Position numbers and translations under genes: made by a program. Positions 1 to 64,000 of a DNA stretch of 64,000 nt are shown here, in pieces. How positions within the stretch are numbered: position 1 is the stretch's first letter; each line of letters opens with the position of its first letter. The notes beneath the pieces were generated by a model. The model ran no database searches. It was not told the DNA's origin and worked only from the letters and a program-made list of their open reading frames with translations. The stretch lies in IMG/VR virus record IMGVR_UViG_3300027917_001949, positions 32,001 to 96,000 of that record. One strand, 5' to 3'. Source of the DNA: a virus.

Positions 1-1
1 C

Positions 2-334
2 GGTACTCCAAATACTGGTGGTGTAATTGCTGACAATGCTATATATAACCGTCATATTGCCGAGGATGCCGCAATTGATATTGAAAAGATTGACTACGCT
101 GATATAGCCTTGTCATTTCTTACGCTACTTGATACTCCTACGTCTTATGTCGGACAACATGACCAAGTCGCAACTGTTAATCCAGAAGAAAACGGTTTAA
201 TATTTAAACCAATTGATTATTTAGAGGGTGGGTATTTCACATCCAGTTACTCTGGTGCTGTTACCACGAACTTAACAGAGGTCGAAGCCGGTTCATTCAA
301 CGAAAACCTAATCCTTAACGGAGGAACTTTTTAA
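2..334 (+). CDS. Partial (5'-truncated) tail/structural protein
   Basis: Frame open from position 2; contains the FLTLLDTPTSYVGQ..VNPEENGLIF repeat also found in the next gene. Confidence 0.7.
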   Translation, partial: GTPNTGGVIADNAIYNRHIAEDAAIDIEKIDYADIALSFLTLLDTPTSYVGQHDQVATVNPEENGLIFKPIDYLEGGYFTSSYSGAVTTNLTEVEAGSFNENLILNGGTF

Positions 335-1956
335 TGCCTACTAAGATATATATTAGAAGAGGTACTGACACCGAGCGTCAAACTACCATCTTAGATGAAG
401 GAGAACCAGGATATACAACTGACACCAAGAAACTATATATTGGTGACGGAGTTACTTCTGGTGGTATTTTCGTTGGTGGTTCTGGTATTGGTATCGATAG
501 TCTTAACTCATTGATTGGGGATGTTACCGTAGTCGGTGGACAAGGTATTGTTGTTTCTGTCAGTGGTCAGAGTTTAGTAGTTGATGAAGAAGCCGGTGGT
601 TTAGACGTTGATTCTATTAATGGTTTAACTGGAGTGGTAACAATCTCTGGGACTGGACTTGTTACTGTTACATTATCTGGTCAGGACATTTTAGTCGGAG
701 CTACCGCATCATTCCTTGATTTAACTGACTCACCGTCAAGTTATAGTGGTGAGGGTGGTAAGATAGTCATCGTCAAAGCGACAGAGGATGGTCTAGAATT
801 TGGTACATCTGCAAGCGGACTTGTGTCATCTGTCAATACTCTTAATCAAGATATAACCATATCAGGTATTGGTGCTACAGTTGTATCAATCTCTGGTCAA
901 TATATCCTCATCCAAGGTGGTGGTGGAAGTTTTACTGATTTAGATGATGCACCATCCGATTATGCTGGTTATGGTAACCATATTTTAGCTGTTAATGCAG
1001 GTGAAAGTGCGCTAGAGTTTGTGAAAGCTGTTACTCTTAGACACGATTTGAGTAATGAAGATTATTCCGGTATCGTAACAAGTGGTATTGCAGGTCAAAC
1101 CCTCCTGTTTGGCGATGTTGTTCAATATACCAGTGGTAAATGGAGCAGAACAGATAATACGGCAGAAAGCACATCTATCGGTCAATTGGGATTAGTGGTG
1201 CAGAGTGGTTCGTTAGATGATGATATAACATTACTATTAATAGGATATGCGAGAGACGATACTTGGTCTTATAATGCTACCACAAGCGGTTTATGGTTAA
1301 GTACGACAGGGGCAATGACGGAGACAATCCCAGATACTCTTAATAGCATTGTTCGTCACGTAGGTTATGCAAAGAGTACCGGTGTGATTTGGTTTAACCC
1401 CGACGATATGTATATTGAGCTACTTGACACTCCGAGTGGTTATACCCAGTTCACAGTTCTCGAAGATACTCCTGATTCTTATGCTGGTCAGGAGAATAAG
1501 ATAGTGTCAGTTAATGCTGGTGGTACTGCTTTAGAATTTGCCACTAGCTTTATCATGACTAATTCTCTCAGTGGTGATGAAACATATGCTGGTATTGTTA
1601 CGAGTGGTGTTGCTTCAGAGACGTTAGCATTTGGTGACCTTGCTATGTATAACAATGACTCTAAGTGGATAAAAGCGGATAAATCAGAGGAGACTAAGGT
1701 TGATGGTCAAATAGGAGTTGTTGTTGTAAGTGGTGCAACCGATGAGAGTATTTCATTACTGCTCATGGGGTATGCTAGAGATAATGACTGGTCTTATGTA
1801 ACTGCCAGTTCAGTGTATGTAGGTACAAGTGGTGTTATGTCACAGACATTACCAACCACAAGTGGAGATTTTGTGCGTACGGTTGGTTATGCTATTTCTC
1901 CAAATATTATATTCTTTAATCCTGACAATAACATAATCGAATTAGGTACACCGTAA
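334..1956 (+). CDS. Tail fibre-like protein with Mtd_N/hyaluronidase-type N-terminus and internal repeats
   Basis: N-term IYIRRGT..LDEGEPGYTTDTKKLYIGDG; VxSxNxLxGxVT repeats; three FxxLxDxPxxYxG repeats; duplicated YxGIVTSG..FGD..FNPD domain. Confidence 0.7.
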   Translation: MPTKIYIRRGTDTERQTTILDEGEPGYTTDTKKLYIGDGVTSGGIFVGGSGIGIDSLNSLIGDVTVVGGQGIVVSVSGQSLVVDEEAGGLDVDSINGLTGVVTISGTGLVTVTLSGQDILVGATASFLDLTDSPSSYSGEGGKIVIVKATEDGLEFGTSASGLVSSVNTLNQDITISGIGATVVSISGQYILIQGGGGSFTDLDDAPSDYAGYGNHILAVNAGESALEFVKAVTLRHDLSNEDYSGIVTSGIAGQTLLFGDVVQYTSGKWSRTDNTAESTSIGQLGLVVQSGSLDDDITLLLIGYARDDTWSYNATTSGLWLSTTGAMTETIPDTLNSIVRHVGYAKSTGVIWFNPDDMYIELLDTPSGYTQFTVLEDTPDSYAGQENKIVSVNAGGTALEFATSFIMTNSLSGDETYAGIVTSGVASETLAFGDLAMYNNDSKWIKADKSEETKVDGQIGVVVVSGATDESISLLLMGYARDNDWSYVTASSVYVGTSGVMSQTLPTTSGDFVRTVGYAISPNIIFFNPDNNIIELGTP

Positions 1957-1967
1957 AGAGGTAAAAT

Positions 1968-3734
1968 ATGGCGACTCGTTATGAATATTACAACACAGGA
2001 GACATTGGTGGTCAGGTCGTATATGGTATATACTGGCGTGGGCAGACATTTACCCCACAGATTACTCATGAATTAACCTCAGTTAAAATAAAGTGGTATC
2101 AGTATGGTACAGTTTCTCCTTATACGATTACTGTACGTATACGAGAAGCAAGTGCTGGACTTCCTATCGGAGCAGACTTAGATTCCGCTGAAGTTGACCC
2201 AACCACACTTCCAAGTACTCCAGGAGATTGGGATGAAATAAGTCTTACTGGTGGTATAACGTTACAGGCTGGTACTCAATATGCTATAATCCTCTCTCTT
2301 TCAGGTGGAGATGGTTCAAATTGTATTGTCTGGAGATATGACACAGCTTCTCCAACATACACTGGTGGAACATACGTGTCGTCTTCAAATTCCGGTTCAT
2401 CTTGGTCACAAACATCTACCCTTGATAATATGTTTGAGGAATGGGGAAATCTTGTAACTATTGGTTCAAGTACCTTTTCTGTTCAACCTACTGGTTGTAA
2501 TTTACAGTATCGCAAACCTGTTAAGATGACACTCAGTGAGACGGGGGACAGCGACTATTCTGTAAAGATTGTTGCATATAAAAGTACGGGTTCGGATAGT
2601 GGTGAAGACGTTTACCTTGGTGAAAATGTTGAGGATACGTTTAATGACATTAGGTTTACTAAAGGAGATGGCGTAACACTAATACCTTGCTGGAAAGAAT
2701 CAGGGGAACTGTCTTCCGGTGTATCATGCCCATATTGGGTAAAAGCACCGAAGATAGGTCACTCTGCCCTGACAGATTATTCTGGTGTCGGTACTGAGTT
2801 CGACGTTACGGACGGTTCTCTGTTCGCAATTAATGACTGGGTAATCGTGTACGATGACCAATATCCAGAAGGCGAAATTCACCAGATAGCTGGTGTTTCT
2901 AGCAACACTATTACGCTTAAGACTAACCTATCGATTTCGTACTCTTCAACCCAAAATGCGGTGTGTGCACATGTAATATTCTTGTACTACTGTGACTCTT
3001 CATTAAGTGACCCATCAGATGGTGAGAATACATTCATTGTCTTTGATAGCTTTGATAGAGGTAATGATGGTGACGAAGTTGGTGGTAGTTGGACAGAAGA
3101 GCAAGGACAAGTTGAAATATCGACTGAACAATCATTTAGTAGCTCTAGGTCAATGAAATTGGTGGGTGACACTACAATGCCTATAGCTAGTATTGATGTT
3201 ACTCCGTCTGATAATATTGCTCTAAGGTGGAGGTTGTATAAGCTTAACGTTACCGCAGCGCACCAAATATCTCACACCAAAGTAAATGATTTAATGTCTG
3301 TTTATGTAGATGCCGATGAAAATGTAAAGTATCTCGATGGTTCTTGGATAGATACTGGTAGTAACATAACTGCCGATGCGTGGCAACTAATGGAGATAAA
3401 TGACTTTGACTGGACAGCTTTTACATATGATATTTATCTGAATGGGTCTAGAATTCAAGATGATGCTACAGTTTACGAAGATTATGGAACAGAAAGTGCA
3501 GACGAAGTCCATTTTAGGGGTCATACCGTATCTGGGCATGACTCTTATGTAGATGACTTTATTGTTCGTAAGTGGTTATCAACAGAACCAACCCCCGACT
3601 GGGGTAGTGAGCAATCATACGACGAACCTGCTGGTGGTGGATTTGTTAATTTGCATAATCTCCCTAACATAAAACGTGTTGGTGGGGTTAATTATAGTTT
3701 AATTAAAAAAGTAAACGGAGTACCAAGGAGTTAA
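1968..3734 (+). CDS. DUF2341-like virion/adhesin protein with lectin-like domains
   Basis: FNDIRFTKGDGVTLIPCWKE..YWVK..YY..SDGENTFIVFDSFD. Confidence 0.6.
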   Translation: MATRYEYYNTGDIGGQVVYGIYWRGQTFTPQITHELTSVKIKWYQYGTVSPYTITVRIREASAGLPIGADLDSAEVDPTTLPSTPGDWDEISLTGGITLQAGTQYAIILSLSGGDGSNCIVWRYDTASPTYTGGTYVSSSNSGSSWSQTSTLDNMFEEWGNLVTIGSSTFSVQPTGCNLQYRKPVKMTLSETGDSDYSVKIVAYKSTGSDSGEDVYLGENVEDTFNDIRFTKGDGVTLIPCWKESGELSSGVSCPYWVKAPKIGHSALTDYSGVGTEFDVTDGSLFAINDWVIVYDDQYPEGEIHQIAGVSSNTITLKTNLSISYSSTQNAVCAHVIFLYYCDSSLSDPSDGENTFIVFDSFDRGNDGDEVGGSWTEEQGQVEISTEQSFSSSRSMKLVGDTTMPIASIDVTPSDNIALRWRLYKLNVTAAHQISHTKVNDLMSVYVDADENVKYLDGSWIDTGSNITADAWQLMEINDFDWTAFTYDIYLNGSRIQDDATVYEDYGTESADEVHFRGHTVSGHDSYVDDFIVRKWLSTEPTPDWGSEQSYDEPAGGGFVNLHNLPNIKRVGGVNYSLIKKVNGVPRS

Positions 3735-3736
3735 AT

Positions 3737-6040
3737 ATGTCAGAAAGAGTTCTATATGCTGCAAGTGCCGATACTGACTTGAAGAAACTGCATGCCGTAT
3801 ATTCATTGGTTAATGAGATACTTAAAAATAGAAACGACGTAGCTGCTACGGCAAAGACCGACGTAGAACGTTATATGCATACCGGTAAGTTCTACAATTA
3901 CAATAAGAAAGCTACGAAAAATCTCAAGCAGTTACTGTATGAACAGAATACACTTAAAGACAAAATTATTGCGGCTAACTACTCTGATGAGGAGTGGAAA
4001 GAACTTAGCGTAGATGAACAGTTGGTCATCGAGCGTAATCTTTTTGGTGACAAATTAGTGGAGAGAGAAAAACCAACGACATCAACATCACCGTTACTCG
4101 ACAACGTTCGCTCACTTAAACTAGACGGGATGGATGAGGTTGAGTTGGTTGACCCTACTGAGAATCTGTTACAGTATATCGAAGTTGATACTGGTGGTGA
4201 TTTCTCTATAACTGCTAACCAAATAACTGTCAGTACGATGGACAAAAACTATAAGGCGTACGTCTATAAGGATTTTGGTCCTGGGTTCTTTAATGGTGAT
4301 TTTTATCACAAATTTATATTTAACATGACTGCTTCATCTGGTTCGTATGTAGAGCTACCGTTGTGGGGAATGAAGAATATAATTGGTGACATGTCTGATT
4401 TAAGAAGTCAAAGTGAGAACGGTTACACCTTTGAGACTGATTGGAATATCCCTGTCGCTATTAATCAATTAAGACTTTACAGAACTAGTTCAGGTTCTGA
4501 GAGTGCTGATTCGTACACCACTGCTCAACCACTAAATACTGAATATTATGTCGAAATTGAGCGTGATGAAAGTATCGGTACTTATGGAGCTATTTATTGT
4601 TACTTCTGTAGAGATGACTACTACTCAGAAGGTGGTACACCGGATGACACTCTAAGCAGAAGTGAAGTTGCTAAAATAGATTTTCGTTATTTCTATGTCG
4701 CCCAAACTAACTATTACAACCAAACAGCGAGAGATGCAAGCGGATACGGCAATTCGTATGACTTGGGTTGGACTGCCCCTGCTCCTAATTCGTTTTCCGT
4801 GAGACCGGCTGGTACAGAATGTCAGTATCGTATGAGTATTCCATTACGTAAAACAACTGTTAATACTGGTTATCCTACTTTATTTACAGTTTTAAAGTCA
4901 GGTGCTCCAAGTTCACAACAAGCCATATGTCTTGCAGAAGTAGAAGATGACTTCAGAGATATTGTGTTTGCCAAAGGTGACGGTACAACAATTGTTCCAC
5001 ATTGGAAGGATTTGGGGTATTACTCGGAGGGGGAGTACGTTGATGTGTGGGTTAACCTACATAAAGCCGGTCATTCTTCATTGACTAGTGATTCAGGAAC
5101 TGGCACAGTTATTGTTTCTGATGGTAGCAAGTTTGAAGAAGGTGACTACATTGTTGTGGCAGATGATACTAACCCACAAGGTGAGGTGGTTCGTATCATT
5201 GGTATCTCTACCAATACACTTACTGTAACCCCTAGTCTGTCTAACACGTATACTACAGCAGAGAATGCCGTCGCTAGCCACATGATTTACGTGTACTACG
5301 GTGACCCTGCTATGACTGACCAGTCAAATGGTGACGATACGTGGGAATTCTTTGATGACTTCGAAGATGGTACGACTGATAAGTGGTCAGTTTATAATAC
5401 AGAGTATGGTTCGTTTGACGTTGATGCGGCATACGCTAAAGCCGGTAATTACGGTTTGAGGATATACGATACTAGTACTGGTGGTACACCGTATATGCGT
5501 GCACTTGGAATGGCAGCAGAAGGAAAACGAGTTAAGTTCTGGCATAAACCAATGCACGAAACTAATGAAAACTATCTGTTCTGGTACAACTCGCTTGACG
5601 GTGACCGTTGTTATCTGTTTCAATATTTTGGTCAGTATGCTTACTATACTACGGGTGTAAACTATTTGTATAATTATACCGCTGGTAATTGGTATCATAT
5701 TGAGATATTAGCTAGGTCAGGTAATGCAACGTGGCAATTTTTTATGAACAAAATCCAGTACGGTGGCACAATCGCTATGTATGCTGGAAGCTCAAGTAGT
5801 GACTACCTACACTTTGGTTACAACACTACCCAGACAAATTATTATGATTATTATGATTCGGTTTGTATTGGTAAGTTTGATTACGGTGACGAACCTTATG
5901 CTGGAGTGTACGGGTACGAGCAGTCATATGTACCAAGCGGGGCAGCAAATAAGATTAATCGTATTTCAGTGACTAGTATAAAGAAAATGAGTAAAGTCAA
6001 TAGAGCAAACATCTTGAAATTTAACAAAATAAGCGTCTAA
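3737..6040 (+). CDS. DUF2341-like virion/adhesin protein, paralog of the preceding gene
   Basis: DFRDIVFAKGDGTTIVPHWK..VWVN..YVYYGDP..SNGDDTWEFFDDFEDG. Confidence 0.6.
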   Translation: MSERVLYAASADTDLKKLHAVYSLVNEILKNRNDVAATAKTDVERYMHTGKFYNYNKKATKNLKQLLYEQNTLKDKIIAANYSDEEWKELSVDEQLVIERNLFGDKLVEREKPTTSTSPLLDNVRSLKLDGMDEVELVDPTENLLQYIEVDTGGDFSITANQITVSTMDKNYKAYVYKDFGPGFFNGDFYHKFIFNMTASSGSYVELPLWGMKNIIGDMSDLRSQSENGYTFETDWNIPVAINQLRLYRTSSGSESADSYTTAQPLNTEYYVEIERDESIGTYGAIYCYFCRDDYYSEGGTPDDTLSRSEVAKIDFRYFYVAQTNYYNQTARDASGYGNSYDLGWTAPAPNSFSVRPAGTECQYRMSIPLRKTTVNTGYPTLFTVLKSGAPSSQQAICLAEVEDDFRDIVFAKGDGTTIVPHWKDLGYYSEGEYVDVWVNLHKAGHSSLTSDSGTGTVIVSDGSKFEEGDYIVVADDTNPQGEVVRIIGISTNTLTVTPSLSNTYTTAENAVASHMIYVYYGDPAMTDQSNGDDTWEFFDDFEDGTTDKWSVYNTEYGSFDVDAAYAKAGNYGLRIYDTSTGGTPYMRALGMAAEGKRVKFWHKPMHETNENYLFWYNSLDGDRCYLFQYFGQYAYYTTGVNYLYNYTAGNWYHIEILARSGNATWQFFMNKIQYGGTIAMYAGSSSSDYLHFGYNTTQTNYYDYYDSVCIGKFDYGDEPYAGVYGYEQSYVPSGAANKINRISVTSIKKMSKVNRANILKFNKISV

Positions 6041-6042
6041 AC

Positions 6043-6071
6043 TTGACTTGTGGCAAATAGTGTGGTATAAT
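6043..6071 (+). promoter_or_regulatory. Sigma70-type promoter with extended -10
   Basis: TTGACT-17nt-TATAAT with TG upstream of -10. Confidence 0.75.
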
Positions 6072-6091
6072 AGATATAGGGGTGGAAAATA

Positions 6092-6406
6092 ATGTTGAGG
6101 TTGATGGGAACAATGGCTAGACAAAGTGAAATCGTTAGTATTGTGGAGTTGACACCTGATGAAGTTGTAGCAAAAGTTAATGCAGCAACATCACAAATCA
6201 TTAGGGATGATGCTATTGACGCTCAGTGCGTTTCTGGGTGGGATAATGTCATCATTGAAATCAGGGATGCCTGGAAAGGTAAACCAATTAACCAACGTGG
6301 TGTTATATTTACTGAACCACCAGTTGGTGGTTTCCGTGTCGTCTCTATTCAGAAGAAGGATGATGGTGACTATGAGTTTGATTATGATGATGACCCTGTA
6401 ACATAG
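6092..6406 (+). CDS. Hypothetical protein (start possibly 6113)
   Basis: ORF downstream of promoter. Confidence 0.6.
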   Translation: MLRLMGTMARQSEIVSIVELTPDEVVAKVNAATSQIIRDDAIDAQCVSGWDNVIIEIRDAWKGKPINQRGVIFTEPPVGGFRVVSIQKKDDGDYEFDYDDDPVT

Positions 6407-6417
6407 TAACTGTCTGA

Positions 6418-6897
6418 GTGGCGGATATGGTGAGGGATATAGATAATAACAATATCCCCGAAGATGCTGGTAGCCACAAGGTTGCTGTTCCATTCATTTT
6501 CAACCCAGAAGCAGGTGAATTTTATCCTGATAACAGAGATTCGTACTCAGCCGAGCCACAAACTCATAGGGAAAATGTGACGGCGGTTGATACAAGCGAA
6601 CCTGACGTTTCAAGTGGGATTACCTGCAAAGGGTTTAGGCGTTGTCGATTTGACATCGCTGTTACCGGTTCAAATATTACAACTTTGAAAGTTAAATTGT
6701 TACGTTGGAACACAAAAGCAGCGACGTGGTTTCCTAGCGGGGTAAGCGTAAAACTTAATGATGCCGAAGGTTTCTTGGCATCTGGAGGCAAAGTATCATT
6801 GCTAGAAGACGAAGCGTTTGGGGCTACGATATTTTTAGCAGTATCGGAATTTGTTGGGGATGCGTTTGCCATGAATATTTACTACATATTATGCTAG
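6418..6897 (+). CDS. Hypothetical protein
   Basis: 159-aa ORF in co-directional cluster. Confidence 0.6.
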   Translation: MADMVRDIDNNNIPEDAGSHKVAVPFIFNPEAGEFYPDNRDSYSAEPQTHRENVTAVDTSEPDVSSGITCKGFRRCRFDIAVTGSNITTLKVKLLRWNTKAATWFPSGVSVKLNDAEGFLASGGKVSLLEDEAFGATIFLAVSEFVGDAFAMNIYYILC

Positions 6898-6900
6898 GGC

Positions 6901-6929
6901 TTGACTTGAGCCACTTTGTATGGTATAAT
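6901..6929 (+). promoter_or_regulatory. Sigma70-type promoter
   Basis: TTGACT-17-TATAAT with TG. Confidence 0.75.
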
Positions 6930-6988
6930 ATAATTGTAAGGGTGAGGTAAGGAGAAGACAACCAATATACTTTGCCACGACTTGAGGC

Positions 6989-7017
6989 TTGACTTCAGCC
7001 ATTTCATGTGGTATAAT
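6989..7017 (+). promoter_or_regulatory. Sigma70-type promoter (tandem, replication operon)
   Basis: TTGACT-17-TATAAT with TG. Confidence 0.75.
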
Positions 7018-7049
7018 AAAGTAGAAAATAAAAAAAGGAAGGTCTGATA

Positions 7050-7802
7050 ATGAGTGATTTTGGCAAAACTTTAGAAGAAAGTAATAAAAAGGGGGGCAAG
7101 ACAAGATACGGTTCTGATTTCATCAAAATTAATAGCGACCATCCAAGTGTGATTCGTGTTCTCGACGCAAAACCAGAGACAAGTTGGTCACACTTTGTAC
7201 CAAAGGGACATCACGCTTTTCCGCAAGCTAACGCAGGAAAGGGGATGTCTTTTATGTGCCCTGGATGGGATGACTGTCCTATTTGCGCTTATAACAGAGC
7301 ACAGAAAGAACAAGACCCGAAGACTAAGGATACTTTGAACGCTCGAAGAGTGTATACGTTCAACGTTCTAGACAGAACTCCTGTTGTCGTATGTCCTAGC
7401 TGTGAAGCTGAGTATTATGAGAACGGTGGTAGCTATCCTAGCGAATGTGAATGCGGTGCCGAACTAGCAAATGTTGACCCAACTCCACGTAACAGGGTTC
7501 AAATTATGCAGAAAGGCAAGAGAATCATCGAACAGTTCAAGTCATTCGAGGAAGAACCAGAGCTTGGTAATCTAAGGGACTATGACATCAAACTTACTAC
7601 CAGTGGTAAGGGTAGTGAGACTATGACTACTTGTGTCCCTAAGCAGAAAACCAAGATTGACTATGACGTTATTTTTGGTGAGAATTGGGAAGAAGAGCAG
7701 CTATATGATTGTGCAGCAATTGTTAAACCTCTTCCTGTGGAAGCAGTAAATAGAATTCTAAATGGGGAAGACTATTACACAGTTCTAAAGAAAGACGACT
7801 AG
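7050..7802 (+). CDS. Putative ssDNA-binding protein (gp32-like, Zn-binding)
   Basis: Heads the replication operon; IRVL..HF..C..CPIC..YTFNVLDR..YDIKLT pattern. Confidence 0.55.
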   Translation: MSDFGKTLEESNKKGGKTRYGSDFIKINSDHPSVIRVLDAKPETSWSHFVPKGHHAFPQANAGKGMSFMCPGWDDCPICAYNRAQKEQDPKTKDTLNARRVYTFNVLDRTPVVVCPSCEAEYYENGGSYPSECECGAELANVDPTPRNRVQIMQKGKRIIEQFKSFEEEPELGNLRDYDIKLTTSGKGSETMTTCVPKQKTKIDYDVIFGENWEEEQLYDCAAIVKPLPVEAVNRILNGEDYYTVLKKDD

Positions 7803-7803
7803 T

Positions 7804-8322
7804 ATGGCGAAGAGCGACATTCTCGATAATGACCAGAATCTTACATGGTTGTGGGAACAGGTTAAATCTTCTGATGACTGGAATTCGTTACCAACTAAAG
7901 AACGTATCACATTAATGAAGCGTCTCCAAAGAGCGTTTGGTACGATTACTGAGGGTGGACAAATATCGATAGAACAGATACAGGATTTGATAATTTTAAC
8001 CAGTCCCACTATCGTGTGGGATGCCATGTTAAAGCTAAATCTACAAACCATTCAACATATGAACAAGTACGAGTTGTATTTTTACTTCCGAGCAGTGGTA
8101 GTAGGTACATGGAAAGATAGTCATCCCACTCAACAACCAATCTTGCAGAAACCCATAAAGAAACGAGATTTTATCCCCGCTTCGTGGGTGACTGCTATGA
8201 AATATGACTCTCGTAATGTAAAGGTCAAAAGGTGTGTGGTGTGTGGTGGAAAGTTAAGGAGCGACAATACCACAGGTTATTGTCGAGAATGTCAGCGAAA
8301 TGGACAGTGCAGTGGATATTAG
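7804..8322 (+). CDS. Hypothetical protein with C-terminal Zn finger
   Basis: CVVCG..DNTTGYCREC. Confidence 0.6.
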   Translation: MAKSDILDNDQNLTWLWEQVKSSDDWNSLPTKERITLMKRLQRAFGTITEGGQISIEQIQDLIILTSPTIVWDAMLKLNLQTIQHMNKYELYFYFRAVVVGTWKDSHPTQQPILQKPIKKRDFIPASWVTAMKYDSRNVKVKRCVVCGGKLRSDNTTGYCRECQRNGQCSGY

Positions 8323-9304
8323 TATTGCAATGGTTGAGGATTTAACGATTCGTCAACGCAGGTCGGACGAGATTTTAGGGGTATGCCCTGTGTGCGGTTG
8401 TGACGACGCTAATTTCAATACAACAAAACTTAAATGGAGATGTTGGCATTGTCCTGCTAAGGGTAATATAACACCGGAAGAAGGTTACGTATTTCAGGAA
8501 GTTGAAGAGAAACAGATTGATATAACTAAAGTTAGAGAACTGTATACATCTATTGCTAACCAATATCATGATGACATAACTGATGAAGCTGTTGACTACC
8601 TGAAAAATAGGGGTCTTACACAGGACACCATTGATAAATTTAAGTTGGGGTTCTGTTCTACAAGATTCTATTCCGAGTATGATACAGACATATCTGAGGA
8701 CTCGGGTATTGTCTATAATAATCATCCAGCATTAACTAACAGAATTACTATTCCCTACATTGTGAACGGGGAAACAACGGATATACGTGGTAGGACATTA
8801 AGTACCTTAACGTATAAACCAAATACTCCAACGTACCTGAGCTTGTCCGGTAATCACAAGATGCGTGGAGCGACTTACTTATTTAATCATGATGTTATTG
8901 ACCATTATGATAGAGTAATCATTACCGAGGGAGAGTTTAAAGCCATTGTCGGTTACCAGTTTGACTTTCCCGTAGTTGCTACTCCAGGAATATTTGGATG
9001 GCAGAAAGAGTGGTCAGAGTTGCTAACAGATAAGGAAGTCATCCTTGCAGCAGACTTTGATAGGCGATATGGGGCACGTGCACCTGTATACATGATGGCA
9101 AAATCGTTGAAAGACGAAATACCACAATTAAAAATCGCACAATTATCTTACGCATCTGATGTAATAGATGGTAAGATAGACATTGATTCATTACTGGTTA
9201 ACGGTAGTATCAGTAGGTTCAGGTTAGCGATTAGAGCTGCCGTACCAGTAAACGAGTGGCTTGAGATAGCAAAAAGGAGATGGGATGGCAGACGACACGA
9301 CTAA
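8300..9304 (+). CDS. DNA primase (Zn finger + TOPRIM)
   Basis: CPVC..CWHC, YLKNRGL, RITIP, IITEGEFKA, AADFD. Confidence 0.85.
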   Translation: MDSAVDISIAMVEDLTIRQRRSDEILGVCPVCGCDDANFNTTKLKWRCWHCPAKGNITPEEGYVFQEVEEKQIDITKVRELYTSIANQYHDDITDEAVDYLKNRGLTQDTIDKFKLGFCSTRFYSEYDTDISEDSGIVYNNHPALTNRITIPYIVNGETTDIRGRTLSTLTYKPNTPTYLSLSGNHKMRGATYLFNHDVIDHYDRVIITEGEFKAIVGYQFDFPVVATPGIFGWQKEWSELLTDKEVILAADFDRRYGARAPVYMMAKSLKDEIPQLKIAQLSYASDVIDGKIDIDSLLVNGSISRFRLAIRAAVPVNEWLEIAKRRWDGRRHD

Positions 9305-10856
9305 AACCATTGATGATGCGGATTTGTTGACTGAAGATGAAGATGACTTGTTTGATACGATGTTCAACGAGTCACCAGATACGGTAATGACTGCCGATGA
9401 TACAGAGCTAACGGTCAAGAAAGACCTTGCAGAGGAAGCAGTCTTATCAATGATGATGCATGATGACGAGATAGCTGAATATATCATTACTCAGAGCGGT
9501 ATCACGGCTGACCATTTCTTAAAACGTAAAAATCGTTTACTGTATCCGGTCATATTATCAGTACGTTACAGCAAGGGTGCGTCTACTCTTGACTTTATTG
9601 AAGAAGCTATTGAGAGCGAGACATTACCGGACGGTAAATCGCTTATTGACCACATTGGTGGGTGGAAAGAACTTGGTATAATCGAAGAAGCTACTCCAAC
9701 GGTGTTGGATTTTAGGGTAGCTGAGGGTTATGTTAATATTGTCAAAAACCGGTATCGACTAACCAAAATGAAGGAAAAAGCTAATTGGTTGGTAGCTCAA
9801 AACAAGTTTGATGACCTTAAGTTTAGTGAGGTATTGTCGGAGTTACAGAGTATTGTTGCAGAGACCACGAGTGAACGTGGGCTTGTTCCAGTCGATGTTC
9901 TGTCTACTGAGATGTATGCTAGATACATAGACCGTAAAGAGAATCCAGAAAAATATAAACCAATACCGACTGGGTTTTATTTTATGGACTTGTTTCGTAC
10001 AATACAGAGAAAATGTCTTGCTGTTTTCGGTGCAAACACTAACGTAGGTAAAACTATCATTATCGGTAACATGATTACACCCATGATGTTGAGTGGTTAT
10101 AAGGTAGTACTGTTTACACCAGAAGTTGACAATCTTGAATTTATGGACAGAATCGTATGTGCTGAAGCTGGTGTTCCGCTCGATGATTGGAAAGACGGTA
10201 TAATTAGTGAGGGTGACAACCATAAGATTGGGATAGTCAAGAATAAATTTATTGCCCATGCTAACAATTTGTTCATTGATGACAAGGGTTCTCAGACGAC
10301 GAGCTATATTTTGAATAGTCTGAGGAGACACATGATTAGTCATAAAGTTGACGTTGTGGTCGTTGATTACTTACAAGGTCTTACTCCTGAAGCTTCCGGT
10401 AGACGTGATGATAGACGACAACAGGTTAACGATGCAATGACCAGATTCAGAGCGTTTGCAAAGGAAAATGATATTGCTTTTATTGTAGTTAGTCAGCTAC
10501 GACGTAGCCGTGATGAAGAACCTCAAATACAGGATTTGAAGGAGAGTGGTGATATTGAGAACATTGCCGACGCAGTAGTTCTTATACATCGATTTAGTGA
10601 GACCAATCCAATTGACCGGAAAAAGGGATGGTATAAGATAGTTAAGAATCGACATGGTAGGAAATCGAACACCGTTCTTTTGGACTATGATGAGGATATT
10701 TTGAAATTCACGGAAGTACCACCGGACACGTCAAGTGTTGAAGATTATAGCACAGATGTCGAAGAACAGGGTCATGATGATGTAGCTGATGACGAGCAAT
10801 CAGGTTTTGGTGATACGTTAGATACGTTTAAGAAGGAGAAACATGTCAGTTCGTAA
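9285..10856 (+). CDS. dnaB: Replicative DNA helicase, DnaB family
   Basis: GANTNVGKT, VVVDYLQ, SQLRR, DLKESGDIENIAD, KNRHG. Confidence 0.9.
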   Translation: MADDTTKTIDDADLLTEDEDDLFDTMFNESPDTVMTADDTELTVKKDLAEEAVLSMMMHDDEIAEYIITQSGITADHFLKRKNRLLYPVILSVRYSKGASTLDFIEEAIESETLPDGKSLIDHIGGWKELGIIEEATPTVLDFRVAEGYVNIVKNRYRLTKMKEKANWLVAQNKFDDLKFSEVLSELQSIVAETTSERGLVPVDVLSTEMYARYIDRKENPEKYKPIPTGFYFMDLFRTIQRKCLAVFGANTNVGKTIIIGNMITPMMLSGYKVVLFTPEVDNLEFMDRIVCAEAGVPLDDWKDGIISEGDNHKIGIVKNKFIAHANNLFIDDKGSQTTSYILNSLRRHMISHKVDVVVVDYLQGLTPEASGRRDDRRQQVNDAMTRFRAFAKENDIAFIVVSQLRRSRDEEPQIQDLKESGDIENIADAVVLIHRFSETNPIDRKKGWYKIVKNRHGRKSNTVLLDYDEDILKFTEVPPDTSSVEDYSTDVEEQGHDDVADDEQSGFGDTLDTFKKEKHVSS

Positions 10857-11283
10857 AGGAAAAGCGTTTGAGAAAGAGACAGCAGAATTAGCTGGAAAGT
10901 ATGGTAAGCGAGTCAGGGGTTCAGGTGCTATAGGTACGGTTGATGGATATAGGGCGTACGTCGGAGATGCTAAGTGGTATTTTCCATTCAGGTTTGGTGG
11001 GGGAAATCATATCCATATAGAGTGTAAACACGGGTATGATAGAAGTAAAAAAGAACAGAAGTCGATGACCATCTATCGTGAGTGGTTTGAGAAGCATTTA
11101 GCGCAAGCGAAAGCGTTCGATTTCGTTCCTATGTTCGCAATGAAGTTTAAGTTCACCCAACAAAATGGATTAAGTAAGTTTATGCTGATTCCATTCCCTG
11201 TTATGGAGCAACTCATTAAGGATGTAGAAAACCTGTACCTTGAAAATGAGGAACTTAAAGAGGAGTTAGCAAAGAAACAATGA
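10843..11283 (+). CDS. Holliday junction resolvase-like PD-(D/E)xK nuclease
   Basis: KGKAFEKE..SGA..GD..IECK. Confidence 0.7.
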   Translation: MSVRKGKAFEKETAELAGKYGKRVRGSGAIGTVDGYRAYVGDAKWYFPFRFGGGNHIHIECKHGYDRSKKEQKSMTIYREWFEKHLAQAKAFDFVPMFAMKFKFTQQNGLSKFMLIPFPVMEQLIKDVENLYLENEELKEELAKKQ

Positions 11284-11927
11284 ATCTTACCTTTTTAGAA
11301 GTGCGTGATTTGAACGAAGCGTGGTGGAAATGTATACGTGAAGTCTTGTTACATGGTAGAGATTATATCATAGACAAGGGTAGTTTTGAGGGGCAGAAAC
11401 GAAAGGAATTAGACCTCTTGATTTGTCAAATCAAGTATCCAAATACTAGACCACTTGTACCGGTAGTACCGGACGGTGTCCCACCACCCGCAGATATGCA
11501 CTATGTTGAAACAGATTATCTGCAATATCTCATGACTGATAATAAACAACCGGATGAGATGTATACGTATGGTGAGGATATAGAGAAGCAGTTTATCGAA
11601 ATATGCGAGCGATACAAGAACTATGGGTATAACACGAATCAGCTTACCATGTCCATAGGAAATAGCAATTCAATCTTCTTAGAGCATTCCCAGTGTCTAC
11701 GACTGATTGATACACGGGTATTAGATGGTAAGCTTAATTATGTTGTGTACTTCCGGTCATGGGATTTGTGGGGAGGTTTCCCCGTTAATTTAGCTGGTAT
11801 TCAGTTAATGAAAGAGATGATGGCAGCAGATATAGGGAAAGAGGATGGTGAAATAATTGCTATCAGTAAAGGTCTTCATCTCTATGACCACCAATGGGAA
11901 GTTGGAAAAATAGTTGCGAGGTTATAA
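11280..11927 (+). CDS. thyA: Thymidylate synthase (short ThyA type)
   Basis: YTYGE, QCLRLID, YFRSWDLWGGFPVN, GLHLY. Confidence 0.85.
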   Translation: MNLTFLEVRDLNEAWWKCIREVLLHGRDYIIDKGSFEGQKRKELDLLICQIKYPNTRPLVPVVPDGVPPPADMHYVETDYLQYLMTDNKQPDEMYTYGEDIEKQFIEICERYKNYGYNTNQLTMSIGNSNSIFLEHSQCLRLIDTRVLDGKLNYVVYFRSWDLWGGFPVNLAGIQLMKEMMAADIGKEDGEIIAISKGLHLYDHQWEVGKIVARL

Positions 11928-12922
11928 TGAAGAAAATAGATGCTATAAGAGAAGCAAAGAAAGTTATCGAAACTGGTAATTTCCCTAACGTTCAGGGTGT
12001 CGGGATTGGTTATAAGGTCAAGAATGGGAAGAAGACTAAAGAGCTAGGTGTCATAGTTTTTGTGGATAAGAAGCTTACTGAAGCTCAGTTGACATCACAA
12101 GGTGTGATACCAAAGACAGTAGCGGTTTCTGACAAGGACGTAAAGACAGACGTGGTCGAGTCTGGTACATTTAAAAGTCTCGAATTAACAGATAGAATGA
12201 GACCAATTGTTCCTGGATATTCGGTTGGACATCCAGATATTACGGCTGGTACACTTAGTTGTATTGTGCTGTGTGATGGTGAACTGTGTATCTTGAGCAA
12301 CAATCATGTTCTAGCTAACGTCAACAAGGCTCAGATAGGTGACCCAATTGTCCAACCAGGAACTTATGATGGTGGTTCATTGCCAGATGACATAGTAGCT
12401 ACATTATATGATTATGTTAAAATTGAGACGCTATTGAGCCAGTGCAAGTTTAGTGTAGCGGTTGCCAACTTATTCAATTTCTTTGCGAAGAAAGCTAAGA
12501 AGAAGACTAGGCAGAAGTTAACACCGATTGTCCCAATTGGTAATCTTGTTGATTGTGCGGTAGCATTGATTGCACCAGATACTTCTGTACAACTTGAAGT
12601 ACCGAATATCGGTATTCCGACAGGGATGGTAGATGGTGATTTGGGAATGAGGATTCGTAAGACTGGTAGGACATCTGAGTACACTGAGGGTGAGATTACT
12701 GCGGTTGAGGCAACTATCAATGTTCAGATGGGTGAAGCTGGTATTGCGGTGTTCACTGACCAGATTATAAGTGATATTCCTAGTGCGGGTGGTGACTCGG
12801 GTTCAGCAGTTTTCGATGATGGAACGAACCTAGTAGGGTTGCTGTTTGCAGGTGGTGAAGGAATCACTGTGCTAAACCGAATTCAGAATGTGTTTGAGGC
12901 ATTAGATTTAGAGTTACCATAA
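11927..12922 (+). CDS. Trypsin-like serine protease with N-terminal prodomain
   Basis: Catalytic triad motifs LSNNHV, VDCA, GDSGS. Confidence 0.8.
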   Translation: MKKIDAIREAKKVIETGNFPNVQGVGIGYKVKNGKKTKELGVIVFVDKKLTEAQLTSQGVIPKTVAVSDKDVKTDVVESGTFKSLELTDRMRPIVPGYSVGHPDITAGTLSCIVLCDGELCILSNNHVLANVNKAQIGDPIVQPGTYDGGSLPDDIVATLYDYVKIETLLSQCKFSVAVANLFNFFAKKAKKKTRQKLTPIVPIGNLVDCAVALIAPDTSVQLEVPNIGIPTGMVDGDLGMRIRKTGRTSEYTEGEITAVEATINVQMGEAGIAVFTDQIISDIPSAGGDSGSAVFDDGTNLVGLLFAGGEGITVLNRIQNVFEALDLELP

Positions 12923-13123
12923 GTGCGAAAGAACAAGTATTATACTTTATTTACCAAGGAAGATATTCCAAATGACGAGGAGCGTGTAGCAGTTAATTGT
13001 TACTACGCTGTCCTCGTCCCGTGTAACGAAAAGAGGGCAAGAAGATGCAGGAATGACTCTTTTCGAATGTGGCGTAACTGCCCCAAACAAACGGGTAAAA
13101 GATATAGAGGAGAGACTACATGA
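12923..13123 (+). CDS. Hypothetical protein
   Basis: Fills the gap, coupled to both neighbours. Confidence 0.5.
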   Translation: MRKNKYYTLFTKEDIPNDEERVAVNCYYAVLVPCNEKRARRCRNDSFRMWRNCPKQTGKRYRGETT

Positions 13124-14169
13124 TAGATTGGACTTTTGATAAGTCACGACGTTTGACCGAATTGGTTTGCGACGATGCACGTTACAGTGAATACAAAATT
13201 GCTGAGATTATGACGGAAGAGTTTGGTGAGACTTTCAGCAGAGACGCTGTTCACAACAAGATTATACGTCTTGAAGTTAGGTCTCTTCTTGATAGACCGA
13301 TTCCAGATAGGATGCCATACTATAATGCTTATAAAGATATTATAGAGGGTAATGACGAACCGGATAAAGTCTTCGAGTTGAAACCAGACCAGATGTATAT
13401 CGATTTACCGAAGGATTTAAAGATACTTCATTTAGGTGACCCACACATACCGTTCCAGAACGATGACCAGATACAGGATGCAATCAATAAACACGCAACA
13501 GCGGATATAGTGGTTACGACAGAAGTTATCGATTGTTACTCAATTTCACGATTTAACAAGAATTTAAGTGTTCCGTTCGAGGTTGAGGTTGACAGTGCGG
13601 TGCGGTATTTAGAGACTTTGAGTGAAAATTTCCCACTTGTTATAATCACATCTGGTAACCATGATAAACGAATTGATAAAGCATTTATGCGTGGTGTACC
13701 ACCAGCCCTACTCTGGTTAGTTAAAGGAAGTATTTTAAAACTTCTTGCAAAACCATTTCCTAATGTAATCGTATCAGAGACACCTGTTCTCCAGATAAAT
13801 GATGCGGTGTTCGCTCATGCTGAGTTCTTTTCAAAGATAGATTTAAGGTCTGCAATGAACGTAAGAACATTCTTGCAGGAATGGAAAGAAACCCTTGATT
13901 TGAGAGACTTTAGACTGGTTGTTGAATCACACACTCACATGATGGGTGCAACGTATCGTGGTGGTGCTACTAAAATAATGGAAAGCGGGTGTTTGTGCAA
14001 AGTACCAGACTATGCGGTTATTGGTTTTTACAGTAAACCTCAGACAAACGGGTATATAACCGTTGTTCAACGGGGTGGGGTTACTGATTTTAACGCTACA
14101 CGTGAGTATGTGTTCCCAACTGAGAAGTATGCACCAGATAGTCCAACAGGGGTGAGGTTTGAAATATAA
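13120..14169 (+). CDS. Metallophosphoesterase with N-terminal HTH-like region
   Basis: GDPHIP, GNHD, HAE, SHTH. Confidence 0.75.
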   Translation: MIDWTFDKSRRLTELVCDDARYSEYKIAEIMTEEFGETFSRDAVHNKIIRLEVRSLLDRPIPDRMPYYNAYKDIIEGNDEPDKVFELKPDQMYIDLPKDLKILHLGDPHIPFQNDDQIQDAINKHATADIVVTTEVIDCYSISRFNKNLSVPFEVEVDSAVRYLETLSENFPLVIITSGNHDKRIDKAFMRGVPPALLWLVKGSILKLLAKPFPNVIVSETPVLQINDAVFAHAEFFSKIDLRSAMNVRTFLQEWKETLDLRDFRLVVESHTHMMGATYRGGATKIMESGCLCKVPDYAVIGFYSKPQTNGYITVVQRGGVTDFNATREYVFPTEKYAPDSPTGVRFEI

Positions 14170-14504
14170 TGAGTTATCGAATAGAGGGTGATGGGAGTTA
14201 CAATAATACTAAGATATGGCAGGAAGGTGAATTAATTGAGTGGAATCACTGTCGTATTATTATTAATCCTGAACGGTATTATGCGATAGTTGACGGTGAG
14301 CCTAACCCTTTATCTCGTATCGTACTGTTGGGAATTTATCAGATTGTTGGTGATGGGTCATACTCTAATACAAGACTGTTCGTCGGAGAAACATTCATTC
14401 ACGGTGTTCAACAAGTGTGTTTAGACATTGACAGTAGTTGTCACACGAAGATGACGTTAGATGCAATTTGGTTACCTAACCTAGTGGAGGACGATGGTGT
14501 ATAA
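14169..14504 (+). CDS. Hypothetical protein with internal duplication
   Basis: Two YxIxGDGSYxNT repeats. Confidence 0.6.
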   Translation: MSYRIEGDGSYNNTKIWQEGELIEWNHCRIIINPERYYAIVDGEPNPLSRIVLLGIYQIVGDGSYSNTRLFVGETFIHGVQQVCLDIDSSCHTKMTLDAIWLPNLVEDDGV

Positions 14505-14922
14505 CATTTACGTGGATGGTTCTGCTCGTCCAAACCCTGGTATTGCAGGTTATGGATTGTGGATTGAGCATCGTGGAAACTACCAATCAATTGTTAAGGT
14601 ATTAGCGGGTACGCACACCAATAACGAAGCTGAGTATCATGCTGTTCTGGCTGCACTCCAGTGGATGCAGAGTATCGGTTCGGATGAGGATATTACAATA
14701 TTCAGCGACAGCAAATTGGTGGTGAATCAGCTTAACGGTTCGTGGAAATGCAATGAACCTAAGTTAGTGTATTACCGTAATCGAATAAACGGTATTATAG
14801 AGCAATTTGTGACCAGTGGGTGTTGTGTCGATATACGATGGATTTCTAGGGTAAATAATGAGTTAGCTAATGATTTAGCTCAAGCAATTACTCAAGCAGA
14901 GAAGGAGAGGATAAATGGCTAA
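14494..14922 (+). CDS. rnhA: Ribonuclease HI
   Basis: YVDGSARPNPG, TNNEAEY, SDSKLVVNQ, NELAN. Confidence 0.9.
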   Translation: MVYNIYVDGSARPNPGIAGYGLWIEHRGNYQSIVKVLAGTHTNNEAEYHAVLAALQWMQSIGSDEDITIFSDSKLVVNQLNGSWKCNEPKLVYYRNRINGIIEQFVTSGCCVDIRWISRVNNELANDLAQAITQAEKERING

Positions 14923-15319
14923 ACCAGATACTGAGTTCAGTGAAGTAAAGGATAGTGGAAAACGTCAGGAGTTTAACACTGGTAGTAAGAGAGATACCAG
15001 AGAAGGAAAGGGACGCTATGACCTCATACCAGCGTATGCTCTGTCACGGCTTGCGAAGCACTATGAGAACGGTGCGGATAAGTACGGTGATAGGAACTGG
15101 GAGAAGGGTCAACCACTATCGAGATACCTTGATTCAATGATTCGCCATGGTTTCAAGTTTCTTGGTGGTAGCAGGGATGAAGACCACCTAGCGGCAGTTG
15201 CGTGGAATGCACTTGCTTTTATGGAAACCGAGTACAGGATTAATCAAGGCATACTACCGAAGGAACTGGATGATATAGAACCAGTGAGGCAGATATTGGA
15301 TGGACAAACACAAGAATAA
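14915..15319 (+). CDS. dATP/dGTP diphosphohydrolase-like protein (DUF5664 type)
   Basis: GKGRYDLIP..GADKYGDRNWEKG..RH..EDHLAAVAWN. Confidence 0.75.
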   Translation: MAKPDTEFSEVKDSGKRQEFNTGSKRDTREGKGRYDLIPAYALSRLAKHYENGADKYGDRNWEKGQPLSRYLDSMIRHGFKFLGGSRDEDHLAAVAWNALAFMETEYRINQGILPKELDDIEPVRQILDGQTQE

Positions 15320-15689
15320 AGCATTAGAGGATGATTGTCTCTGTACACAATGTAAGTATAGATTTCAATGTTTTACACAGGAACGAGTGTTTTCTGACCC
15401 ACTCTATCAAGGTTTATTTGAAGCGTTAATGGCTAAGGGTAGGTCACGTGAAGAAGCTATTGAAGAGGTTGCCAACGAGTTAAAACTAAGTATTGGTGGA
15501 GGTTTTAAGTTTACCGGTGACATTGTTGTTGGTGAAACATCATATCCATGGAAGTACTACTATCCAGAGTCAGGTAACACTTTTTCAGTCGATGGAGACC
15601 AAATCACGTACACAATGAGTACAGGAGAGGAAGTTAGCTGGTATGCAGGTACAGACGGAATTGGGGACATACGAATACATTTACAGTGA
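15300..15689 (+). CDS. Hypothetical protein with CxxCxxRFxC motif
   Basis: CLCTQCKYRFQCFT near N-terminus. Confidence 0.6.
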   Translation: MDKHKNKALEDDCLCTQCKYRFQCFTQERVFSDPLYQGLFEALMAKGRSREEAIEEVANELKLSIGGGFKFTGDIVVGETSYPWKYYYPESGNTFSVDGDQITYTMSTGEEVSWYAGTDGIGDIRIHLQ

Positions 15690-17664
15690 GTCGGATGTAC
15701 CCCGTGTCTTAGAAGAATTAAAGCAATATAAATATATTTCATTAGATACTGAGAATAGTGGTGGTCTCGACCCCATCGCAGATACGATTCGAGTATTACT
15801 ATTACAGCTAGAAGCTGGTGGAAAAGCTTTTGTTATTGACGTAAGAAAAGTAAGTATGCATCTGTTCAGTGATATTCTTAGTAATCGACAGTGGATTAAG
15901 ATAATTCAGAATGCCGTGTATGACTACAAGATGATAAAGCATATCTATGGTATTCCAATTAGGGGGATATTTGACACCCAAACGTCGGAATCATTATTGT
16001 TTGCCGGATTAAAGAAAAGCGGGTTTTCGTTAGAGGTCTTAGCAGAAAGTTATGCTGGTATTACTATGAATAAGGATACCGTCATGTCGTTTGTTAACCA
16101 TCCATATGATGAACCGTTCTCTAGTGAACAGCTACGGTATGCGGCAGATGATGTTCTCATTCTACCACGAATACACAATAAACAGCAGAAACTTTTGACT
16201 GAGTATGGTCTTAATCAGACTGCGGCATTGGAATTTGCTCTCATTGAACCAGTAGCGGAGATGGAACTTGCTGGTGTTCGAATCGATGATGAAATGTGGA
16301 AAGTAAGCTTGCAGAACACCAAGGGTAAGTTATTTGAAGTGGCGGCAGAGTTAAGGTCGGTTTTACCTGCACCTACACCACCTCCACCAAAACCGGTCAG
16401 GTTGAGGAAAGATGGTACTCCATATGCTAATCAAGCAAAACCTAAACCACCACCTGTTCTAAATCTTGATAGTTGGAAGCAACTGGTTGTGGCGTTTGAG
16501 GAGATAGGGGTTGATTTAGAGAAAGCTAATAGTGTCACGAAACGTGGTCTCACTAACAATTCAACCATTAAATATGCGCTAACCATGTATCGTGGTGAAT
16601 CCGAGAAAACTAAACCGCTAAATGATTTATTAACTTACCGTGGTCTAAATCAGGTTGTGAAAACTTTTGGTGACAATCTTCTTGCGTTCATCAGAGCAGA
16701 TGGTCGTATTCATGCGAGATTTAACCCGAATGGAACTGATAGTGGTAGGTTTAGTAGTACTGAACCAAATCTTCAGAACATCCAGAAGAAGGGTACAGAG
16801 GGCAAAATTCTGCGTTCGTGCTTTATTCCGGCTGATGGGTATAAATATATTATTGCTGACTATTCTCAGATTGAATTGAGAATTGCGGCAGAGTTAAGTA
16901 ATGACATTGCTATGATGGCAGCTTTCCAAGACCCTAGTAGTGATATTCACCGCTCAACAGCATCTCAGATGTATAAAGTCCCGTATGACAAGGTAACGAA
17001 TGATTTGAGGAAAGCAGCAAAGACACTTAACTTTGGTATCATCTATGGGATGATGATTAAAACTCTATCAGAACGGTTAAACTGTTCCACAGCGGAAGCG
17101 CAAACAGCGTATGATAAGTATGTTGATGCATATGATGGACTGATGAAATGGTTGACTAGTGCGAGCGATAAGTCGTACAAAGATGGTCGTACAAGTACGA
17201 TGGGTGGACGTATCCGATGGTTTCCACGTCTTGACCCCGATACTTTTGAGACGAAACGTGACTTCAAGAACATGGTTGAGTATTACAAGAGAGTCGGTAG
17301 AAACCATCCTGTTCAGGGTACATCTGCGGATATGACAAAGACATCTATTGTACTAATGCATCGTCCATTACTTGAACTTAACGCTAAATTAGTTAATACT
17401 ATTCATGATGAGGTGTGTGTTGAAGCACCAGTCGAGCATACATTTGAAGCGGCACGTATAGTTCGTGACAAGATGATAGAAGCGGGTGAGCGATACCTTA
17501 AAAATATACCTGTTCTCGTTGATGTGAAGATACGTGATTGTTGGTTCAAGGATGATGATGTCGAAGATGATGAATACGGTCAGCAACTATGGCTGATGCC
17601 AAATACTTGGGGATTAGATTTGAGTCGTGACAATGATGACGATGATGTACAAGGAGAGGAATGA
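15643..17664 (+). CDS. polA: DNA polymerase, family A, with 3'-5' exonuclease
   Basis: LDTE, YAADD, SGRFSSTEPNLQNI, ADYSQIELR, AKTLNFGIIYG, IHDE. Confidence 0.95.
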   Translation: MQVQTELGTYEYIYSESDVPRVLEELKQYKYISLDTENSGGLDPIADTIRVLLLQLEAGGKAFVIDVRKVSMHLFSDILSNRQWIKIIQNAVYDYKMIKHIYGIPIRGIFDTQTSESLLFAGLKKSGFSLEVLAESYAGITMNKDTVMSFVNHPYDEPFSSEQLRYAADDVLILPRIHNKQQKLLTEYGLNQTAALEFALIEPVAEMELAGVRIDDEMWKVSLQNTKGKLFEVAAELRSVLPAPTPPPPKPVRLRKDGTPYANQAKPKPPPVLNLDSWKQLVVAFEEIGVDLEKANSVTKRGLTNNSTIKYALTMYRGESEKTKPLNDLLTYRGLNQVVKTFGDNLLAFIRADGRIHARFNPNGTDSGRFSSTEPNLQNIQKKGTEGKILRSCFIPADGYKYIIADYSQIELRIAAELSNDIAMMAAFQDPSSDIHRSTASQMYKVPYDKVTNDLRKAAKTLNFGIIYGMMIKTLSERLNCSTAEAQTAYDKYVDAYDGLMKWLTSASDKSYKDGRTSTMGGRIRWFPRLDPDTFETKRDFKNMVEYYKRVGRNHPVQGTSADMTKTSIVLMHRPLLELNAKLVNTIHDEVCVEAPVEHTFEAARIVRDKMIEAGERYLKNIPVLVDVKIRDCWFKDDDVEDDEYGQQLWLMPNTWGLDLSRDNDDDDVQGEE

Positions 17665-18059
17665 GCTATAAGAGATTTGACAAAGATTTATACAACCAGT
17701 GGGATGATAAAGCAAAGCAAGTTGTCATGACGTATTTTGCATCGAATGGGATACGTTTAAAAGTAAACCCAAATAAATATGGAATTGACCTTTTAGACAG
17801 GGTTGGAGTTGGGGTCGAGGTTGAGGTCAAGGAAGTGTGGGAAGATGTTTTCCCGTTTGAGACAATTCATATACCATACCGTAAAAAGAAGTGGGTGAAC
17901 GGGAAGAACTTGTTTGTTATCTTAAATCGTCGTCTATCTAAAATGGCAATTATTGACAGTGTTGATATGACAAACATTGTAACAAAGGATACGATTTATA
18001 CGGACAAAGAAAAGTTTTATGAGGTATCCATTGATAAGATAACCATAGTTAACTTATAG
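17661..18059 (+). CDS. Putative PD-(D/E)xK nuclease-like phage protein
   Basis: YGIDL..VEVEVK. Confidence 0.5.
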   Translation: MSYKRFDKDLYNQWDDKAKQVVMTYFASNGIRLKVNPNKYGIDLLDRVGVGVEVEVKEVWEDVFPFETIHIPYRKKKWVNGKNLFVILNRRLSKMAIIDSVDMTNIVTKDTIYTDKEKFYEVSIDKITIVNL

Positions 18060-18069
18060 GAGAGGAATA

Positions 18070-18333
18070 ATGGAAATATTTATTTACTTGACAAATGGTA
18101 ATGTTGATGTGTATGAGGTAGATAGTCCATGGAAAGCTAGGGAACACGCAGAAAAAATATGGAAAGGTGGTTACCGAATGCGTGTTGGTTCTAGGATGGA
18201 GTGGTTTGGTCCTCATTACATAGATAAGATTTGTTGGGACATGGATGAAGAGGATTATCTATCTGTTAAATATGAGAGTCCTAAACAGCAAGCTGATAGA
18301 GAATCGGTAAGGGGGCATCGTGGAAGCGCATAG
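18070..18333 (+). CDS. Hypothetical protein
   Basis: Strong RBS (aggagagga). Confidence 0.6.
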   Translation: MEIFIYLTNGNVDVYEVDSPWKAREHAEKIWKGGYRMRVGSRMEWFGPHYIDKICWDMDEEDYLSVKYESPKQQADRESVRGHRGSA

Positions 18334-18907
18334 AAGTCAAAAGGAATGGGACATCCATTTCATGAAAGAGGCAAGGTTATGGATGCCGATGAGCAAATGC
18401 TTATCACGTAAAATCGGCACTGTTCTGGTAAAAGACAACAGAGTCATTGCCACTGGGTATAACGGACCACCAAGTGGGATACCGCACTGTGACCATAGGA
18501 TTATTGATGTAGCAAGCGTACAAGCACCCTATGTTGACTACGTTGTGGACGAGACATGTCCGAGACGTAGATTAGGTATTCCTAGTGGCGAGGGGTTAGA
18601 ATTATGTCCTGCGGTTCACGCTGAAATTAATCCTATTATTCAGGCAGCAAAGATGCACATCTCAACAGAGGGGGCTACTTTGTACTGCTACTGTGGGACA
18701 CCTTGTATCAACTGTTCTAAAGAACTGATTCAAGCAGGGGTGAAACGTATAGTATGTCTTGCGAAGAGCGGTGACCGTAACTGGGACACACCCATTAAAG
18801 ACGGTGACAATCCCGATAAAAGGGAGTTTAACTTTACGTTATCTGAGGAGTTGCTTCGTCTGGCTGGTGTACAGCTTGATATAATTACGGAGGAAGAACT
18901 TGGATAA
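18320..18907 (+). CDS. dCMP deaminase
   Basis: ATGYNG, VHAEIN, PCINC. Confidence 0.9.
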   Translation: MEAHRSQKEWDIHFMKEARLWMPMSKCLSRKIGTVLVKDNRVIATGYNGPPSGIPHCDHRIIDVASVQAPYVDYVVDETCPRRRLGIPSGEGLELCPAVHAEINPIIQAAKMHISTEGATLYCYCGTPCINCSKELIQAGVKRIVCLAKSGDRNWDTPIKDGDNPDKREFNFTLSEELLRLAGVQLDIITEEELG

Positions 18908-19913
18908 GATAGGTGACTTGATAAAGAAGAATGTTGAAAAGTCAACGGAGTTATACGTACCAAAAGGGAGGGTTTCTTGGAGATTGGCTACCGGTATACC
19001 ATCTCTGGACGTAGTTCTTGGTGGTGGATTTCCTGGTGGTTCTATTTCCCAGATATATGGTCCTGAATCATCTGGTAAAACAAGCTTGGCATACAACGTG
19101 GTAGCACAGGCTGTTCAGAACCAATTTGAAACGCTATTGTTATCATTAGAGGACTACTCAGAAGTCTACGCTCAAGCATGTGGCATCGATACAGAATCTC
19201 CATACTATCATGTCTTGGCTGGTGAGTCAGCCGAGCATGTCTTCAACTTTACAGTTGATGCTGCTCGAAATAGTGATGTCAGGGTGATTGTGATGGACTC
19301 CATTTCAGCGGCATCACCAAAGTCAAATCTTGAGAAAAAGCAGAAGACCACAAATCTTGATAAAGGACTAAAACCTGGTGAGAAAGCCAGATTAATTGGT
19401 CATTTTATTGAGCAAGTTAAACCACCTGTTCTGCGTAAAGAGCTTGTGTTTGTTACTGTCAATCAGTTGCGTTCAGACATCGGTAAGTTTGTTTCTGGGT
19501 TAAAACCTAGTGGTGGGATGGCACTTCAATACTTCTCTAATATTAAAATTTCACTGTGGGGTCGTAAAGACAATACAAAGCAGGAGATAGAGACTAGTGT
19601 AAGGGTTGAGAAAGGTAAAGATTGGGACGTTATCCCGTTTGGTGTGACTACACTGTATTTCATACACGGTAAGGGTGTCGATATTGAGCGTGACATATTA
19701 TTGACATGTGAAAAAGGAAACATCGTTAATAAAAGTGGTTCGTGGTTATCTTATATTGACGATTCCGGTAAGGAACATAAATATCAAGGTATGGACAATT
19801 TCGCCACGGTACTTCGTAGTGACTTAACACTTCGTGATGAATTGCGTAGTAAAGCTACTAATGTCGAAGCAGATGTTGAAGAAGAATCAATACTTCCTGA
19901 AAGTGAGGAATAA
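18900..19913 (+). CDS. recA: RecA-like recombinase
   Basis: SLDVVLGGGFP, GPESSGKT, MDSI, NQLR, KSGSW. Confidence 0.9.
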   Translation: MDKIGDLIKKNVEKSTELYVPKGRVSWRLATGIPSLDVVLGGGFPGGSISQIYGPESSGKTSLAYNVVAQAVQNQFETLLLSLEDYSEVYAQACGIDTESPYYHVLAGESAEHVFNFTVDAARNSDVRVIVMDSISAASPKSNLEKKQKTTNLDKGLKPGEKARLIGHFIEQVKPPVLRKELVFVTVNQLRSDIGKFVSGLKPSGGMALQYFSNIKISLWGRKDNTKQEIETSVRVEKGKDWDVIPFGVTTLYFIHGKGVDIERDILLTCEKGNIVNKSGSWLSYIDDSGKEHKYQGMDNFATVLRSDLTLRDELRSKATNVEADVEEESILPESEE

Positions 19914-20061
19914 TGAGTGAGTTAGGTGACATGTGGTATGAGGTATGTCTCGAAATATGGGAAATGGGTAAAGATAGACCTTATCTCAGAGACGAAGCAA
20001 CGATATGGAATGCGTTTGAATACGCATACATGAAGAGGGTTGGTAATGGAGGAGTCAGACA

Positions 20062-20421
20062 ATGTGGCTAGAGCGACCAGATGTAGACGAATATTTAAGA
20101 CTTGTTGATGAACTTGCAGATGTTCAGGACGAATTAAATAAGTTGGAATATCAATACAGTAAAGCGGTGGCAGCTAATGTTCGTTCCGCAATTGGACGTG
20201 GTGCAAAAACTCGTGAGCTTGATTGTGTCAAAGTGCTCGGTAATAATGATGAGGAAAAGCTAAAGCTAGACGCATTGCAGGAGCAGATTTTTGACAAGAA
20301 GAAAAGGACACGTGTGTTGTGGGGTAAGATAGAGGCATGGAAAGCTTACAAGGAGTTATACCGTACGGATAGCTATAATAACTACGGTATTCGTGGGGCA
20401 GGGTTCGGCGATGAAGAATAA
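20062..20421 (+). CDS. Coiled-coil hypothetical protein (possible recombination mediator)
   Basis: Helical ORF with RBS near recA. Confidence 0.5.
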   Translation: MWLERPDVDEYLRLVDELADVQDELNKLEYQYSKAVAANVRSAIGRGAKTRELDCVKVLGNNDEEKLKLDALQEQIFDKKKRTRVLWGKIEAWKAYKELYRTDSYNNYGIRGAGFGDEE

Positions 20422-20435
20422 AGAAAGGTTGATAT

Positions 20436-21182
20436 ATGGAATTTAGTTATACAGCGTTACACTCATTGATGAACTGTGAGTACAGTTATTTCTTAAGGTA
20501 TGTTTTGAGAGTACCTATAAAAGAGTCGTCAGCATCGGTTTATGGTACTGCGATTCACCAAACGATAAAGCTTGGTTATGATAATGACCTGCCACGAGAC
20601 GAGTGGGCAAATGTTTTTCGGCAGCAGTGGATGGAGTTAACATCTAATAAAGACATTGTTTTTGCAAATGAGGGTGAATACCTTAAGAAGTTCAAAGACG
20701 GGGCACAGATGGTTACTGATTATTATGATAAGTTTGTGAAGCGACACAAAGCTCCACAGATGACGGAATTCTTTTTTGGCAGAGACCAAGCGGTGACAAT
20801 CGGTGACGGTCATCTTCTTATAGGAGTATTAGACCAAATTGATGCCAAGAACAGAGTTATTGATTATAAGTCGGGAGTAAAACCAACAAAGAACAAGCTC
20901 GATTTAGACTTGCAGTTTACTGTATATAGTTATGCGTATAGGCAACTCTTTGGTAAGAAAGAGAGTGGTCTAGTGCTACGCCATCTTGGTACTATGAAAG
21001 ATTTGGTGACCACTCGTACAGAGGACGACTTTGCTGTTCTGGAGGAGGAAGTTAACAAGGTAGCAAAAAGATTAAAGGGTAAGTTATACCTTAGAAATCT
21101 TGATAGAAGCTGCGACAATTGTTACTTCATTGAACATTGCTTGGGAAAGGAACGTTCATATGGGAGAAGACAATACTACTAA
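20436..21182 (+). CDS. PD-(D/E)xK RecB/Cas4-like exonuclease
   Basis: SYT..C, GTAIH, GVLDQI, IDYKSG, QFTVY, C-terminal CDNC..C. Confidence 0.85.
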   Translation: MEFSYTALHSLMNCEYSYFLRYVLRVPIKESSASVYGTAIHQTIKLGYDNDLPRDEWANVFRQQWMELTSNKDIVFANEGEYLKKFKDGAQMVTDYYDKFVKRHKAPQMTEFFFGRDQAVTIGDGHLLIGVLDQIDAKNRVIDYKSGVKPTKNKLDLDLQFTVYSYAYRQLFGKKESGLVLRHLGTMKDLVTTRTEDDFAVLEEEVNKVAKRLKGKLYLRNLDRSCDNCYFIEHCLGKERSYGRRQYY

Positions 21183-21618
21183 TATGGCAGTAATCGTGAA
21201 GGATATGCTACGAAATTATTACGACCTCGATACCACATCAAAGATTGACCTTGATAGGGCTATACAATCGTTAATTGATTGTGAAACCTTGGTAGGTGAT
21301 GACCTAATTATCATGCAACTTATTATTGAAGGTGCTAATTACCGTGAGATTTCAAAAATCATTAATAGAAATACTAGATATGTTAGCACAAGATTCAACG
21401 ACCTTGCTCAGACATTGGCGGATGAGCTTGGGGATGAGTATCAAGACACCGTGATATTAAAAAGAGTGTCCGATAAGCTTGGTAGACCGTTGACCTCTGA
21501 TGAGGAAAAATTTTGTTGGAAAGTGATTAGGTCAGGACAGTCTCTTGGAGATGGTCTGAGTATACTTAATTTTAAGGTTGGAAAACGTGGTAGAATTACC
21601 AAGAGAGATGAGGATTAA
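21160..21618 (+). CDS. HTH-containing protein (sigma region 4-like)
   Basis: EGANYREISKII; start moved to MGEDN. Confidence 0.5.
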   Translation: MGEDNTTNMAVIVKDMLRNYYDLDTTSKIDLDRAIQSLIDCETLVGDDLIIMQLIIEGANYREISKIINRNTRYVSTRFNDLAQTLADELGDEYQDTVILKRVSDKLGRPLTSDEEKFCWKVIRSGQSLGDGLSILNFKVGKRGRITKRDED

Positions 21619-22414
21619 ACAGCGTGACCACTGGTCATGCAGACGTTGTGGCAAAAAATTTGAGGATTTAGTAATCTGTCAGCATGTCTATCCTGCCACA
21701 AGTGATGACCACTTTATAACATTATGCAACAAATGTATTGATTGGGCGTTCGATAATCCCAGTGAAGCAGTCATTGAGTGTGAAAAGTTACTTCGTCGTA
21801 ATAAGATAGTTCTCATTGGTGATTGTCATGGTAACTTTGAAAGATTGAACACTGTTCTCACGGACGAAATGCCTTTTGACTTCTTTCTATCGGTGGGTGA
21901 TGTTGGCACATTGAGAGACGTTACACCTGATAATATCAACATAATCGATAGGTGGCAGGATAAAGGACACTTTGTATTTGGTAATCACGATAATTGCTGG
22001 TTCTTTAATCAACTAGCATTACATCAGGACATCAATGGTGTCAGCGTTGCAGGTTTAAACGGTATGTTAAAAAGCAGAACGTTCTTAAAAGAGCAACCAA
22101 ATAACATATCGTTTCGTGAGATTATGTATCTATCTCATCTCAATGATATTGACATTTTGGTAACTCATCAACCTCCGACAGGGATGTTCGACAATGCGGG
22201 GGAATTTATCTTGGAAGAGTTATTAAATTATCTAGTACCAAAAATATACATAAGTGGTCACATTCATAAATATAAGCTTAAGTTTCATTTAAACACATTT
22301 ATGATTTCATTACCGATGATTACAAACGGTTACGCTGTAGCGTACTTTCAGGGCAGAGATTTGCGTGACCTAGAGGTGGTAATGAAGAAAGGACGGAGAT
22401 ATGTACGCATATAA
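21608..22414 (+). CDS. HNH-like Zn domain fused to metallophosphoesterase
   Basis: RDHWSCRRCG..H..LCNKC, then GDCHG, VGD, GNHD, THQPP, SGHIH. Confidence 0.7.
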   Translation: MRIKQRDHWSCRRCGKKFEDLVICQHVYPATSDDHFITLCNKCIDWAFDNPSEAVIECEKLLRRNKIVLIGDCHGNFERLNTVLTDEMPFDFFLSVGDVGTLRDVTPDNINIIDRWQDKGHFVFGNHDNCWFFNQLALHQDINGVSVAGLNGMLKSRTFLKEQPNNISFREIMYLSHLNDIDILVTHQPPTGMFDNAGEFILEELLNYLVPKIYISGHIHKYKLKFHLNTFMISLPMITNGYAVAYFQGRDLRDLEVVMKKGRRYVRI

Positions 22415-22931
22415 CCTTGATACCGAAGTTGGGTGGATAAAAAACCCTAAACTGCGTGAGCTTGTTGAGGAGATATTAAGCCACGCACCGGCACTGTTCT
22501 GGACAGCACCAAGTTCTCGTTCCGGTAAGCATCATCCGATTGATGAGTTCGACACCGGTGGTAGGATATTGCACACCAAACGGGTTGCTAAAGTTGCAAA
22601 AGATTTGGCACGTTCGTTCAACCTCAGTCGAGCAGACACTGATTGGTCAATAGCGGGTGCGTTAGTCCACGACATGGGAATGCATATAGCTGATGACGTT
22701 TATTATGGTCATGGCAGTCTATTGCTGAACGTTGTTAAGGAATTTAAGAGTCAACTTGATATTCTAAACGATAGCTACATTATAAGGTTGGCTGAGATTG
22801 TACAGTTACATATGGGAGTCTTTGATACTCCGTTCCGAGTTGCGTGGGACGACCCTATTGTCTTGGTATTGCAGTTAGCTGACTATGTAGCGTCAAGAAC
22901 ATATATAAAGGTGGATGTCGATGCCGATTGA
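22401..22931 (+). CDS. HD-domain phosphohydrolase
   Basis: APSSRSGKHHP, HT, LVHD, HMG, LAD. Confidence 0.8.
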   Translation: MYAYNLDTEVGWIKNPKLRELVEEILSHAPALFWTAPSSRSGKHHPIDEFDTGGRILHTKRVAKVAKDLARSFNLSRADTDWSIAGALVHDMGMHIADDVYYGHGSLLLNVVKEFKSQLDILNDSYIIRLAEIVQLHMGVFDTPFRVAWDDPIVLVLQLADYVASRTYIKVDVDAD

Positions 22932-23130
22932 TAAACAAGAACCACGAAAATCAGACGTAGACCCAGGAAGTTTGAAGCAGAGTGTACAGTTACAGAATTT
23001 GATTTGCTGTTCTGAGTGCAGTGACACTAACTCCCTACGACGAGTGAGAGACAGTGAAGGTCGAAAAATTAAACCTGCACAATATATATGTGAGGATTGT
23101 TACCAGCGTGACCTTAGAATTCGCAGTTGA
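22915..23130 (+). CDS. Small Zn-finger protein
   Basis: CSEC..CEDC. Confidence 0.5.
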   Translation: MSMPIDKQEPRKSDVDPGSLKQSVQLQNLICCSECSDTNSLRRVRDSEGRKIKPAQYICEDCYQRDLRIRS

Positions 23131-23338
23131 TACTAGAGCTTTTTTGAAGTGTGATTGTGGACACGTCGTCCACACAGAGAAAGTACTCCCATTGCTTACT
23201 CTATTATTGGGTAAGGAGAGTTATACATGTAAGCAGTGTGGGTCTGTTCTTGACTTTTTCCAGATTTCTTTCTGTTCTAAGGATATAAGTAAAGAGTGCG
23301 AAGATTGTACGTTCAGATTCCAGTGTTATACGACTTGA
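23054..23338 (+). CDS. Zn-ribbon protein with C-terminal CxxCxxRFxC motif
   Basis: Ends CEDCTFRFQCYTT; true start likely downstream. Confidence 0.6.
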   Translation: MKVEKLNLHNIYVRIVTSVTLEFAVDTRAFLKCDCGHVVHTEKVLPLLTLLLGKESYTCKQCGSVLDFFQISFCSKDISKECEDCTFRFQCYTT

Positions 23339-23349
23339 CAATGGGGGGC

Positions 23350-23378
23350 TTGACATGTGACCATTTATATGGTATAAT
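23350..23378 (+). promoter_or_regulatory. Sigma70-type promoter
   Basis: TTGACA-17-TATAAT with TG. Confidence 0.8.
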
Positions 23379-23404
23379 ATATATGTAGGATGGGGTAGTA
23401 AAAT

Positions 23405-23475
23405 GCGTCCATAGTGTTAATATAGCATGTAACGCTTCCAACGTTACGGTGTGGGTTTGAATCCCGCTGGACGCT
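23405..23475 (+). tRNA. tRNA-Gly(TCC), no encoded CCA
   Basis: Acceptor gcgtcca/tggacgc; taacg-ct TCC aa-cgtta. Confidence 0.8.
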
Positions 23476-23480
23476 CTCAT

Positions 23481-23585
23481 GTAGGGCAAAGTGGTAAGTA
23501 AGGTAGTCGTATTCTAGAGAACGATACCCACGAGGTTGTTGTATAGGTAGCTCCTATTCAAAGAGGTTCGAACCCTCTCCCTACT
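23481..23585 (+). ncRNA. tRNA-like RNA (acceptor + T arm, non-canonical interior)
   Basis: gtaggg/ccctac; agagg-ttcgaac-cctct; two internal hairpins. Confidence 0.5.
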
Positions 23586-23586
23586 C

Positions 23587-23808
23587 ATGAAAGTTATAGA
23601 TTATAAGTTAATATGTCGAAAGTGTGGGAAACAGATGGGTGCATTAAGCATGGCATATATCGGTGTACCACACAATACCGGTGTCAAAGCATGTACCTGT
23701 ATTGAGTGTCTGCCAAAATCTCTGGATGAAGCTGAAGCTAATGGTTATGATGAGAAGATAATCAAAGAGTTCAGAGAGTGGATTGCTGCGGGTAGGACAA
23801 ACGGTTAA
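23587..23808 (+). CDS. Small Zn-finger protein
   Basis: CRKC..CIEC; ATG abuts tRNA-like RNA; stop lies inside next tRNA. Confidence 0.55.
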   Translation: MKVIDYKLICRKCGKQMGALSMAYIGVPHNTGVKACTCIECLPKSLDEAEANGYDEKIIKEFREWIAAGRTNG

Positions 23809-23859
23809 GTCGCAACCTTCATAAGGTTAGAGGATAGGGTTCAACTCCCTAACCCGCTA
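23787..23859 (+). tRNA. tRNA-Met/Ile2(CAT), no encoded CCA
   Basis: gcgggt/acccgc; aacc-tt CAT aa-ggtt; T arm taggg-ttcaact-cccta. Confidence 0.75.
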
Positions 23860-24414
23860 ATGGGATTATTTGATTCATTACCAAACGGTAGTCAGGTAAA
23901 ACTTTGGGGATGTAACATGAAAACTTTCGAAGTAGGAGATGCAGTCCCCGATTTCGGTCTGCCAATATACATAATTATTCTCCGTGAAGGTGGGTTTGTG
24001 TCAGTCGAAGACGGTAAGATTATGGAGATACGTGAAGACGGGTTCAGGTATTTCCCAGAAGACTTTATGGGTGTACCGTGTTTTGACAAGTGGGGTAAAC
24101 GTCTCGATACCTACACCGAGATGGACGGGATATTCGGTTTTGACGAGTACTTTGACGAGCATGTCAAGAGCTTTGTGTCAAAAGACCGTATAGACCCGTG
24201 GAGAGGGAGAGTTCCGAAGCAGTTCCCGTTTCCGTTCCCTATTCCAACCACGTCTGATGGGGTGTTTGCGAAGTGTCCCAAATGTAACCGTATAAAGAGT
24301 TTGCGGGTATGTTATGGCTGTCAGGAAATTATGTGTGAGAACTGCTTAACGGAACATCAAATCGCATGTTTAAGAAAGGATGAAGATGAAATATTGGACA
24401 TACGTAGTGATTGA
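23860..24414 (+). CDS. Hypothetical protein with C-terminal Zn finger
   Basis: MGLFD start directly after tRNA; CPKC..CYGC..CENC. Confidence 0.6.
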   Translation: MGLFDSLPNGSQVKLWGCNMKTFEVGDAVPDFGLPIYIIILREGGFVSVEDGKIMEIREDGFRYFPEDFMGVPCFDKWGKRLDTYTEMDGIFGFDEYFDEHVKSFVSKDRIDPWRGRVPKQFPFPFPIPTTSDGVFAKCPKCNRIKSLRVCYGCQEIMCENCLTEHQIACLRKDEDEILDIRSD

Positions 24415-24820
24415 AGGTCACTGCTTTGGTGAGGAAGATGAGAATGGTCACAACCCATGTGGTGTTGATGTACCGTCTCCACGTTGTTTAGGTAATGGTA
24501 AGTCAGGAATGTGTCCCCATTTTGCCTGGACTCCTGAGACTGAACGTGAAGCTGCTTTTTTTGTACCGATTAAACTTATTTTGAAAGACAAATTTATAGG
24601 TCTCTGTCATCACATATGGGATAAGATTGAGTGGTATGCGTGGGGTCAGCTTTGGTTTAATCGTCGTAAGGTACGGGAATTCTTTGACAATATCGAGGTT
24701 GTAGATGACACTAATCCTTCGGTTCAGAGATGGTTAAAACAACAGGACAAGTCACAGACACAATTTGAAAAGTGGTTACCTAAAGTAAAGAAGGACTGGG
24801 ATGCCGATATACGTATATAG
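24380..24820 (+). CDS. Hypothetical protein
   Basis: Coupled ORF. Confidence 0.55.
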   Translation: MKMKYWTYVVIEGHCFGEEDENGHNPCGVDVPSPRCLGNGKSGMCPHFAWTPETEREAAFFVPIKLILKDKFIGLCHHIWDKIEWYAWGQLWFNRRKVREFFDNIEVVDDTNPSVQRWLKQQDKSQTQFEKWLPKVKKDWDADIRI

Positions 24821-25073
24821 ATGCGATGAGTGTGATACAGAGTTTGAGGAACGTCAGTCGTTTGATGATGAACCTCTCACAGAATGCCAAGAGTGTAGTG
24901 GTCCGATATATCGGGTAATATTTGCTACTCCTGTTCATTATAAGGGGGCAGGATTTGCGACCACTGAAGCACGTGGTATTACAGGGCGAAGAAGAAAGCC
25001 CAACATAAAGGTAGGTAGTGTGCATAACTTACCACCAGAAGAGAGGGAGAGAGCACTTGACCACTTCGACTAA
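24801..25073 (+). CDS. FmdB-family zinc ribbon protein
   Basis: MPIYVYRCDEC..CQEC..YKGAGF. Confidence 0.85.
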   Translation: MPIYVYRCDECDTEFEERQSFDDEPLTECQECSGPIYRVIFATPVHYKGAGFATTEARGITGRRRKPNIKVGSVHNLPPEERERALDHFD

Positions 25074-26019
25074 AGATGAATTACGAGCGTTACTATCAGA
25101 AGCGCAGAAACCGTATTTAGAGAGACATAAAGAACGTTTAGATAAAATTAAACCAGTATGGGATGAGTATCAAAGTGTTGTACCGGATGTGAATAATCTA
25201 CAACCATATATTCAGATAGCAGATGGTAACAAGGAATTACTTGACTTGCTGTTCTATGGACGAATGACTATATCAAGTTTCCCGTTCAGTGGGGCGGTTG
25301 GTAGAAGGATTCATTACTTGATACGGAATAAACCAGATGATTACATACTTGGATTAGTTGTAATAATGTCTGACTTGACTATACCTATACGTGATAAGCA
25401 TATAGGTTGGACAAGAGATAATATGTGGAAGAGCAAGAGGATAAACTATCTAATGAATGTACATCTTGCTATTAGTACACCACCGTTATCACAGTACTTA
25501 ACTGGTAAGTTAACCGCTATATCAGTTGAGAGCAAAGAAATCCAAGACTATTTCCAGGGAAAATATGGACACCCGTTGGCAGCAATGACGTGTACCAGTC
25601 TATTTGGTAAATCGTCAATCTATAATCGACTGAGAGGATACGAGTATTTAGGTTTGACGAAAGGGCATAGCGTTGCTCTTGTTCCGGTTGAGGTCAAGGA
25701 TAAAATGAGAGAAGACTTCAAAAAGGAAAAGGGTAAGCACTCCGAGATATACTATAACGAAGACGGTTCGGTCAAAGAAACGTATGGTGTCGTTAAAGGA
25801 TTTCAAAAACTCCAGAAATACTGGGATATTCAGCAGACGGAAAATCAACGAGGGACATACATTATTCCATTAGCTGAAAATTATAAGGAGTTCTTGTGTT
25901 GCGAGACGGATGAGTTGAAATCGTTTGACCATCCAACCTACGATGAACTTATAGATTATTGGAAGGAAAGATGGCTGAAAGGTCGTTTGGAGAGATTTGG
26001 TTTAAACACGGAGAACTAG
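25057..26019 (+). CDS. DUF4338 (DruA-like) protein
   Basis: GRRIHYLI..ILG..RDKHIGW..GKL..TSLFGKSSIYNRL..LGLTKG. Confidence 0.65.
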   Translation: MTTSTKDELRALLSEAQKPYLERHKERLDKIKPVWDEYQSVVPDVNNLQPYIQIADGNKELLDLLFYGRMTISSFPFSGAVGRRIHYLIRNKPDDYILGLVVIMSDLTIPIRDKHIGWTRDNMWKSKRINYLMNVHLAISTPPLSQYLTGKLTAISVESKEIQDYFQGKYGHPLAAMTCTSLFGKSSIYNRLRGYEYLGLTKGHSVALVPVEVKDKMREDFKKEKGKHSEIYYNEDGSVKETYGVVKGFQKLQKYWDIQQTENQRGTYIIPLAENYKEFLCCETDELKSFDHPTYDELIDYWKERWLKGRLERFGLNTEN

Positions 26020-26051
26020 GTTATTACTTTTGACAATTTGAAGTAACTTCC

Positions 26052-26183
26052 TTGGGGAGTCCCGAACCAGAGTACATAACTTCATGTCCACGGGAAGGAA
26101 TGTGTTCTCCGTATAGGTGTGGATTTTACGATTTTTGCGATTCGTGTGAACGTAAATTTCACTGTGCAACACATAGAAAGTAA
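26052..26183 (+). CDS. Small Cys-rich ORF with variant CxxCxxKFxC motif (absent from ORF track)
   Basis: Hand translation ...CSPYRCGFYDFCDSCERKFHCATHRK*; start uncertain. Confidence 0.45.
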   Translation: MGSPEPEYITSCPREGMCSPYRCGFYDFCDSCERKFHCATHRK

Positions 26184-26188
26184 GGGAG

Positions 26189-26617
26189 ATGACTATAATA
26201 GGAACAATATTAGCTCTTGTTCTAGCATTTGCACTGGTAGCTTTTCTAGCCTGTGGTTGGGTACGGGAAGTGAAACGCAACAAAGTTTTAGAGCATCAGC
26301 ACGAGGTAGCTATAAAAGAGAATAGAGCGGATGCAGTAAAACGCAGTCGTTCAGTCATTGAGGGACAAGTATTTGAACAGTTAATTGCACACTTTCCAGA
26401 GTGGAAGTTTACTCCGAGTGAAGCTAGGTTTCTTGGGTCACCTATCGATTACTTAGTGTTTGACGGTATGTCAACAGGTAACCCTGAGAAAGTAGTCTTT
26501 GTTGAGGTAAAGACTGGGACGAGTAAAACTACACCTATCCAAAACAAAATAAAGAAGCTGATTCAAGCAGGAAAGGTTGAATGGGAAACCATTGAATTAT
26601 CAAATGGCAAGCGTTAG
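26189..26617 (+). CDS. Membrane-anchored Holliday junction resolvase-like endonuclease
   Basis: N-terminal TM; SRSVIEGQVFEQ..RFLGSPIDYLVFDG..FVEVKTG. Confidence 0.8.
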   Translation: MTIIGTILALVLAFALVAFLACGWVREVKRNKVLEHQHEVAIKENRADAVKRSRSVIEGQVFEQLIAHFPEWKFTPSEARFLGSPIDYLVFDGMSTGNPEKVVFVEVKTGTSKTTPIQNKIKKLIQAGKVEWETIELSNGKR

Positions 26618-26906
26618 ATTAAATAAAGCAGAAGAAAAGATGCGGCAATATGGGCAACACAGGGAAGCGTTTGAGTCCATGTTAAATAGGTTCAATCGTT
26701 TAATTCAGCAGTCTGGTATCTATAGGGATTATAAAAAGTGTGAATCATATGAGAAACCTTCTGATAAGCGACGTCGAAAGAAGCGTGAAGCAGAGGCGAG
26801 GAAACGGAGGGAAAATAGAAGTGCCGTACATAGAAAAGGGCAGAAGAGAAATTCTAGACAACGCAATAAACAATCTGATTCAACACATTCGTCACGACCC
26901 AATTGA
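26604..26906 (+). CDS. rpsU: Ribosomal protein bS21 homolog
   Basis: EAFESMLNRFNR..SGI..YEKPSDKRRRKKREA. Confidence 0.8.
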   Translation: MASVRLNKAEEKMRQYGQHREAFESMLNRFNRLIQQSGIYRDYKKCESYEKPSDKRRRKKREAEARKRRENRSAVHRKGQKRNSRQRNKQSDSTHSSRPN

Positions 26907-27084
26907 TGGCGAGCTTAACTATATGATAACTCGAATCATCGATGCCGCTCACGGTGGGGGTGGCTATGCTAGGTTTAACCGAGCGATGGGGGTGTTGGAT
27001 TGTGTGGCGAGAGAGTTTTACCGGAGACGTGTCGTTCCGTATGAGAACGTCAAAATAGAGGAGAATGGTGATGTATATAATTGA
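26821..27084 (+). CDS. Conserved phage hypothetical protein
   Basis: MPYI..GELNYMIT..GVLDCVAREFYRR..PYE..KI..NGDVY. Confidence 0.7.
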   Translation: MPYIEKGRREILDNAINNLIQHIRHDPIDGELNYMITRIIDAAHGGGGYARFNRAMGVLDCVAREFYRRRVVPYENVKIEENGDVYN

Positions 27085-27304
27085 AGGTGTGTTTGACATG
27101 AAGTGGTATCCTGACGGTTCGGTCAGTCGAATGAAGTCAGCATTTAAGCAACCACTTAATACAGACCACGGAGTTATTGCTTTCATGAAGGAACAGCGAC
27201 CTTTTGAGAGTATAAAGATAACGAATACTACCACAAATGCAGATGTTACTGTGGACTTCTTGAAACAGGTAGACCCGAGGAGCGCAGTTAATGACCCAGA
27301 TTAA
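27065..27304 (+). CDS. Hypothetical protein
   Basis: Coupled ORF. Confidence 0.5.
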   Translation: MVMYIIEGVFDMKWYPDGSVSRMKSAFKQPLNTDHGVIAFMKEQRPFESIKITNTTTNADVTVDFLKQVDPRSAVNDPD

Positions 27305-27432
27305 AGATGAAATTAAAGACATAGAACTCATGATTTGGGAAAGTGTTTGTAAGACATGTCGTAAGTATGGTGATTGTGAATGGGTATCACCGTGTCACAA
27401 GGTTGGGAACAAAGCGGAGGAAATTTATAACA

Positions 27433-28029
27433 ATGTTAATCGAAGTAAAGTCAGGTGATGTTCTTGTTTGTGTTAATAATCGGAATGACCTATTCTCAAA
27501 AATTAAACGGTGGGCAATGGGTCCGTATGAGCATGTTGAATCGTACATAGGTAATGGGTTATATGGCATACCTTTACTTGTGGAGAGTGATAATCGAGGA
27601 GTCGTTCTTCAGAATATCGCACATCAAGACGGCAGACGAGTTATGGTTATGCGTCCGATACGCAATGTACGCAGGAAAGACCTCGTATCACAAGCGGTCA
27701 TTATTGCGAGTGATAGTAAATCAGATTACGATTGGACGGGTGGTTTAAAATTGGCTGCGTTCAGAGTCCTTCGGGAGAAGTTTGGAATCAAACGACCATT
27801 GCTTCGTGTGTATGAACGTGATAAGAAGATGATATGCAGTGAAGCGATTGCGGAACTATTTTGGAGAAGTGATATTCCTGTTCTACCAGATAATGTTGTA
27901 CCTATTCCAGCAGATTTTGCAGTTGATTCGGATTGGTTGAACTATGTTGGTGAAGGTAATATGACGTTGGTTACTGACAACGATGAGTCGTTAGATTTAT
28001 ATATAGAGGATGGGCAAGGAAATGAGTAA
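27433..28029 (+). CDS. Permuted papain-like (YiiX/YebB NlpC/P60) amidase
   Basis: SGDVL..YEHVE..YDW..ICSEAIA..P.DF. Confidence 0.7.
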   Translation: MLIEVKSGDVLVCVNNRNDLFSKIKRWAMGPYEHVESYIGNGLYGIPLLVESDNRGVVLQNIAHQDGRRVMVMRPIRNVRRKDLVSQAVIIASDSKSDYDWTGGLKLAAFRVLREKFGIKRPLLRVYERDKKMICSEAIAELFWRSDIPVLPDNVVPIPADFAVDSDWLNYVGEGNMTLVTDNDESLDLYIEDGQGNE

Positions 28030-28934
28030 AGTTGATGACCGTGTTCTTGATGAACTGCTAGAGCGATTGCAATATATAACATTAAGAATACCAGATTGGT
28101 TATACAATACTAAGTTGAGGTATTGTGATGACTGTCAGACTATGACTGTTCAGTATCAAGTTGAAAGGTTTGGGTACATGTTTAATGACCAGTATGTTGA
28201 CAAATACTGGGTGTGTCTGTTCTGTGGCACTAAATGGATACCCGATAACGACATTAGGCTTGAAGAACCGGAGAATCCTGGTGAATCGATTTAAACGTTG
28301 GTTGATGAGATTCCTTATTCCGAAAGGGGTTTATTGTGATGGATGCCCGTTTTGGTTTAGAGATGGTGGTAGACCTGAGCAGGAGAACGGTTACTGTTCT
28401 TATCTTAAGAAAGGTGATTGGGATTTGAATGAGGATATGGCTGATGAGGATTTCATTGTAAGCACAATGGACGGTGACAAAGCCGTAACCTCTATAATTA
28501 AAGGTAGAGACTTCCCGTTCGGTATGGCACTGCTGTGGGATGGATGTAAAGAATGTGGGGTTAAGTGGTAGATGGAAGGTCAAATTTATACTCCGTGGAC
28601 GAACGAGCAAGTTGAGCTTTTGAATGTCTATCAGCGTATTGGGATATTACACCCGTTCACTTGTAATGAACATCATACATTAATAGCTACTAATGATGGT
28701 TGGATTTGTAGTCAATGTTCTGATTATCATCAAGATTGGGCATGGGAAGCAATGGTAACTATTGGAGGGAAAATGAAAGACCAAAATGGTAGAGAGATAA
28801 AAAGAGAATTTGCTCCGAGGAAAGCTGACCCAGATAGCAAGTACAAAGTTAAGGTGGTTCAGAAAGAATCGGATTATAATGTTGACGTAGACCCAGAGAC
28901 GAAAAGACCTATTGTCACGAAAAAAGAAAAATAA
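28010..28934 (+). other. Three small coupled Cys-containing hypothetical CDSs (28010-28294, 28281-28571, 28572-28934)
   Basis: Abutting ORFs with CxxC pairs. Confidence 0.55.
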
Positions 28935-28978
28935 TTAAAAATTTTTCAAAAATAATTGAAAAAAAGCCTATTTAGGGC

Positions 28979-29007
28979 TTGACTTCGGGTGTTTTGTATG
29001 TTATAAT
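28979..29007 (+). promoter_or_regulatory. Sigma70-type promoter heading the main tRNA array
   Basis: TTGACT-17-TATAAT with TG; AT-rich upstream element. Confidence 0.8.
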
Positions 29008-29108
29008 ATAATTAGAGAGTGAGAAAAGCTCTCAAATATGAGGTATTGTATGAAGAAGAAACATAGATTATGTCCGAATGTCGAATCAAATATACAAGTG
29101 CCTAGTAC

Positions 29109-29183
29109 GGGGACGTAGCTCAAAGGTTGAGCATCGGTCTGATATACCGAAGGTTGTAGGTTCAAGTCCTACCGTCCCTACCA
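29109..29183 (+). tRNA. tRNA-Ile(GAT)
   Basis: tcggt-ct GAT at-accga; CCA encoded. Confidence 0.9.
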
Positions 29184-29202
29184 AAAAGGTGGGGATTTTT
29201 AT

Positions 29203-29289
29203 TGGGGCGTTTAATGGGTTCAGGGAAGCTAACAGTTAATACTTAGTTAAGACACTTCCGAGTAGGTTAGACTCCTGCCGCTTCAACCA
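29203..29289 (+). ncRNA. Mini RNA resembling the tmRNA tRNA-like domain
   Basis: tggggcg/cgcttca + A + CCA; G3:U70; no D stem; ggaag/cttcc stem; T arm. Confidence 0.55.
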
Positions 29290-29291
29290 AT

Positions 29292-29365
29292 AGAGGTGTA
29301 GCTAACAGGGAAGCAAAGGTGTTACATACCTTGATATGCAGGTTCAAATCCTGTCACCTCTACCA
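29292..29365 (+). tRNA. tRNA-Val(TAC)
   Basis: aaggt-gt TAC at-acctt; CCA. Confidence 0.85.
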
Positions 29366-29367
29366 AG

Positions 29368-29820
29368 ATGTATAATGTAGGTGATGTTGTATATACGACT
29401 CATGATTTAAGGTCTGGAGTGAAAGAGTTTACTCCTGGCATTATCATCGATAGGTATAAGAATACGATTGACGTAGCCTTTCATGAGTGTGTCGTATCTT
29501 ACTGTATCGCCGGTAACTTTAAGAAATGTGATAAAGATTGTACTAATTGTCCAGCTAGGTTTAAATGCTTTACTAGAGATTTAGACAGAGTACCACATCC
29601 AAGTATGGTCACATACATTAAATTAGTCGCAAGGTATCACAGCGCATGTTCGAAATGTGGTAAGCATCTCACAACTGGAAAAGAGATTTGGTGGTCTCCT
29701 GTGGTTAAGGGAGTATACTGTATGGATTGCGGTGTCCCTGAATTCGGTTTGAGAGACCTTGAGGAGATACCTGATTCTGAACAAGTTGATTATTCGAAAG
29801 CGTATCGGGTTAAAAAATAA
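29368..29820 (+). CDS. Hypothetical protein with CxxCxxRFxC motif and Zn finger
   Basis: CDKDCTNCPARFKCFT. Confidence 0.65.
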   Translation: MYNVGDVVYTTHDLRSGVKEFTPGIIIDRYKNTIDVAFHECVVSYCIAGNFKKCDKDCTNCPARFKCFTRDLDRVPHPSMVTYIKLVARYHSACSKCGKHLTTGKEIWWSPVVKGVYCMDCGVPEFGLRDLEEIPDSEQVDYSKAYRVKK

Positions 29821-30013
29821 CCCACGACTTGTCTATTTGACAAGTAAGTTATCTGGATTAATGTTCGTAAAATTTGGTCGATATTAGTAATATCATTTTG
29901 TTTTGCTAAGGATGTCCGAATTTTTCGCAAAAAGTAATCTGTGAGGAATAGTCCAGATTGTTGACACCCAGATAGCGTAAAGTCCTTCCGTGAGTCTTAT
30001 TCTAGACTCACAT

Positions 30014-30086
30014 GCTAGGGTAGCCAAATGGTTAAGGCACGTTCTCGGTAAGAACGGGATTGTCGGTTCGAATCCGTCCCCTAGCT
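30014..30086 (+). tRNA. tRNA-Thr(GGT), C33, no CCA
   Basis: cgttc-tc GGT aa-gaacg. Confidence 0.85.
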
Positions 30087-30089
30087 CAC

Positions 30090-30175
30090 GGAGTAGTGGC
30101 AGAGAGGTTTATTGCGAACGGTTGCTAACCGTTTGGGCTAACGTCCCACAGGTTCGAATCCTGTCTACTCCGCCA
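30090..30175 (+). tRNA. tRNA-Ser(GCT)
   Basis: aacgg-tt GCT aa-ccgtt; long variable arm; G73-CCA. Confidence 0.9.
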
Positions 30176-30184
30176 AAATAGGAC

Positions 30185-30213
30185 TTGACAAATGATTGAA
30201 TTTGTGGTATAAT
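30185..30213 (+). promoter_or_regulatory. Sigma70-type promoter
   Basis: TTGACA-17-TATAAT with TG. Confidence 0.8.
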
Positions 30214-30427
30214 GAGAGTAGCGATAACTGGAGAAGTGTCTCCAAGTCGGTGGGGAAAAATTTATCTTGAGTGCACTCCACTCTTGGATAAATGTCTTAC
30301 GTGTAGAATAAGGTTTAGATGTTATACACACAAGGAATTTGATAACTGTGGTGGGTATGTGCGAGGTCGGGATGATTGTTTGCAACCCAGAGAATTTATG
30401 GAGTTTATGAATAAGTCGAATGAATGA
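30212..30427 (+). CDS. Small protein with CxxCxxRFxC motif
   Basis: CTPLLDKCLTCRIRFRCYT; the ATG overlaps the -10 box so the start is uncertain. Confidence 0.6.
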   Translation: MRVAITGEVSPSRWGKIYLECTPLLDKCLTCRIRFRCYTHKEFDNCGGYVRGRDDCLQPREFMEFMNKSNE

Positions 30428-30593
30428 AGTTGAAATTATATCCGAGATAAATAGAGTACAGGAAAAAATGGTATCCGCAACTGAAGAAGAGAAGGTTGTC
30501 CTTCAGGAAAAATTAGCGGTACTGATGCGTCAATTGCAACCAGTCGAGAGAAGCAGAGACCAGAAAGCGTTTCTCGATGAGTGTGCTGGTTAA
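30420..30593 (+). CDS. Small helical protein (57 aa, absent from ORF track)
   Basis: MNEVEIISEINRVQEK...DECAG*. Confidence 0.45.
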   Translation: MNEVEIISEINRVQEKMVSATEEEKVVLQEKLAVLMRQLQPVERSRDQKAFLDECAG

Positions 30594-30599
30594 GAAGAA

Positions 30600-30677
30600 G
30601 GAAGTGTAGCTCAATTTGGTTAGAGTAGCGGTCTTTTAAACCGTTCGTTGAGAGTTCGAGTCTCTCCACTTCCACCA
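30600..30677 (+). tRNA. tRNA-Lys(TTT)
   Basis: gcggt-ct TTT aa-accgt; CCA. Confidence 0.9.
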
Positions 30678-30678
30678 T

Positions 30679-30780
30679 GCAGGGGATAGTTTAACGGTAA
30701 AATAGCTGTAAAGTTGAAAGAGTTGACTTTATTATCCTAGATAAGGAGTAGCTGTCGGTTCGAGTCCGACTTCCCTGCCA
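30679..30780 (+). ncRNA. tRNA-like RNA with anticodon arm replaced by a branched domain
   Basis: gcagggga/ttccctgc; D arm; gtcgg-ttcgagt-ccgac; agctg/tagct stem enclosing two hairpins. Confidence 0.6.
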
Positions 30781-30783
30781 CAT

Positions 30784-30860
30784 GAGGTCGTAGCTCAATT
30801 AGGCAGAGCACTGGTCTCTTAAACCAGTCGTTAAGGGTTCGATTCCCTTCGACCTCACCA
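30784..30860 (+). tRNA. tRNA-Lys(CTT)
   Basis: ctggt-ct CTT aa-accag; CCA. Confidence 0.9.
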
Positions 30861-30862
30861 AT

Positions 30863-30919
30863 GGGCTAGTGAGTTAATGGTAACGGTGCACAATATGGGT
30901 CCGATTCCCATCTAGTCCA
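30863..30919 (+). ncRNA. 57-nt tRNA-like RNA lacking the anticodon arm
   Basis: gggctag/ctagtcc; D arm gtt-aatggt-aac; T arm atggg-tccgatt-cccat. Confidence 0.55.
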
Positions 30920-30953
30920 CATGGGCATCGATAGGACAATCCCTACGTTGTTC

Positions 30954-31015
30954 AATAGGCATAAGCAGTTCCTATTTTTACAGAAATGTCTTTTGTGTTT
31001 TACTGCTCGCCGATT
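30954..31015 (+). ncRNA. Small RNA motif, copy 1
   Basis: ggc-ata-agcagt-tcctat...t-actgct-c-gcc; two further copies at 59353 and 59415 on -. Confidence 0.6.
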
Positions 31016-31018
31016 AAT

Positions 31019-31092
31019 GGGGCTATAGTCTAATGGCAGGACACTACCCCCTCAAGGTAGCATTGTCGGTTCGAATCCGTCTAGCCCTACCA
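31019..31092 (+). tRNA. tRNA-Glu(CTC), C33
   Basis: ctacc-cc CTC aa-ggtag; CCA. Confidence 0.85.
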
Positions 31093-31430
31093 TGAAAAAA
31101 GTAGAAACTTTTACGGCACGAATATACTTAGGACTCAAGGAAGGATATAATGGTCGTGTTCGTGGGTTTGATGAGGTTAGAAAGTGTCTGGAAGAGTATG
31201 TGAAGGTTAATCCCTTCTGCTTTACTCTTGAGCATACTATCTTTATCCACACGGATGGCACAGAACCTGGTGCAGTGATTGGGATTATTAACTATCCACG
31301 TTTCCCCAGAACTAGACCAGAGCTAAAGAAGATAGCTTTAAAAGTGGCAGAAGACCTGCGTGTGTTGTTCGTGCAAAACAGAGTATCTGTAGTGTTTACA
31401 GATGAAACGGTAATGCTTGGTGACGAGTAG
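31092..31430 (+). CDS. Conserved phage hypothetical protein
   Basis: IYLGLKEGY..EPG..IINYPRFP..QNRVSV; ATG shares the A of the tRNA CCA. Confidence 0.7.
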   Translation: MKKVETFTARIYLGLKEGYNGRVRGFDEVRKCLEEYVKVNPFCFTLEHTIFIHTDGTEPGAVIGIINYPRFPRTRPELKKIALKVAEDLRVLFVQNRVSVVFTDETVMLGDE

Positions 31431-31673
31431 ATGCCGAACACTCGCTACTTGAAACTAATTTGTGTATCCTGTCACAAGCGTAAGAAGGATTGTACATGTC
31501 ACTCTCATTACGCAAAGTATCATGGTGCAAAATATGGGTATACGTGGTGTGTTGATGTTGGTGTTGGCGCATATTGTGATGAATGCGTAAATAGGTTTTA
31601 TTGTTTTACTCATCGAGGATGGTTTGGGACAGATTTACCAGACTATAAATCGTATTACGGAGTATTGAATTAG
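31431..31673 (+). CDS. Small protein with CxxCxxRFxC motif
   Basis: CDECVNRFYCFT. Confidence 0.6.
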   Translation: MPNTRYLKLICVSCHKRKKDCTCHSHYAKYHGAKYGYTWCVDVGVGAYCDECVNRFYCFTHRGWFGTDLPDYKSYYGVLN

Positions 31674-31768
31674 GGAGCGTAGCACAATTTGGCAGTGCAG
31701 CAGTCTTATAAGCTGTTTAGGGTCTGATACACCCGAGGTTACAGGTTCGAGTCCTGTCGCTCCTACCA
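31673..31768 (+). tRNA. tRNA with TAT (Ile) anticodon and a 24-nt variable region
   Basis: gggagcg/cgctcct; gcagt-ct TAT aa-gctgt; gggt/accc variable stem; A73-CCA. Confidence 0.75.
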
Positions 31769-31831
31769 ACAAACTCGTCACGCTTTTAATAATGTGGTCA
31801 TTACTTTAAGCGCAACCTGACGAGTGTTTAT

Positions 31832-31909
31832 CCCCCTGTAGCTCAATTGGATTTAGAGCACGACGCTACGAACGTCGGTTAGTTGCGGGTTCGAGTCCTG
31901 TCAGGGGGT
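31832..31909 (+). tRNA. tRNA-Arg(ACG), no CCA
   Basis: cgacg-ct ACG aa-cgtcg. Confidence 0.85.
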
Positions 31910-31911
31910 CG

Positions 31912-32064
31912 ATGATTAAGAATTGGTGTAGAGGATACAGAGAGTATTCGAAAGAGATACCAATGTGTAAGTTCTACGGAACAACTGAACATCCAGATTT
32001 TAAGCCAACATGTTCGAAGAAATTGAAAGCAGGGGTTCACTGCCATGTTAAACCCGATAAGTGA
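31912..32064 (+). CDS. Small Cys-containing protein (50 aa, absent from ORF track)
   Basis: MIKNWCRGY...HCHVKPDK*; starts 2 nt after tRNA. Confidence 0.5.
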   Translation: MIKNWCRGYREYSKEIPMCKFYGTTEHPDFKPTCSKKLKAGVHCHVKPDK

Positions 32065-32078
32065 TTTCCTTAGCGAAT

Positions 32079-32154
32079 GCTCCCGTAGCTGAATTGGAAC
32101 AGCAACTCCCTTCTAAGGAGAAGTATAAGGGTTCGAGTCCCTTCGGGAGTACCA
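32079..32154 (+). tRNA. tRNA-Arg(TCT)
   Basis: ctcc-ct TCT aa-ggag; CCA. Confidence 0.9.
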
Positions 32155-32376
32155 ATGAATACTCAATTAACCGGAGTTCTGATTGAGCACACCAGTCACA
32201 ATAACAACATTGACGAGGTTATTGCGGCAATGAAGGGTGTGCGACTTGATGAGTATCTTGGTTACGTTGCACCAAATTATGTGATAACATTTCGAATGGT
32301 TTTGTTTCTTTGTAAACATGCTGGTACTAACTGTGATGACTGTGAACTACGTTTCAAATGTTGGACATTAAAATAA
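32155..32376 (+). CDS. Small protein with C-terminal CxxCxxRFxC motif
   Basis: CKHAGTNCDDCELRFKCWT. Confidence 0.65.
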   Translation: MNTQLTGVLIEHTSHNNNIDEVIAAMKGVRLDEYLGYVAPNYVITFRMVLFLCKHAGTNCDDCELRFKCWTLK

Positions 32377-32379
32377 GAC

Positions 32380-32408
32380 TTGACAAAGTCGAAAAAATAT
32401 GATATAAT
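32380..32408 (+). promoter_or_regulatory. Sigma70-type promoter
   Basis: TTGACA-17-TATAAT with TG. Confidence 0.8.
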
Positions 32409-32419
32409 AGAAGGAGAGC

Positions 32420-32530
32420 ATGGAGAAGATTTTAGAAGTATTTTGTAGAGTTTTTGGTCATGACCATACATACAATCATGGTGAACAGATTTGTAGTGTA
32501 TGCGGTAATGTCAAAGAAGACGACGAGTAG
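32420..32530 (+). CDS. 36-aa protein (C..GH..CxxCG)
   Basis: RBS aaggag; MEKILEVFCRVFGHD..ICSVCG. Confidence 0.55.
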   Translation: MEKILEVFCRVFGHDHTYNHGEQICSVCGNVKEDDE

Positions 32531-32539
32531 TCGTCAAAT

Positions 32540-32620
32540 CTCGCTGTAGTCGGGGGAGTTTCCTAAACTCTTAGCCGTAAGAGGTATCTGTAAATGAGGG
32601 TTCAAGTCCCTCCAGCGAGT
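32540..32620 (+). ncRNA. Aberrant tRNA-like RNA, possibly D-armless with CCT anticodon
   Basis: ctcgctg/cagcgag; gaggg-ttcaagt-ccctc; ggagt-tt CCT aa-actct. Confidence 0.5.
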
Positions 32621-32697
32621 CGGGGACGAGTACAGCCGATGAAAAGGTATTCAAAGGTAATTGCTGTATGACTTGCAATACTGGTACTCCCCAACAT

Positions 32698-32774
32698 GCG
32701 GGTATGATGCAATTGGCAGACATGCTACGCTTAGAACGTAGATTTTGCAGGTTCGAGTCCTGCTACCCGCACCA
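32698..32774 (+). tRNA. tRNA-Leu(TAG), short variable loop
   Basis: ctacg-ct TAG aa-cgtag; CCA. Confidence 0.85.
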
Positions 32775-32894
32775 TACTAATATACTGAGGGAATCTGAAA
32801 AAGATGAGACTGGAAGTTGATGGTTACTATCCCAGTCATGGGTGTCCGAGAAGCGGCAATGGTGGAGCGTCCATAGTAGGTGTATTAGTACTAC

Positions 32895-32970
32895 GGTGCA
32901 TTGGTGTTAATGGTGAGCATACTACCCTGTCAAGGTTGAGGGAGGGGTTCGTGTCCCCTATGCACCGCCA
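32895..32970 (+). tRNA. tRNA-Asp(GTC)
   Basis: acc-ct GTC aa-ggt; G73-CCA. Confidence 0.85.
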
Positions 32971-33246
32971 ATGAATAAGATTGTCCGTTATCGGATTCTT
33001 TTCAGTGATGAGTTTAAAGAAGGTGTGATACAATGTAGCACTACGCTATGCGGTGACTGTCCGGTCAGGTTTAAATGCTGGACAAGTCGTGTGGTCAGTG
33101 ACTACTTTTCTATCGCTTTCGAGGTAACACCGTATGAGCTTTTCTCGCTACAGTGGTTTAAGTTTGGAGAAAAGTTTAACGGAATGAAATATGAAACGGA
33201 CACTAAAAAACGATTGGTAGAGTGGCGACGTAGCCAAGAGGTTTAA
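32971..33246 (+). CDS. Small protein with CxxCxxRFxC motif
   Basis: CSTTLCGDCPVRFKCWT. Confidence 0.65.
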   Translation: MNKIVRYRILFSDEFKEGVIQCSTTLCGDCPVRFKCWTSRVVSDYFSIAFEVTPYELFSLQWFKFGEKFNGMKYETDTKKRLVEWRRSQEV

Positions 33247-33297
33247 GGCGGCTGTCTGCAAAACAGCTTTTCATGGGTTCGAATCCCATCGTCGCCT
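33224..33297 (+). tRNA. tRNA-Cys(GCA), no CCA
   Basis: gctgt-ct GCA aa-acagc; U73. Confidence 0.9.
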
Positions 33298-33299
33298 CA

Positions 33300-33647
33300 A
33301 TGAGTCCTAACGAATTATGTTTGGAGATTGCGAAAGCAATCCACGTACCATCAAGGTATATAGAGTTTGATACGAGTAAATATATCTATAAGTGTACGTG
33401 CGGTCTCTGTGACGAAGCTTGGACACATGAGATAGTGCGTGAAGCATTTGTTGCAGAAGATGAGGTTGAACAAAGACGGCTTCAAGGTTTGATGTGGTAT
33501 TACCACCGAACTAGAATTGGGGGTAACATATTCATTTTAAGTAATATGATGTGTTATGAACTTGGTCGCAGGTCTGGTTTACTGCAAGCATGTAACGACT
33601 GTACTCATAGGTACAAATGTATCACTAATAGTTTTATTCTGGTGTAG
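33300..33647 (+). CDS. Protein with C-terminal CxxCxxRYxC motif
   Basis: CNDCTHRYKCIT. Confidence 0.65.
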   Translation: MSPNELCLEIAKAIHVPSRYIEFDTSKYIYKCTCGLCDEAWTHEIVREAFVAEDEVEQRRLQGLMWYYHRTRIGGNIFILSNMMCYELGRRSGLLQACNDCTHRYKCITNSFILV

Positions 33648-33712
33648 TACAAAGGTAGTGCACTCGGCTGTTAACCGAGGATATAGTGGTTCGAGTCCAC
33701 TCACCAGAGCCA
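33638..33712 (+). tRNA. tRNA-Asn(GTT)
   Basis: ctcgg-ct GTT aa-ccgag; G73-CCA. Confidence 0.9.
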
Positions 33713-33994
33713 ATGTTAATATTTGAAGTAGTACGAGATAGAGAGTTAAAGGTAGCATACGTTAACAGACTTGATTGCGGTGCTCGTGATTGTAATCAAT
33801 GTATCGGACGCTTCATTTGTTTTACCCAAAAAACTGGGTATTTCATGGGTGAGAAAGGTCTTATAATGGAGGAAGAACAGGCTAGACGATTAAGACACCA
33901 TCCATCTATCGAAGTAAACATGTTTTACGATGGGCAGAGACACGCAGTGGGTAAGAAATGGGACGGGGATAACTATGTCCCAGAGTTTGAATAA
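33713..33994 (+). CDS. Small protein with CxxCxxRFxC motif
   Basis: CGARDCNQCIGRFICFT; exactly fills the gap between two tRNAs. Confidence 0.65.
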   Translation: MLIFEVVRDRELKVAYVNRLDCGARDCNQCIGRFICFTQKTGYFMGEKGLIMEEEQARRLRHHPSIEVNMFYDGQRHAVGKKWDGDNYVPEFE

Positions 33995-34072
33995 GGCAGC
34001 ATGGACTAATCTGGTTATGTCACCACTCTTTCAAAGTGGAGATTACGGGTTCAAATCCCGTTGCTGCTACCA
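33995..34072 (+). tRNA. tRNA-Glu(TTC)
   Basis: ccact-ct TTC aa-agtgg; CCA. Confidence 0.9.
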
Positions 34073-34081
34073 TGATAGTAT

Positions 34082-34157
34082 AGCGGGGTGGAGCAGTGGT
34101 TAGCTCGACTGGCTCATAACCAGTAGGTCGAGGGTTCAAATCCCTCCCCCGCCACCA
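34082..34157 (+). tRNA. tRNA-fMet(CAT), initiator-like
   Basis: A1:C72 mismatch; gcggggtggagcag; actgg-ct CAT aa-ccagt. Confidence 0.85.
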
Positions 34158-34532
34158 ATGGAATATTGCACTTATAATAGGATATGTGCTAATAAGATAA
34201 GTTGTTTGGAGTGGACCGATGTCGGTACTTGTGATTATTATGGTCACTACCGACGGGTAACACCACCAGAGAAAACGGTTTATCACATGCGGAGTCAGGA
34301 TTGTCAACACCTTACTCGTACCATCACTCCAGAGCATCAGAAGTTATGCGAAGATTGTGACCATAGATTTTACTGTTGGACTTCTGAATACTGGGGTAAT
34401 GATATGTATGAGCAACATAAGCATTATATCTATGTTAAGAGTACTGCAATAGCACGAGCACGTAATATCGCTCGTCAAGAGAAGGAAGCACGGTTGCTTA
34501 GTATTGAAACATATGGATTGACAAGTGCGTAA
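34158..34532 (+). CDS. Protein with CxxCxxRFxC motif
   Basis: CEDCDHRFYCWT. Confidence 0.65.
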   Translation: MEYCTYNRICANKISCLEWTDVGTCDYYGHYRRVTPPEKTVYHMRSQDCQHLTRTITPEHQKLCEDCDHRFYCWTSEYWGNDMYEQHKHYIYVKSTAIARARNIARQEKEARLLSIETYGLTSA

Positions 34533-34827
34533 AGGTATCAAGATACCGAAATTAAGTGTACGTTTATGTAATAACTGCGGCTTAATCATGGTCGTCCAGG
34601 GTGACAGTCAATGGCTTTCGTGTCGTAGATGTCGTTCGAAACACCTGAAATTCTTGTGTTCCACTGAAGAGAATGATATTACAACAGGTATGATGGAAGA
34701 GTGTAATACCTGTAAGCATCGATTTAGATGTATTACTCAACGGTCACGTGCATATGTATACACTCCTATTTATCGAAACTCCGAGGGTGTGAGACGGAAA
34801 ATTGGACAACGTTCAAGACCACGATGA
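34525..34827 (+). CDS. Zn-ribbon protein with CxxCxxRFxC motif
   Basis: CNTCKHRFRCIT. Confidence 0.65.
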   Translation: MRKGIKIPKLSVRLCNNCGLIMVVQGDSQWLSCRRCRSKHLKFLCSTEENDITTGMMEECNTCKHRFRCITQRSRAYVYTPIYRNSEGVRRKIGQRSRPR

Positions 34828-34833
34828 TTTTAT

Positions 34834-34905
34834 TTCCCCGTAGTCTAATTGGTATGACTGCTGGCTCTGAACCAGTCAATTCAGGTTCGAATCCTGACGG
34901 GGGAA
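34834..34905 (+). tRNA. tRNA-Gln(CTG), no CCA
   Basis: gctgg-ct CTG aa-ccagt. Confidence 0.85.
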
Positions 34906-34908
34906 CAG

Positions 34909-35181
34909 ATGAAGCGAGTATTTAAGCTAAATAAAAGCGGTAATAATACTTACATATGTATGGGTGGTGGATGTGATAGATGTTGTATGAGATTTAAGTG
35001 CTTTTCTGTTAGTAAGTATGAGTATTTTGTCGTTGACTGGCATCTGATACACACCAATGAAAGCCCGACAAAATACTTGGAACGGCAGACTCATAGCAGA
35101 GTGTACGTGAAAGGAAGTAAACGATATAACAAAGCATTGTTAGACATGGGAATATCACCATTGTTGTTTACAACCTATTAG
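34909..35181 (+). CDS. Small protein with CxxCxxRFxC motif
   Basis: CMGGGCDRCCMRFKCFS. Confidence 0.65.
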   Translation: MKRVFKLNKSGNNTYICMGGGCDRCCMRFKCFSVSKYEYFVVDWHLIHTNESPTKYLERQTHSRVYVKGSKRYNKALLDMGISPLLFTTY

Positions 35182-35255
35182 GCGTTGTAACCCAACCAGG
35201 CAGAGGTAACTGGCTAAGAACCAGTGAAGTGCAGGTTCGAATCCTGTCAACGCCA
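35181..35255 (+). tRNA. tRNA-Leu(AAG), A34, short variable loop, no CCA
   Basis: ggcgttg/caacgcc; actgg-ct AAG aa-ccagt. Confidence 0.85.
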
Positions 35256-35256
35256 C

Positions 35257-35487
35257 ATGAGGAATCCAGATAGAATACCTTTAATATTGGAAACCATATA
35301 TGAGATATGGATAGAAAACCCAGATTTAAGGTTGATGCAACTTTTAGGTAATTGTTTTTCTCCGGCAGATAATTACCACCGTGAGGATGACGTATTACTT
35401 GAACGATTGCGACAAGTATATGGTAAGTCGAGTGAACGCTCTACGAGAGAGGAAAGTCCGAACACCGCAGAGCAGGATGCAGGGTAA
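35257..35487 (+). CDS. DUF1040/YihD-like small protein
   Basis: MRNPDRIPLIL..W..NPDLRLMQLL; 3' end overlaps the RNase P RNA. Confidence 0.65.
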   Translation: MRNPDRIPLILETIYEIWIENPDLRLMQLLGNCFSPADNYHREDDVLLERLRQVYGKSSERSTREESPNTAEQDAG

Positions 35488-35820
35488 CACCCTGGCAGAG
35501 TAATCTGACGACTAGTGCAACAGAGACGAGTCAGTAGTTCGAGGTATGGGGTATTGGTAGCTCATATCCCTGTGGAATAGTATGGTTGTTTCTCTATATA
35601 GACACGTCATCGTACTGTGGAGGATGGCTACTTTCAGTAGGACTTACTGGGTGAAACGGGTAAACTCCATCCGGTGCAACCCCAAGCAGAAAGCAAATCG
35701 GCGATTCCGTTTAAGACCTGCTCGGTCAAGCTTTCGGGTCGGGGGCAAGGAGTTTAATGGTAACATTAAACCAAGATAAATGTTCACATAGTACAGAATT
35801 CGGCTTATAGATTTACCATA
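35420..35820 (+). ncRNA. rnpB: RNase P RNA
   Basis: GAGGAAAGTCC, AGTGCAACAGA, GTGAAAC, GGTAAACTCC..GCAA, ACAGAATTCGGCTTA in the correct order; P1 atatggtaagtc/gatttaccatat. Confidence 0.9.
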
Positions 35821-35824
35821 TTAA

Positions 35825-35900
35825 GTGTCCGAAGTGTAACGGTTGTGCACGGGAGATTGTGGCTCTCTCTGAGTGGGTTCGATTCCCACCGGACACTCCA
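35825..35900 (+). tRNA. tRNA-His(GTG) with A(-1)/U73
   Basis: gtgtccg/cggacac; ggaga-tt GTG gc-tctct; U73-CCA. Confidence 0.85.
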
Positions 35901-36124
35901 TGTACCTTATCGCAAATAACTATCGATATTCCTACAGTAGAGAATATCCATACTTTAACGGTGACCTTGTCGTATGTTGGCAAGATATACCATGTGAGGA
36001 ATGTAAAGATAGGTTTTATTGCTTTACCCATGTAACTCACGTAAACAGTCCTTATTTTAGTTTAAGTGATGAACTTAGAAGGAGACCGAGTAGTGCAGAC
36101 TTATCTCAGAAGCAAGATACGTAA
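35900..36124 (+). CDS. Small protein with CxxCxxRFxC motif
   Basis: CWQDIPCEECKDRFYCFT; ATG shares the A of CCA. Confidence 0.65.
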   Translation: MYLIANNYRYSYSREYPYFNGDLVVCWQDIPCEECKDRFYCFTHVTHVNSPYFSLSDELRRRPSSADLSQKQDT

Positions 36125-36440
36125 TTTAGTAGTTACTGATGTTAACGTCAGTTACGATGGAAGTATTAGTTTAGACCCAGAATTAATGGAAATGGCTGGC
36201 ATTTCCCCGTTCGAACAAGTTCATGTGCTTAATGTTACGAATGGTGAACGGTTCATAACATATGCAATTAAGGGTGAAAAGGATGAGGTTTGTGTGAATG
36301 GTGCGGCAGCTCATTTGGTGGAGTTTAACGATGTATTAATGGTTCTTACCTATGAGATTGTTGACCATGGTGTGGTAAGACATTACGCTAATCACCCAAC
36401 TATAGTCGATGCCGAAGCACGGCACAAGTATTTGATATAA
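36093..36440 (+). CDS. panD: Aspartate 1-decarboxylase
   Basis: LRSKI..VT..YDGSISLD..EQVHVLNVTNGERFITYAI..VNGAAAHLV; RBS aaggag before GTG. Confidence 0.9.
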   Translation: MQTYLRSKIRNLVVTDVNVSYDGSISLDPELMEMAGISPFEQVHVLNVTNGERFITYAIKGEKDEVCVNGAAAHLVEFNDVLMVLTYEIVDHGVVRHYANHPTIVDAEARHKYLI

Positions 36441-36442
36441 TT

Positions 36443-36518
36443 GCGGATGAAATTCATTTGGTTGAATGCTGCGTTGCCAACGCAGATGTAGCGGGTTCGA
36501 ATCCCGCCATCCGCTCCA
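36443..36518 (+). tRNA. tRNA-Gly(GCC)
   Basis: ctgcg-tt GCC aa-cgcag; U73-CCA. Confidence 0.9.
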
Positions 36519-36519
36519 C

Positions 36520-36593
36520 GCTAGAGTGATGCAACTGGCAGACATGTCCGTCTCAAAAACGGGATTTTGAGGGTTCGAATCCCTCCTCTAGCA
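36520..36593 (+). tRNA. tRNA-Leu(CAA), short variable loop, no CCA
   Basis: tccgt-ct CAA aa-acggg. Confidence 0.85.
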
Positions 36594-36594
36594 C

Positions 36595-36687
36595 ATGAAA
36601 ACAAATCGATTAGATTTCGTTTTATTGATATTTTTTATAGCTATGTTTGTAGCATTGGCATTTTTGGGAGTGTCGGTTAATGGATAA
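36595..36687 (+). CDS. 30-aa single-pass membrane peptide (absent from ORF track)
   Basis: MKTNRLDFVLLIFFIAMFVALAFLGVSVNG*. Confidence 0.45.
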   Translation: MKTNRLDFVLLIFFIAMFVALAFLGVSVNG

Positions 36688-36740
36688 ACCAACGGATTCC
36701 AAACCCGTGACTGAGAGTTCGAATCTTTCCACTCCCGCCA
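36666..36740 (+). tRNA. tRNA-Trp(CCA)
   Basis: acgga-tt CCA aa-cccgt; G73-CCA. Confidence 0.85.
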
Positions 36741-36748
36741 AATCTATC

Positions 36749-36940
36749 GTGGTAGATACTGGTATACTTGGAATGGTAGGGAACATTGGCAGTTTCACAG
36801 TTAGATGTTTCGGTGACAACTGTGAGGAATGTTTTTTGCGGTTTAAATGCTATACTACTCGTTCTGATGAGATACATATTCATATGGATGAGTGGTTTAA
36901 AGTGAAACCGAAAATCGTTTATACACGAGTAGAGGTATGA
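36749..36940 (+). CDS. Small protein with CxxCxxRFxC motif
   Basis: CFGDNCEECFLRFKCYT; GTG start after tRNA-Trp. Confidence 0.6.
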   Translation: MVDTGILGMVGNIGSFTVRCFGDNCEECFLRFKCYTTRSDEIHIHMDEWFKVKPKIVYTRVEV

Positions 36941-37245
36941 TGCGTGGTAAAAGATTACGTGATGCGACTATAAAAGCTGAACATACTTTCGAGAAATATC
37001 AGGGCTATAATCCACGGGATGAGAAGCTATTAACGGCTCGTTGGATACCTTGGACAGAGGACGAAATAGCACGTACCGTAGGAATTTTTAGAAAAACTAA
37101 AGTACCATGTTCATGTGTAATGTGTGGTAATCCAAGAAGATACTTTGGAGAATTGACATTCGGAGAGATAAGACAACATTTAGATGCTGATGCACAATGT
37201 GAAGAAGTAGATTGGTATCATAAAAAAGTAAGATGGTCGGTGTAG
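36937..37245 (+). CDS. Conserved phage hypothetical protein
   Basis: TKVPCSCVMCGNPRRYFGELT. Confidence 0.65.
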   Translation: MMRGKRLRDATIKAEHTFEKYQGYNPRDEKLLTARWIPWTEDEIARTVGIFRKTKVPCSCVMCGNPRRYFGELTFGEIRQHLDADAQCEEVDWYHKKVRWSV

Positions 37246-37312
37246 CCCAACTGGCAGAGGTGATAGGCTTAAACCCTATTCAGTGTGAGTTCGAATCTCA
37301 CCACCGACACCA
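37236..37312 (+). tRNA. tRNA-Leu(TAA), short variable loop
   Basis: atagg-ct TAA ac-cctat; CCA. Confidence 0.85.
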
Positions 37313-37328
37313 AGCCATATACTGGGTA

Positions 37329-37357
37329 TTGACAAATTGCAGTAACTGTGGTATAAT
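37329..37357 (+). promoter_or_regulatory. Sigma70-type promoter
   Basis: TTGACA-17-TATAAT with TG. Confidence 0.8.
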
Positions 37358-37507
37358 GGTATTGTAACCTGATGAGGGAGATGCCTAACTAGCCGTAGTG
37401 AAGGGCAGATGCGGGAAAATCTAACCGGTGGTTCTAGGGGATTAGCACCCATGCTAGATAGTTAAAAGTCCATCGTGGAAGGTAGACACCCTGACTCAGG
37501 TTCGCAA

Positions 37508-37584
37508 GCTGACTTAGCTCATTCTGGTAGAGCGACAGGTTGAAGCCCTGTGCGTAGGTGGTTCGATTCCGCCAGTCAGCACCA
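37508..37584 (+). tRNA. tRNA-Phe(GAA)
   Basis: acagg-tt GAA gc-cctgt; CCA. Confidence 0.9.
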
Positions 37585-37745
37585 TGGAAATTAATTGTTA
37601 TGAATGTCCCTTAACTCATGCGTGTAGTGTAAGAGCACGTAAGGAAGTGGGACGAGTGTGGGATGGTATAATTGAATCTTGGGAACTTAATGATTGTCCA
37701 CTCTACAGATTACTTCAAATAATGGAAGCAATTAAGTATCTTTAA
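37584..37745 (+). CDS. 53-aa Cys-containing protein (absent from ORF track)
   Basis: MEINCYECPLTHAC..DCPLYR; fills the gap between tRNA-Phe and tRNA-Tyr. Confidence 0.55.
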   Translation: MEINCYECPLTHACSVRARKEVGRVWDGIIESWELNDCPLYRLLQIMEAIKYL

Positions 37746-37746
37746 T

Positions 37747-37833
37747 GGCGTAGCGGCAACGTGGGAGAGTTGCCCTGGTCTGTAAAACCAGTGTCCTTGG
37801 GCTTAGTAGGTTCGAATCCTATCTGCGCCACCA
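37747..37833 (+). tRNA. tRNA-Tyr(GTA)
   Basis: ctggt-ct GTA aa-accag; variable arm; CCA. Confidence 0.9.
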
Positions 37834-37834
37834 A

Positions 37835-38074
37835 ATGTTAAAAGAATTACGTCAAGCTAAAAAATTATACTGTTATCATTGTGATGCATTGTATGAACCA
37901 GTATCATTTTTAACGTGTCCGTCATGCGGTACACCACTTGTTACGTGTTGGTGGGGATTGATTTACGGAATGAATAAGGACGAAATTCATAAATTATGTC
38001 CTGATTGTAAGAATAGATTCTGGTGTTGGACACAGCGACCAGAACTACCCACAATGAGTGGGACATACATGTAA
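37835..38074 (+). CDS. Zn-ribbon protein with CxxCxxRFxC motif
   Basis: CPDCKNRFWCWT. Confidence 0.65.
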   Translation: MLKELRQAKKLYCYHCDALYEPVSFLTCPSCGTPLVTCWWGLIYGMNKDEIHKLCPDCKNRFWCWTQRPELPTMSGTYM

Positions 38075-38077
38075 AAT

Positions 38078-38151
38078 GGGGGTTTAGTTCAGTGGGAGAA
38101 CACTTCCCTTGCAAGGAAGGAAGACGAGTTCGAGTCTCGTAACCTCCACCA
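38078..38151 (+). tRNA. tRNA-Ala(TGC)
   Basis: cttcc-ct TGC aa-ggaag; G3:U70; CCA. Confidence 0.9.
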
Positions 38152-38153
38152 AG

Positions 38154-38648
38154 ATGATTAAACCAAAACTTGGTGAAATTAGAACTGGTAAAGAACTTGG
38201 ATATATATCAAGGAACAAGCATATTGGTCATGCTTGTGAAATATGCGGCAAATTACGTTGGGTTCGTTTGATAGGTGGTAAACCACAGCGAACAAAATGC
38301 GAAGCACATAACGGTGGTAACTATGTAGATAGCAGTGGTAATGCTGCTGGTAATTTTAAACATGGTTTTCGTAATACTAGATTGTATCGAGTATGGAAAG
38401 GGATGAAACAGCGGTGTTATTTACCAACATTTGATTCGTATAAAACGTATGGTGCTCGTGGTATTAAAGTTTGTGACGAGTGGCATGAATTTATTCCATT
38501 CAAAGATTGGGCATTATCACACGGATATTCAGATGACCTATGTATAGACAGAATTGATAATGATGGGAATTATGAGCCGGATAACTGTCAATTTCTTACT
38601 CGAAGTGAAAATAGTCGTAAACAAAAATTAGATAGACTCGGTGTGTAG
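38154..38648 (+). CDS. HNH-type homing endonuclease-like protein
   Basis: TRLYRVWKGMKQRC..YGARGIKVCDEW..IDRIDNDGNYEPDNC. Confidence 0.8.
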   Translation: MIKPKLGEIRTGKELGYISRNKHIGHACEICGKLRWVRLIGGKPQRTKCEAHNGGNYVDSSGNAAGNFKHGFRNTRLYRVWKGMKQRCYLPTFDSYKTYGARGIKVCDEWHEFIPFKDWALSHGYSDDLCIDRIDNDGNYEPDNCQFLTRSENSRKQKLDRLGV

Positions 38649-38715
38649 CACAGCTTGGTAGTGCGCCTGATTTGGGGTCAGGAAGTCGTAGGTTCAAATC
38701 CTATCACACCGACCA
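38639..38715 (+). tRNA. tRNA-Pro(TGG), copy 1
   Basis: cctga-tt TGG gg-tcagg; CCA. Confidence 0.9.
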
Positions 38716-38811
38716 ATACATATCATCTTGGAAGGATATTGTATTCATTTGGAGTATAAGCTTCAAGATTATATTTAGATACGATGGACGATACCAAGAT
38801 ATTGTCCTCGG

Positions 38812-38888
38812 CAGGGTGTACGTCAGCGGACAAGACTACCTGTTTTGGATACAGGAGGACGGTGGTTCGAATCCACCCACCCTGACCA
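38812..38888 (+). tRNA. tRNA-Pro(TGG), copy 2 (A37)
   Basis: cctgt-tt TGG at-acagg; CCA. Confidence 0.85.
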
Positions 38889-38898
38889 GAGGTGAGGA

Positions 38899-39117
38899 AT
38901 GATAAAGCATAGTATTAGTAACGAGATTATTCCAGAAGAGCAGTGGGGTGACATTGGTGGTTATTATACTCTCACTAATGATGAATTAGAAGAGTGGAGA
39001 CATAATCAAACACGTGAACAACGTAAACTTGCGTACTGGGTAAAAACAGTCGCACGTGGAAAACCGCTACTTACACTTGGTACTAATCCCGTTTTAAATG
39101 CCACTGAAGCTCATTAG
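38899..39117 (+). CDS. Hypothetical protein
   Basis: RBS gaggtgagga; stop lies inside tRNA-Thr. Confidence 0.55.
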   Translation: MIKHSISNEIIPEEQWGDIGGYYTLTNDELEEWRHNQTREQRKLAYWVKTVARGKPLLTLGTNPVLNATEAH

Positions 39118-39172
39118 GATGAGCGGTGGTTTTGTAAACCACAGGTAACGGGTTCGAATCCTGTCAGTGGCT
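39100..39172 (+). tRNA. tRNA-Thr(TGT), no CCA
   Basis: gtggt-tt TGT aa-accac. Confidence 0.9.
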
Positions 39173-39249
39173 CGGGGAGAAAGAGTTATGAAGCATGAGC
39201 GATGCTGTAGCTCATTTTGGCATCATAACTAACAGCCGTTCCCCAACAT

Positions 39250-39321
39250 GCTACCGAAGCTCAAAGGTTGAGCATCCGCTTCGTAAGCGGGAGATTGTGA
39301 GTTCGAGTCTCACCGGTAGCT
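39250..39321 (+). tRNA. tRNA-Thr(CGT), no CCA
   Basis: tccgc-tt CGT aa-gcggg. Confidence 0.9.
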
Positions 39322-39322
39322 C

Positions 39323-39769
39323 ATGAAGATACATGAAATAAAAGATAACTATAGTGGTTGGGATGATGTGGCGACCGTCGGTGTCTTTTATTATGATGGG
39401 ACATTCGATAATCTGAAAGACAAGACTCTTGTTATAACTACATTCGGTGAGTTATCGAGTCTCCGATATTATGGATTACCATGTAAAGCAATCTTACGAA
39501 TACGGCACGCACCGAAGCAACCATTTGAAACAACCTTTATTTTAGAAAGTGATAAGGTGGGTAAGGAAATGGCAAGAGACCAAGTTAAATTCGAAACGGA
39601 TTTAGAAACTTTGAAGTCGTTAGCTGACATAGCTGTTGACATCGAAAAGATACAACATGGTGATGTCGAGAACGTAACAGAAGCTGGTTTTGTTAGGGGT
39701 GAAGTTTACGTCAAGTGGACTCGTGGTGATACGGTAGAAATAGCATTACCCGCAAAACCACATGGCTAA
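39323..39769 (+). CDS. Hypothetical protein
   Basis: 148-aa ORF starting 1 nt after tRNA. Confidence 0.65.
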   Translation: MKIHEIKDNYSGWDDVATVGVFYYDGTFDNLKDKTLVITTFGELSSLRYYGLPCKAILRIRHAPKQPFETTFILESDKVGKEMARDQVKFETDLETLKSLADIAVDIEKIQHGDVENVTEAGFVRGEVYVKWTRGDTVEIALPAKPHG

Positions 39770-39780
39770 ATTTTTATAAT

Positions 39781-39866
39781 GGAAGGTGTCCGGCTGGACG
39801 AGGAAGCTGTCCTGAAAACAGTGGGGCTGTAAAGTCTTAGGGGTTCGAGTCCTCTACCTTCCGCCA
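39781..39866 (+). tRNA. tRNA-Ser(TGA), C33
   Basis: gctgt-cc TGA aa-acagt; long variable arm; G73-CCA. Confidence 0.9.
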
Positions 39867-40082
39867 ATGAGATACGTTGTTACAAGACACGGTAATGTAC
39901 TTGAAGCATTCTGGTGTTATTACACTAAATGTGAGACATGTCCTAGTAGATTTAAGTGTCTCACGAGTGCTATCGCTATAGTTGATGACTGCATAAATTT
40001 AACAGGTAGCGAAGTGCGAAAGAAAATAAATGATATTATAGAGAAGCACGGTTTACATGTTGAACATCTTGCAGAAATGTAA
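39867..40082 (+). CDS. Small protein with CxxCxxRFxC motif
   Basis: CYYTKCETCPSRFKCLT; exactly fills the gap between two tRNAs. Confidence 0.65.
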   Translation: MRYVVTRHGNVLEAFWCYYTKCETCPSRFKCLTSAIAIVDDCINLTGSEVRKKINDIIEKHGLHVEHLAEM

Positions 40083-40160
40083 TGCCGAGTAGTCTAAAAC
40101 GGTTTGGACGACTGGCTTTGACCCAGTAGGCTGAAGGTTCGACTCCTTCCTCGGCAACCA
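40083..40160 (+). tRNA. tRNA-Gln(TTG)
   Basis: actgg-ct TTG ac-ccagt; U1-A72; CCA. Confidence 0.9.
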
Positions 40161-40169
40161 GGCAGAATT

Positions 40170-40197
40170 AACCCCACGCTTTCACGTGGGGTTTTTT
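40170..40197 (+). terminator. Intrinsic terminator at the convergence of the two arms
   Basis: aaccccacg/cgtggggtt hairpin followed by a T tract. Confidence 0.8.
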
Positions 40198-40217
40198 AGT
40201 GCCTATTTTTTTTTCAG

Positions 40218-41141
40218 TTATTCAAGAACTACAGCATTATCAATTACGTCAGTAAATGAACCAACGTATACCCAGTTTGCACCGTACCATTCACCGTAGA
40301 TGTCCATATACATCGGACCATCTGCTTGATATACTTCAACAGGATTACTGAAAGTCATCTGCGTAAAGGTAGCATCTAGGTTCATACCATCGATGTTCTT
40401 GATATAAAGTCCGAATGGTCGTGACCCATCAGTCTTGTTGACCGTCGTTCCCTCTGGAATGACAAACTTGTACTTGACACCGTCAACCGTGCCGATTGCC
40501 ACTAATTCCTTGTTCATCCCAGTCTTTCCCCATAGACCGTACTCTACAATACCACAACCGAACGGTATATCAAGTCTGAAATATAGTTCTGGATGGTGTG
40601 CTTGAACATAGAATTCTGTTGTTGCTTCCGCATACACATCACCACTACCGTCAACATCGTCAACCCAGAACCATACCATATCTATGAATGAATATGCCCA
40701 ATAACCGTGTGCATATTGGTTGATAGTATACACACCCTCATCTGTAGGGTTGATTGTATATTCCCAATCGTATGTTAGTGTTACATCTGCGTCAACTGGA
40801 CCAATTAAAGCGGAGTCGCAATCTTCGTCAACTATGTCAACATCTATGACGGCTGCACCGTTAGGATTCAATACCGTTACACCAGCTTCTGCTCCCGCTA
40901 GTGCATTGGCAAACAGAAAGATGTCAAACCAATTGTCAGGGTATACCCCTGCCGATGCTTCGATAATTATTGTTCCGGTTAATGTTACGTCCTCACCTAC
41001 CCAAGGGTCTTCCGATACAACAACTTCACCAATTGTTGCGGTAGCGTCACCCGTTCCTGTTGCTGCCATTGCTGTACCAGCCGGAACAAGTAGCACTATT
41101 GCTGCCAACACCGTGGCAAGAAAGATTTTTACTTTGTTCAT
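40218..41141 (-). CDS. Secreted/surface protein with Sec signal peptide
   Basis: MNKVKIFLATVLAAIVLLVPAGTAMA; acidic, beta-rich mature region; RBS gaggt. Confidence 0.7.
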   Translation of the reverse strand: MNKVKIFLATVLAAIVLLVPAGTAMAATGTGDATATIGEVVVSEDPWVGEDVTLTGTIIIEASAGVYPDNWFDIFLFANALAGAEAGVTVLNPNGAAVIDVDIVDEDCDSALIGPVDADVTLTYDWEYTINPTDEGVYTINQYAHGYWAYSFIDMVWFWVDDVDGSGDVYAEATTEFYVQAHHPELYFRLDIPFGCGIVEYGLWGKTGMNKELVAIGTVDGVKYKFVIPEGTTVNKTDGSRPFGLYIKNIDGMNLDATFTQMTFSNPVEVYQADGPMYMDIYGEWYGANWVYVGSFTDVIDNAVVLE

Positions 41142-41286
41142 TTTTTACCTCATTTTATTTGATTTATATTAAGGGTTTTCACCTCGTTATACCTTACACT
41201 TCATTATCTACCCCACTTTGATTTCCTATTTTTCTCTGCAATGATTGTACCAAGAATTATTATCACAAGTATTACTATTAGAACTG

Positions 41287-41547
41287 TCATTCAGCATTGT
41301 CTTCCTTCTCTTCGTCTAACCCAAAATACCGCACATTCCATGCTCGTTCCTGTGCCATCAACAGTTTGACACCGGTTTCAGTTTTTGCTAATTTAATGTT
41401 TCCTCTCAAGGCAAGGAGTCTATCGAGAGCCATGTCAACATAACCCTCGATAAACTCATCTTTCAACTTATCCAACTCGTTCACGTAGATACTCCCTCGC
41501 TTTCGCAAATGCACCTTGTCTGTCGTCTTTATCCAGCTTGCCATCAA
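41287..41547 (-). CDS. Hypothetical protein
   Basis: Overlaps 3' end of the CCA-adding enzyme gene. Confidence 0.45.
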   Translation of the reverse strand: MMASWIKTTDKVHLRKRGSIYVNELDKLKDEFIEGYVDMALDRLLALRGNIKLAKTETGVKLLMAQERAWNVRYFGLDEEKEDNAE

Positions 41548-42826
41548 TCACGAGGTTGGTCAGGTAGTTCTTTATATTACCAACAACTTCTCCAGGTTTT
41601 AGACCAAACTCTTTCATGATTTCGTTACCATCAATTGGAGAGGTCATGGTGTCTGGTTGTTCCGCTAGGCATTCGGTAACCATTCTGGTAAGAACGTTCA
41701 TGAATTTGTAACGTGGATTCTTTGATGAACGGATGTCACATTTTACTAAGTCCATCAGTAGTCCAATGTTGTTCTCACCAACCTTGCGAACCAGACGCAT
41801 GATGATTCTCTTTTTGATTTTACCACGTACCACTTCTTTTTGAAGTACGATAGGAGTCATGTGGTACTTAATCAGATGACATACACTGTTGATGACCTCG
41901 TTGTTAAAGCGAAGTCTACGCAGTATCTTTCTTGCCTTTCGTGCACCAACGTTGTGGTGTGAGTAGAAGTGGACACCATCATCGTCCTCGACCTTAGTTT
42001 CCGGTTTACCAATATCGTGTAAGATACAGGCAAGACGGAATATCAGGTTTCGGTTACCGTGGTCAACTTTAGTACCTTTGTATAGGACAAGTAGTGAGTG
42101 CTCGTAGGCATCCTTAATGTGGTTCTTTCCCTGTTGGATGTTACGCAGTTGCATAAATTCTGGTGAGATGTAGTCCATCAGACCAGTTTGGCACAGCTTT
42201 CTCCAACCGAAAGAAGCTCTACGTGATAGCAGGATTCGACTTACCTCGTCACGTACTCTTTCTCTAGAGATAACTTGCAGTCGTTCTGGATGTTGAATAG
42301 TGACGTCGAACTTGAAGTTCAGTTCGCAGGCAAAACGGACTGCACGAAGCATTCGTAGAGGGTCTTCGTCGAATCTGTCTTCACTACCTACAACTCTGAT
42401 ACGTTTGGCATTGAGGTCTTCAACACCACCAAATGGGTCGATAATTGCACCAGTCAGCGGGTTGCGTGCCAGAGCGTTGATGGTGAAGTCTCTACGAGCT
42501 AGGTCGTTCTCAAGTGAGTAACCGAACATGACAGTTGGTTTACGTGAGTTTGAACGGTATACTTCGCTTCTGTAAGTAGTTATCTCAACGGTATGACCGT
42601 TGGCATTGAGACCTATAGTACCAAATTCCTCACCCATAGTGTATAGAGAACCGAAGTCATTTATGATTTCTTTTATCTCGTCAGGGCGGGCATTAGTAGC
42701 TAGGTCAATGTCATGTGATTCTCTACCAAGTAGTGAGTCACGCACACGACCACCGACTTCGAAAAGTTCAAAACCTTTCTCGTTGAACTTCACTGCTATT
42801 CTGTTGATTAGAGTTTCCTCGTTCAT
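41468..42826 (-). CDS. cca: CCA-adding tRNA nucleotidyltransferase with HD domain
   Basis: VGGRVRD, DIDLAT, DLARRDFTINA, EDPLRMLRAVRF, LHDIGKP. Confidence 0.9.
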   Translation of the reverse strand: MNEETLINRIAVKFNEKGFELFEVGGRVRDSLLGRESHDIDLATNARPDEIKEIINDFGSLYTMGEEFGTIGLNANGHTVEITTYRSEVYRSNSRKPTVMFGYSLENDLARRDFTINALARNPLTGAIIDPFGGVEDLNAKRIRVVGSEDRFDEDPLRMLRAVRFACELNFKFDVTIQHPERLQVISRERVRDEVSRILLSRRASFGWRKLCQTGLMDYISPEFMQLRNIQQGKNHIKDAYEHSLLVLYKGTKVDHGNRNLIFRLACILHDIGKPETKVEDDDGVHFYSHHNVGARKARKILRRLRFNNEVINSVCHLIKYHMTPIVLQKEVVRGKIKKRIIMRLVRKVGENNIGLLMDLVKCDIRSSKNPRYKFMNVLTRMVTECLAEQPDTMTSPIDGNEIMKEFGLKPGEVVGNIKNYLTNLVIDGKLDKDDRQGAFAKAREYLRERVG

Positions 42827-43041
42827 GTCGTTTCCTTTTTATTTTAATAAATAGACATATATTATATTATCACGTGTAACTACTTCCGTGTCATCGTTAC
42901 AATATAAATCATAAAAGTGCTCTTCTGACAGCAGTTCACCCTGTCTTTCAAATCTATTCTTTATAACAAGAATAAACCCAGAGTCTTGAATTAGTCCAAC
43001 CACCACTGCTAGATTTACGTCTTCTTTTATTTTGTTAATAG

Positions 43042-43446
43042 TCATGTAACCTCCAATTCACGAGTTTTTTCGTCGTATTCTATCGTCAGAATACCTTCTT
43101 TCTTCGCTCGTTTTACGGTGTCTGCCGTCCCTCGTGATGTGCTTTTATCAGTATAAAAAGCATACACAATATCTGGGTTCATGAATTTTATCATCCAACC
43201 ATTTCGCATCACACCGGCAGGTTTACCATAATAAGTCCAATTTGCTGAGAATTCGGCGACGGCAAATCCATCGAGCCTAGCTAGGCTTCCAGCAATAGAA
43301 TCTGCACCACGAGCCGTGCCCTCAATGATACACACCTCACTACGTCTAAATTCGCTTAATAAGTTACTAAAGACTAGTGAACCTATTAAATCTCTGTCAG
43401 CAAACTCCACACTTCCACATATTAAGACTTTGATTGGTATAGCCAT
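43042..43446 (-). CDS. SLOG/YspA-like (DUF2493) protein
   Basis: VLICGS..IIEGTARGAD..ANW..YGKPAGVMRN..SRGT. Confidence 0.8.
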   Translation of the reverse strand: MAIPIKVLICGSVEFADRDLIGSLVFSNLLSEFRRSEVCIIEGTARGADSIAGSLARLDGFAVAEFSANWTYYGKPAGVMRNGWMIKFMNPDIVYAFYTDKSTSRGTADTVKRAKKEGILTIEYDEKTRELEVT

Positions 43447-43934
43447 CCTTTAATATAATCTATCGTGACCGGTCTGAATCCAGTAACGTCACATGAAACA
43501 TTGATTCGGTTACCTGAACACTGGGGGGTGTAGTGATGTGTATGCCCGTGGACTATCCACTCCCCATGGTAATCAGGTACAAGGAGTGCTTCTTTCGGGT
43601 TATGAACTAGGAGTACCTTTTCACCGGATATGTCGAGCCAGTAGTATCCCTCAGCGTCTATCCCCTCGTCATGACTTCCCTTAATATAGGTGATGTCACC
43701 GTTCAATAGTCCAAGCCAATATTCGGGTTTGCGAGACCCACGTCCGAATGACATATCACCAAGAAAATAGACAATGTCATCAGGTTTCACTCTCATATTA
43801 TACTGTTTCAATAGATGCTCGTTCATGATGTCCTTACTCAAAAACGGTCTATTGCAATACGCTATGATGTTTTCGTGGTCAAAGTGGGGGTCACTATAAA
43901 ACCATGTTTTACTCATCAATACACTTCCTTGCAA
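43422..43934 (-). CDS. Calcineurin-like metallophosphoesterase
   Basis: SDPHFDH, YFLGD, GSHD, HGHTH. Confidence 0.85.
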   Translation of the reverse strand: MQGSVLMSKTWFYSDPHFDHENIIAYCNRPFLSKDIMNEHLLKQYNMRVKPDDIVYFLGDMSFGRGSRKPEYWLGLLNGDITYIKGSHDEGIDAEGYYWLDISGEKVLLVHNPKEALLVPDYHGEWIVHGHTHHYTPQCSGNRINVSCDVTGFRPVTIDYIKGWLYQSKS

Positions 43935-45314
43935 CTAATGTACCAAATACAAGAGGTGACATGTGCAACTGTTTGTTTTCATCTATCACCTCTTGTGCAA
44001 TTTTCTTGACATCTATATGGTCGAGTTGAGATATAATTCCCCTCATTGTTAGGATAAGGCAATCAGGTTCATGTACTATTCCCTTATTACCATATCTTCC
44101 GCTTCCACAGAAAATACAGAGCTTATCTTCTGTACCATTCTCTGCGTTGAAGTCGTCCAATCGTTTTTCGATTGCTTTTATCTGTTCCTTAAGATTCATT
44201 TTTCTTCATGAACATGTCAAACTCTTCGTCGTCAGTAATTATCTCGTTACATTTAGGACAACGATTAATATAACCATCTTCATCGTTTCCGCTACCGTTG
44301 AGGTAGTCAATTTCTTTTCCACATCTTGGACATACTGCCATGTATTTACCAACCTCCCATAAATTCCCACCAGTATCCAGTTTCATTTTGAAACAACGTT
44401 GCCCACGCTTTTATGTGCCCCCGAAATCGTTTCCAGTTAGGACACCTGTATTCCGTTGCAACGTGGTATTCTTTATTTCCCGTATACCGATTAAAGTCGT
44501 GCGGGGTTATATGTATTTCCCCGTGTTCCAACTTTGACCCACACTTGCTACAGTAAAATAAATCATCTGGATAATGACTAGGTATTTTTTCAATCATCTA
44601 CTGGTCTCCTGATACCAAATGACAAGCAACCAAACCTGATGTCGTCGTCTGTTCTAGCGTGGTCGAAAACCTCAGTCTGACCAAAGATGTCAGTAAACTC
44701 GTAACCATTTGGCAATATATCAAACCATTCTCCAGGGATAAGCCAAATGTCCTCATCAGGGTCGAGAAGCTCTGTCGGGACATCAAACTTCTTGCCGACA
44801 TCTACAACCAAATTACCGTTTGGATAATTTGGTCGTTCTTCGTCTGGAATCGCCTCAGCATTGATAATAGGGACATTGATTTTCTTATCAACAGGTTTGG
44901 TCATGTTTTCCTGTATGATGTTGTTCATCGTATCCCACTTGCGAAACCCCATCCCAAACAAAACATTGGGTGGTGCATGATTAATCACGTGCTCAAACTC
45001 TGCTTTGTTACTCGGTCTCCACTCATACTCTAGAGGTTCTTGCCGATAGTGCATCGATGTTCCGACAATCTCAATACCTTCGACCTCGAAGTTACCTTTA
45101 AAGTTGTTATTTATCCATTCTATTACCTCGTCCATGCCAAAAACCTCTTTACTATTTTATCTTTTGGGTTATATTTGTGTATCCAAGATGAGACTCTATC
45201 ACCGTGGCAAGCGGGACATTTACCATCTATCTTTTCTATCCACGCTATCTGGTCTTCGTCATAAGTGATATAACCACACTTAGGACACCGAAATCTCCTG
45301 ACTGTCTCTATCAT
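43909..45314 (-). other. Five small coupled hypothetical CDSs, several with Zn ribbons (43909-44199, 44189-44386, 44346-44597, 44590-45135, 45123-45314)
   Basis: Head-to-tail overlapping ORFs on -. Confidence 0.55.
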
Positions 45315-45699
45315 TTTTAAACCTCTGTAATTGTGTTCTCAAGCATTGTAAGCTTGTCCACCCATCTTCTGGTATCCACCAAAAATCTGGGAAACCGGTA
45401 TGACTCCATATGATGTGCTCTATTTCCTCGTCACTTGCATCAGGGAAGTATTCTTTAGCTATGTCAAAAGCGTTGAACGATGGTTTGTCATCTACCTTAT
45501 CTGGGTCATCACAGTAACCGTCCATCAATACTTCTCTCGCTTCGGTATCAGTCTCGATTAATGTGCAGAACCATAAACCATTACGATTATCTAAAGCCGG
45601 ACATACGTCCCCCATGTGTGAATCGAACTTTACTCGTGCGAATACACAGGGTAACATGAGACAACACTTTCCACAATGTTTACATTCAAATTTATCCAC
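45280..45699 (-). CDS. YkgJ-like Cys-cluster protein
   Basis: FECKHCGKCC..PC..CPAL..C. Confidence 0.6.
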   Translation of the reverse strand: MDKFECKHCGKCCLMLPCVFARVKFDSHMGDVCPALDNRNGLWFCTLIETDTEAREVLMDGYCDDPDKVDDKPSFNAFDIAKEYFPDASDEEIEHIIWSHTGFPDFWWIPEDGWTSLQCLRTQLQRFKNDRDSQEISVS

Positions 45700-45931
45700 G
45701 TTTCTTCACCGCTATGTACAATAAAAACCACCACATTGCTGCTGTTAATGCACCTGAAATAAAACCTAGCCATAGTTCGAGTGAAAAATATACCGCAAGA
45801 TAGCTGGTAAGTATTACTGCCGTTATTAGCGGAGTCAGTATCGGCATTGGTGTTTTCTTAATCACACTCGGAAGAAGAGCTAGACTAAAACCGAATCCTC
45901 CGCACATAAGAACCATGTCTTCCCATATCAT
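45692..45931 (-). CDS. Small three-TM membrane protein (PQ-loop-like)
   Basis: Hydrophobic; ALLPSV. Confidence 0.55.
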   Translation of the reverse strand: MIWEDMVLMCGGFGFSLALLPSVIKKTPMPILTPLITAVILTSYLAVYFSLELWLGFISGALTAAMWWFLLYIAVKKRG

Positions 45932-46303
45932 TTACGTTTCATTCTCTCTTTTATCTTGTGCATCCTTTGGAACTCCTGTCATGTAGAAATTACCTATCTT
46001 ATACGGTGCATTACGGGTCACCAAATCATTGTTAATAGTGCTTACACCCTCATATTTAAACAACTTATAGAGGGCTTTAAACTGCTTCATCGCTTCACCA
46101 CAATTAGGACACACTGGATATGCCCAGTGTGGATAACCGGCATCATCATCAAACTCTGTAATGTCGTGTTTGGTGCAATGCCACGTCCCGCATTTATCGT
46201 GCTTGATGAAGAGTTGTTTGGACATACACTTCCAACAAAACTTCCAATGACTCACAGCGTCACGATATTTTTGCTGTGTTTCTTCGTCTACCACAGTTTC
46301 CAT
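45932..46303 (-). CDS. Hypothetical Cys-containing protein
   Basis: CWKC..CPNC. Confidence 0.5.
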   Translation of the reverse strand: METVVDEETQQKYRDAVSHWKFCWKCMSKQLFIKHDKCGTWHCTKHDITEFDDDAGYPHWAYPVCPNCGEAMKQFKALYKLFKYEGVSTINNDLVTRNAPYKIGNFYMTGVPKDAQDKRENET

Positions 46304-46395
46304 ACTTTACCTAACTTTACTATCCCTATTACACCGAGTGCAACACCTAATGCACCGAGCATAATGAGAATGAATGTGACTGCATCTTCCATATC

Positions 46396-46710
46396 TTACC
46401 TCGTTGTAAAGCATGTAAATCTGTATCGACATCCGTCACACACAGTCTCACACGCTAGTTTTATTTCAGATTCAAATGCTATAAACCCGTTCGGACTAAT
46501 ACGATATACTGTTTCAGTATGATATGTATGGCTAGCATCGGATATTTCCTGTATCCTCCGTAACCCGTCGAACCACATTCGTTCGTGAGGACGAGTAGAT
46601 ACAACTGGGTCACCAACTTTTAATGGTCGGTGCTGTGTATAGAATAGTTTAACCTTATCCACTATCTCCATTATATCACATCTTACCACTTTTGTCAAGT
46701 CTACGTGCAA
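46396..46710 (-). CDS. Protein with C-terminal CxxCxxRFxC motif
   Basis: CETVCDGCRYRFTCFTT; true start probably downstream of the internal promoter. Confidence 0.6.
   Translation of the reverse strand: MHVDLTKVVRCDIMEIVDKVKLFYTQHRPLKVGDPVVSTRPHERMWFDGLRRIQEISDASHTYHTETVYRISPNGFIAFESEIKLACETVCDGCRYRFTCFTTR
46670..46698 (-). promoter_or_regulatory. Sigma70-type promoter
   Basis: TTGACA-17-TATAAT with TG on -. Confidence 0.75.
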
Positions 46711-47389
46711 ATATATGTTTCTGAGTACCTTTACCCCATTCCTTGTTTAACCATTTAGCATGGTCACCCGAACGTCTACAGGTAACTCCCTGTGTCAATC
46801 CGAGGTAATCCCAGTTATCTGCTTTGTATAATGCCCCGTCTCTTGGTGGTTCGACAAAAGTCACCAACCCAATCAACGGGAAGTTATACTTACGTTCATA
46901 ATCTTGCTGTACCGTCTGCCGGAATAGTTTAAGTACTCTCGTACCAAGATTCTTTTCGTGAAGTATCAGATTGAAGACATTATTGTTCATCCAGTTATCT
47001 TCGGTGTAGCCTTCAAAGTATTCATTAAACTTCTTGTAGTTTATCGGTGGACTGTTAGCTCCAACAATACCTGCCACTTCTCCTCGTAACCATATCAGGT
47101 AGTGACACTGCCTACCAACTACACCCTTACTTTGTGGATAATGCGTAAGAAATAAATTTGCGTATACTTTGTGACCCTTTGGAACAGCTTCAAGTTCTAG
47201 GTCATTATCCCACGTATCACGGTGAGGCATTTCTAGGTCTGGGGTAAATACCATTCCACCGTGCCCTTTTCCTGGACGTTTTGGTTTGGCATCCCAACAA
47301 GCACGGCAATAGAACTTTCCCCACGTTTCGATTACTTTACCACGTGTACCGCATACGCCACAGACTTCGTTTTGAAATACTTTACCCAT
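46676..47389 (-). CDS. DUF4338/Mom-like GNAT-fold protein
   Basis: THY..VGRQCHYLI..NNNVF..LVTFVEP..GALYKADNWDYLGLTQG. Confidence 0.65.
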   Translation of the reverse strand: MGKVFQNEVCGVCGTRGKVIETWGKFYCRACWDAKPKRPGKGHGGMVFTPDLEMPHRDTWDNDLELEAVPKGHKVYANLFLTHYPQSKGVVGRQCHYLIWLRGEVAGIVGANSPPINYKKFNEYFEGYTEDNWMNNNVFNLILHEKNLGTRVLKLFRQTVQQDYERKYNFPLIGLVTFVEPPRDGALYKADNWDYLGLTQGVTCRRSGDHAKWLNKEWGKGTQKHIFARRLDKSGKM

Positions 47390-47600
47390 TTATAATGTGT
47401 CTTCCAAAACTTATTTTATTCCAGATTCGTTCAAACCCGTAATGCAATAAAAAGCATATAACTTCAAAGGAGATAGCTAAACCTATCGCTATGTGTGGTT
47501 CGACGAAAAAGGAGAGAATACCGAAGTCAACTCCTATTTCAATGAGTCTAAAGGAGATAGCTTTTATAAGTGACCTTGTGTGTGTTTCATTTATCCGCAT
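47382..47600 (-). CDS. DUF2061 membrane protein
   Basis: ETHTRSLIKAISFR..LHYGFERIWNKISFG. Confidence 0.8.
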   Translation of the reverse strand: MRINETHTRSLIKAISFRLIEIGVDFGILSFFVEPHIAIGLAISFEVICFLLHYGFERIWNKISFGRHIING

Positions 47601-47731
47601 TTATTAAATACTCCACAACACCCTAGAATTGAGATAATCACCAAAACTATTAAAGCTATCGTGATAAACCTATCCATTCCCTTGGGTACTTTCTGATTTG
47701 TACTTCCGCTACCTATTGCTGGCATATTGCT

Positions 47732-48217
47732 TTATCCAAACGCTACTTTACCTTTTTCTTCTGCTGTTGTTTTACCTCGGTACGTTCCCTTCTCGTCGAT
47801 TAGAATACCGTCAAGATGGTCTACCTCATGTTCAACCACACTTGTTTCATGGACATCACGACACCTGAACTTTAGTGGTCTACCGTGAATGTCTTCACCG
47901 TACAGGGTAAGTCGTTGTGGTCGCTTAACTTCATATACTTTGTTACCTAAGCTCAGGCAACTTTCATGTACTTTAATCGAACCTTTTCGATGTTTGATAT
48001 GCGGGTTAATAATAGTATGCTCTCTGCCACGCAGCATTACAGTGATAATTCGCAACAACTCACCTACTTGTGGCGCAGCAAGACCGACACCATTATGCTC
48101 TTGACGTACTCGTGACATTTCCTCTGCTACCTCACGAGCATGTTCCATAGCTTCTTCCTCTTCTTCGACAGGAAGAGCTTTTTGTCGTAGAGTTGGGTCT
48201 GGGTCTTTTATTAACAT
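47732..48217 (-). CDS. def: Peptide deformylase
   Basis: DPTLR, GVGLAAPQVG, ESCLS, HEVDHLDGIL; RBS ggagg. Confidence 0.9.
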   Translation of the reverse strand: MLIKDPDPTLRQKALPVEEEEEAMEHAREVAEEMSRVRQEHNGVGLAAPQVGELLRIITVMLRGREHTIINPHIKHRKGSIKVHESCLSLGNKVYEVKRPQRLTLYGEDIHGRPLKFRCRDVHETSVVEHEVDHLDGILIDEKGTYRGKTTAEEKGKVAFG

Positions 48218-48370
48218 TATTCCTCCCTCACTAGGTCTACAGTTTCTTCCAATACCCACCGCAAGGTTTCAATTTCTCGGTGAATACCGGATGCCTCGAT
48301 GAGTGATGCATACTTTAACATCTCAGTTAGATTTCGAATTCTTGCTCGAATTTCCTCTTCTGTTTTCATC

Positions 48371-48934
48371 TTACCCCCATTGCTCTGCCCATGCTTCCGC
48401 TATGCCCGTGTATGTTACACTTCGTTTCTTCCACCTATCTTCTGATGGTGATTCATGGTGTACTCGTGGTACTCGACCATCAACAAGATTAGTCGGTTCA
48501 AGTAATGGCAGGTTCTTTAACCATAAGCACGTTGCTTTAGTTTCCCCATGACCGAATTGATATGGTTGTATCTTTTGGTCATAAGTTCTACCAATAATTT
48601 CAACAGCGTATTTATGCGGGATGGGATTCTCCACGGCTATCTTATCGATTGGTGCTTCAAGCAAATCTCTAAAGAATATTGCACCATCCATCATGTCATC
48701 CCATCTACCATCCACTTCATACAACCACCGTACTCCGCTGTTGCAAAGGTACGTACAAGGTGGGTGAGCAATCATCATGTCCCAACCATCGTCTAACCAG
48801 TCAAAGATGTTGCCCTGAATATGTTTTCCAGGGATGTCAGTTGGCAATAAATCGCAACTCCAGGCATCATGACCCTTACGGGCAAATGCTTCTCTCACGA
48901 CACCGCTAAACTCACATGCTATTATAATTCGCAA
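48371..48934 (-). CDS. Phage DNA cytosine methyltransferase-like protein
   Basis: IACEFSG, SCDL, AHPPCTYL, VENP, KATCLW, RSVTY. Confidence 0.7.
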   Translation of the reverse strand: MRIIIACEFSGVVREAFARKGHDAWSCDLLPTDIPGKHIQGNIFDWLDDGWDMMIAHPPCTYLCNSGVRWLYEVDGRWDDMMDGAIFFRDLLEAPIDKIAVENPIPHKYAVEIIGRTYDQKIQPYQFGHGETKATCLWLKNLPLLEPTNLVDGRVPRVHHESPSEDRWKKRSVTYTGIAEAWAEQWG

Positions 48935-49200
48935 GCTATAGCCTCTTTCAATACATTGAATACGAAGGGTATAGTATTTATCTCGTGGTCTACGATTTCG
49001 TACAGTTGTTCCCAACCATCCCAACTAAGTTGGTATCCAGCACCATAGACAGCTTGGAAGTTTAATCCATAGTGTTGTCTTGAGAACCGACCCGCATACC
49101 ATCTACCATGAATCTTGGCAAGATAATACCATTCCAGACTTATGTCTGGATGTTCGCATCCATTTATTTTCTCTAAATCTATTGGTTTCAACTTAACCAT
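48922..49200 (-). CDS. Hypothetical protein
   Basis: Coupled ORF. Confidence 0.5.
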   Translation of the reverse strand: MVKLKPIDLEKINGCEHPDISLEWYYLAKIHGRWYAGRFSRQHYGLNFQAVYGAGYQLSWDGWEQLYEIVDHEINTIPFVFNVLKEAIACEL

Positions 49201-49201
49201 T

Positions 49202-49651
49202 TTACCAATTTCCTCGCTCGGTAAAACATTTAAACCGAGCTTCGCAATTCCTGCATATCTCCTCTGGTAATTCTTCGTATGACCAGCATACTTTTAACGT
49301 GGTGTCACATTCTTTACAAGTAGGAAAGTAATGTATTGGCGACGTATAGGTAGTATCTATGATGGTTTTGCACGTCGTACAATACCAACGTGTAACTTTA
49401 CTTTCCCCGACGTTCTCTTTTACTCCAATATAATCTAATCCGAAAGGAGTGTGATTAAACCACAATCCACAGCGTGGATTGGCACATTTGATATTGATTG
49501 ACATACCACCACTTGGACCTTCGTACCACTGGTTGCCACCACAGTTTGGACATACTACCGATTTTGGTTGTTCATCAGGTTCGACCACTAACTCACCGTG
49601 ATTTGTCGGATACCGCATGATAATTCTTTTTAGTGTGTCAAGCATTTTCAT
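49202..49651 (-). CDS. Double Zn-ribbon protein with C-terminal CxxCxxRFxC motif
   Basis: CRNCEARFKCFT. Confidence 0.65.
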   Translation of the reverse strand: MKMLDTLKRIIMRYPTNHGELVVEPDEQPKSVVCPNCGGNQWYEGPSGGMSINIKCANPRCGLWFNHTPFGLDYIGVKENVGESKVTRWYCTTCKTIIDTTYTSPIHYFPTCKECDTTLKVCWSYEELPEEICRNCEARFKCFTERGNW

Positions 49652-49874
49652 TTATATGCTCCATATCGATGATACCATATTTGTCATAGTAAGCCCAATA
49701 CATCGCACTTTTTATCGGTCTACTAGCTGTCCAACATTTGAACCGCAAGTCACACTCAGAACACAAGTGTAGGCTGTTCTCTCGTTTTAACCATTCTTGA
49801 CATTTGCTAAAATTATAGTCGTTCACTTGAAAATCACTTATGTGTATGTCACCAGCTAGGTATACGTCTATCAT
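49638..49874 (-). CDS. Small protein with CxxCxxRFxC motif
   Basis: CSECDLRFKCWT. Confidence 0.6.
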   Translation of the reverse strand: MIDVYLAGDIHISDFQVNDYNFSKCQEWLKRENSLHLCSECDLRFKCWTASRPIKSAMYWAYYDKYGIIDMEHINENA

Positions 49875-50069
49875 CCAACTAACTCGTCAATACAATTATT
49901 ATGCCTCGCAGCAATCTGACGGGAAAGTGACTCGGCTTTTTCTACCGTCTTCGGGTCGGAAGAGTTATACGGTAGACACGCAATCTCCCCAACACCTGCT
50001 TGCCAGATGATGTATCCAGATTTCTGGGGTTCTTTGTTTGTAATCCATTTATAATTTTCCATAATCTTT

Positions 50070-50131
50070 TGGAGTAACTACAGGGTTCGAACCTGTACAA
50101 CGTATGCTACAACGAACTTCACGCAGTTACC
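50070..50131 (-). ncRNA. Mini tRNA-like element (acceptor + T arm + CCA)
   Basis: On -: gtaact...acagg-ttcgaac-cctgt-agttac-t-cca. Confidence 0.45.
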
Positions 50132-50226
50132 GGTTTACCTCCACAGCTATTAACGACCATTCATCAATTGACTTAACCATGTTAAGCAGTTCGTTCCTTT
50201 TTAGGAGTGCCACCAGCGTGTCTACC

Positions 50227-50758
50227 TCATTTCACCAAGCTACTCACAACTCCTTCTTTTCCTATAAGGATGATGTCATCACTTATGGGTTTTAAACGTT
50301 CTAATGGTGCACCGACGTACATCCACTTTCTGCCATCAGCATCAGTACAAAGGACTTCGAACCCATACATCATACTACCATTAACCTGAATGTCAGAGAT
50401 TATTCCTATGACGGGGTCTTCGTGTTTTGTAGTGTATGGGTAATCCGTAACGATTACTTCGTCACCAATATTAAGGTTACCGAACAGTTTATTAATTGCC
50501 TCGTCTCTAGTCATCCTCATCCTTCCAAAACGCTTCTTTTGGGGGGAACATGCATGTAGAATACATTGCTCTATGTTCAAACTCGGCACGAGTTATTAGT
50601 TCCTCGTACCAGCTATACTGAAAGTTCTTTCTATCCCAACCATCAGGGTCATAGATAGTTACATTACTTTCCTTCTGCCATTCCTCAGAAGTTTTCACGT
50701 CTTCTTCGTGCAACCACTCGATAAGCTCTTCGGCTGAATCGAAGGTTCTATTCTCCAT
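50227..50758 (-). other. Two small hypothetical CDSs (50227-~50514, 50507-50758)
   Basis: Coupled ORFs; the second has IYDPDGWDR..ITRAEF. Confidence 0.55.
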
Positions 50759-51023
50759 CTTCTACCTTTTTCAACATTATCTCAGCTATCTCACGAGCCA
50801 CGGACGGTTTGATTATAATGTTCTGCCCTTTTCCAGGAAATTTCTCACCGTTCTGTCGTTCTTTCCAGACTCGCAATTGGATAAACTCGTGACCGTAGCA
50901 ACGTACCTTCGATACACGTACAGTCGAGTACTTGTTCTTGGTTACTTCACCAAGTTCCTCAAGTAATCTGTATTTCTCTTTCTCATCAAATTCTTTATCT
51001 ACTTCACCAAATGACATAATCAA
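50748..51023 (-). CDS. PC4/YdbC-like ssDNA-binding protein
   Basis: VRVSKV..GHEFIQLRVW..GEKFPGKG. Confidence 0.65.
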   Translation of the reverse strand: MIMSFGEVDKEFDEKEKYRLLEELGEVTKNKYSTVRVSKVRCYGHEFIQLRVWKERQNGEKFPGKGQNIIIKPSVAREIAEIMLKKVEDGE

Positions 51024-51402
51024 CTCCGGTGGCTCATAATTTCGCTTATCAATTCTCCGGTGGAGACGTAGTAAGCTTCATCATCCTCAAACTCTAATAC
51101 CAATCCAAGAATTAGATGGTCAGACTCAGTATCTACAAGAAGAGATAAAACGCACTTCTCTCCGCTTGTCTCATTATCACCACGAGCCATCGGTATTCGT
51201 TGAGCATCAGTATTTGAATCAAACTTCTCTATCTTCATGAGTTAAAAACTCTCCCACACTCTGTTACCAACCCGATAATCGCAAGTATAACGATGGAACA
51301 TAAGAAAAGTAATAACACCAATTCCTGTTTTGTCATTTTACTTCCAATTTCCAAATAATAGATATGCAAGAGCAAGCACTAAACACACTATCTGTACCGT
51401 AT

Positions 51403-51612
51403 TCATGCTTTCGGTTTCCTCCCTCGACCAGACCACTTACCGGTTGTCTCATGTTCCTGCATCCACTTAAGTATGCTAGTCGCTAAAAAGACTCGCTTAT
51501 TACCTAAGCGAACCACTGGAAAGTCATTATCACGAATCAATCTTGCCAGTTGATTCTGGTCAATATTCAGGAGTTCAAGGAGTCTATCCTCACTCCATAT
51601 TTCTGATTCCAT
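51403..51612 (-). CDS. Excisionase-like HTH DNA-binding protein
   Basis: LLELLNI..L.RLIR..FPVVRLG..RVF..ILKWM. Confidence 0.7.
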   Translation of the reverse strand: MESEIWSEDRLLELLNIDQNQLARLIRDNDFPVVRLGNKRVFLATSILKWMQEHETTGKWSGRGRKPKA

Positions 51613-51616
51613 ATAA

Positions 51617-52218
51617 TTATATAGTCTGTAACAATTTCAGGCAGGATTTTGATTTGAGGCAATTCAAACCCGATTTTTGAGCGTGAACTATTACCTTTTC
51701 TAACTTACTTTTTGAAGTCCGTGGGAAGTAGAGGTCCACTGCCACCGTACGGACTGAACGTTCGCTTTTCCCCCAGACTTCGTACGGGATTTCTTTAATC
51801 GCTTTTTCTTTGAGGATTTCTCTGAGGTCTTGACTCGTCGTGTAGAGGACGACTGTTTGGTTGTCCCCGAATTCCCTGATTTCCGTGACCTCTTGAGTCC
51901 TATCAGTTTCGCTTTTATTGGATGTTTCTTGTACTCTTCCCATTGCTCTTCACTTAAGGCACAGGGATATGCTTCCGATGTGCCGTCCTTTCCTGCTTTG
52001 AATAAAGTAATCCAATAGAGTTTGCCATCAAAAAAGATGTCACCCTGTTCACCCCACACGTCATCAACCCACCTGCTGGTAGGATTTCGTGGGGTACTGA
52101 CTCCCTTACTTTTCTTTCGCTTCTTCTTAGGCTTTCCATTTAATACCTGTTCTCTAGCCTTCTTCTCCGCTTTCTGTATTTTCTTACGTATATTGGTTCT
52201 CAATATCCACCCCGACAT
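51617..52218 (-). other. Two overlapping hypothetical CDSs (51617-51943 and 51700-52218)
   Basis: Different frames on the same strand, 244-nt overlap. Confidence 0.5.
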
Positions 52219-52541
52219 GTTAATCGCAGAATCTTGTGCTCATCACCCTGCTCTACCACAGTCTCGATAACTACTCCCCAAAACAAATCCATTTCATTAT
52301 ACCTTACCATTAATCGCTGCCCCATCAGACAGTCTACCGAGGTGGTCGATGGTATAATTGCTTTAACATAAGCTTCCGGCAACCCAGTGATGCGCTGTGA
52401 AATGTCATATTGAAGCCAGTACATCACCTCAAATTTACGGGTTGTCCAGCACTTAAATCGATTATTACAACTATCACACTTTGAGGCATCCAAATGTACC
52501 ATGGTGATACTAATATCGATACTATTAATTTGATTTCGCAC
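52200..52541 (-). CDS. Protein with CxxCxxRFxC motif
   Basis: CDSCNNRFKCWT. Confidence 0.6.
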   Translation of the reverse strand: MRNQINSIDISITMVHLDASKCDSCNNRFKCWTTRKFEVMYWLQYDISQRITGLPEAYVKAIIPSTTSVDCLMGQRLMVRYNEMDLFWGVVIETVVEQGDEHKILRLTCRGGY

Positions 52542-52743
52542 CTAGTTCTTCTATCACTTTCAATAAATCACTGAGCTTGGTTTGCGTTTCTAGTCCGACA
52601 CGCATATCAATGTCATCCCCACCGTCTCGTTCAGTGTAACATCGGAATCGCTTATTACAAGTCTTACACTCGTCCGGTGCGGTTTGCATTTTAGTGCATC
52701 TGGTTATAATTAGTGCATCATCTTCCCAGTCAAATACTATCAT
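52525..52743 (-). CDS. Small protein with CxxCxxRFxC motif
   Basis: CKTCNKRFRCYT. Confidence 0.65.
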   Translation of the reverse strand: MIVFDWEDDALIITRCTKMQTAPDECKTCNKRFRCYTERDGGDDIDMRVGLETQTKLSDLLKVIEELGAKSN

Positions 52744-52973
52744 ATCAGATAATTCTTCCCGTCATCCAGACCGTTTTGAATACGTATGGCAAACTGACGA
52801 ATCTCCATGATGGTTTCATCGTCTTGCTTCCATTTACTGGTGATGTCTTCTGGCATGTCACTCCAGGCAATGGTCATTTCCTCGGCAAATCTTAAGACCC
52901 GAAGCAACGTCCAGTAATCGTCATCTTCGAACAGGACTTTATACTGACACTCAGTCTCGTTCTTCACTGTCAT
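52740..52973 (-). CDS. Hypothetical protein, probably leaderless
   Basis: ATG 5 nt after the -10 box. Confidence 0.6.
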   Translation of the reverse strand: MTVKNETECQYKVLFEDDDYWTLLRVLRFAEEMTIAWSDMPEDITSKWKQDDETIMEIRQFAIRIQNGLDDGKNYLI

Positions 52974-52978
52974 ATCTT

Positions 52979-53007
52979 ATTATACCACGTGTTGAGCTAT
53001 TTGTCAA
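52979..53007 (-). promoter_or_regulatory. Sigma70-type promoter
   Basis: TTGACA-17-TATAAT with TG on -. Confidence 0.8.
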
Positions 53008-53392
53008 GTGCTTTGACCATCTCTCGATAGTCGGTATACTTTTCTCGTATCTCTGCTAACACTTCTTCCTTTGAGAGTCCGAATTTATCCAGTAGGTAGT
53101 TTCGCATGTCGAAGTCACGAATATATTCGAACTGACATAAAGGACAATATTTTGATGGAAGCTCGTACCTCAAGTCGTAGAGGTCATCGCTTTCCTCGTC
53201 CTCACCGGCAAACTTTGCGTCAAGCTCACCTTTATTGAGTACATATTCTTCAAGGAAAGTGTGCCCCATTTCACACTGGTACATCTCAGCTTCGTCGAGA
53301 CTCATGTCCCAACCGGATGCTTCCTCGCCGGTAATATCACAGATATAACTACTAGAACTAGAGTTACTTACGAATCCTCGTCTTATTCTCAT
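52997..53392 (-). CDS. FVSNSSS-leader protein 1
   Basis: MRIRRGFVSNSSSSSY. Confidence 0.75.
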   Translation of the reverse strand: MRIRRGFVSNSSSSSYICDITGEEASGWDMSLDEAEMYQCEMGHTFLEEYVLNKGELDAKFAGEDEESDDLYDLRYELPSKYCPLCQFEYIRDFDMRNYLLDKFGLSKEEVLAEIREKYTDYREMVKALDK

Positions 53393-53399
53393 TACTCAC

Positions 53400-53648
53400 C
53401 TACCAATCAAATTCACAAGGTATGTTGTTGTCCCTGAGATATTTGTGTATTATCTCGTCGTGAATACTCACCTGACCATGAAAGTGCTTCTCACTCTCAT
53501 AAACATCAGTATCACCACTACTATCGAAGTCCTCCGCTTCACGAATCGCTTCACGGAATCCCTCTATCTGTTCCTCTGTCATGTCGCACTTATCGAGCAC
53601 GAATGAAGAGGAACTGGAATTACTTACAAAACCATCTCTAATCTTCAT
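53400..53648 (-). CDS. FVSNSSS-leader protein 2
   Basis: MKIRDGFVSNSSSSSF. Confidence 0.75.
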   Translation of the reverse strand: MKIRDGFVSNSSSSSFVLDKCDMTEEQIEGFREAIREAEDFDSSGDTDVYESEKHFHGQVSIHDEIIHKYLRDNNIPCEFDW

Positions 53649-54022
53649 TAGTCCGAACTCGTCTCCCCGTAGTCTAGGTCAACTTCGTTCTTAGTAAAGG
53701 TGACACCGTACCCTGCCGCAATCTTAATGAATTCTTTCTTGAGGTCATCAAGTGACTGACCAGCACGAAAACCACTTTCAGCTTCGACCCCTACAGCATA
53801 CGGGCTATAGTCCTGCATAAGTTGACCATCGTCAGCAGTCTCGTAGTCAGCCTCGTTACCAATGAATACCAATCGTTTACCCTCATTGAGACCACCCCAT
53901 CCCCACTTAGCTTCATCCTTTTCGGCTAACTCTCGGAGTCTCGGGTCACCGTAGTTGGCAACACCGACAATCATGTAGCTACTTGAACTACTATTACTTA
54001 CAAACCCTGCTCTTACTTTCAT
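53648..54022 (-). CDS. FVSNSSS-leader protein 3
   Basis: MKVRAGFVSNSSSSSY. Confidence 0.75.
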   Translation of the reverse strand: MKVRAGFVSNSSSSSYMIVGVANYGDPRLRELAEKDEAKWGWGGLNEGKRLVFIGNEADYETADDGQLMQDYSPYAVGVEAESGFRAGQSLDDLKKEFIKIAAGYGVTFTKNEVDLDYGETSSD

Positions 54023-54398
54023 TTTACCTTACCTTTCCGCAAGTCGGACAAATTTTCAACGACCAATACTTGTCTTGCCACTCTTTCAAGATACCTGAAT
54101 CGGTTTTCATATGCTTCACGGTGGCATATCTCAGGTCATCCATTTCGTCCACACTTTTAGCGTTATTAATTAACTGTCGTAATTCTGCGACTGTATCTAT
54201 TTGTCTCGCAACCATCCCTTTTCCCCTAGCTGTTTCCACGCATCATCATAATTTCGTGCATTAACAAGTTCGACATCATCTATATCAGCCGTACCGTCTT
54301 GTCTGATGTCTTCAAGAACGTCATTGACACTTTGTATGTCATTTGCGTTATAGATGACGACTCCACTTATTTTGTACGCTATAAATTTACCCATTTTA

Positions 54399-54758
54399 TC
54401 ACCCCATATGTACTCGTGTGGCGTCATATGCTTCTTCGATTATTTCAAATAATGCATACGGTATAGTATTGTCGCTATGGCTGTAGATAATCACCTTACC
54501 CACCAAATCGTCGTTCTCTTGTAGTTTTGACGTCCTATAATATCCTAAATAATTTCTCAAAGTATCTGTGTTAGTGTTTTTATCAATTTTAATAGGTGTG
54601 TCAAATACTGCGTGAAACGCATACTCATGTCCGGTCATGACGTTGTAAAGCATTAGTAACCACCTGAGTTCGGTCTCTATTTGTTCTGGTTCTCTGTCCG
54701 TTTCACAAATAAACGCTTCACTAGAACTATTGCTTACGAACCCTATTCTAATCTTCAT
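54399..54758 (-). CDS. FVSNSSS-leader protein 4
   Basis: MKIRIGFVSNSSSEAF. Confidence 0.75.
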   Translation of the reverse strand: MKIRIGFVSNSSSEAFICETDREPEQIETELRWLLMLYNVMTGHEYAFHAVFDTPIKIDKNTNTDTLRNYLGYYRTSKLQENDDLVGKVIIYSHSDNTIPYALFEIIEEAYDATRVHMG

Positions 54759-54979
54759 TCTACTGCTACTACTGCGGTAACTTCGGGAATTTCGTGCTGT
54801 AGTATCCTCTCAATCCCTATTTTTAGAGTTAGGGATGCCATGGCACACCCATCACACGCACCTTTGAGCCTGACCGACACTATACCATCATCAGTAACAT
54901 CGACAAGCTCAACATCGCCGCCATCACGGATTAACATCGGTCTTATGTATTCTAGTATTTCTTCTACTTTCTCTCTCAT
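54755..54979 (-). CDS. NifU/NfuA C-terminal domain Fe-S carrier
   Basis: IRPMLIRDGGDVELVDV..VRLKGACDGC..TLKIGIER. Confidence 0.9.
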   Translation of the reverse strand: MREKVEEILEYIRPMLIRDGGDVELVDVTDDGIVSVRLKGACDGCAMASLTLKIGIERILQHEIPEVTAVVAVE

Positions 54980-55302
54980 AACAATTCCTTTATTCTTTCC
55001 CTATTAACCAAGTAGATAGCTCCCTCTTCAGGTCCGGCTAATATCTCAACACCAACATCATACTCATTGAGTACCTCGCTCAGAACGATGATAGAATCAT
55101 TATCATCTTCCTCATACAACACCCCTTTATCAATAAGTTTCTTGAAGCTGTGTTGAACGTCCTCGACTGTTACTTCAAGCTCGTAGGGGTAGTTCTCGAT
55201 AGCTTTCTCGATGTCACCATCCGATAATGTAAAGTTATCCGGTAGCAATACCATGAACGAACTACTTGAACTGTTGGATACAAAACCATTTCTTATTTTC
55301 AT
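54976..55302 (-). CDS. FVSNSSS-leader protein 5
   Basis: MKIRNGFVSNSSSSSF. Confidence 0.75.
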   Translation of the reverse strand: MKIRNGFVSNSSSSSFMVLLPDNFTLSDGDIEKAIENYPYELEVTVEDVQHSFKKLIDKGVLYEEDDNDSIIVLSEVLNEYDVGVEILAGPEEGAIYLVNRERIKELL

Positions 55303-55450
55303 CTTCTCAATTCCTTTATTAACGCACTACAACGTTTATAGTACTTACATTTTTTACCAGTGCAATCGAAGTATCTACTCAGTCCACTCATAGTACTAAG
55401 ACTACGTTCCAGACAAGCTACTAAATCTTTAGCCTCGGTTAGACTGAGCA

Positions 55451-55813
55451 TTAAAACCCTTCCTCGCTATGAATTATGTCGATTCCTGGCGTTTCTGGTA
55501 TACCGTGGTTACATAAGAATGCTGCCAAGTCATCCCCATCATCTGTATAGAAGTTACCGACAAGTATTTTATTACCCTCATTCAATGATGCTATACACCG
55601 GTCATACTCGTTCTGTACGTACTCGTCACGTTCACCGTACTGCCAGTATATTTCTTCAAAGTATGCGTCTAAAGCTTCTTTACTTTCGATTACTTCATTT
55701 GCATATTGCGACAAGTCAACCCGTATATGTAGAACAATCTCTGTCGCATCCTGTACTCCGATAATAAAACTGGTCGAGCTTGAATTACTAACAAACCCGC
55801 TTCTCGTTTTCAT
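55451..55813 (-). CDS. FVSNSSS-leader protein 6
   Basis: MKTRSGFVSNSSSTSF; RBS ggagg. Confidence 0.75.
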   Translation of the reverse strand: MKTRSGFVSNSSSTSFIIGVQDATEIVLHIRVDLSQYANEVIESKEALDAYFEEIYWQYGERDEYVQNEYDRCIASLNEGNKILVGNFYTDDGDDLAAFLCNHGIPETPGIDIIHSEEGF

Positions 55814-56148
55814 AGTCCCTCCTGACTTTTGCACAAATTTCTATGATGTTCTCTTGTGCCGTTATTAAACCATTGATAAGTTTAAGTTCTTTCTCCAATT
55901 GGTCACGTACACCGATTAAATCTTTTTGAAGTAACTCAAACTCAAAGGCTGCTTTATTTATTTTAGCTATAAATTCTTCATTCATTCTATTGGATACTCA
56001 TAGAAATACAGTTTCCACGGTTTCTCCTTATTCGATGCTTTAAACCGTAATGTGCAATAAAACGGTGCAGGGTTACCCTCATCGTTCCAAAACCATTGTT
56101 CTTCTAGTGCGTGCTTTCTATACTTGAATGTTTTCGTCGCACAGTACT

Positions 56149-56697
56149 TCATAGATGACCTCGTTCTAAAAATTCTTTCCTGCTGATTCGTTCTATGCTT
56201 GGTTGTTTCAAGTGATATTTAACCATAACGTCATCAACACCATACATCTCCATCCATAACCCATAATTTTGAGCAATAACCATTTTATGATTACCACCTT
56301 TCCAGAAGACATGCTGGTGTCCGTAGTTTATCGTGGCTAAGAATGGTATCCTGTTTTCGAGCAACCATGTAATCACCTCACCCTGATTACACATTATGTA
56401 ATATCCGTAATTAAGTTCAAACTTAAAATACTGGTCTACCTCAATAATAAAATCATCCTCATCAACTCTTGGTTCTGGTGGTATATTACTCTTATAGTCT
56501 GCGTCTCGACGAATTCCAAGTTCTAATTCACTCGGTGAGTCGTGATTAATGGCAAAGAAACCGTAGTCCTTGAGTAGCTTGATTTGCTTGTCCGACAAAC
56601 GTGGTTTTATGCCATGAATTTCATCTAGGATTAACCTGTGCCGAACTACAAAACTACTAGAACTACTGTTACTGACGAAACCGTGCCTGATTTTCAT
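56149..56697 (-). CDS. FVSNSSS-leader protein 7
   Basis: MKIRHGFVSNSSSSSF. Confidence 0.75.
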   Translation of the reverse strand: MKIRHGFVSNSSSSSFVVRHRLILDEIHGIKPRLSDKQIKLLKDYGFFAINHDSPSELELGIRRDADYKSNIPPEPRVDEDDFIIEVDQYFKFELNYGYYIMCNQGEVITWLLENRIPFLATINYGHQHVFWKGGNHKMVIAQNYGLWMEMYGVDDVMVKYHLKQPSIERISRKEFLERGHL

Positions 56698-57203
56698 TGC
56701 CATTCCTCGTGGTACATGTTACGACACCACCTACCATCACGCATTTCAGCTTCAACATCACCTGAGCAACCCTCACCATAGTCACCGATACGGAAGCAAT
56801 AAACGACTTTCCCAGGAAAATTTACCAGGAGTCTTTCGGCTCTCTCGATACACTTTTCCATGTATTCGCTATCCCATTCCCACTCATAATCCCACTTGTA
56901 GGCATCTGCTTCGGTTTCGTCATCGTAACGCCAACCACCTGTACGTATCAGTCTGGCTAATTCACTCCTTTTTCCATTGCCGGTGAAGCACTTAAACCTT
57001 TCTTTGCACGAGTCGCACTCTGGTTGCGGTGGGTTGCAAAGTAATATTCCTTTCTGTCGTTTCATCCACGTAAGTAATAACTCAGCTTCTTCAAGACTTG
57101 CACCTTTGGACATAAGTTCAATAGGCAGAGTCGGTCTCTTATCCAATACGATAAGAAAACTAGCCGAACTGCTATTACTTACGAAACCACTACGAATTTT
57201 CAT
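56694..57203 (-). CDS. FVSNSSS-leader protein 8, also carrying the CxxCxxRFxC motif
   Basis: MKIRSGFVSNSSSASF and CNPPQPECDSCKERFKCFT. Confidence 0.75.
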   Translation of the reverse strand: MKIRSGFVSNSSSASFLIVLDKRPTLPIELMSKGASLEEAELLLTWMKRQKGILLCNPPQPECDSCKERFKCFTGNGKRSELARLIRTGGWRYDDETEADAYKWDYEWEWDSEYMEKCIERAERLLVNFPGKVVYCFRIGDYGEGCSGDVEAEMRDGRWCRNMYHEEWQ

Positions 57204-57405
57204 GCTTTATCCATTGACTTGTCCAGCATGTGAATCTAAACTCACACCCACCACAAGCTTCGTTCTTCTCCATCCACGTTGCACTATTTTCACTTGCTTT
57301 AAATGTCACCGCTCGACATCTGTCCATGTATGACTGCATTGTATATGAATTTTCAGTGCCGAACGGTGACAATAATACATTGATATATCTAGTCTTACGT
57401 GTCAT
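57190..57405 (-). CDS. Small protein with CxxCxxRFxC motif
   Basis: CGGCEFRFTCWT. Confidence 0.6.
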   Translation of the reverse strand: MTRKTRYINVLLSPFGTENSYTMQSYMDRCRAVTFKASENSATWMEKNEACGGCEFRFTCWTSQWIKHENS

Positions 57406-59261
57406 CGCAATAGACTTATAAACGTATCCTTTTCAATGGTCTCAGGAGACAGGTCAATGTCGGCATCATCTGGTGAATCAACCATTTCCGCACCTGCATC
57501 AGATAGAACCTCAGCTAGGTCAATCGGATTCTTGTAGTAGTTGATTAACCACTGCCTGCTATGCTCTGAATAGTCATTTGAGCGTGACGTTATTGACCTA
57601 CCAAGATTTGTCTCGGCAAAGTAGAATCTCGTCATCTCAGAACCAGTAACCAATAACCCCAACATTTTTTGTTTGTCGGTTTGCGTAGAGTTTGTGATAA
57701 CCTCGACGTTATTAGGGTCAACGGTACGCTTGTTCCATAATCTTTCCTTGTTTGATGCTACTAATATCTTGAATGGTACAGGAACGCTCGCATTGTAATT
57801 GAAGTAGTTCAAGTACATTAGATACGCTTTTTCCTCTTTCTGCTTCTTCACGTAGTACAACTCTGTCGCACCATTACGTGCATCAGTAAGGTCACCTGAG
57901 AATAGAACCCTATCCTCGTAACGGTATGAGGCATCCCATCCAAATTTCGTGTTCAGTTCAACTAACGAAAGGTCAAGGTCGATTCTGTGACCATCGACAT
58001 TCTTCCAGTAGACACCGGCAACCATGTTCGTTGGTAACTCTACATAACTTCCAGATGGTAAGTTACCAGTAAACTGCTTCTCTGTAGCAGGAAGAGCATA
58101 GTGTATGGTATCAGGTATGTATACTTTCTTACCCTCTACATTACCTGCTATATCCTCAACGATTGAATACATCACATCATCAAGAACTGATGTAACTTCG
58201 TCCTGCTTAATAAAGCTGAATGACTTCGCATAACCACGCCCATTACGTATCCTATAAAGGATTGATGGTGACTCGCTCAACCTGAACTTAAGAGCATATG
58301 CAAGTCTAATCTTTCTGAATACATTTACGTCATTAATTGCATTAGCAAATGTTTCGTGGTCAAATGTACCCTGAGCTATCTTTGCTGTAACAAGATTAAG
58401 GTAGTCCTCCGGTAGTGGTGTGTGATGTTTAGGGGCAAGACGACGTACCTTGTTAACCAATGTCTTTAGTCTCTGATTAGTTCTGAATGCTAAGAACAGC
58501 GGTTTGAACCTGTAGAATATCTTTGCCAATTCCTGTAATCCATACTGCTTCTCGTAATCGGTGAATATTTTGGTTACATGAAGATTGTCTGTTGATTTGA
58601 TTTCCTGTATTACAGCACGGCTCTTGATTAGAAGAGTCTTACCGGTTGCCTTGTAGATGGCATAACGTAATAGCTCAGTCGGATTCTTTGGAATTAGACC
58701 GGCATATTCATATAGCATTATTTTGACTTCTTTATTCTTCACCTTTTCGAAGTCAGTGAAGTCAACAAACAGAGCAACCTCTACCACCGCTTTGATGGTG
58801 TCGGTATGTAATGCAATACCAGATTCAAGCATTGCTATCAGCTTCTCAGTTAGTTCCTCTTTCGTATACCCCTTGATGACAGTCAGCTTTATTTTATCCA
58901 ACTTCACCTTGGGAACGTTTAGAGCTTCATCCGGTATATACACATAGTCGCTGTCAATACCAAAAGCTTCGAAACCATAGGTAGTAAAGTAGTGCATGAT
59001 TTGCTCAATAACAAGTTGCTCGATACTGGCATCACGAACTTTTGCCCAGGATTTGTGGAAGGTGCTGTTCATTTGCTCGCCAGAAAGACCAACGGTCTTG
59101 GTGACCAGTTCGACTAACTCGTTATAGTTGGTATAATTAGCAATAACCTCCGGTGCAAAAACGAATCCGAGTGGTATCGTTCGTTTCATCAATGCTTCAT
59201 CGGTCTTTGTCTCCCTCTTGTTTATAGGTAATGCTCTGAATAATTTAATTGTTGCTTCCAT
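57402..59261 (-). CDS. Large helical (ROT/TROVE-like) protein with C-terminal TerD-like domain
   Basis: STFHKSW..EQIMHYFTTYG; C-terminal GVYW..RIDLDLS..GW..FSGDLTDA..GATE. Confidence 0.55.
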   Translation of the reverse strand: MEATIKLFRALPINKRETKTDEALMKRTIPLGFVFAPEVIANYTNYNELVELVTKTVGLSGEQMNSTFHKSWAKVRDASIEQLVIEQIMHYFTTYGFEAFGIDSDYVYIPDEALNVPKVKLDKIKLTVIKGYTKEELTEKLIAMLESGIALHTDTIKAVVEVALFVDFTDFEKVKNKEVKIMLYEYAGLIPKNPTELLRYAIYKATGKTLLIKSRAVIQEIKSTDNLHVTKIFTDYEKQYGLQELAKIFYRFKPLFLAFRTNQRLKTLVNKVRRLAPKHHTPLPEDYLNLVTAKIAQGTFDHETFANAINDVNVFRKIRLAYALKFRLSESPSILYRIRNGRGYAKSFSFIKQDEVTSVLDDVMYSIVEDIAGNVEGKKVYIPDTIHYALPATEKQFTGNLPSGSYVELPTNMVAGVYWKNVDGHRIDLDLSLVELNTKFGWDASYRYEDRVLFSGDLTDARNGATELYYVKKQKEEKAYLMYLNYFNYNASVPVPFKILVASNKERLWNKRTVDPNNVEVITNSTQTDKQKMLGLLVTGSEMTRFYFAETNLGRSITSRSNDYSEHSRQWLINYYKNPIDLAEVLSDAGAEMVDSPDDADIDLSPETIEKDTFISLLR

Positions 59262-59352
59262 TCTTCTCCCTCTGCCGGAAAGGGTGGTCATATTCACGGT
59301 ATTTCCGATTGTGGAACTAATCCACTCAGCCTGACCACCCTTCCGAACTAAT

Positions 59353-59406
59353 GCGGCGAGCAGTATAAAAATGCAAAGTTTATTTTATAGGAACTGCTTC
59401 TGCCGT
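59353..59406 (-). ncRNA. Small RNA motif, copy 2
   Basis: On -: cggc-aga-agcagt-tcctat...t-actgct-c-gccg. Confidence 0.6.
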
Positions 59407-59414
59407 TATTTACC

Positions 59415-59496
59415 TGAGCGAGTAGTAAATATCGCACAGCCATCCCACCCGTAGGTAGGTAGGCTGTAAGTCAGAAATAGGAACTACTTATGCTCA
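59415..59496 (-). ncRNA. Small RNA motif, copy 3
   Basis: On -: tgagc-ata-agtagt-tcctat...t-actact-c-gctca with an inserted hairpin. Confidence 0.6.
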
Positions 59497-60497
59497 TATT
59501 CCAAACTGAGATTATACACTGGACAACTTCTACAATTACTTAATACTCGTGTACGGAACATCTTTGTTTCCTCAGCATTCCACACATCTCGTACAAAATC
59601 CTCACATCCCAGTACATCCACACCGGAGAACTCGGGTTCACCCTCAGAAAAACTGCATGGGTATCCTATTCCATCGACATTAATGTAGTAGGAAAACAGT
59701 GTACTCTCACACGGTTCGGACATTGTTTTGTATAGTTCGTAATTCTTATCGTCCTTAACAGCTTCCAAGAAATTGTTAGCCGTACAACTATCGAATCCGA
59801 ACTTACCACCGACCTTGACCGCAAGGTCTATCAACTCTTTGAATTTCTCCATAGAGTCCAGTTGTTTTAGAGTATTCCTTTCCCCTTTCGGTTTTAACCA
59901 CAAGAACACTACAGCGTTTAATTTCGCTAGACGGGGGTCTGCAATCCGGTCACGCAGCACGTTGCAGCATTTTTCATAGGTTAGTTTTGAAAGGAGACAG
60001 TGTATGTTAACCTGTTCCATGCCTTTGTCTGTTAAATTCTTAACAGCATTGTAACAGGTATCCTTGTCGTAGAGACTGACGGCGACTGCACCGCAGGTTT
60101 TCACCAGTCGGTCATACCGCTCGTCAGTCATCCGTTCACCGTTTATGGTGACATTGGGGATAACGTTGTTATCACGACAGTAATCCATTATCTTCCACAT
60201 ATCGGGATTGCCGTCAATGTCCCCGATTCCGAAAGCAATTTGTGTGAGGTGTTTGGGGAATTTATCGAACATTGTCTTAAATGTTTCAAATTCCATGTAG
60301 TCACCGTACTTAATGTTAGATTTGTAACACCATAGACATTGTCTACTACATACAGTGCTAATTTCTATGTCCATTATCTCCGGTCCAAATGGCGACCAAT
60401 CAGGGTCATCATCTTCAGTCTTACCCCAACGAGCAAAGAACCCGTTAGTTGTGTTGAATACAAAATTATAATCCGGTGATTTGAATTCTTTAAACAA
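59484..60497 (-). CDS. Radical SAM enzyme with C-terminal Twitch/SPASM-like extension
   Basis: CSRQCLWCY (CxxxCxxC); PCES..YYINVDG..YPCSF..CRSCP. Confidence 0.9.
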   Translation of the reverse strand: MFKEFKSPDYNFVFNTTNGFFARWGKTEDDDPDWSPFGPEIMDIEISTVCSRQCLWCYKSNIKYGDYMEFETFKTMFDKFPKHLTQIAFGIGDIDGNPDMWKIMDYCRDNNVIPNVTINGERMTDERYDRLVKTCGAVAVSLYDKDTCYNAVKNLTDKGMEQVNIHCLLSKLTYEKCCNVLRDRIADPRLAKLNAVVFLWLKPKGERNTLKQLDSMEKFKELIDLAVKVGGKFGFDSCTANNFLEAVKDDKNYELYKTMSEPCESTLFSYYINVDGIGYPCSFSEGEPEFSGVDVLGCEDFVRDVWNAEETKMFRTRVLSNCRSCPVYNLSLEYEHK

Positions 60498-61558
60498 CTG
60501 CTTTCTCCAATATCGACATTAAGTGGTCGATATTATCTTTAATTTTGTCTGGTTCGATGTAGAAATATTTACCGTTAGTATAATCACCCCTGACAGCTAA
60601 TACCGACCGCCATAATTCCTCATCATCTCGGTCTGTGTCCAAGTTTAAGTGGAAAAAACAGCTACCACACGTCCAACCATTATGTTGGATACCACAGCCT
60701 GTTTTGTCCAACAGTAACCTCTTAAGTTTACCAAGTTTATAATTGCTGATAATCATTTATACTCCAATTTTCTCTGCAAAGTTTGCTACGTTGAGCATCT
60801 CGTCGATTAAATTATGTAGTCCGTTCGATAATTCTATGTAAACTTCTAATGGTATTGTTGGTTTCTCAATACGATTATCCCTAGTAAATGTCCTACTCCA
60901 ATTATCTGCCGCTGACCATCGTGACTTTTTCTGCTTTCTGGTTTGTCGTTGGTAATGGTCAAGATATAGTCGTGATTGCGACATGTCCACACTCATGTAG
61001 AACGTATATACTTCTCGCTCTAGGTCATTGACGTTATGTGTTATTTCGAATCTCATTTAATCCGTACCCATTTGTGCTTCTTCATATTCTCGAACAATAT
61101 CCCATCTCAGAATCAGTAGGAAGTATAATTCCTCAGCCGCTTCTTTGAGACGTAAACTTACGTCGAGTAGTTCGTCCATCGCTTTGGCTCGTTTCTTTGC
61201 TGCCCATCGTATCATTAACCAAGAGCAAACTCCGACGAACGCTGGAAGAGCAATACCAACCACCACTGCACCAGTTGTATTAATCATAGTGAAATGCTCT
61301 CTTTTCTGCCAGTTGTTTTTCGATGTCCATGCTTAATGAGTAAACTTCCATGATTCTCTGCATGTTTACATCATCATATTCAGCTTCGACTTCACGAACA
61401 TCTTGGTCTCTCGTCACAAATACCGGATAATCTTCCCAACTAAAGGTGTCGCACACAACAATCATATGCGTTAAGTCATCCGGTGAGTAACCATGCATAC
61501 GACAATAAAACTCTCGGTATTCGTTGCTTAACCACTCTTTTATTTCAGCAGTTGTCAT
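60490..61558 (-). other. Four small hypothetical CDSs (60490-60756, 60757-61056, 61057-61287 with TM, 61280-61558)
   Basis: Abutting ORFs between the promoter and the radical SAM gene. Confidence 0.55.
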
Positions 61559-61576
61559 ATCTTCTCCAGTATCTTT

Positions 61577-61605
61577 ATTATAACATGTGCCAGGAGATTT
61601 GTCAA
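61577..61605 (-). promoter_or_regulatory. Sigma70-type promoter heading the radical SAM/FVSNSSS region
   Basis: TTGACA-17-TATAAT with TG on -. Confidence 0.8.
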
Positions 61606-61618
61606 GACTGGGTAACGG

Positions 61619-62188
61619 CTATTCATAATCCTTTGATTGGAGTAACTTAATTGCATTAAGGAATTCATCAGCGTCCGGTAAGTCATCTAAGGCAAACACC
61701 GCCACAGGTTTAACGGTGTCGTAATCACCATCAGTATCGTAGTCATCAAACCTACCAATAATAGTAATATCTTCCCTATCGTTCTTATCTCGGTCTATTT
61801 TCATACCACCTTCAAACACTTCAAACGTGTTCTCGTCAAGGTCAATCACATATGCCCACTCGCAAAATAAACTGTCACCGGCGAAATCAATGTTGTTGAC
61901 CAGCTTCAATTTTCTCTTGCTGTTTTGAATCATTGGCAATAGCTTGGCACTGGTATCACGGCTAAATTCTGCACGGTCTGCCAGTGTCTTCTGTGGTATT
62001 TTATCGTATTCTGCACCGGTTATCCATGTTAATTTGTCTACCTGTTTCTCAAACTTCGGTCTGTCCCACGTATGCAAGAACTGTAAAATGTCAATCCCCT
62101 GACCGCTAGGATAACCATCCCATTGTCCGTATTGAGCAACCTTGTACTCACCACCTTTATACACACAAATTAAATGTCTCGTTCCCAC
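61619..62188 (-). CDS. Conserved phage hypothetical protein
   Basis: MGTRHL..VAQYGQWDGYPSGQG..DSLFCEWAYVIDLD; RBS ggagg before GTG. Confidence 0.7.
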   Translation of the reverse strand: MGTRHLICVYKGGEYKVAQYGQWDGYPSGQGIDILQFLHTWDRPKFEKQVDKLTWITGAEYDKIPQKTLADRAEFSRDTSAKLLPMIQNSKRKLKLVNNIDFAGDSLFCEWAYVIDLDENTFEVFEGGMKIDRDKNDREDITIIGRFDDYDTDGDYDTVKPVAVFALDDLPDADEFLNAIKLLQSKDYE

Positions 62189-62583
62189 TATAGTCCTCCC
62201 GTATGACGAAATTCTTTTTCGGTATAACAACGAAACCTATCGTAACAGTCATCACATGACTTCACTGTAAAGGTTTCTTTAAGAAACTCCATACTATCGG
62301 TGTCACCATCCTCTGCCTTTTTCCTGATAAACTCAATCATCTTTGGTGATGCACAGATTATGTCAGCATTGGCTTTGTCTTCTACCTCACAATTCAAACC
62401 ATGCGTGAACCCTATGCTTCTTCCTTCTTGATGGAGTGTGGCAATTTCCATGACCGCTTCTCCGGTAAGCTCTCGCAAGCATTTCGAAGCTTTTTTACGG
62501 ACACAAATATCCTTGCATCCGTTGTCATCAGACGGATACCACTCGCCTTGTGTATAGTTAGGTAACTTAATTCTAACTGCCAT
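62188..62583 (-). CDS. Protein with C-terminal CxxCxxRFxC motif
   Basis: YTQGEW..ANADIICASP; CDDCYDRFRCYT. Confidence 0.65.
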   Translation of the reverse strand: MAVRIKLPNYTQGEWYPSDDNGCKDICVRKKASKCLRELTGEAVMEIATLHQEGRSIGFTHGLNCEVEDKANADIICASPKMIEFIRKKAEDGDTDSMEFLKETFTVKSCDDCYDRFRCYTEKEFRHTGGL

Positions 62584-63283
62584 AACTGCTACGTGTTCCT
62601 TCGATGTATGTCCTACCCTCAATAATGAAGTCATCCAGTTCTTCTTCGTTGAGCCATTCCTTAATCTTGATGACTCGACCATTCCTAGTCGTCTCTCGTA
62701 TGACCTTTATTTGATTTGGCATCTCTTTTGCAAGCATTTCAAAGTTGTTGCGAACCACTCCAAGATAGTTAAAGTTTCTTTCGCACCACTTCACAGTACC
62801 TTCTTCCTGCCAACGTTCCTCAATTCGCTCAATGTTCCACTCTAATGGGGGAAGGAGAACGATGAACTTCTCCGGTTTTGGTGTGTTTGATATTTCATAT
62901 TGAAAATCAGCATTAATAAGAATCTTCTCAGCGTAATGAGCCGGTAACCACCCCATCTCCACACATGTACGCACATATGCGGTGTCATCAAGAAAACACC
63001 TGTCGCCAATCACAACTGACTTAGGTGGTTGTGTCATCGCATAGTTAAGGTTCTCCCTATGTTCAATACAGTGTAGTGCGTTTCTCCAAAGTTGGCGGCT
63101 GACATTATCTGTCAATCCCTCCATATGAGCTATTTGCTCTTTAACCCGACCAGTATCAAATTGTTTTAAGTCATCTATCAGCGTTGATTTGCCGACCCCA
63201 TGTGGACCACACAGATACACGATTTGTCTGTTGACCCTCGTATCAAACTCGAATACTGGTGGTGGTGTTATTTCACAAGTCAT
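62573..63283 (-). CDS. P-loop nucleoside/nucleotide kinase (dNMP/dNK-like)
   Basis: GPHGVGKST, IGDRCFLD, RIEER. Confidence 0.75.
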   Translation of the reverse strand: MTCEITPPPVFEFDTRVNRQIVYLCGPHGVGKSTLIDDLKQFDTGRVKEQIAHMEGLTDNVSRQLWRNALHCIEHRENLNYAMTQPPKSVVIGDRCFLDDTAYVRTCVEMGWLPAHYAEKILINADFQYEISNTPKPEKFIVLLPPLEWNIERIEERWQEEGTVKWCERNFNYLGVVRNNFEMLAKEMPNQIKVIRETTRNGRVIKIKEWLNEEELDDFIIEGRTYIEGTRSSYGS

Positions 63284-63636
63284 TCTTCGTCCTCCACAGT
63301 TACTTGAATGTGCCCAAATTCCGCAGGTACTTTAACGTGCCGTAACTCATCAGTATAAACCACGTCATTCTTTAATTCTGGTGTGGCTATTTTCTTAACT
63401 AAGTCACGGGCGGTCACATCTCGTAGTGACTTAACTCCCTTAAATGATGACAATGGTATCTCAATAGGTTCATTACGGTCTGTAAAACACTGAAATCGCA
63501 GACTACATTGCCCGCACAACGTATCAATGCTTCGCTCTCGCCCGTAACAATGATACTCCTTATATCTCTCGTTATCATAATTATGATTCTTGTCATCAAA
63601 TACTATTCGTATTACCTGACCATGGTCTCTACTCAT
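63280..63636 (-). CDS. Protein with CxxCxxRFxC motif
   Basis: CGQCSLRFQCFT. Confidence 0.65.
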   Translation of the reverse strand: MSRDHGQVIRIVFDDKNHNYDNERYKEYHCYGRERSIDTLCGQCSLRFQCFTDRNEPIEIPLSSFKGVKSLRDVTARDLVKKIATPELKNDVVYTDELRHVKVPAEFGHIQVTVEDEE

Positions 63637-64000
63637 AACAGTAAAACCTCTGTTTACATGATTTACATTTATTATCTCCCGTCCACCACTTCTCACACGT
63701 GTCTCGGAATGCGTTCATTTCGGCAATAATAGGTTTTGCATTAATGTCCTTGCTGAGTGGTGAATCAACTAGACGGAATTGCTTATCGACATGCTGATGT
63801 TGCATAGCATATTCGACAGCCTCTTTTATCTTAGTCCTTATATCTCTACCACGTTCGCTATTCTTTCCCCCACTATGAGCTATTGCCGCAGGATGGTATG
63901 ACACGATTACATCATAATTTCTCCAATCAAAGGTAGTGCAGACAATCTCTTTCATTGGTATCTTACCATTCCCACCAAGAGCTACGTACGGTACTTTACC
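63629..64000 (-). CDS. Partial uracil-DNA glycosylase-like protein with C-terminal CxxCxxRFxC motif
   Basis: Frame open to the window edge (GKVPYVALG..); SYHPAA; ends CKSCKQRFYCYE. Confidence 0.55.
   Translation of the reverse strand, partial: GKVPYVALGGNGKIPMKEIVCTTFDWRNYDVIVSYHPAAIAHSGGKNSERGRDIRTKIKEAVEYAMQHQHVDKQFRLVDSPLSKDINAKPIIAEMNAFRDTCEKWWTGDNKCKSCKQRFYCYE

Follow-up and report, generated by a model that had tools for sequence, protein, structure and literature searches.

Genes at tRNA 3′ ends in an uncultured phage: a candidate system for leaderless mRNA release

Results

Organization of the tRNA array

An uncultured phage with a 153-kb genome (99% complete) carries a tRNA array of ~17 kb, interspersed with small open reading frames (ORFs). 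Coordinates refer to the window, the whole 64,000-nt stretch of DNA analysed. The initial annotation had placed 19 ATGs beside the 3′ ends of tRNAs or tRNA-like RNAs, and all 19 indeed lie 0–5 nt past the discriminator. We define d as the distance from discriminator N73 to the ATG; for the two tRNA-Met junctions d is good to within 1, because ARAGORN and Rfam differ by one base in placing N73 in these genes. The array and its neighbours comprise:

23350–23378, +, promoter-like site, 12/12 match to TTGACA-17-TATAAT, TG; at the head of tRNA/ORF unit 1
23405–23475, +, tRNA-Gly(UCC), no encoded CCA, then ATG-TAG (dead start)
23481–23585, +, tRNA-like RNA, 105 nt, then C and the ATG of ORF 23587
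23587–23808, +, junction ORF, 73 aa, d=1; stop 22 nt inside tRNA-Met
23787–23859, +, tRNA-Met(CAU), no CCA; discriminator, then ATG directly
23860–24414, +, junction ORF, 184 aa, d=0
26577–26906, +, ribosomal protein bS21 homologue (context only)
28979–29007, +, promoter-like site, 11/12, TG
29292–29365, +, tRNA-Val(UAC) with CCA, then AG, ATG
29368–29820, +, junction ORF, 150 aa, d=5, Cys motif
30185–30213, +, promoter-like site, 12/12, TG
31019–31092, +, tRNA-Glu(CUC); A of CCA is A of ATG
31092–31430, +, junction ORF, 112 aa, phrog_4848, d=2
31832–31909, +, tRNA-Arg(ACG), no CCA; CG, then ATG
31912–32064, +, junction ORF, 50 aa, d=2, weak coding score
32079–32154, +, tRNA-Arg(UCU) with CCA, then ATG; GGAG in paired acceptor strand
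32155–32376, +, junction ORF, 73 aa, d=3, Cys motif
32380–32408, +, promoter-like site, 12/12, TG
32895–32970, +, tRNA-Asp with CCA, then ATG
32971–33246, +, junction ORF, 91 aa, d=3, Cys motif; stop 23 nt inside tRNA-Cys
33224–33297, +, tRNA-Cys, no CCA; CA, then ATG
33300–33647, +, junction ORF, 115 aa, d=2, Cys motif; stop 10 nt inside tRNA-Asn
33638–33712, +, tRNA-Asn with CCA, then ATG
33713–33994, +, junction ORF, 93 aa, d=3; Cys motif precedes any second Met
33995 (start), tRNA-Glu(UUC), adjoins the end of ORF 33713
34082–34157, +, tRNA-Met(CAU), A1/C72 mismatch (initiator-like), CCA, then ATG
34158–34532, +, junction ORF, 124 aa, d=3, Cys motif
34834–34905, +, tRNA-Gln(CUG), no CCA; CAG, then ATG
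34909–35181, +, junction ORF, 90 aa, d=3, Cys motif
35181–35255, +, tRNA-Leu(AAG), no CCA; C, then ATG
35257–35487, +, junction ORF, 76 aa, d=1; final 68 nt overlap RNase P RNA
35420–35823, +, RNase P RNA (bacterial class A), within the array, 196 bits
35825–35900, +, tRNA-His; A of CCA is A of ATG
35900–36124, +, junction ORF, 74 aa, d=2, Cys motif
36520–36593, +, tRNA-Leu(CAA), no CCA; C, then ATG
36595–36687, +, junction ORF, 30 aa, hydrophobic, d=1; stop 22 nt inside tRNA-Trp
37329–37357, +, promoter-like site, 12/12, TG
37508–37584, +, tRNA-Phe; A of CCA is A of ATG
37584–37745, +, junction ORF, 53 aa, d=2; end 1 nt before tRNA-Tyr
37747–37833, +, tRNA-Tyr with CCA, then A, ATG
37835–38074, +, junction ORF, 79 aa, d=4, Cys motif
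38078–38151, +, tRNA-Ala with CCA, then AG, ATG
38154–38648, +, junction ORF, 164 aa, HNH endonuclease (phrog_374), d=5; stop 10 nt inside tRNA-Pro
39250–39321, +, tRNA-Thr(CGU), no CCA; C, then ATG
39323–39769, +, junction ORF, 148 aa, d=1, strongest coding score
39781–39866, +, tRNA-Ser(UGA)-like RNA with CCA, ATG directly after
39867–40082, +, junction ORF, 71 aa, d=3, Cys motif; runs right up to the last tRNA
40083–40160, +, final tRNA of the array, with CCA; Rfam 63 bits
40170–40200, +, intrinsic terminator-like hairpin (9 bp, 6 GC), T run; closes the array
41468–42826, −, CCA-adding enzyme; PolyA_pol head, HD and tRNA_NucTran2 domains

Most of the anatomy first read from the sequence was borne out: the A common to CCA and ATG at 31092, 35900 and 37584, the filling of two inter-tRNA gaps to the nucleotide (ORFs 33713–33994 and 39867–40082), the RNase P RNA, bS21, the CCA-adding enzyme and the initiator-like tRNA-Met at 34082 with its 1:72 mismatch. 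tRNAs lacking an encoded CCA are likewise present, their number being 11/34 instead of the ten proposed. ARAGORN missed two RNAs. The one at 23481–23585 has a 6-bp acceptor stem, a canonical T arm and a long insert, and the tRNA-Ser(UGA)-like RNA (39781–39863 plus CCA) scores 29 bits, below threshold, with the Rfam tRNA-Sec model. The RNase P RNA ends 1 nt before tRNA-His, the final tRNA occupies the place of tRNA-Gln(UUG) in the related genome G001, and the CCA-adding enzyme adjoins the array in all five related contigs.

Enrichment of ATGs at tRNA ends

The initial annotation proposed tabulating distances from tRNA ends to ATGs, and this revealed enrichment in the window and its relatives. 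Counting as a junction any ATG within 6 nt that opens an ORF of at least 30 codons, 17/32 window tRNAs (ARAGORN alone) qualify against 5.4% expected (p = 4e-13), and the two tRNA-like RNAs add to these. Four related metagenomic phages share this layout. Five distinct related genomes hold 66/153 distinct junctions, such that about four in ten tRNA genes of this phage and its relatives have the ATG of a small gene 0–6 bases downstream. In contrast, six cultured tRNA-rich phages (T5, KVP40, Bxz1, S-CRM01, phiCbK and CcrColossus) together have 4/159 (Fisher p = 1e-19), T5 contributing 0/23. A literature search found no published phage precedent for genes starting at tRNA ends.

Coding potential and turnover of the junction ORFs

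All 19 junction ORFs have a positive coding score solely in their own frame, the 30-aa ORF 36595 being the least certain gene call. Ten share the motif C-x2-C-x2-R-[FY]-x-C-x-[TS], which in four precedes any second Met. Orthologues of the ORFs after tRNA-Pro, tRNA-Trp and tRNA-Met can be aligned from Met-1, and that of the ORF after tRNA-Tyr from the second residue of the window protein; pN/pS values are 0.17/0.75 (Pro), 0.16/0.51 (Trp) and 0.33/0.68 (Tyr). Judged from sequence, the junction ORFs are real genes that start at the junction.

Although tRNA order is kept, homologues in the arrays of the relatives exist for only 4/19 window ORFs, and ORF turnover is therefore fast. tRNA-His is followed by different ORFs of 74, 173, 147 and 66 aa in different genomes. 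Most junction ORFs gave no family match, and no homologue of ORF 39323 was found in a public protein collection. Homologues of ORF 34909 adjoin tRNA-Gln(CUG) in G001 and G002 too (linkers CCAAG and CCAAA), the G002 orthologue of ORF 37835 likewise adjoins tRNA-Tyr (d=2), and the CATG junction of tRNA-Thr(CGU) is present in both genomes. The G001 orthologue of tRNA-Gly(UCC), which precedes a dead start in the window, has a 60-aa ORF directly at its end; the G004 homologue of ORF 39867 does not adjoin a tRNA.

A separate class of start site

Shine–Dalgarno-like motifs accompany 5/66 tRNA junctions across the clade, in agreement with the earlier claim that these ATGs lack one, compared with 44/72 tight gene–gene junctions; genome-wide, 66% of genes have the motif against a 15% background. 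GGAG or GGGGG does occur in three junction tRNAs (Arg-ACG, Arg-UCU and Gln-CUG), within the paired 3′ acceptor strand. The ATG:GTG:TTG ratio is 64:1:0 at junctions versus about 93:23:11 at Shine–Dalgarno-led starts. Leaderless initiation of the E. coli type requires AUG, which the ATG-only junction starts fit. This is no universal leaderless signature, since actinobacterial leaderless mRNAs use GUG as well (PMC3848588).

Spacers are bimodal: 66 junctions fall at d=1–6 (ARAGORN; 0–6 by Rfam ends), 1 at d=7–9 and 15 at d=10–22, with a Shine–Dalgarno motif in 8 of these 15. Both modes occur in one orthologous gene, ORF 23860, where d=0 in the window is replaced in G001 by a 20-nt spacer with AAGGAG, the orthologue aligning from Met-1. 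ATG-AA is enriched at junction ORFs (42% vs 22%, p = 0.003), and folding of the first 45 nt is no weaker than in Shine–Dalgarno-led genes (p = 0.5). None of the five consensus promoters in the array is positioned to start transcription at a junction ATG; they sit elsewhere, and hence transcripts do not begin at these ATGs. Genes just 3′ of the promoters have leaders of roughly 20–30 nt carrying Shine–Dalgarno motifs. By these sequence characters, the junction ORFs form a start class of their own.

Discussion

Conserved architecture, absence of Shine–Dalgarno motifs, ATG-only starts and the lack of promoters at the ATGs are what leaderless initiation generated by processing predicts. We therefore put a probability of roughly 0.55 on a mechanism in which cutting at tRNA 3′ ends frees leaderless or near-leaderless mRNAs that are translated in a 5′-end-dependent manner. 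The five strong sigma-70-type promoters would produce long tRNA/ORF precursors spanning the 17-kb array. A tRNA 3′-maturing endonuclease, perhaps an RNase Z-type enzyme of the host or a different host nuclease cleaving beside the acceptor helix, would cut at or just past the discriminator, leaving a 3′ fragment that begins 0–6 nt before the AUG and would be the form translated, without Shine–Dalgarno pairing. The phage CCA-adding enzyme may complete tRNAs without a full CCA (CATG, CCATG, CG-ATG and similar junctions), and RNase P, including the phage-encoded RNA, would set the other segment boundary at tRNA 5′ ends. The enrichment of ATG-AA at junction ORFs speaks for this mechanism. Counting against it, E. 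coli-like hosts translate leaderless mRNAs with low efficiency, and the first 45 nt of junction ORFs show no weakened folding relative to Shine–Dalgarno-led genes.

This is the route first proposed for the array, and its architecture, start sites and promoter positions uphold it in part; its weak element is RNase Z. CCA is encoded by 11/19 junction tRNAs and blocks RNase Z of the B. subtilis and E. coli type, so that a simple RNase Z route cleanly fits just the 8 CCA-less junctions, unless CCA is repaired after the cut. As annotated, the window has no RNase Z, and the 99%-complete genome has no metallo-beta-lactamase fold either. CCATG is the most frequent junction, with 22 examples across the clade; there, precise maturation of the tRNA by a cut after A76 would take the A from the AUG and destroy the start codon; one transcript would yield both products only through a cut before A76 and CCA repair. 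The array tRNAs must undergo 3′ maturation in any case, and the RNase P RNA of G001 lies 3 nt from a tRNA on either side, so its 5′ end would also derive from tRNA 3′ processing.

Ribosomes could instead load on an uncut precursor, initiating internally without a Shine–Dalgarno motif on the A/U-rich start region 3′ of the folded tRNA. Zero spacing would then reflect genome economy, because a tRNA, unlike upstream coding sequence, cannot host a Shine–Dalgarno motif. The genome is very compact with many overlapping gene–gene junctions, sequence after the ATG is A-rich in junction ORFs, N73 plus CCA offers 2–6 unpaired nt before the AUG, and ORFs that stop inside the next tRNA need a precursor uncut there for normal termination. 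We nevertheless regard internal initiation as unlikely, since a 30S subunit needs ~15 nt of accessible RNA 5′ of the AUG, a stretch that a stable tRNA here occupies with its acceptor and T arm. Moreover, it predicts neither the 7–9 nt spacer gap nor the ATG-only rule, and such packing is absent from the six cultured phages. Far less probable still is re-initiation, whereby ribosomes from an upstream ORF would unwind the tRNA, scan ~75 nt and begin again at the first ATG past it. Upstream ORFs often do end at or inside a tRNA, as in the chain ORF 32971/tRNA-Cys/ORF 33300/tRNA-Asn/ORF 33713, where each next ATG lies just past it. Yet only tRNAs or a promoter come before ORFs 29368, 31092, 34158 and 37584, which, lacking an upstream ORF, cannot be explained in this way; no ORF separates promoter 37329 from tRNA-Phe, making ORF 37584 unreachable. 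Scanning across ~75 nt of structured RNA without a Shine–Dalgarno motif is also inefficient, and the first ORF of each chain would still require its own start.

The adjacency might, finally, have no mechanistic meaning, the ORFs being passengers on abundant tRNA transcripts that lost their Shine–Dalgarno motifs by deletion and are translated at trace level or not at all; tRNAs may additionally serve as recombination anchors that shuffle ORF cassettes. Fast turnover under a kept tRNA order and the scarcity of family matches suit this explanation. We consider it improbable given the purifying selection on orthologues, the shared protein motif, the different genes that have come to adjoin the same tRNA across genomes (tRNA-His) and spacers that are bimodal instead of decaying steadily.

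Release of mRNAs by tRNA excision is familiar from mitochondria, and the phage array, known here from its sequence, has a like layout. It differs from complete mitochondrial-style punctuation in that six of the 19 ORFs (23587, 32971, 33300, 35257, 36595 and 38154) have their stop codons 10–68 nt into the tRNA or RNase P RNA that follows, so that cutting by RNase P at these places would give non-stop mRNAs. If tRNA 3′ cutting does free the junction mRNAs, tRNA maturation would act as the on-switch for these genes.

Open reading frames start at tRNA 3′ ends across a phage clade

The plus-strand array at 23405–40160 contains 32 tRNAs identified by ARAGORN, all on that strand and lying between 23405 and 39322, to which Rfam adds two more at 30680–30778 and 40083–40157. 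The initial annotation placed 19 ORFs, named here by their ATG positions, at tRNA 3′ ends and proposed that tRNA processing releases them as leaderless mRNAs, switching the genes on. The geometry is as claimed. All 19 ATGs sit 0–5 nt past the discriminator base (N73) of a tRNA or tRNA-like RNA, and the three CCATG junctions and the two ORFs that fill an inter-tRNA gap are as described. With respect to the next RNA gene, two ORFs end exactly at it, six end within 1–14 nt or overlap it by 1 nt, and six have stops that fall 10–68 nt inside the next tRNA or RNase P RNA.

The background was the share of plus-strand array positions followed within 7 nt by the ATG of an ORF of 30 codons or more. Such ATG-ORFs follow 17/32 tRNAs against 5.4% of positions (binomial p = 4e-13), bearing out the proposed excess at tRNA ends. 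Five IMG/VR contigs, located via the CCA-adding enzyme, represent four further genomes (G001–G004) and a near-duplicate (G005); all five carry the same ordered tRNA array adjoining that enzyme. Two array ORFs used as queries for related loci returned nothing useful. Across the five distinct genomes, 66 of 153 distinct tRNA junctions are direct, with a spacer of up to 6 nt between N73 and the start codon, compared with a chance-level 4/159 in T5, KVP40, Bxz1, S-CRM01, phiCbK and CcrColossus, its main tRNA array being used for the last (Fisher p = 1e-19 for the clade against these six cultured phages). The direct tRNA/ORF junctions are confirmed as a real and highly non-random observation. In the Mycobacterium phage Bxz1 (stretch L029, record 93500–101600), 2 of 26 tRNAs (Asp and Met) have an ATG-ORF 2–4 nt past the discriminator, which is chance level.

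The junctions outlast the genes that occupy them. Other arrays contain homologues of only four of the 19 window ORFs, and the ORFs following tRNA-His in different genomes are unrelated (74, 173, 147 and 66 aa), indicating that the junction type persists while genes turn over. The linker varies yet stays short, with tRNA-Gln(CUG) followed by CAG, CCAAG or CCAAA before the same gene.

Junction ORFs are protein-coding genes

Mis-called starts or spurious ORFs would be another explanation for these junctions, one that we rejected on coding scores, a shared cysteine motif and selection on orthologues. With a codon model, each of the 19 ORFs scores positive in its own reading frame alone, both other frames scoring negative, the 30-aa ORF 36595 being the least secure gene call. 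The motif C-x2-C-x2-R-[FY]-x-C-x-[TS] is present in 10/19 junction ORFs; in ORFs 32971, 33713, 35900 and 39867 it precedes any second Met, which identifies the junction ATG as the start. Alignments of orthologous junction ORFs begin at Met-1, or at residue 2 for the pair following tRNA-Tyr, and these ORFs are under purifying selection, with pN/pS of 0.17/0.75 (after tRNA-Pro), 0.16/0.51 (tRNA-Trp) and 0.33/0.68 (tRNA-Tyr).

Of the junction ORFs, one encodes an HNH endonuclease and another has a match in phrog_4848. At the default E-value of 0.001, PHROGs and Pfam give no family match for 15/19. A search of 5.8 billion proteins yielded no homologue of ORF 39323. The cysteine motif is covered by no Pfam or PHROG family. 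It lies at varying positions in otherwise unrelated small proteins, occurs also at 31431–31673 and 36773–36940, and is shared by junction ORFs in the related genomes, such as the one following tRNA-Pro in G001 and G002.

Junction starts form a class apart from Shine-Dalgarno-led starts

The phage otherwise uses Shine-Dalgarno (SD) sequences. An SD-like motif at the right distance precedes 66% of the genome's genes against 15% of random positions, tight gene–gene junctions have the SD inside the upstream gene in 44/72 cases, and genes directly after the 24 consensus promoters of the genome have short leaders bearing an SD. At direct tRNA junctions, an SD-like 4-mer is absent from 61/66, the other five having one within the paired acceptor strand. 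Start codons also differ: ATG, GTG and TTG number 64:1:0 at junctions versus about 93:23:11 at SD-led starts, such that junction starts have the AUG of E. coli-type leaderless messages. Spacers are bimodal, 66 being 1–6 nt long (ARAGORN; 0–6 nt with Rfam ends), one 7–9 nt and 15 of 10–22 nt, and 8 of those 15 have an SD motif. The ORF after tRNA-Met exemplifies both states, having no spacer at all in the window but one of 20 nt containing AAGGAG in G001, before the same N-terminus. Moreover, ATG-AA is commoner in junction ORFs (42% versus 22%, p = 0.003), and over their first 45 nt these ORFs do not differ from SD-led genes in folding energy.

Transcription of the array

Five consensus promoters and one terminator are predicted from sequence in the array, all on one strand.

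Predicted transcription signals
23350, TTGACA-17-TGnTATAAT, 12/12 match
28979, TTGACA-17-TGnTATAAT, 11/12 match
30185, TTGACA-17-TGnTATAAT, 12/12 match
32380, TTGACA-17-TGnTATAAT, 12/12 match
37329, TTGACA-17-TGnTATAAT, 12/12 match
40170, strong terminator

No promoter-like site ending about 7 nt before a junction ATG was found. With no promoter placed to start transcription at these ATGs, a leaderless 5′ end is possible only via processing. Re-initiation after an upstream ORF is excluded as a general answer by ORFs 29368, 31092, 34158 and 37584, which have only tRNAs or a promoter upstream and no upstream ORF.

Across the whole genome, 24 sites match TTGACA-17/18-TATAAT almost perfectly; 18 of these have an extended −10 TG, and short SD-bearing leaders follow several. 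Such sites suggest that the phage relies heavily on the primary sigma factor of its host. A terminator-like hairpin at 29174–29196 is formed from the 3′ acceptor strand of tRNA-Ile(GAU), its CCA and downstream sequence, followed by a T run; the tRNA and terminator folds are mutually exclusive.

Stable RNAs and other genes of the array

The RNase P RNA, CCA-adding enzyme and bS21 attributed to the window were all found; the ten tRNAs said to lack an encoded CCA proved to be 11 of 34. CCA is thus encoded in 23/34 tRNAs overall and in 11/19 junction tRNAs.

RNA features and neighbouring genes in the window
23481–23585, tRNA-like RNA: acceptor stem and canonical T arm with a long insert between (folding)
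26577–26906, bS21 homologue
31673–31768, long tRNA-Ile(UAU)
35420–35823, class-A RNase P RNA within the tRNA array, ending 1 nt short of tRNA-His (Rfam)
39781–39863 plus CCA, tRNA-Ser(UGA)-like RNA (folding; Rfam match sub-threshold)
40218–41141, minus strand, protein of 307 aa bearing a signal peptide, without a family match, flanked by the terminator of the array and the CCA-adding enzyme
Just past the array, opposite strand, CCA-adding enzyme

The same RNAs in relatives
G001 contig, 36402–36823, RNase P RNA
G002 contig, 32834–33193, RNase P RNA
G004 contig, 121881–122149, RNase P RNA
Stretch L015, 14043–14138, long tRNA-Ile(UAU)
Stretch L021, 3655–3750, long tRNA-Ile(UAU)
Stretch L020, 4762–4854, long tRNA-Ile(UAU)

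RNase P RNA is present in the window's genome (G000), G001 and G002, at a different location in G002; the G004 match scores only 60 bits, and none was found in G003 or G005. ORF 35257 runs 68 nt into the RNase P RNA in the window, and in G001 a tRNA lies 3 nt away on either side of it. The array's stable RNAs seem to be released by the same cuts as the tRNAs. tRNA-Ile(UAU) has an extra arm and measures 93–96 nt in G000, G001, G002 and G004, against 74 nt in G003 and G005; its presence in four genomes makes the extended RNA a conserved form rather than an assembly error. The 99-nt tRNA-like gene at 30680–30778 (Rfam, 37.7 bits; missed by ARAGORN) lies 2 nt and 5 nt from two tRNA-Lys genes, and weak matches to YrlA (Y RNA-like) overlap this area.

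Among protein-coding genes, an aspartate decarboxylase (PanD-like) gene lies inside the array at 36066–36440 and a peptide deformylase gene nearby at 47732–48259 (minus strand). Homologues of DruA (Druantia) are encoded at 25018–26019 and at 46676–47389 (minus strand); one match is clear (E = 6e-25), the other weak, and the clear homologue keeps its syntenic position in G001 and an ENA relative. A related contig (L007/L015) has an IF3 C-terminal domain protein adjoining tRNA-Met; IF3_C (PF00707) is absent from the 99%-complete genome of the window. The 307-aa gene was considered as a hidden nuclease and rejected, given its signal peptide and lack of a counterpart in the relatives' arrays.

The phage and its host

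The phage contig, of which the window covers bases 32001–96000, is 152,753 bp long and 99% complete (CheckV), and encodes a tape-measure protein, DnaB, a family-A DNA polymerase (PolA), RecA and further replication genes. No close cultured relative emerged when cultured phages were searched with megablast and tblastn. PolA is at most about 31% identical to that of crAss-like and Pseudanabaena phages, and metagenomic contigs of 119–151 kb have PolA homologues 50–70% identical with the same gene order. Heavy SD use, together with bS21 and a class-A RNase P RNA, makes Bacteroidota, Cyanobacteria, Actinobacteria and Bacilli less likely hosts but does not narrow the choice further.

tRNA 3′ processing as a probable source of near-leaderless mRNAs

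We consider the most likely mechanism, with a probability of roughly 0.55, to be that an endonucleolytic cut at the tRNA 3′ end frees near-leaderless mRNAs of the junction ORFs. tRNAs need 3′ maturation, and a cut at or just after N73 would leave a downstream RNA starting 0–6 nt before the AUG. RNase Z cleavage leaves a 5′-phosphate, and E. coli-type leaderless initiation requires a 5′-proximal AUG. The absence of SDs, the restriction to ATG and the break in the spacer-length distribution all fit such a 5′-end-dependent start. Ends left as N73, N73-C or N73-CC at ATG, CATG and CCATG junctions would be repaired by the CCA-adding enzyme, whose place beside the array in every genome fits this role.

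These features speak for the processing proposal in the initial annotation; encoded CCAs, CCATG junctions and internal stops tell against it, as do the 5′ coding regions of junction ORFs, which are no less structured than those of other genes. Encoded CCA is an anti-determinant for the best-studied RNase Z enzymes, and 11/19 junction tRNAs encode it. Exact tRNA maturation at CCATG would destroy the AUG. Six ORFs stop within the next tRNA or RNase P RNA, hence RNase P cleavage there would yield non-stop messages. The annotation's failure to see an RNase Z extends from the window to the whole 99%-complete genome, from which metallo-beta-lactamases (PF12706, PF00753) are absent. Processing is a plausible interpretation that is only partly supported. 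Its main rival, SD-independent initiation on the uncut precursor, would dispense with cleavage altogether, but is physically awkward and predicts neither the ATG rule nor the spacer gap; we regard it as unlikely. A fuller form of the processing interpretation is similarly doubtful. Here, a mitochondria-like programme would operate in an SD-using bacterium, a cut before A76 and CCA repair by the phage enzyme producing leaderless mRNAs with a 5′-phosphate. The rate of tRNA processing would then gate some 20 early small zinc-binding proteins, and the phage RNase P RNA, bS21 and peptide deformylase may favour the process.

Comparison with known systems

Animal mitochondria, where RNase P and RNase Z/ELAC2 are the punctuation enzymes, offer a likeness in layout. 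tRNA punctuation of their transcripts, reportedly described by Ojala, Montoya and Attardi in 1981, has been reviewed (PMC4394434, PMC11112384). As in mitochondria, ORFs and tRNAs share one strand with little or no spacer, starts fall 0–5 nt past the tRNA 3′ end, some ORFs finish flush with the tRNA that follows and SD motifs are absent from junctions. Transcripts of the array, judging by its predicted promoters and terminator, are probably long precursors as well. Unlike mitochondria, this is a phage of an SD-using host with only 17 kb of its genome so built, at least five internal promoters and processing that we infer from sequence. Six array stops lie 10–68 nt inside the next RNA gene, whereas mitochondrial stops are completed by polyadenylation. 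CCA is encoded by 23/34 array tRNAs but, to our knowledge, never by mitochondrial tRNA genes.

Bacterial leaderless mRNAs such as lambda cI and Tn1721 tetR arise by transcription from the AUG; leaderless mRNAs are common in Actinobacteria (PMC3848588). The junction genes share with them the lack of an SD and, as in the E. coli cases, a strict AUG. They differ in that no promoter lies at the AUG, the 5′ end would need RNA processing and predicted leaders are mostly 1–5 nt rather than 0. The tRNA region of phage T5 (NC_005859) is likewise a large cluster confined to one strand, and it too contains small ORFs and an HNH gene, as well as additional stable RNAs and several promoters, but T5 ORFs closely following tRNAs do so at 14–28 nt, where a ribosome-binding site fits, against 19 at 0–5 nt here; direct junctions follow 0/23 T5 tRNAs versus 17/32 in the window.

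PMC3848588 cites MazF as making leaderless mRNAs post-transcriptionally in E. coli. There too a nuclease cut just before the AUG is proposed to create the message, but MazF, a stress toxin, cuts at ACA to give a 5′-OH, whereas constitutive tRNA maturation would here leave a 5′-phosphate. MazF-made leaderless mRNAs were later disputed. In plant mitochondria, tRNA-like ‘t-elements’ define mRNA ends, and in Haloferax tRNA-like elements are processed by tRNase Z. The use of t-elements is mentioned in PMC4946936. Through such acceptor/T-arm mimics, RNase P or RNase Z is guided to form an end of the adjacent RNA, and the tRNA-like RNA at 23481–23585 would act similarly. These mimics, however, are isolated and occur in organelles and archaea; none is a phage array of working tRNAs. 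Full-text literature searches turned up no description of mRNAs released by tRNA excision in phages or bacteria, only the mitochondrial, archaeal and MazF precedents, and as far as can be told the pattern is unpublished.

Significance

The clade provides a natural experiment, in which the same gene and tRNA are separated by a 20-nt SD spacer in one genome and by none in another. Bxz1, whose host is culturable and rich in leaderless mRNAs, is a possible test case. If the proposed mechanism is true, it would account for RBS-based gene callers mis-starting or missing genes in phage tRNA arrays, and synthetic biology would gain compact natural tRNA–ORF modules with which to build processed polycistrons. 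CCA-adding enzymes and RNase P RNAs encoded by phages would acquire a definite function, and expression of an early set of phage proteins would be coupled to tRNA maturation. tRNA excision would then provide bacteria with a second way of making leaderless mRNAs, one based on processing, a logic hitherto thought confined to mitochondria.

Follow-up and report, generated by a model that had tools for sequence, protein, structure and literature searches.

Small structured RNAs of a large and so far undescribed family form, with the gene of an adjacent protein, a conserved and exclusive genomic pair in phages, bacteria and archaeal MAGs. We consider it fairly probable that these RNAs, here called handle RNAs, and their 619-residue cognate protein make up a ribonucleoprotein (RNP) that works like Ro60 with its Y RNAs, without detectable homology to Ro60, and the module probably acts in the repair of tRNA or other RNA. 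The pairing couples a very large protein family that lacks a Pfam, PHROG or PADLOC assignment to an RNA that lacks an Rfam family.

Structure of the handle RNAs

The window, the 64,000-nt stretch of phage DNA that was analysed, holds three handle RNA copies, two on the minus strand and one on the plus strand (Table 1), where a reading of the sequence alone had placed three copies of a motif. The 12-mer AGYAGTTCCTAT occurs exactly three times, with about 0.7 occurrences expected even when one mismatch is tolerated. Our covariance model, R1, was seeded with 51 units, namely units 2 and 3 of the window and 49 units from other phages. In the whole 152,753-bp phage genome, R1 matches the three window units alone.

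Table 1. Features of the window. R1 matches of units 2 and 3, which belong to the seed, are partly by construction; the independent match is that of unit 1.
Feature	Position	Strand	Details
Handle RNA unit 1	59413..59498	-	R1 34.2 bits, E 1.5e-6; MFE -32.4 kcal/mol, z -5.07
Handle RNA unit 2, minimal form	59351..59408	-	R1 53.1 bits, E 1.5e-11; fold z -3.0
Handle RNA unit 3, minimal form, in tRNA array	30954..31015	+	R1 48.7 bits, E 2.2e-10
Long hairpin, ~15-bp stem	59276..59346	-	fold -33.1 kcal/mol, z -3.37
Partner protein gene, 619 aa from ATG 59261 (start most likely)	57402..59261	-	ORF open from GTG 59297
N-terminal helical-repeat domain, residues ~13-390 (631-residue numbering)	58128..59261	-	secondary structure
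C-terminal TerD-fold beta domain, residues 421-587	57537..58037	-	VIA, Foldseek

The handle consists of a helix P1, a 3-nt A-N-A bulge opposite a single C, a 6-bp helix P2 closed by invariant G-C and U-A pairs, and an unpaired UCCUAU (consensus GGC-AUA-RRNNGU-UCCUAU, with GGC-A(U/A/C)A-RR as its 5' part). About 14 of its nucleotides are invariant, and many of these are unpaired. The sequence-only reading had drawn the 3x1 loop and the UCCUAU as we find them, and had made P1 too short at 3 bp, its length usually being 4-6 bp. In unit 1, P1 is UGAGC/GCUCA, the bulge is AUA opposite C, and P2 (AGUAGU/ACUACU) is followed by UCCUAU; a G+C-rich hairpin of 42 nt makes up the variable region, and the upstream radical-SAM gene terminates within the 5' end of the unit (stop codon 59484-59486). 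Unit 2 combines P1 CGGC/GCCG, a bulge AGA opposite C and P2 AGCAGU/ACUGCU, again followed by UCCUAU. Its handle is nearly identical to that of unit 3, and the variable regions of the two are unrelated. The 3' end of unit 3 lies 3 nt ahead of a tRNA-Glu gene (31019-31092), 26 kb from the partner gene.

The compensatory changes first noticed among the window's copies (AGCAGU/ACUGCU versus AGUAGU/ACUACU, and GGC/GCC versus AGC/GCU) are real and generalise to 150 distinct units. Across these units, 94.9% of cells are paired, as against 73.9% after shuffling, and the covariation score is 0.658, as against 0.234 for shuffled alignments and at most 0.20 when the partners are slid. Both sides have changed in 10 of the 12 pairs, and P2 is 100% paired across the 150 sequences, 4-6 pair types occurring where its positions vary. 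The pair between columns 4 and 66, which played no role in the choice of the seed, is formed in 50 of 51 sequences and by five pair types. Readings of the handle as a K-turn, a T-loop or an archaeal bulge-helix-bulge were rejected by eye, the post-bulge residues being Watson-Crick paired and the loop sequence unfit. Pairing of UCCUAU with an AUAGG made up of bulge and P2 was also rejected, since UCCUAU stays constant where bulge and P2 read AUAAG.

At gathering scores, Rfam models match only tRNAs and RNase P in the window, and at E <= 10 the locus yields only chance-level matches, none of them to a ribozyme family. A megablast search of 50,697 phage records with the locus as query gave no match. 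Scans for promoters and terminators around the units found nothing above shuffled expectation. Units 1 and 2 of the window lack promoters and terminators of their own, and unit 1 overlaps the upstream coding sequence; both are therefore probably parts of an mRNA, which leaves room for a role in cis. A long hairpin separates unit 2 from the ribosome-binding site. It does not belong to the handle units and lacks a U tract, and the closest relative has no space for a counterpart.

What the handle carries differs widely. Most units, including all three of the window by fold analysis, have no tRNA body, and some relatives bear one in either of two circularly permuted forms, in both of which the handle takes the place of the anticodon loop. 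In type A the handle lies outside, with a T arm, a capped acceptor stem and a D arm inside, and the units fold as predicted; this T-AS-D order is the one described for YrlA (PMC4201824). Type A units of the loci L045, L054, L028, L036 and L051 score 34.9-49.5 bits (E 4e-8 to 6e-4) against the Rfam YrlA model RF02553, all below its gathering threshold of 69 bits; the window units have no match to it. Type B is the circular permutation, with tRNA ends and the handle on the anticodon stem. Its example in locus L097, a 113-nt RNA at 5797-5909, scores 60 bits against the Rfam tRNA model. A decoding function for either type was rejected, as the junction by the anticodon stem holds no consistent 7-nt anticodon loop. 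These chimeras pinpoint the constant, presumably protein-binding, part of the RNA.

A partner gene that tracks the RNAs

Two handle units stand in tandem upstream of a gene for a protein of about 620 residues, as the sequence-only reading had observed. It had begun that gene at GTG 59297; the most likely start is ATG 59261, which agrees with the database protein P0001 and with the starts of homologues, and AGGGAG precedes the start. Among 8,000 candidates scored, about 1,940 are relatives of the protein at E <= 0.001, and the family comprises 1,468 representatives of 50%-identity clusters. The protein itself belongs to no Pfam, PHROG or PADLOC family, and a Pfam search with it and 37 homologues gave no match even at E <= 10. 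Its AF2 model (pLDDT 85, pTM 0.85) has two domains. The N-terminal helical-repeat domain contains many invariant Lys and Arg residues, for example in the block FRKIRLAYALK.R, and Foldseek with this domain alone found nothing. The C-terminal domain has the TerD fold that had been proposed for it, with VIA Z scores of 10.2 to 2qz7_B (144 aligned) and 9.3 to 2kxt and a Foldseek probability of 1.0 against the TerD structures 2kxt, 3ibz and 2qng. In the ESM Atlas, the nearest cluster with any common Pfam family has TerD on 22% of its members (feature score 0.89). NCBIfam NF041916 matches residues 412-510 weakly, at 17 bits (E 0.0013) relative to a cut-off of 600 bits, and a PDB profile search returned chance chromodomain matches only. 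Botulinum and tetanus neurotoxin chains, which top the Foldseek list for the whole model, were treated as spurious (TM 0.06-0.12, rmsd ~33 Å).

The suggestion that this protein is related to TROVE/Ro60 found no support. Beyond the lack of a Pfam family, a six-frame search of the phage genome with the TROVE HMM gave no match while its controls were positive, and hhalign of the family alignment against a nine-sequence Ro60 alignment returned a probability of 0.4%. The vWA_Ro60 model does not match the partner protein, and does match the true Ro60 of locus L107. Structural scores of the whole model against Ro60-type chains, whose fold is a HEAT-repeat ring, lie at the level of the helical-repeat background: Z 6.5 at rmsd 5.4 over 260 aligned residues for 1yvp_A, Z 6.0 over 243 for 9l5y_B and Z 6.0 over 70 for 2nvo_A. 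The N-terminal domain alone scores Z 5.4 to 1yvp_A over 230 residues, again within that background.

The RNAs follow the gene into related phages and into cellular genomes. Homologous genes had been named as the place to look for the motif, and R1 finds it there, with 214 matches (E <= 0.01) over 80 related phage loci. Among 41 loci of bacteria and archaea, where protein identity falls to 32-35%, 72 matches (E <= 1) are spread over 40. All matches, phage and cellular, are on the strand of the partner gene and nearly all stand shortly before it, most of those in phages no more than 600 nt upstream. Upstream arrays end 5-90 nt from the start codon, and tandem arrays comprise 2-7 units with different stems. 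When whole genomes were searched (six phage records and four bacterial genomes), R1 matched solely beside the partner gene, with one exception, unit 3 in the tRNA array of the window's phage. On the gene's own strand, no protein neighbour is common to more than 9 of 81 phage loci, an antisense ORF inside the partner gene in 14 of the 81 having been discounted; the RNA array and the gene therefore constitute a two-part module. The radical-SAM neighbour was rejected as a functional partner because it is not conserved. In Ro60 systems a cognate small RNA lies within about 4 kb of the partner gene and on its strand, and the handle RNAs, so placed, are candidate cognates. The proposal that they are cognate RNAs of this protein in an uncharacterised RNP is thus borne out as far as the exclusive genomic pairing goes; physical binding, and release of the RNAs as discrete molecules, we infer.

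Nearly all units stand directly upstream of the gene's start codon on the same strand, and the window units lack a flanking promoter or terminator. Both observations would fit cis-acting mRNA leaders, through which the protein or another factor controls the translation or stability of its own message and no free RNA is made. Precedent exists in the tRNA-like operators of tRNA-binding proteins, such as the thrS operator bound by ThrRS, and ribosomal protein leaders likewise regulate their own message. We nevertheless regard leaders as unlikely. Four phage loci (L004, L005, L039 and L076) have units downstream of the gene; L097 has one right behind RtcB and before another gene, and in L015 the distance is 1.4 kb. 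Unit 3 retains a fully conserved handle in a tRNA array 26 kb off; the sequence-only reading had already taken this copy to favour a trans-acting RNA over a cis leader, and together with the downstream units elsewhere it argues against a pure 5' leader. Moreover, the tRNA ends of type B would be cut by RNase P and RNase Z, and a single operator would leave the 2-7 tandem copies, with their different stems, unexplained. The downstream units, the L097 unit, the distant unit 3 and the constancy of handles whose variable regions differ all favour an independent RNA. The leader reading is compatible with protein binding, so that the two explanations overlap in part.

RNA-repair context and a possible mechanism

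The module keeps company with enzymes of RNA repair. Of 80 cellular loci, 37 have RtcB as the immediate upstream neighbour on the same strand, and 28 have RlaP downstream. Cultured Chryseobacterium strains possess the module, and in Chryseobacterium and a Desulfobacterales genome the gene order is RtcB, RNAs, partner protein. Locus L097 extends this to Band-7, RtcA, RtcB, an RNA unit, a treble-clef protein, further RNA units, the partner protein, a HEAT-repeat protein and a 3'-5' exonuclease. Many phages carry the module within their tRNA array, and the window's phage also encodes RtcB, a CCA-adding enzyme, RNase P RNA and more than 33 tRNAs; RtcB is missing from two of five other large phage records, one of them rated 100% complete. 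Some genomes with the module also have a canonical Ro60, at a distance of 2 kb in L107 and at another place of the genome in G006, so that the module is not simply a replacement for Ro60.

In the RNP that we favour, the basic helical-repeat domain would grip the handle, the putative protein-binding constant part, and the variable end of the RNA would be absent or would consist of a hairpin or a full tRNA-like body. It is possible that this end shows a tRNA mimic to tRNA-handling enzymes such as RtcB, RNase P, the CCA-adding enzyme and exonucleases, or that it vies with tRNAs for these enzymes. The TerD domain may act as a sensor of Ca2+ or of a small ligand. In bacteria the module would serve Rtc-type RNA repair; in large phages it would ride with the tRNA array and might help to keep phage or host tRNAs usable during infection.

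A tRNA-like body with the handle in place of the anticodon loop, as in types A and B, could also be a tRNA-shaped decoy or sponge that draws off anticodon nucleases of the host or other defences directed at tRNAs, the protein being a chaperone or sensor instead of a repair scaffold. The embedding of the module in phage tRNA arrays would suit such a role, and these arrays are generally thought to counter tRNA-targeting defences. We hold decoys to be quite improbable, as the tRNA body is missing from most units, all three of the window among them, nothing like an anticodon recurs consistently at the junction by the anticodon stem, and the module also occurs in chromosomal Rtc operons of free-living bacteria. 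It is more improbable still, to the point of being far-fetched, that the handle is a self-processing or nuclease-recognition element that punctuates polycistronic tRNA or mRNA transcripts and is linked to the gene by position only: the invariant nucleotides, of which many are unpaired, would agree with this, as would the circular permutation and tandem arrays that are typical of small self-cleaving ribozymes such as twister, but no Rfam ribozyme matches even at E <= 10, and such an element would neither track one protein family exclusively through phages, bacteria and archaeal MAGs nor be absent elsewhere in ten genomes.

If the RNP reading is true, Rtc RNA-repair operons gain a second kind of RNA-protein cofactor besides Ro60/Y RNA, a recurrent unannotated gene in the tRNA arrays of large phages is accounted for, and the design of a tRNA mimic on a protein-binding stem has evolved, or been re-used, with an unrelated protein. 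It is tempting to go a tentative step further: the module could be a second, independently evolved lineage of Ro/Y-type RNPs, in which a protein of helical repeats and a TerD domain binds bare handles as well as both circular permutations of the tRNA-handle chimera. It would extend over well over a thousand lineages of phages and prokaryotes and serve RtcB-type tRNA repair as a scaffold or gate. Such a lineage would fill a gap among the cofactor classes of bacterial RNA repair and add a new element to the biology of phage tRNA arrays.

Comparison with known systems

The C-terminus of the partner protein shares the beta-sandwich fold of the TerD family (PF02342; 2kxt, 2qz7 and 3ibz; Z 9.3-10.2), and acidic motifs of the TerD-like types DLDLS and SGD..TDA..GA.E stand at invariant columns of its alignment. 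It differs from that family in having no Pfam match, in being fused to a helical domain of about 400 residues, and in its context of RNA and tRNA genes rather than a ter operon. With the MXAN_6230/SCO0854 family (NF041916; Prok-RING_4) the likeness is one of structure, the ESM Atlas aligning 602 of the 619 partner residues at a TM of 0.75 by query. Those proteins have about 840-990 residues and an N-terminal RING, whereas Pfam detects no RING in the partner protein; the common core is visible by structure only.

Among tRNA-like RNAs, b7a-tRNA is a band-7-associated RNA of RtcB operons (Burroughs and Aravind 2016, as described in bioRxiv 10.1101/312249). As that citing description presents it, the type B RNA of L097 would be a candidate for the same kind, standing in an operon with Band-7, RtcA and RtcB. 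Relative to b7a-tRNA so described, the L097 RNA bears a handle for an anticodon loop and has minimal handle units on its flanks, and handle RNAs track a TerD-domain protein in all loci, Band-7 being annotated in L097, the sole locus screened for it.

The main likeness is to Ro60 and its RNAs, and the analogy with Y RNAs that the sequence-only reading had drawn stands for RNA architecture (type A units reach 35-50 bits with YrlA) and for the RtcB context, and finds no support in protein homology. As with YrlA and YrlB in the rsr-yrlBA-rtcBA operon, the RNA genes lie a few hundred nucleotides from the protein gene on the same strand, and RtcB and RtcA adjoin the module in some loci. Y RNAs too are modular, with a stem formed by the 5' and 3' ends and a conserved motif of the 5' strand by a 3-nt bulge. 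The tRNA-like domain of YrlA is ordered T arm, capped acceptor, D arm, as in type A handle RNAs, and YrlB is a shorter paralogue without that domain, like the minimal handle units. The handle is similar in layout to the Ro60-binding motif GNCGAAN0-1G (PMC4201824) and differs from it in sequence. Both proteins place a helical-repeat domain before a domain of cation-binding type, which is vWA/MIDAS in Ro60 and the TerD fold in the partner protein. Distinct from Ro60/Y RNA, finally, handle units form tandem arrays of 2-7 and a permuted form with tRNA ends, and canonical Ro60 can share a genome with the handle module.

The handle RNAs and their partner gene

The three RNA copies proposed in the sequence-only reading all lie where it placed them, and folding supports the proposed structure for each. 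Two stems, P1 and a 6-bp P2 that ends in G-C and U-A, are separated by an internal loop in which three nucleotides (AUA or AGA) bulge opposite one C. Unpaired UCCUAU follows P2 and leads into the variable region, after which a U precedes the returning 3' strands of P2 and then P1; we call the constant part of a unit the handle. A covariance model, R1, built from 51 units (units 2 and 3 of the window, the remainder from other phages) matched only the three window units, both in the window (E = 1.5e-11, 2.2e-10 and 1.5e-6, units 2 and 3 matching partly by construction) and in the whole 152,753-bp genome. When 150 distinct units were aligned to the model, and the alignment thus fitted to it, 94.9% of cells were paired versus 73.9% after shuffling, and the covariation score was 0.658 versus 0.234 for shuffled and at most 0.20 for slid partners. 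P2 was paired in all 150 sequences, and its four variable positions showed four to six kinds of base pair. Because this alignment is fitted to the model, we separately checked a pair outside the seed selection (column 4 with 66) and found five pair types there, with pairing in 50 of the 51 sequences. In the orthologous units of the closest relative (L002), P2 is unchanged and P1 has changed from AGC/GCU to GAC/GUC.

We collected 80 phage and 80 bacterial or archaeal loci around homologues of the partner gene. The phage loci contained 214 R1 matches at E <= 0.01, all on the gene's strand, mostly within 600 nt upstream of it and in arrays of one to seven. The motif occupied the same upstream position in 40 of 41 cellular loci tested, at protein identities down to 32-35%; these genomes span cultured Chryseobacterium, Pirellulaceae, Desulfobacterales, cyanobacteria, Erysipelotrichaceae and archaeal MAGs. 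Many of them are MAGs, in which phage contigs may be present. When five other large phage records and four bacterial genomes (5-7.5 Mb; the best 150 first-look candidates per bacterial genome scored) were searched in full, the motif was found beside the gene only. Clustering of all ORFs from the phage loci revealed no conserved protein neighbour: the most widespread one in the gene's orientation occurred in at most 9 of 81 loci, and an antisense ORF lying within the gene, common to 14 loci, was discounted. The adjacent radical SAM/SPASM gene is accordingly an incidental neighbour, and what is inherited together is the gene and its RNA array. Recoding of homologues was considered and rejected: translating the homologue in a fixed frame from position 4001 (about 4001-5170) gave stops in L004, L018, L025, L028 and L052, but in four of these loci the match starts elsewhere than at 4001, and the stops are therefore offsets. 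In L004 there is one TAA, at codon 4 and ahead of the true start.

Forms of the RNA

The majority of units, including all three in the window, are of a minimal form, a handle with a short loop or hairpin. In type A units (examined from L045, L051, L054, L023 and L028) the variable region consists of a permuted tRNA body that runs from the anticodon-stem 3' strand through the variable loop, T arm, loop-closed acceptor stem and D arm to the anticodon-stem 5' strand. This is the topology described for YrlA (PMC4201824; 10.1101/312249). Type A units scored 34.9-49.5 bits (E 4e-8 to 6e-4) against the Rfam YrlA model, below its gathering score of 69 bits; L036 is counted as type A by its YrlA match. 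Type B units (L015, L022, L037, L067, L071/L072 and bacterial L097) are a circular permutation of the type A two-dimensional shape, with normal tRNA ends, the handle on the anticodon stem, and P1 closed by a loop. A further variant, in L067, has the handle flanking an unpermuted tRNA-like sequence. What stays constant across these forms is thus the handle, the tRNA body being an optional addition. Part of these results, in particular the type B tRNA-like RNA, may already have been described as b7a-tRNA.

The putative partner protein

Pfam, PHROG, PADLOC and NCBIfam gave no assignment for the 619-aa protein, which nevertheless belongs to a very large family: of 8,000 candidates scored, about 1,940 reached E <= 0.001, and the family has 1,468 representatives at 50% identity. 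In an AF2 model (pLDDT 85, pTM 0.85) helical repeats extend to about residue 390, and residues 421-587 form a beta domain in which structure search confirmed the suspected TerD fold (Z 10.2 and 9.3; Foldseek probability 1.0). The accompanying TROVE assignment was not supported: sequence profiles show no TROVE relationship (hhalign profiles shallow, Neff 2-3), and on that basis the protein is not classed here as a Ro60. Among 48,161 chains, three Ro60 structures matched the helical part at Z of only 6.0-6.5, two with unusually long alignments (243-260 residues); the helical domain modelled alone gave Z 5.4 against Ro60, and Foldseek with that domain alone found nothing. In the ESM Atlas almost the entire protein aligns to the RING-bearing MXAN_6230/SCO0854 family (TM 0.75), a likeness backed by a weak NCBIfam match. 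Invariant basic residues of the helical domain would fit nucleic-acid binding.

Genomic setting and interpretation

The source record is an uncultured phage with a completeness rating of 99%. The window holds 32 tRNAs called by ARAGORN and three more by Rfam, together with a class A RNase P RNA, a CCA-adding enzyme and a peptide deformylase (see table); an RNase P RNA encoded by a phage is unusual. None of the inserts in the long tRNAs carries the handle. RtcB occurs here and in three of the five other phages examined for it. In one relative it is divided between two ORFs and in another a short match holds two stops (see table), which could mean that the gene is split, interrupted by an intein or intron, or decaying.

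Features of the phage and related records (window positions unless a record is named)
Feature	Position	Strand	Remarks
tRNA	30680-30778	+	99 nt; ~28-nt insert in anticodon region; Rfam call, missed by ARAGORN
tRNA-like element	30862-30919	+	7-bp acceptor stem, short D arm, T arm, no anticodon arm; between tRNA-Lys(ctt) and unit 3; called by neither tRNA finder
Handle unit 3	30954-31015	+	
tRNA-Ile(tat)	31673-31768		96 nt
Class A RNase P RNA, full-length	35420-35823	+	196 bits, model positions 1-367; in tRNA array, directly before tRNA-His
tRNA	40083-40157		Rfam only
CCA-adding enzyme with HD domain	41468-42826	-	
Peptide deformylase	47732-48259	-	
Two proteins downstream of partner gene	56149-57203	-	common 25-residue N-terminal match to phrog_7397
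Partner gene	57402-59261	-	619 aa from ATG
Handle unit 2	59351-59408	-	
Handle unit 1	59413-59498	-	
Radical SAM/SPASM gene	59484-60497	-	just upstream of handle RNAs; not conserved beside module elsewhere
RtcB ligase	G000:C1:116357-117418	-	outside window; E 3.4e-68
RtcB, related phage	G001:C1:16690-17744	-	two adjacent ORFs
RtcB, another related phage	G003:C1:111237-111488	+	short match, two TAA stops
tmRNA	L027 395-826	+	71.5 bits; 207-kb phage record, near its tRNA array and module
Canonical Ro60	L107 9681-11330	-	TROVE + vWA_Ro60; Bythopirellula

Many phages (L023, L004, L018, L027, L057, L028) carry the gene and its RNAs within or bordering a tRNA array, on the same strand; here about 20 kb separates the gene from the array, but unit 3 still lies within the array and ends 3 nt short of tRNA-Glu. 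Of the 80 cellular loci, 37 have RtcB directly upstream in the same orientation, with a divergent WYL/WCX regulator and, in 28 loci, RlaP downstream.

The exclusive pairing of RNA and gene across deep divergence is best explained by a ribonucleoprotein in which the protein binds the handle, a reading that we consider fairly probable on comparative and predictive grounds; the optional YrlA-like module and the Rtc context also favour it. The window units appear co-transcribed with flanking genes, as would be expected of a purely cis-acting leader, but that explanation is improbable given that some units lie downstream of the gene, that one follows RtcB, and that unit 3 of this phage is far from the gene. 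Readings of the RNAs as decoys or as ribozymes are less likely.

The proposed ribonucleoprotein invites comparison with Ro60. Canonical Ro60 co-occurs with the module (gene plus handle RNAs) in one genome (G006), and in Bythopirellula it is about 2 kb from, and convergent with, the TerD-domain gene, a PcfJ-like gene lying between them; the module is therefore not a simple Ro60 substitute. In L097 the order is Band-7, RtcA, RtcB, RNA unit, treble-clef protein, RNA units, gene, HEAT-repeat protein and 3'-5' exonuclease; the module there occupies the position of rsr and yrlBA in the Salmonella rsr-yrlBA-rtcBA operon (10.1101/312249). Handle RNAs may carry or lack a tRNA body, much as YrlA differs from YrlB.
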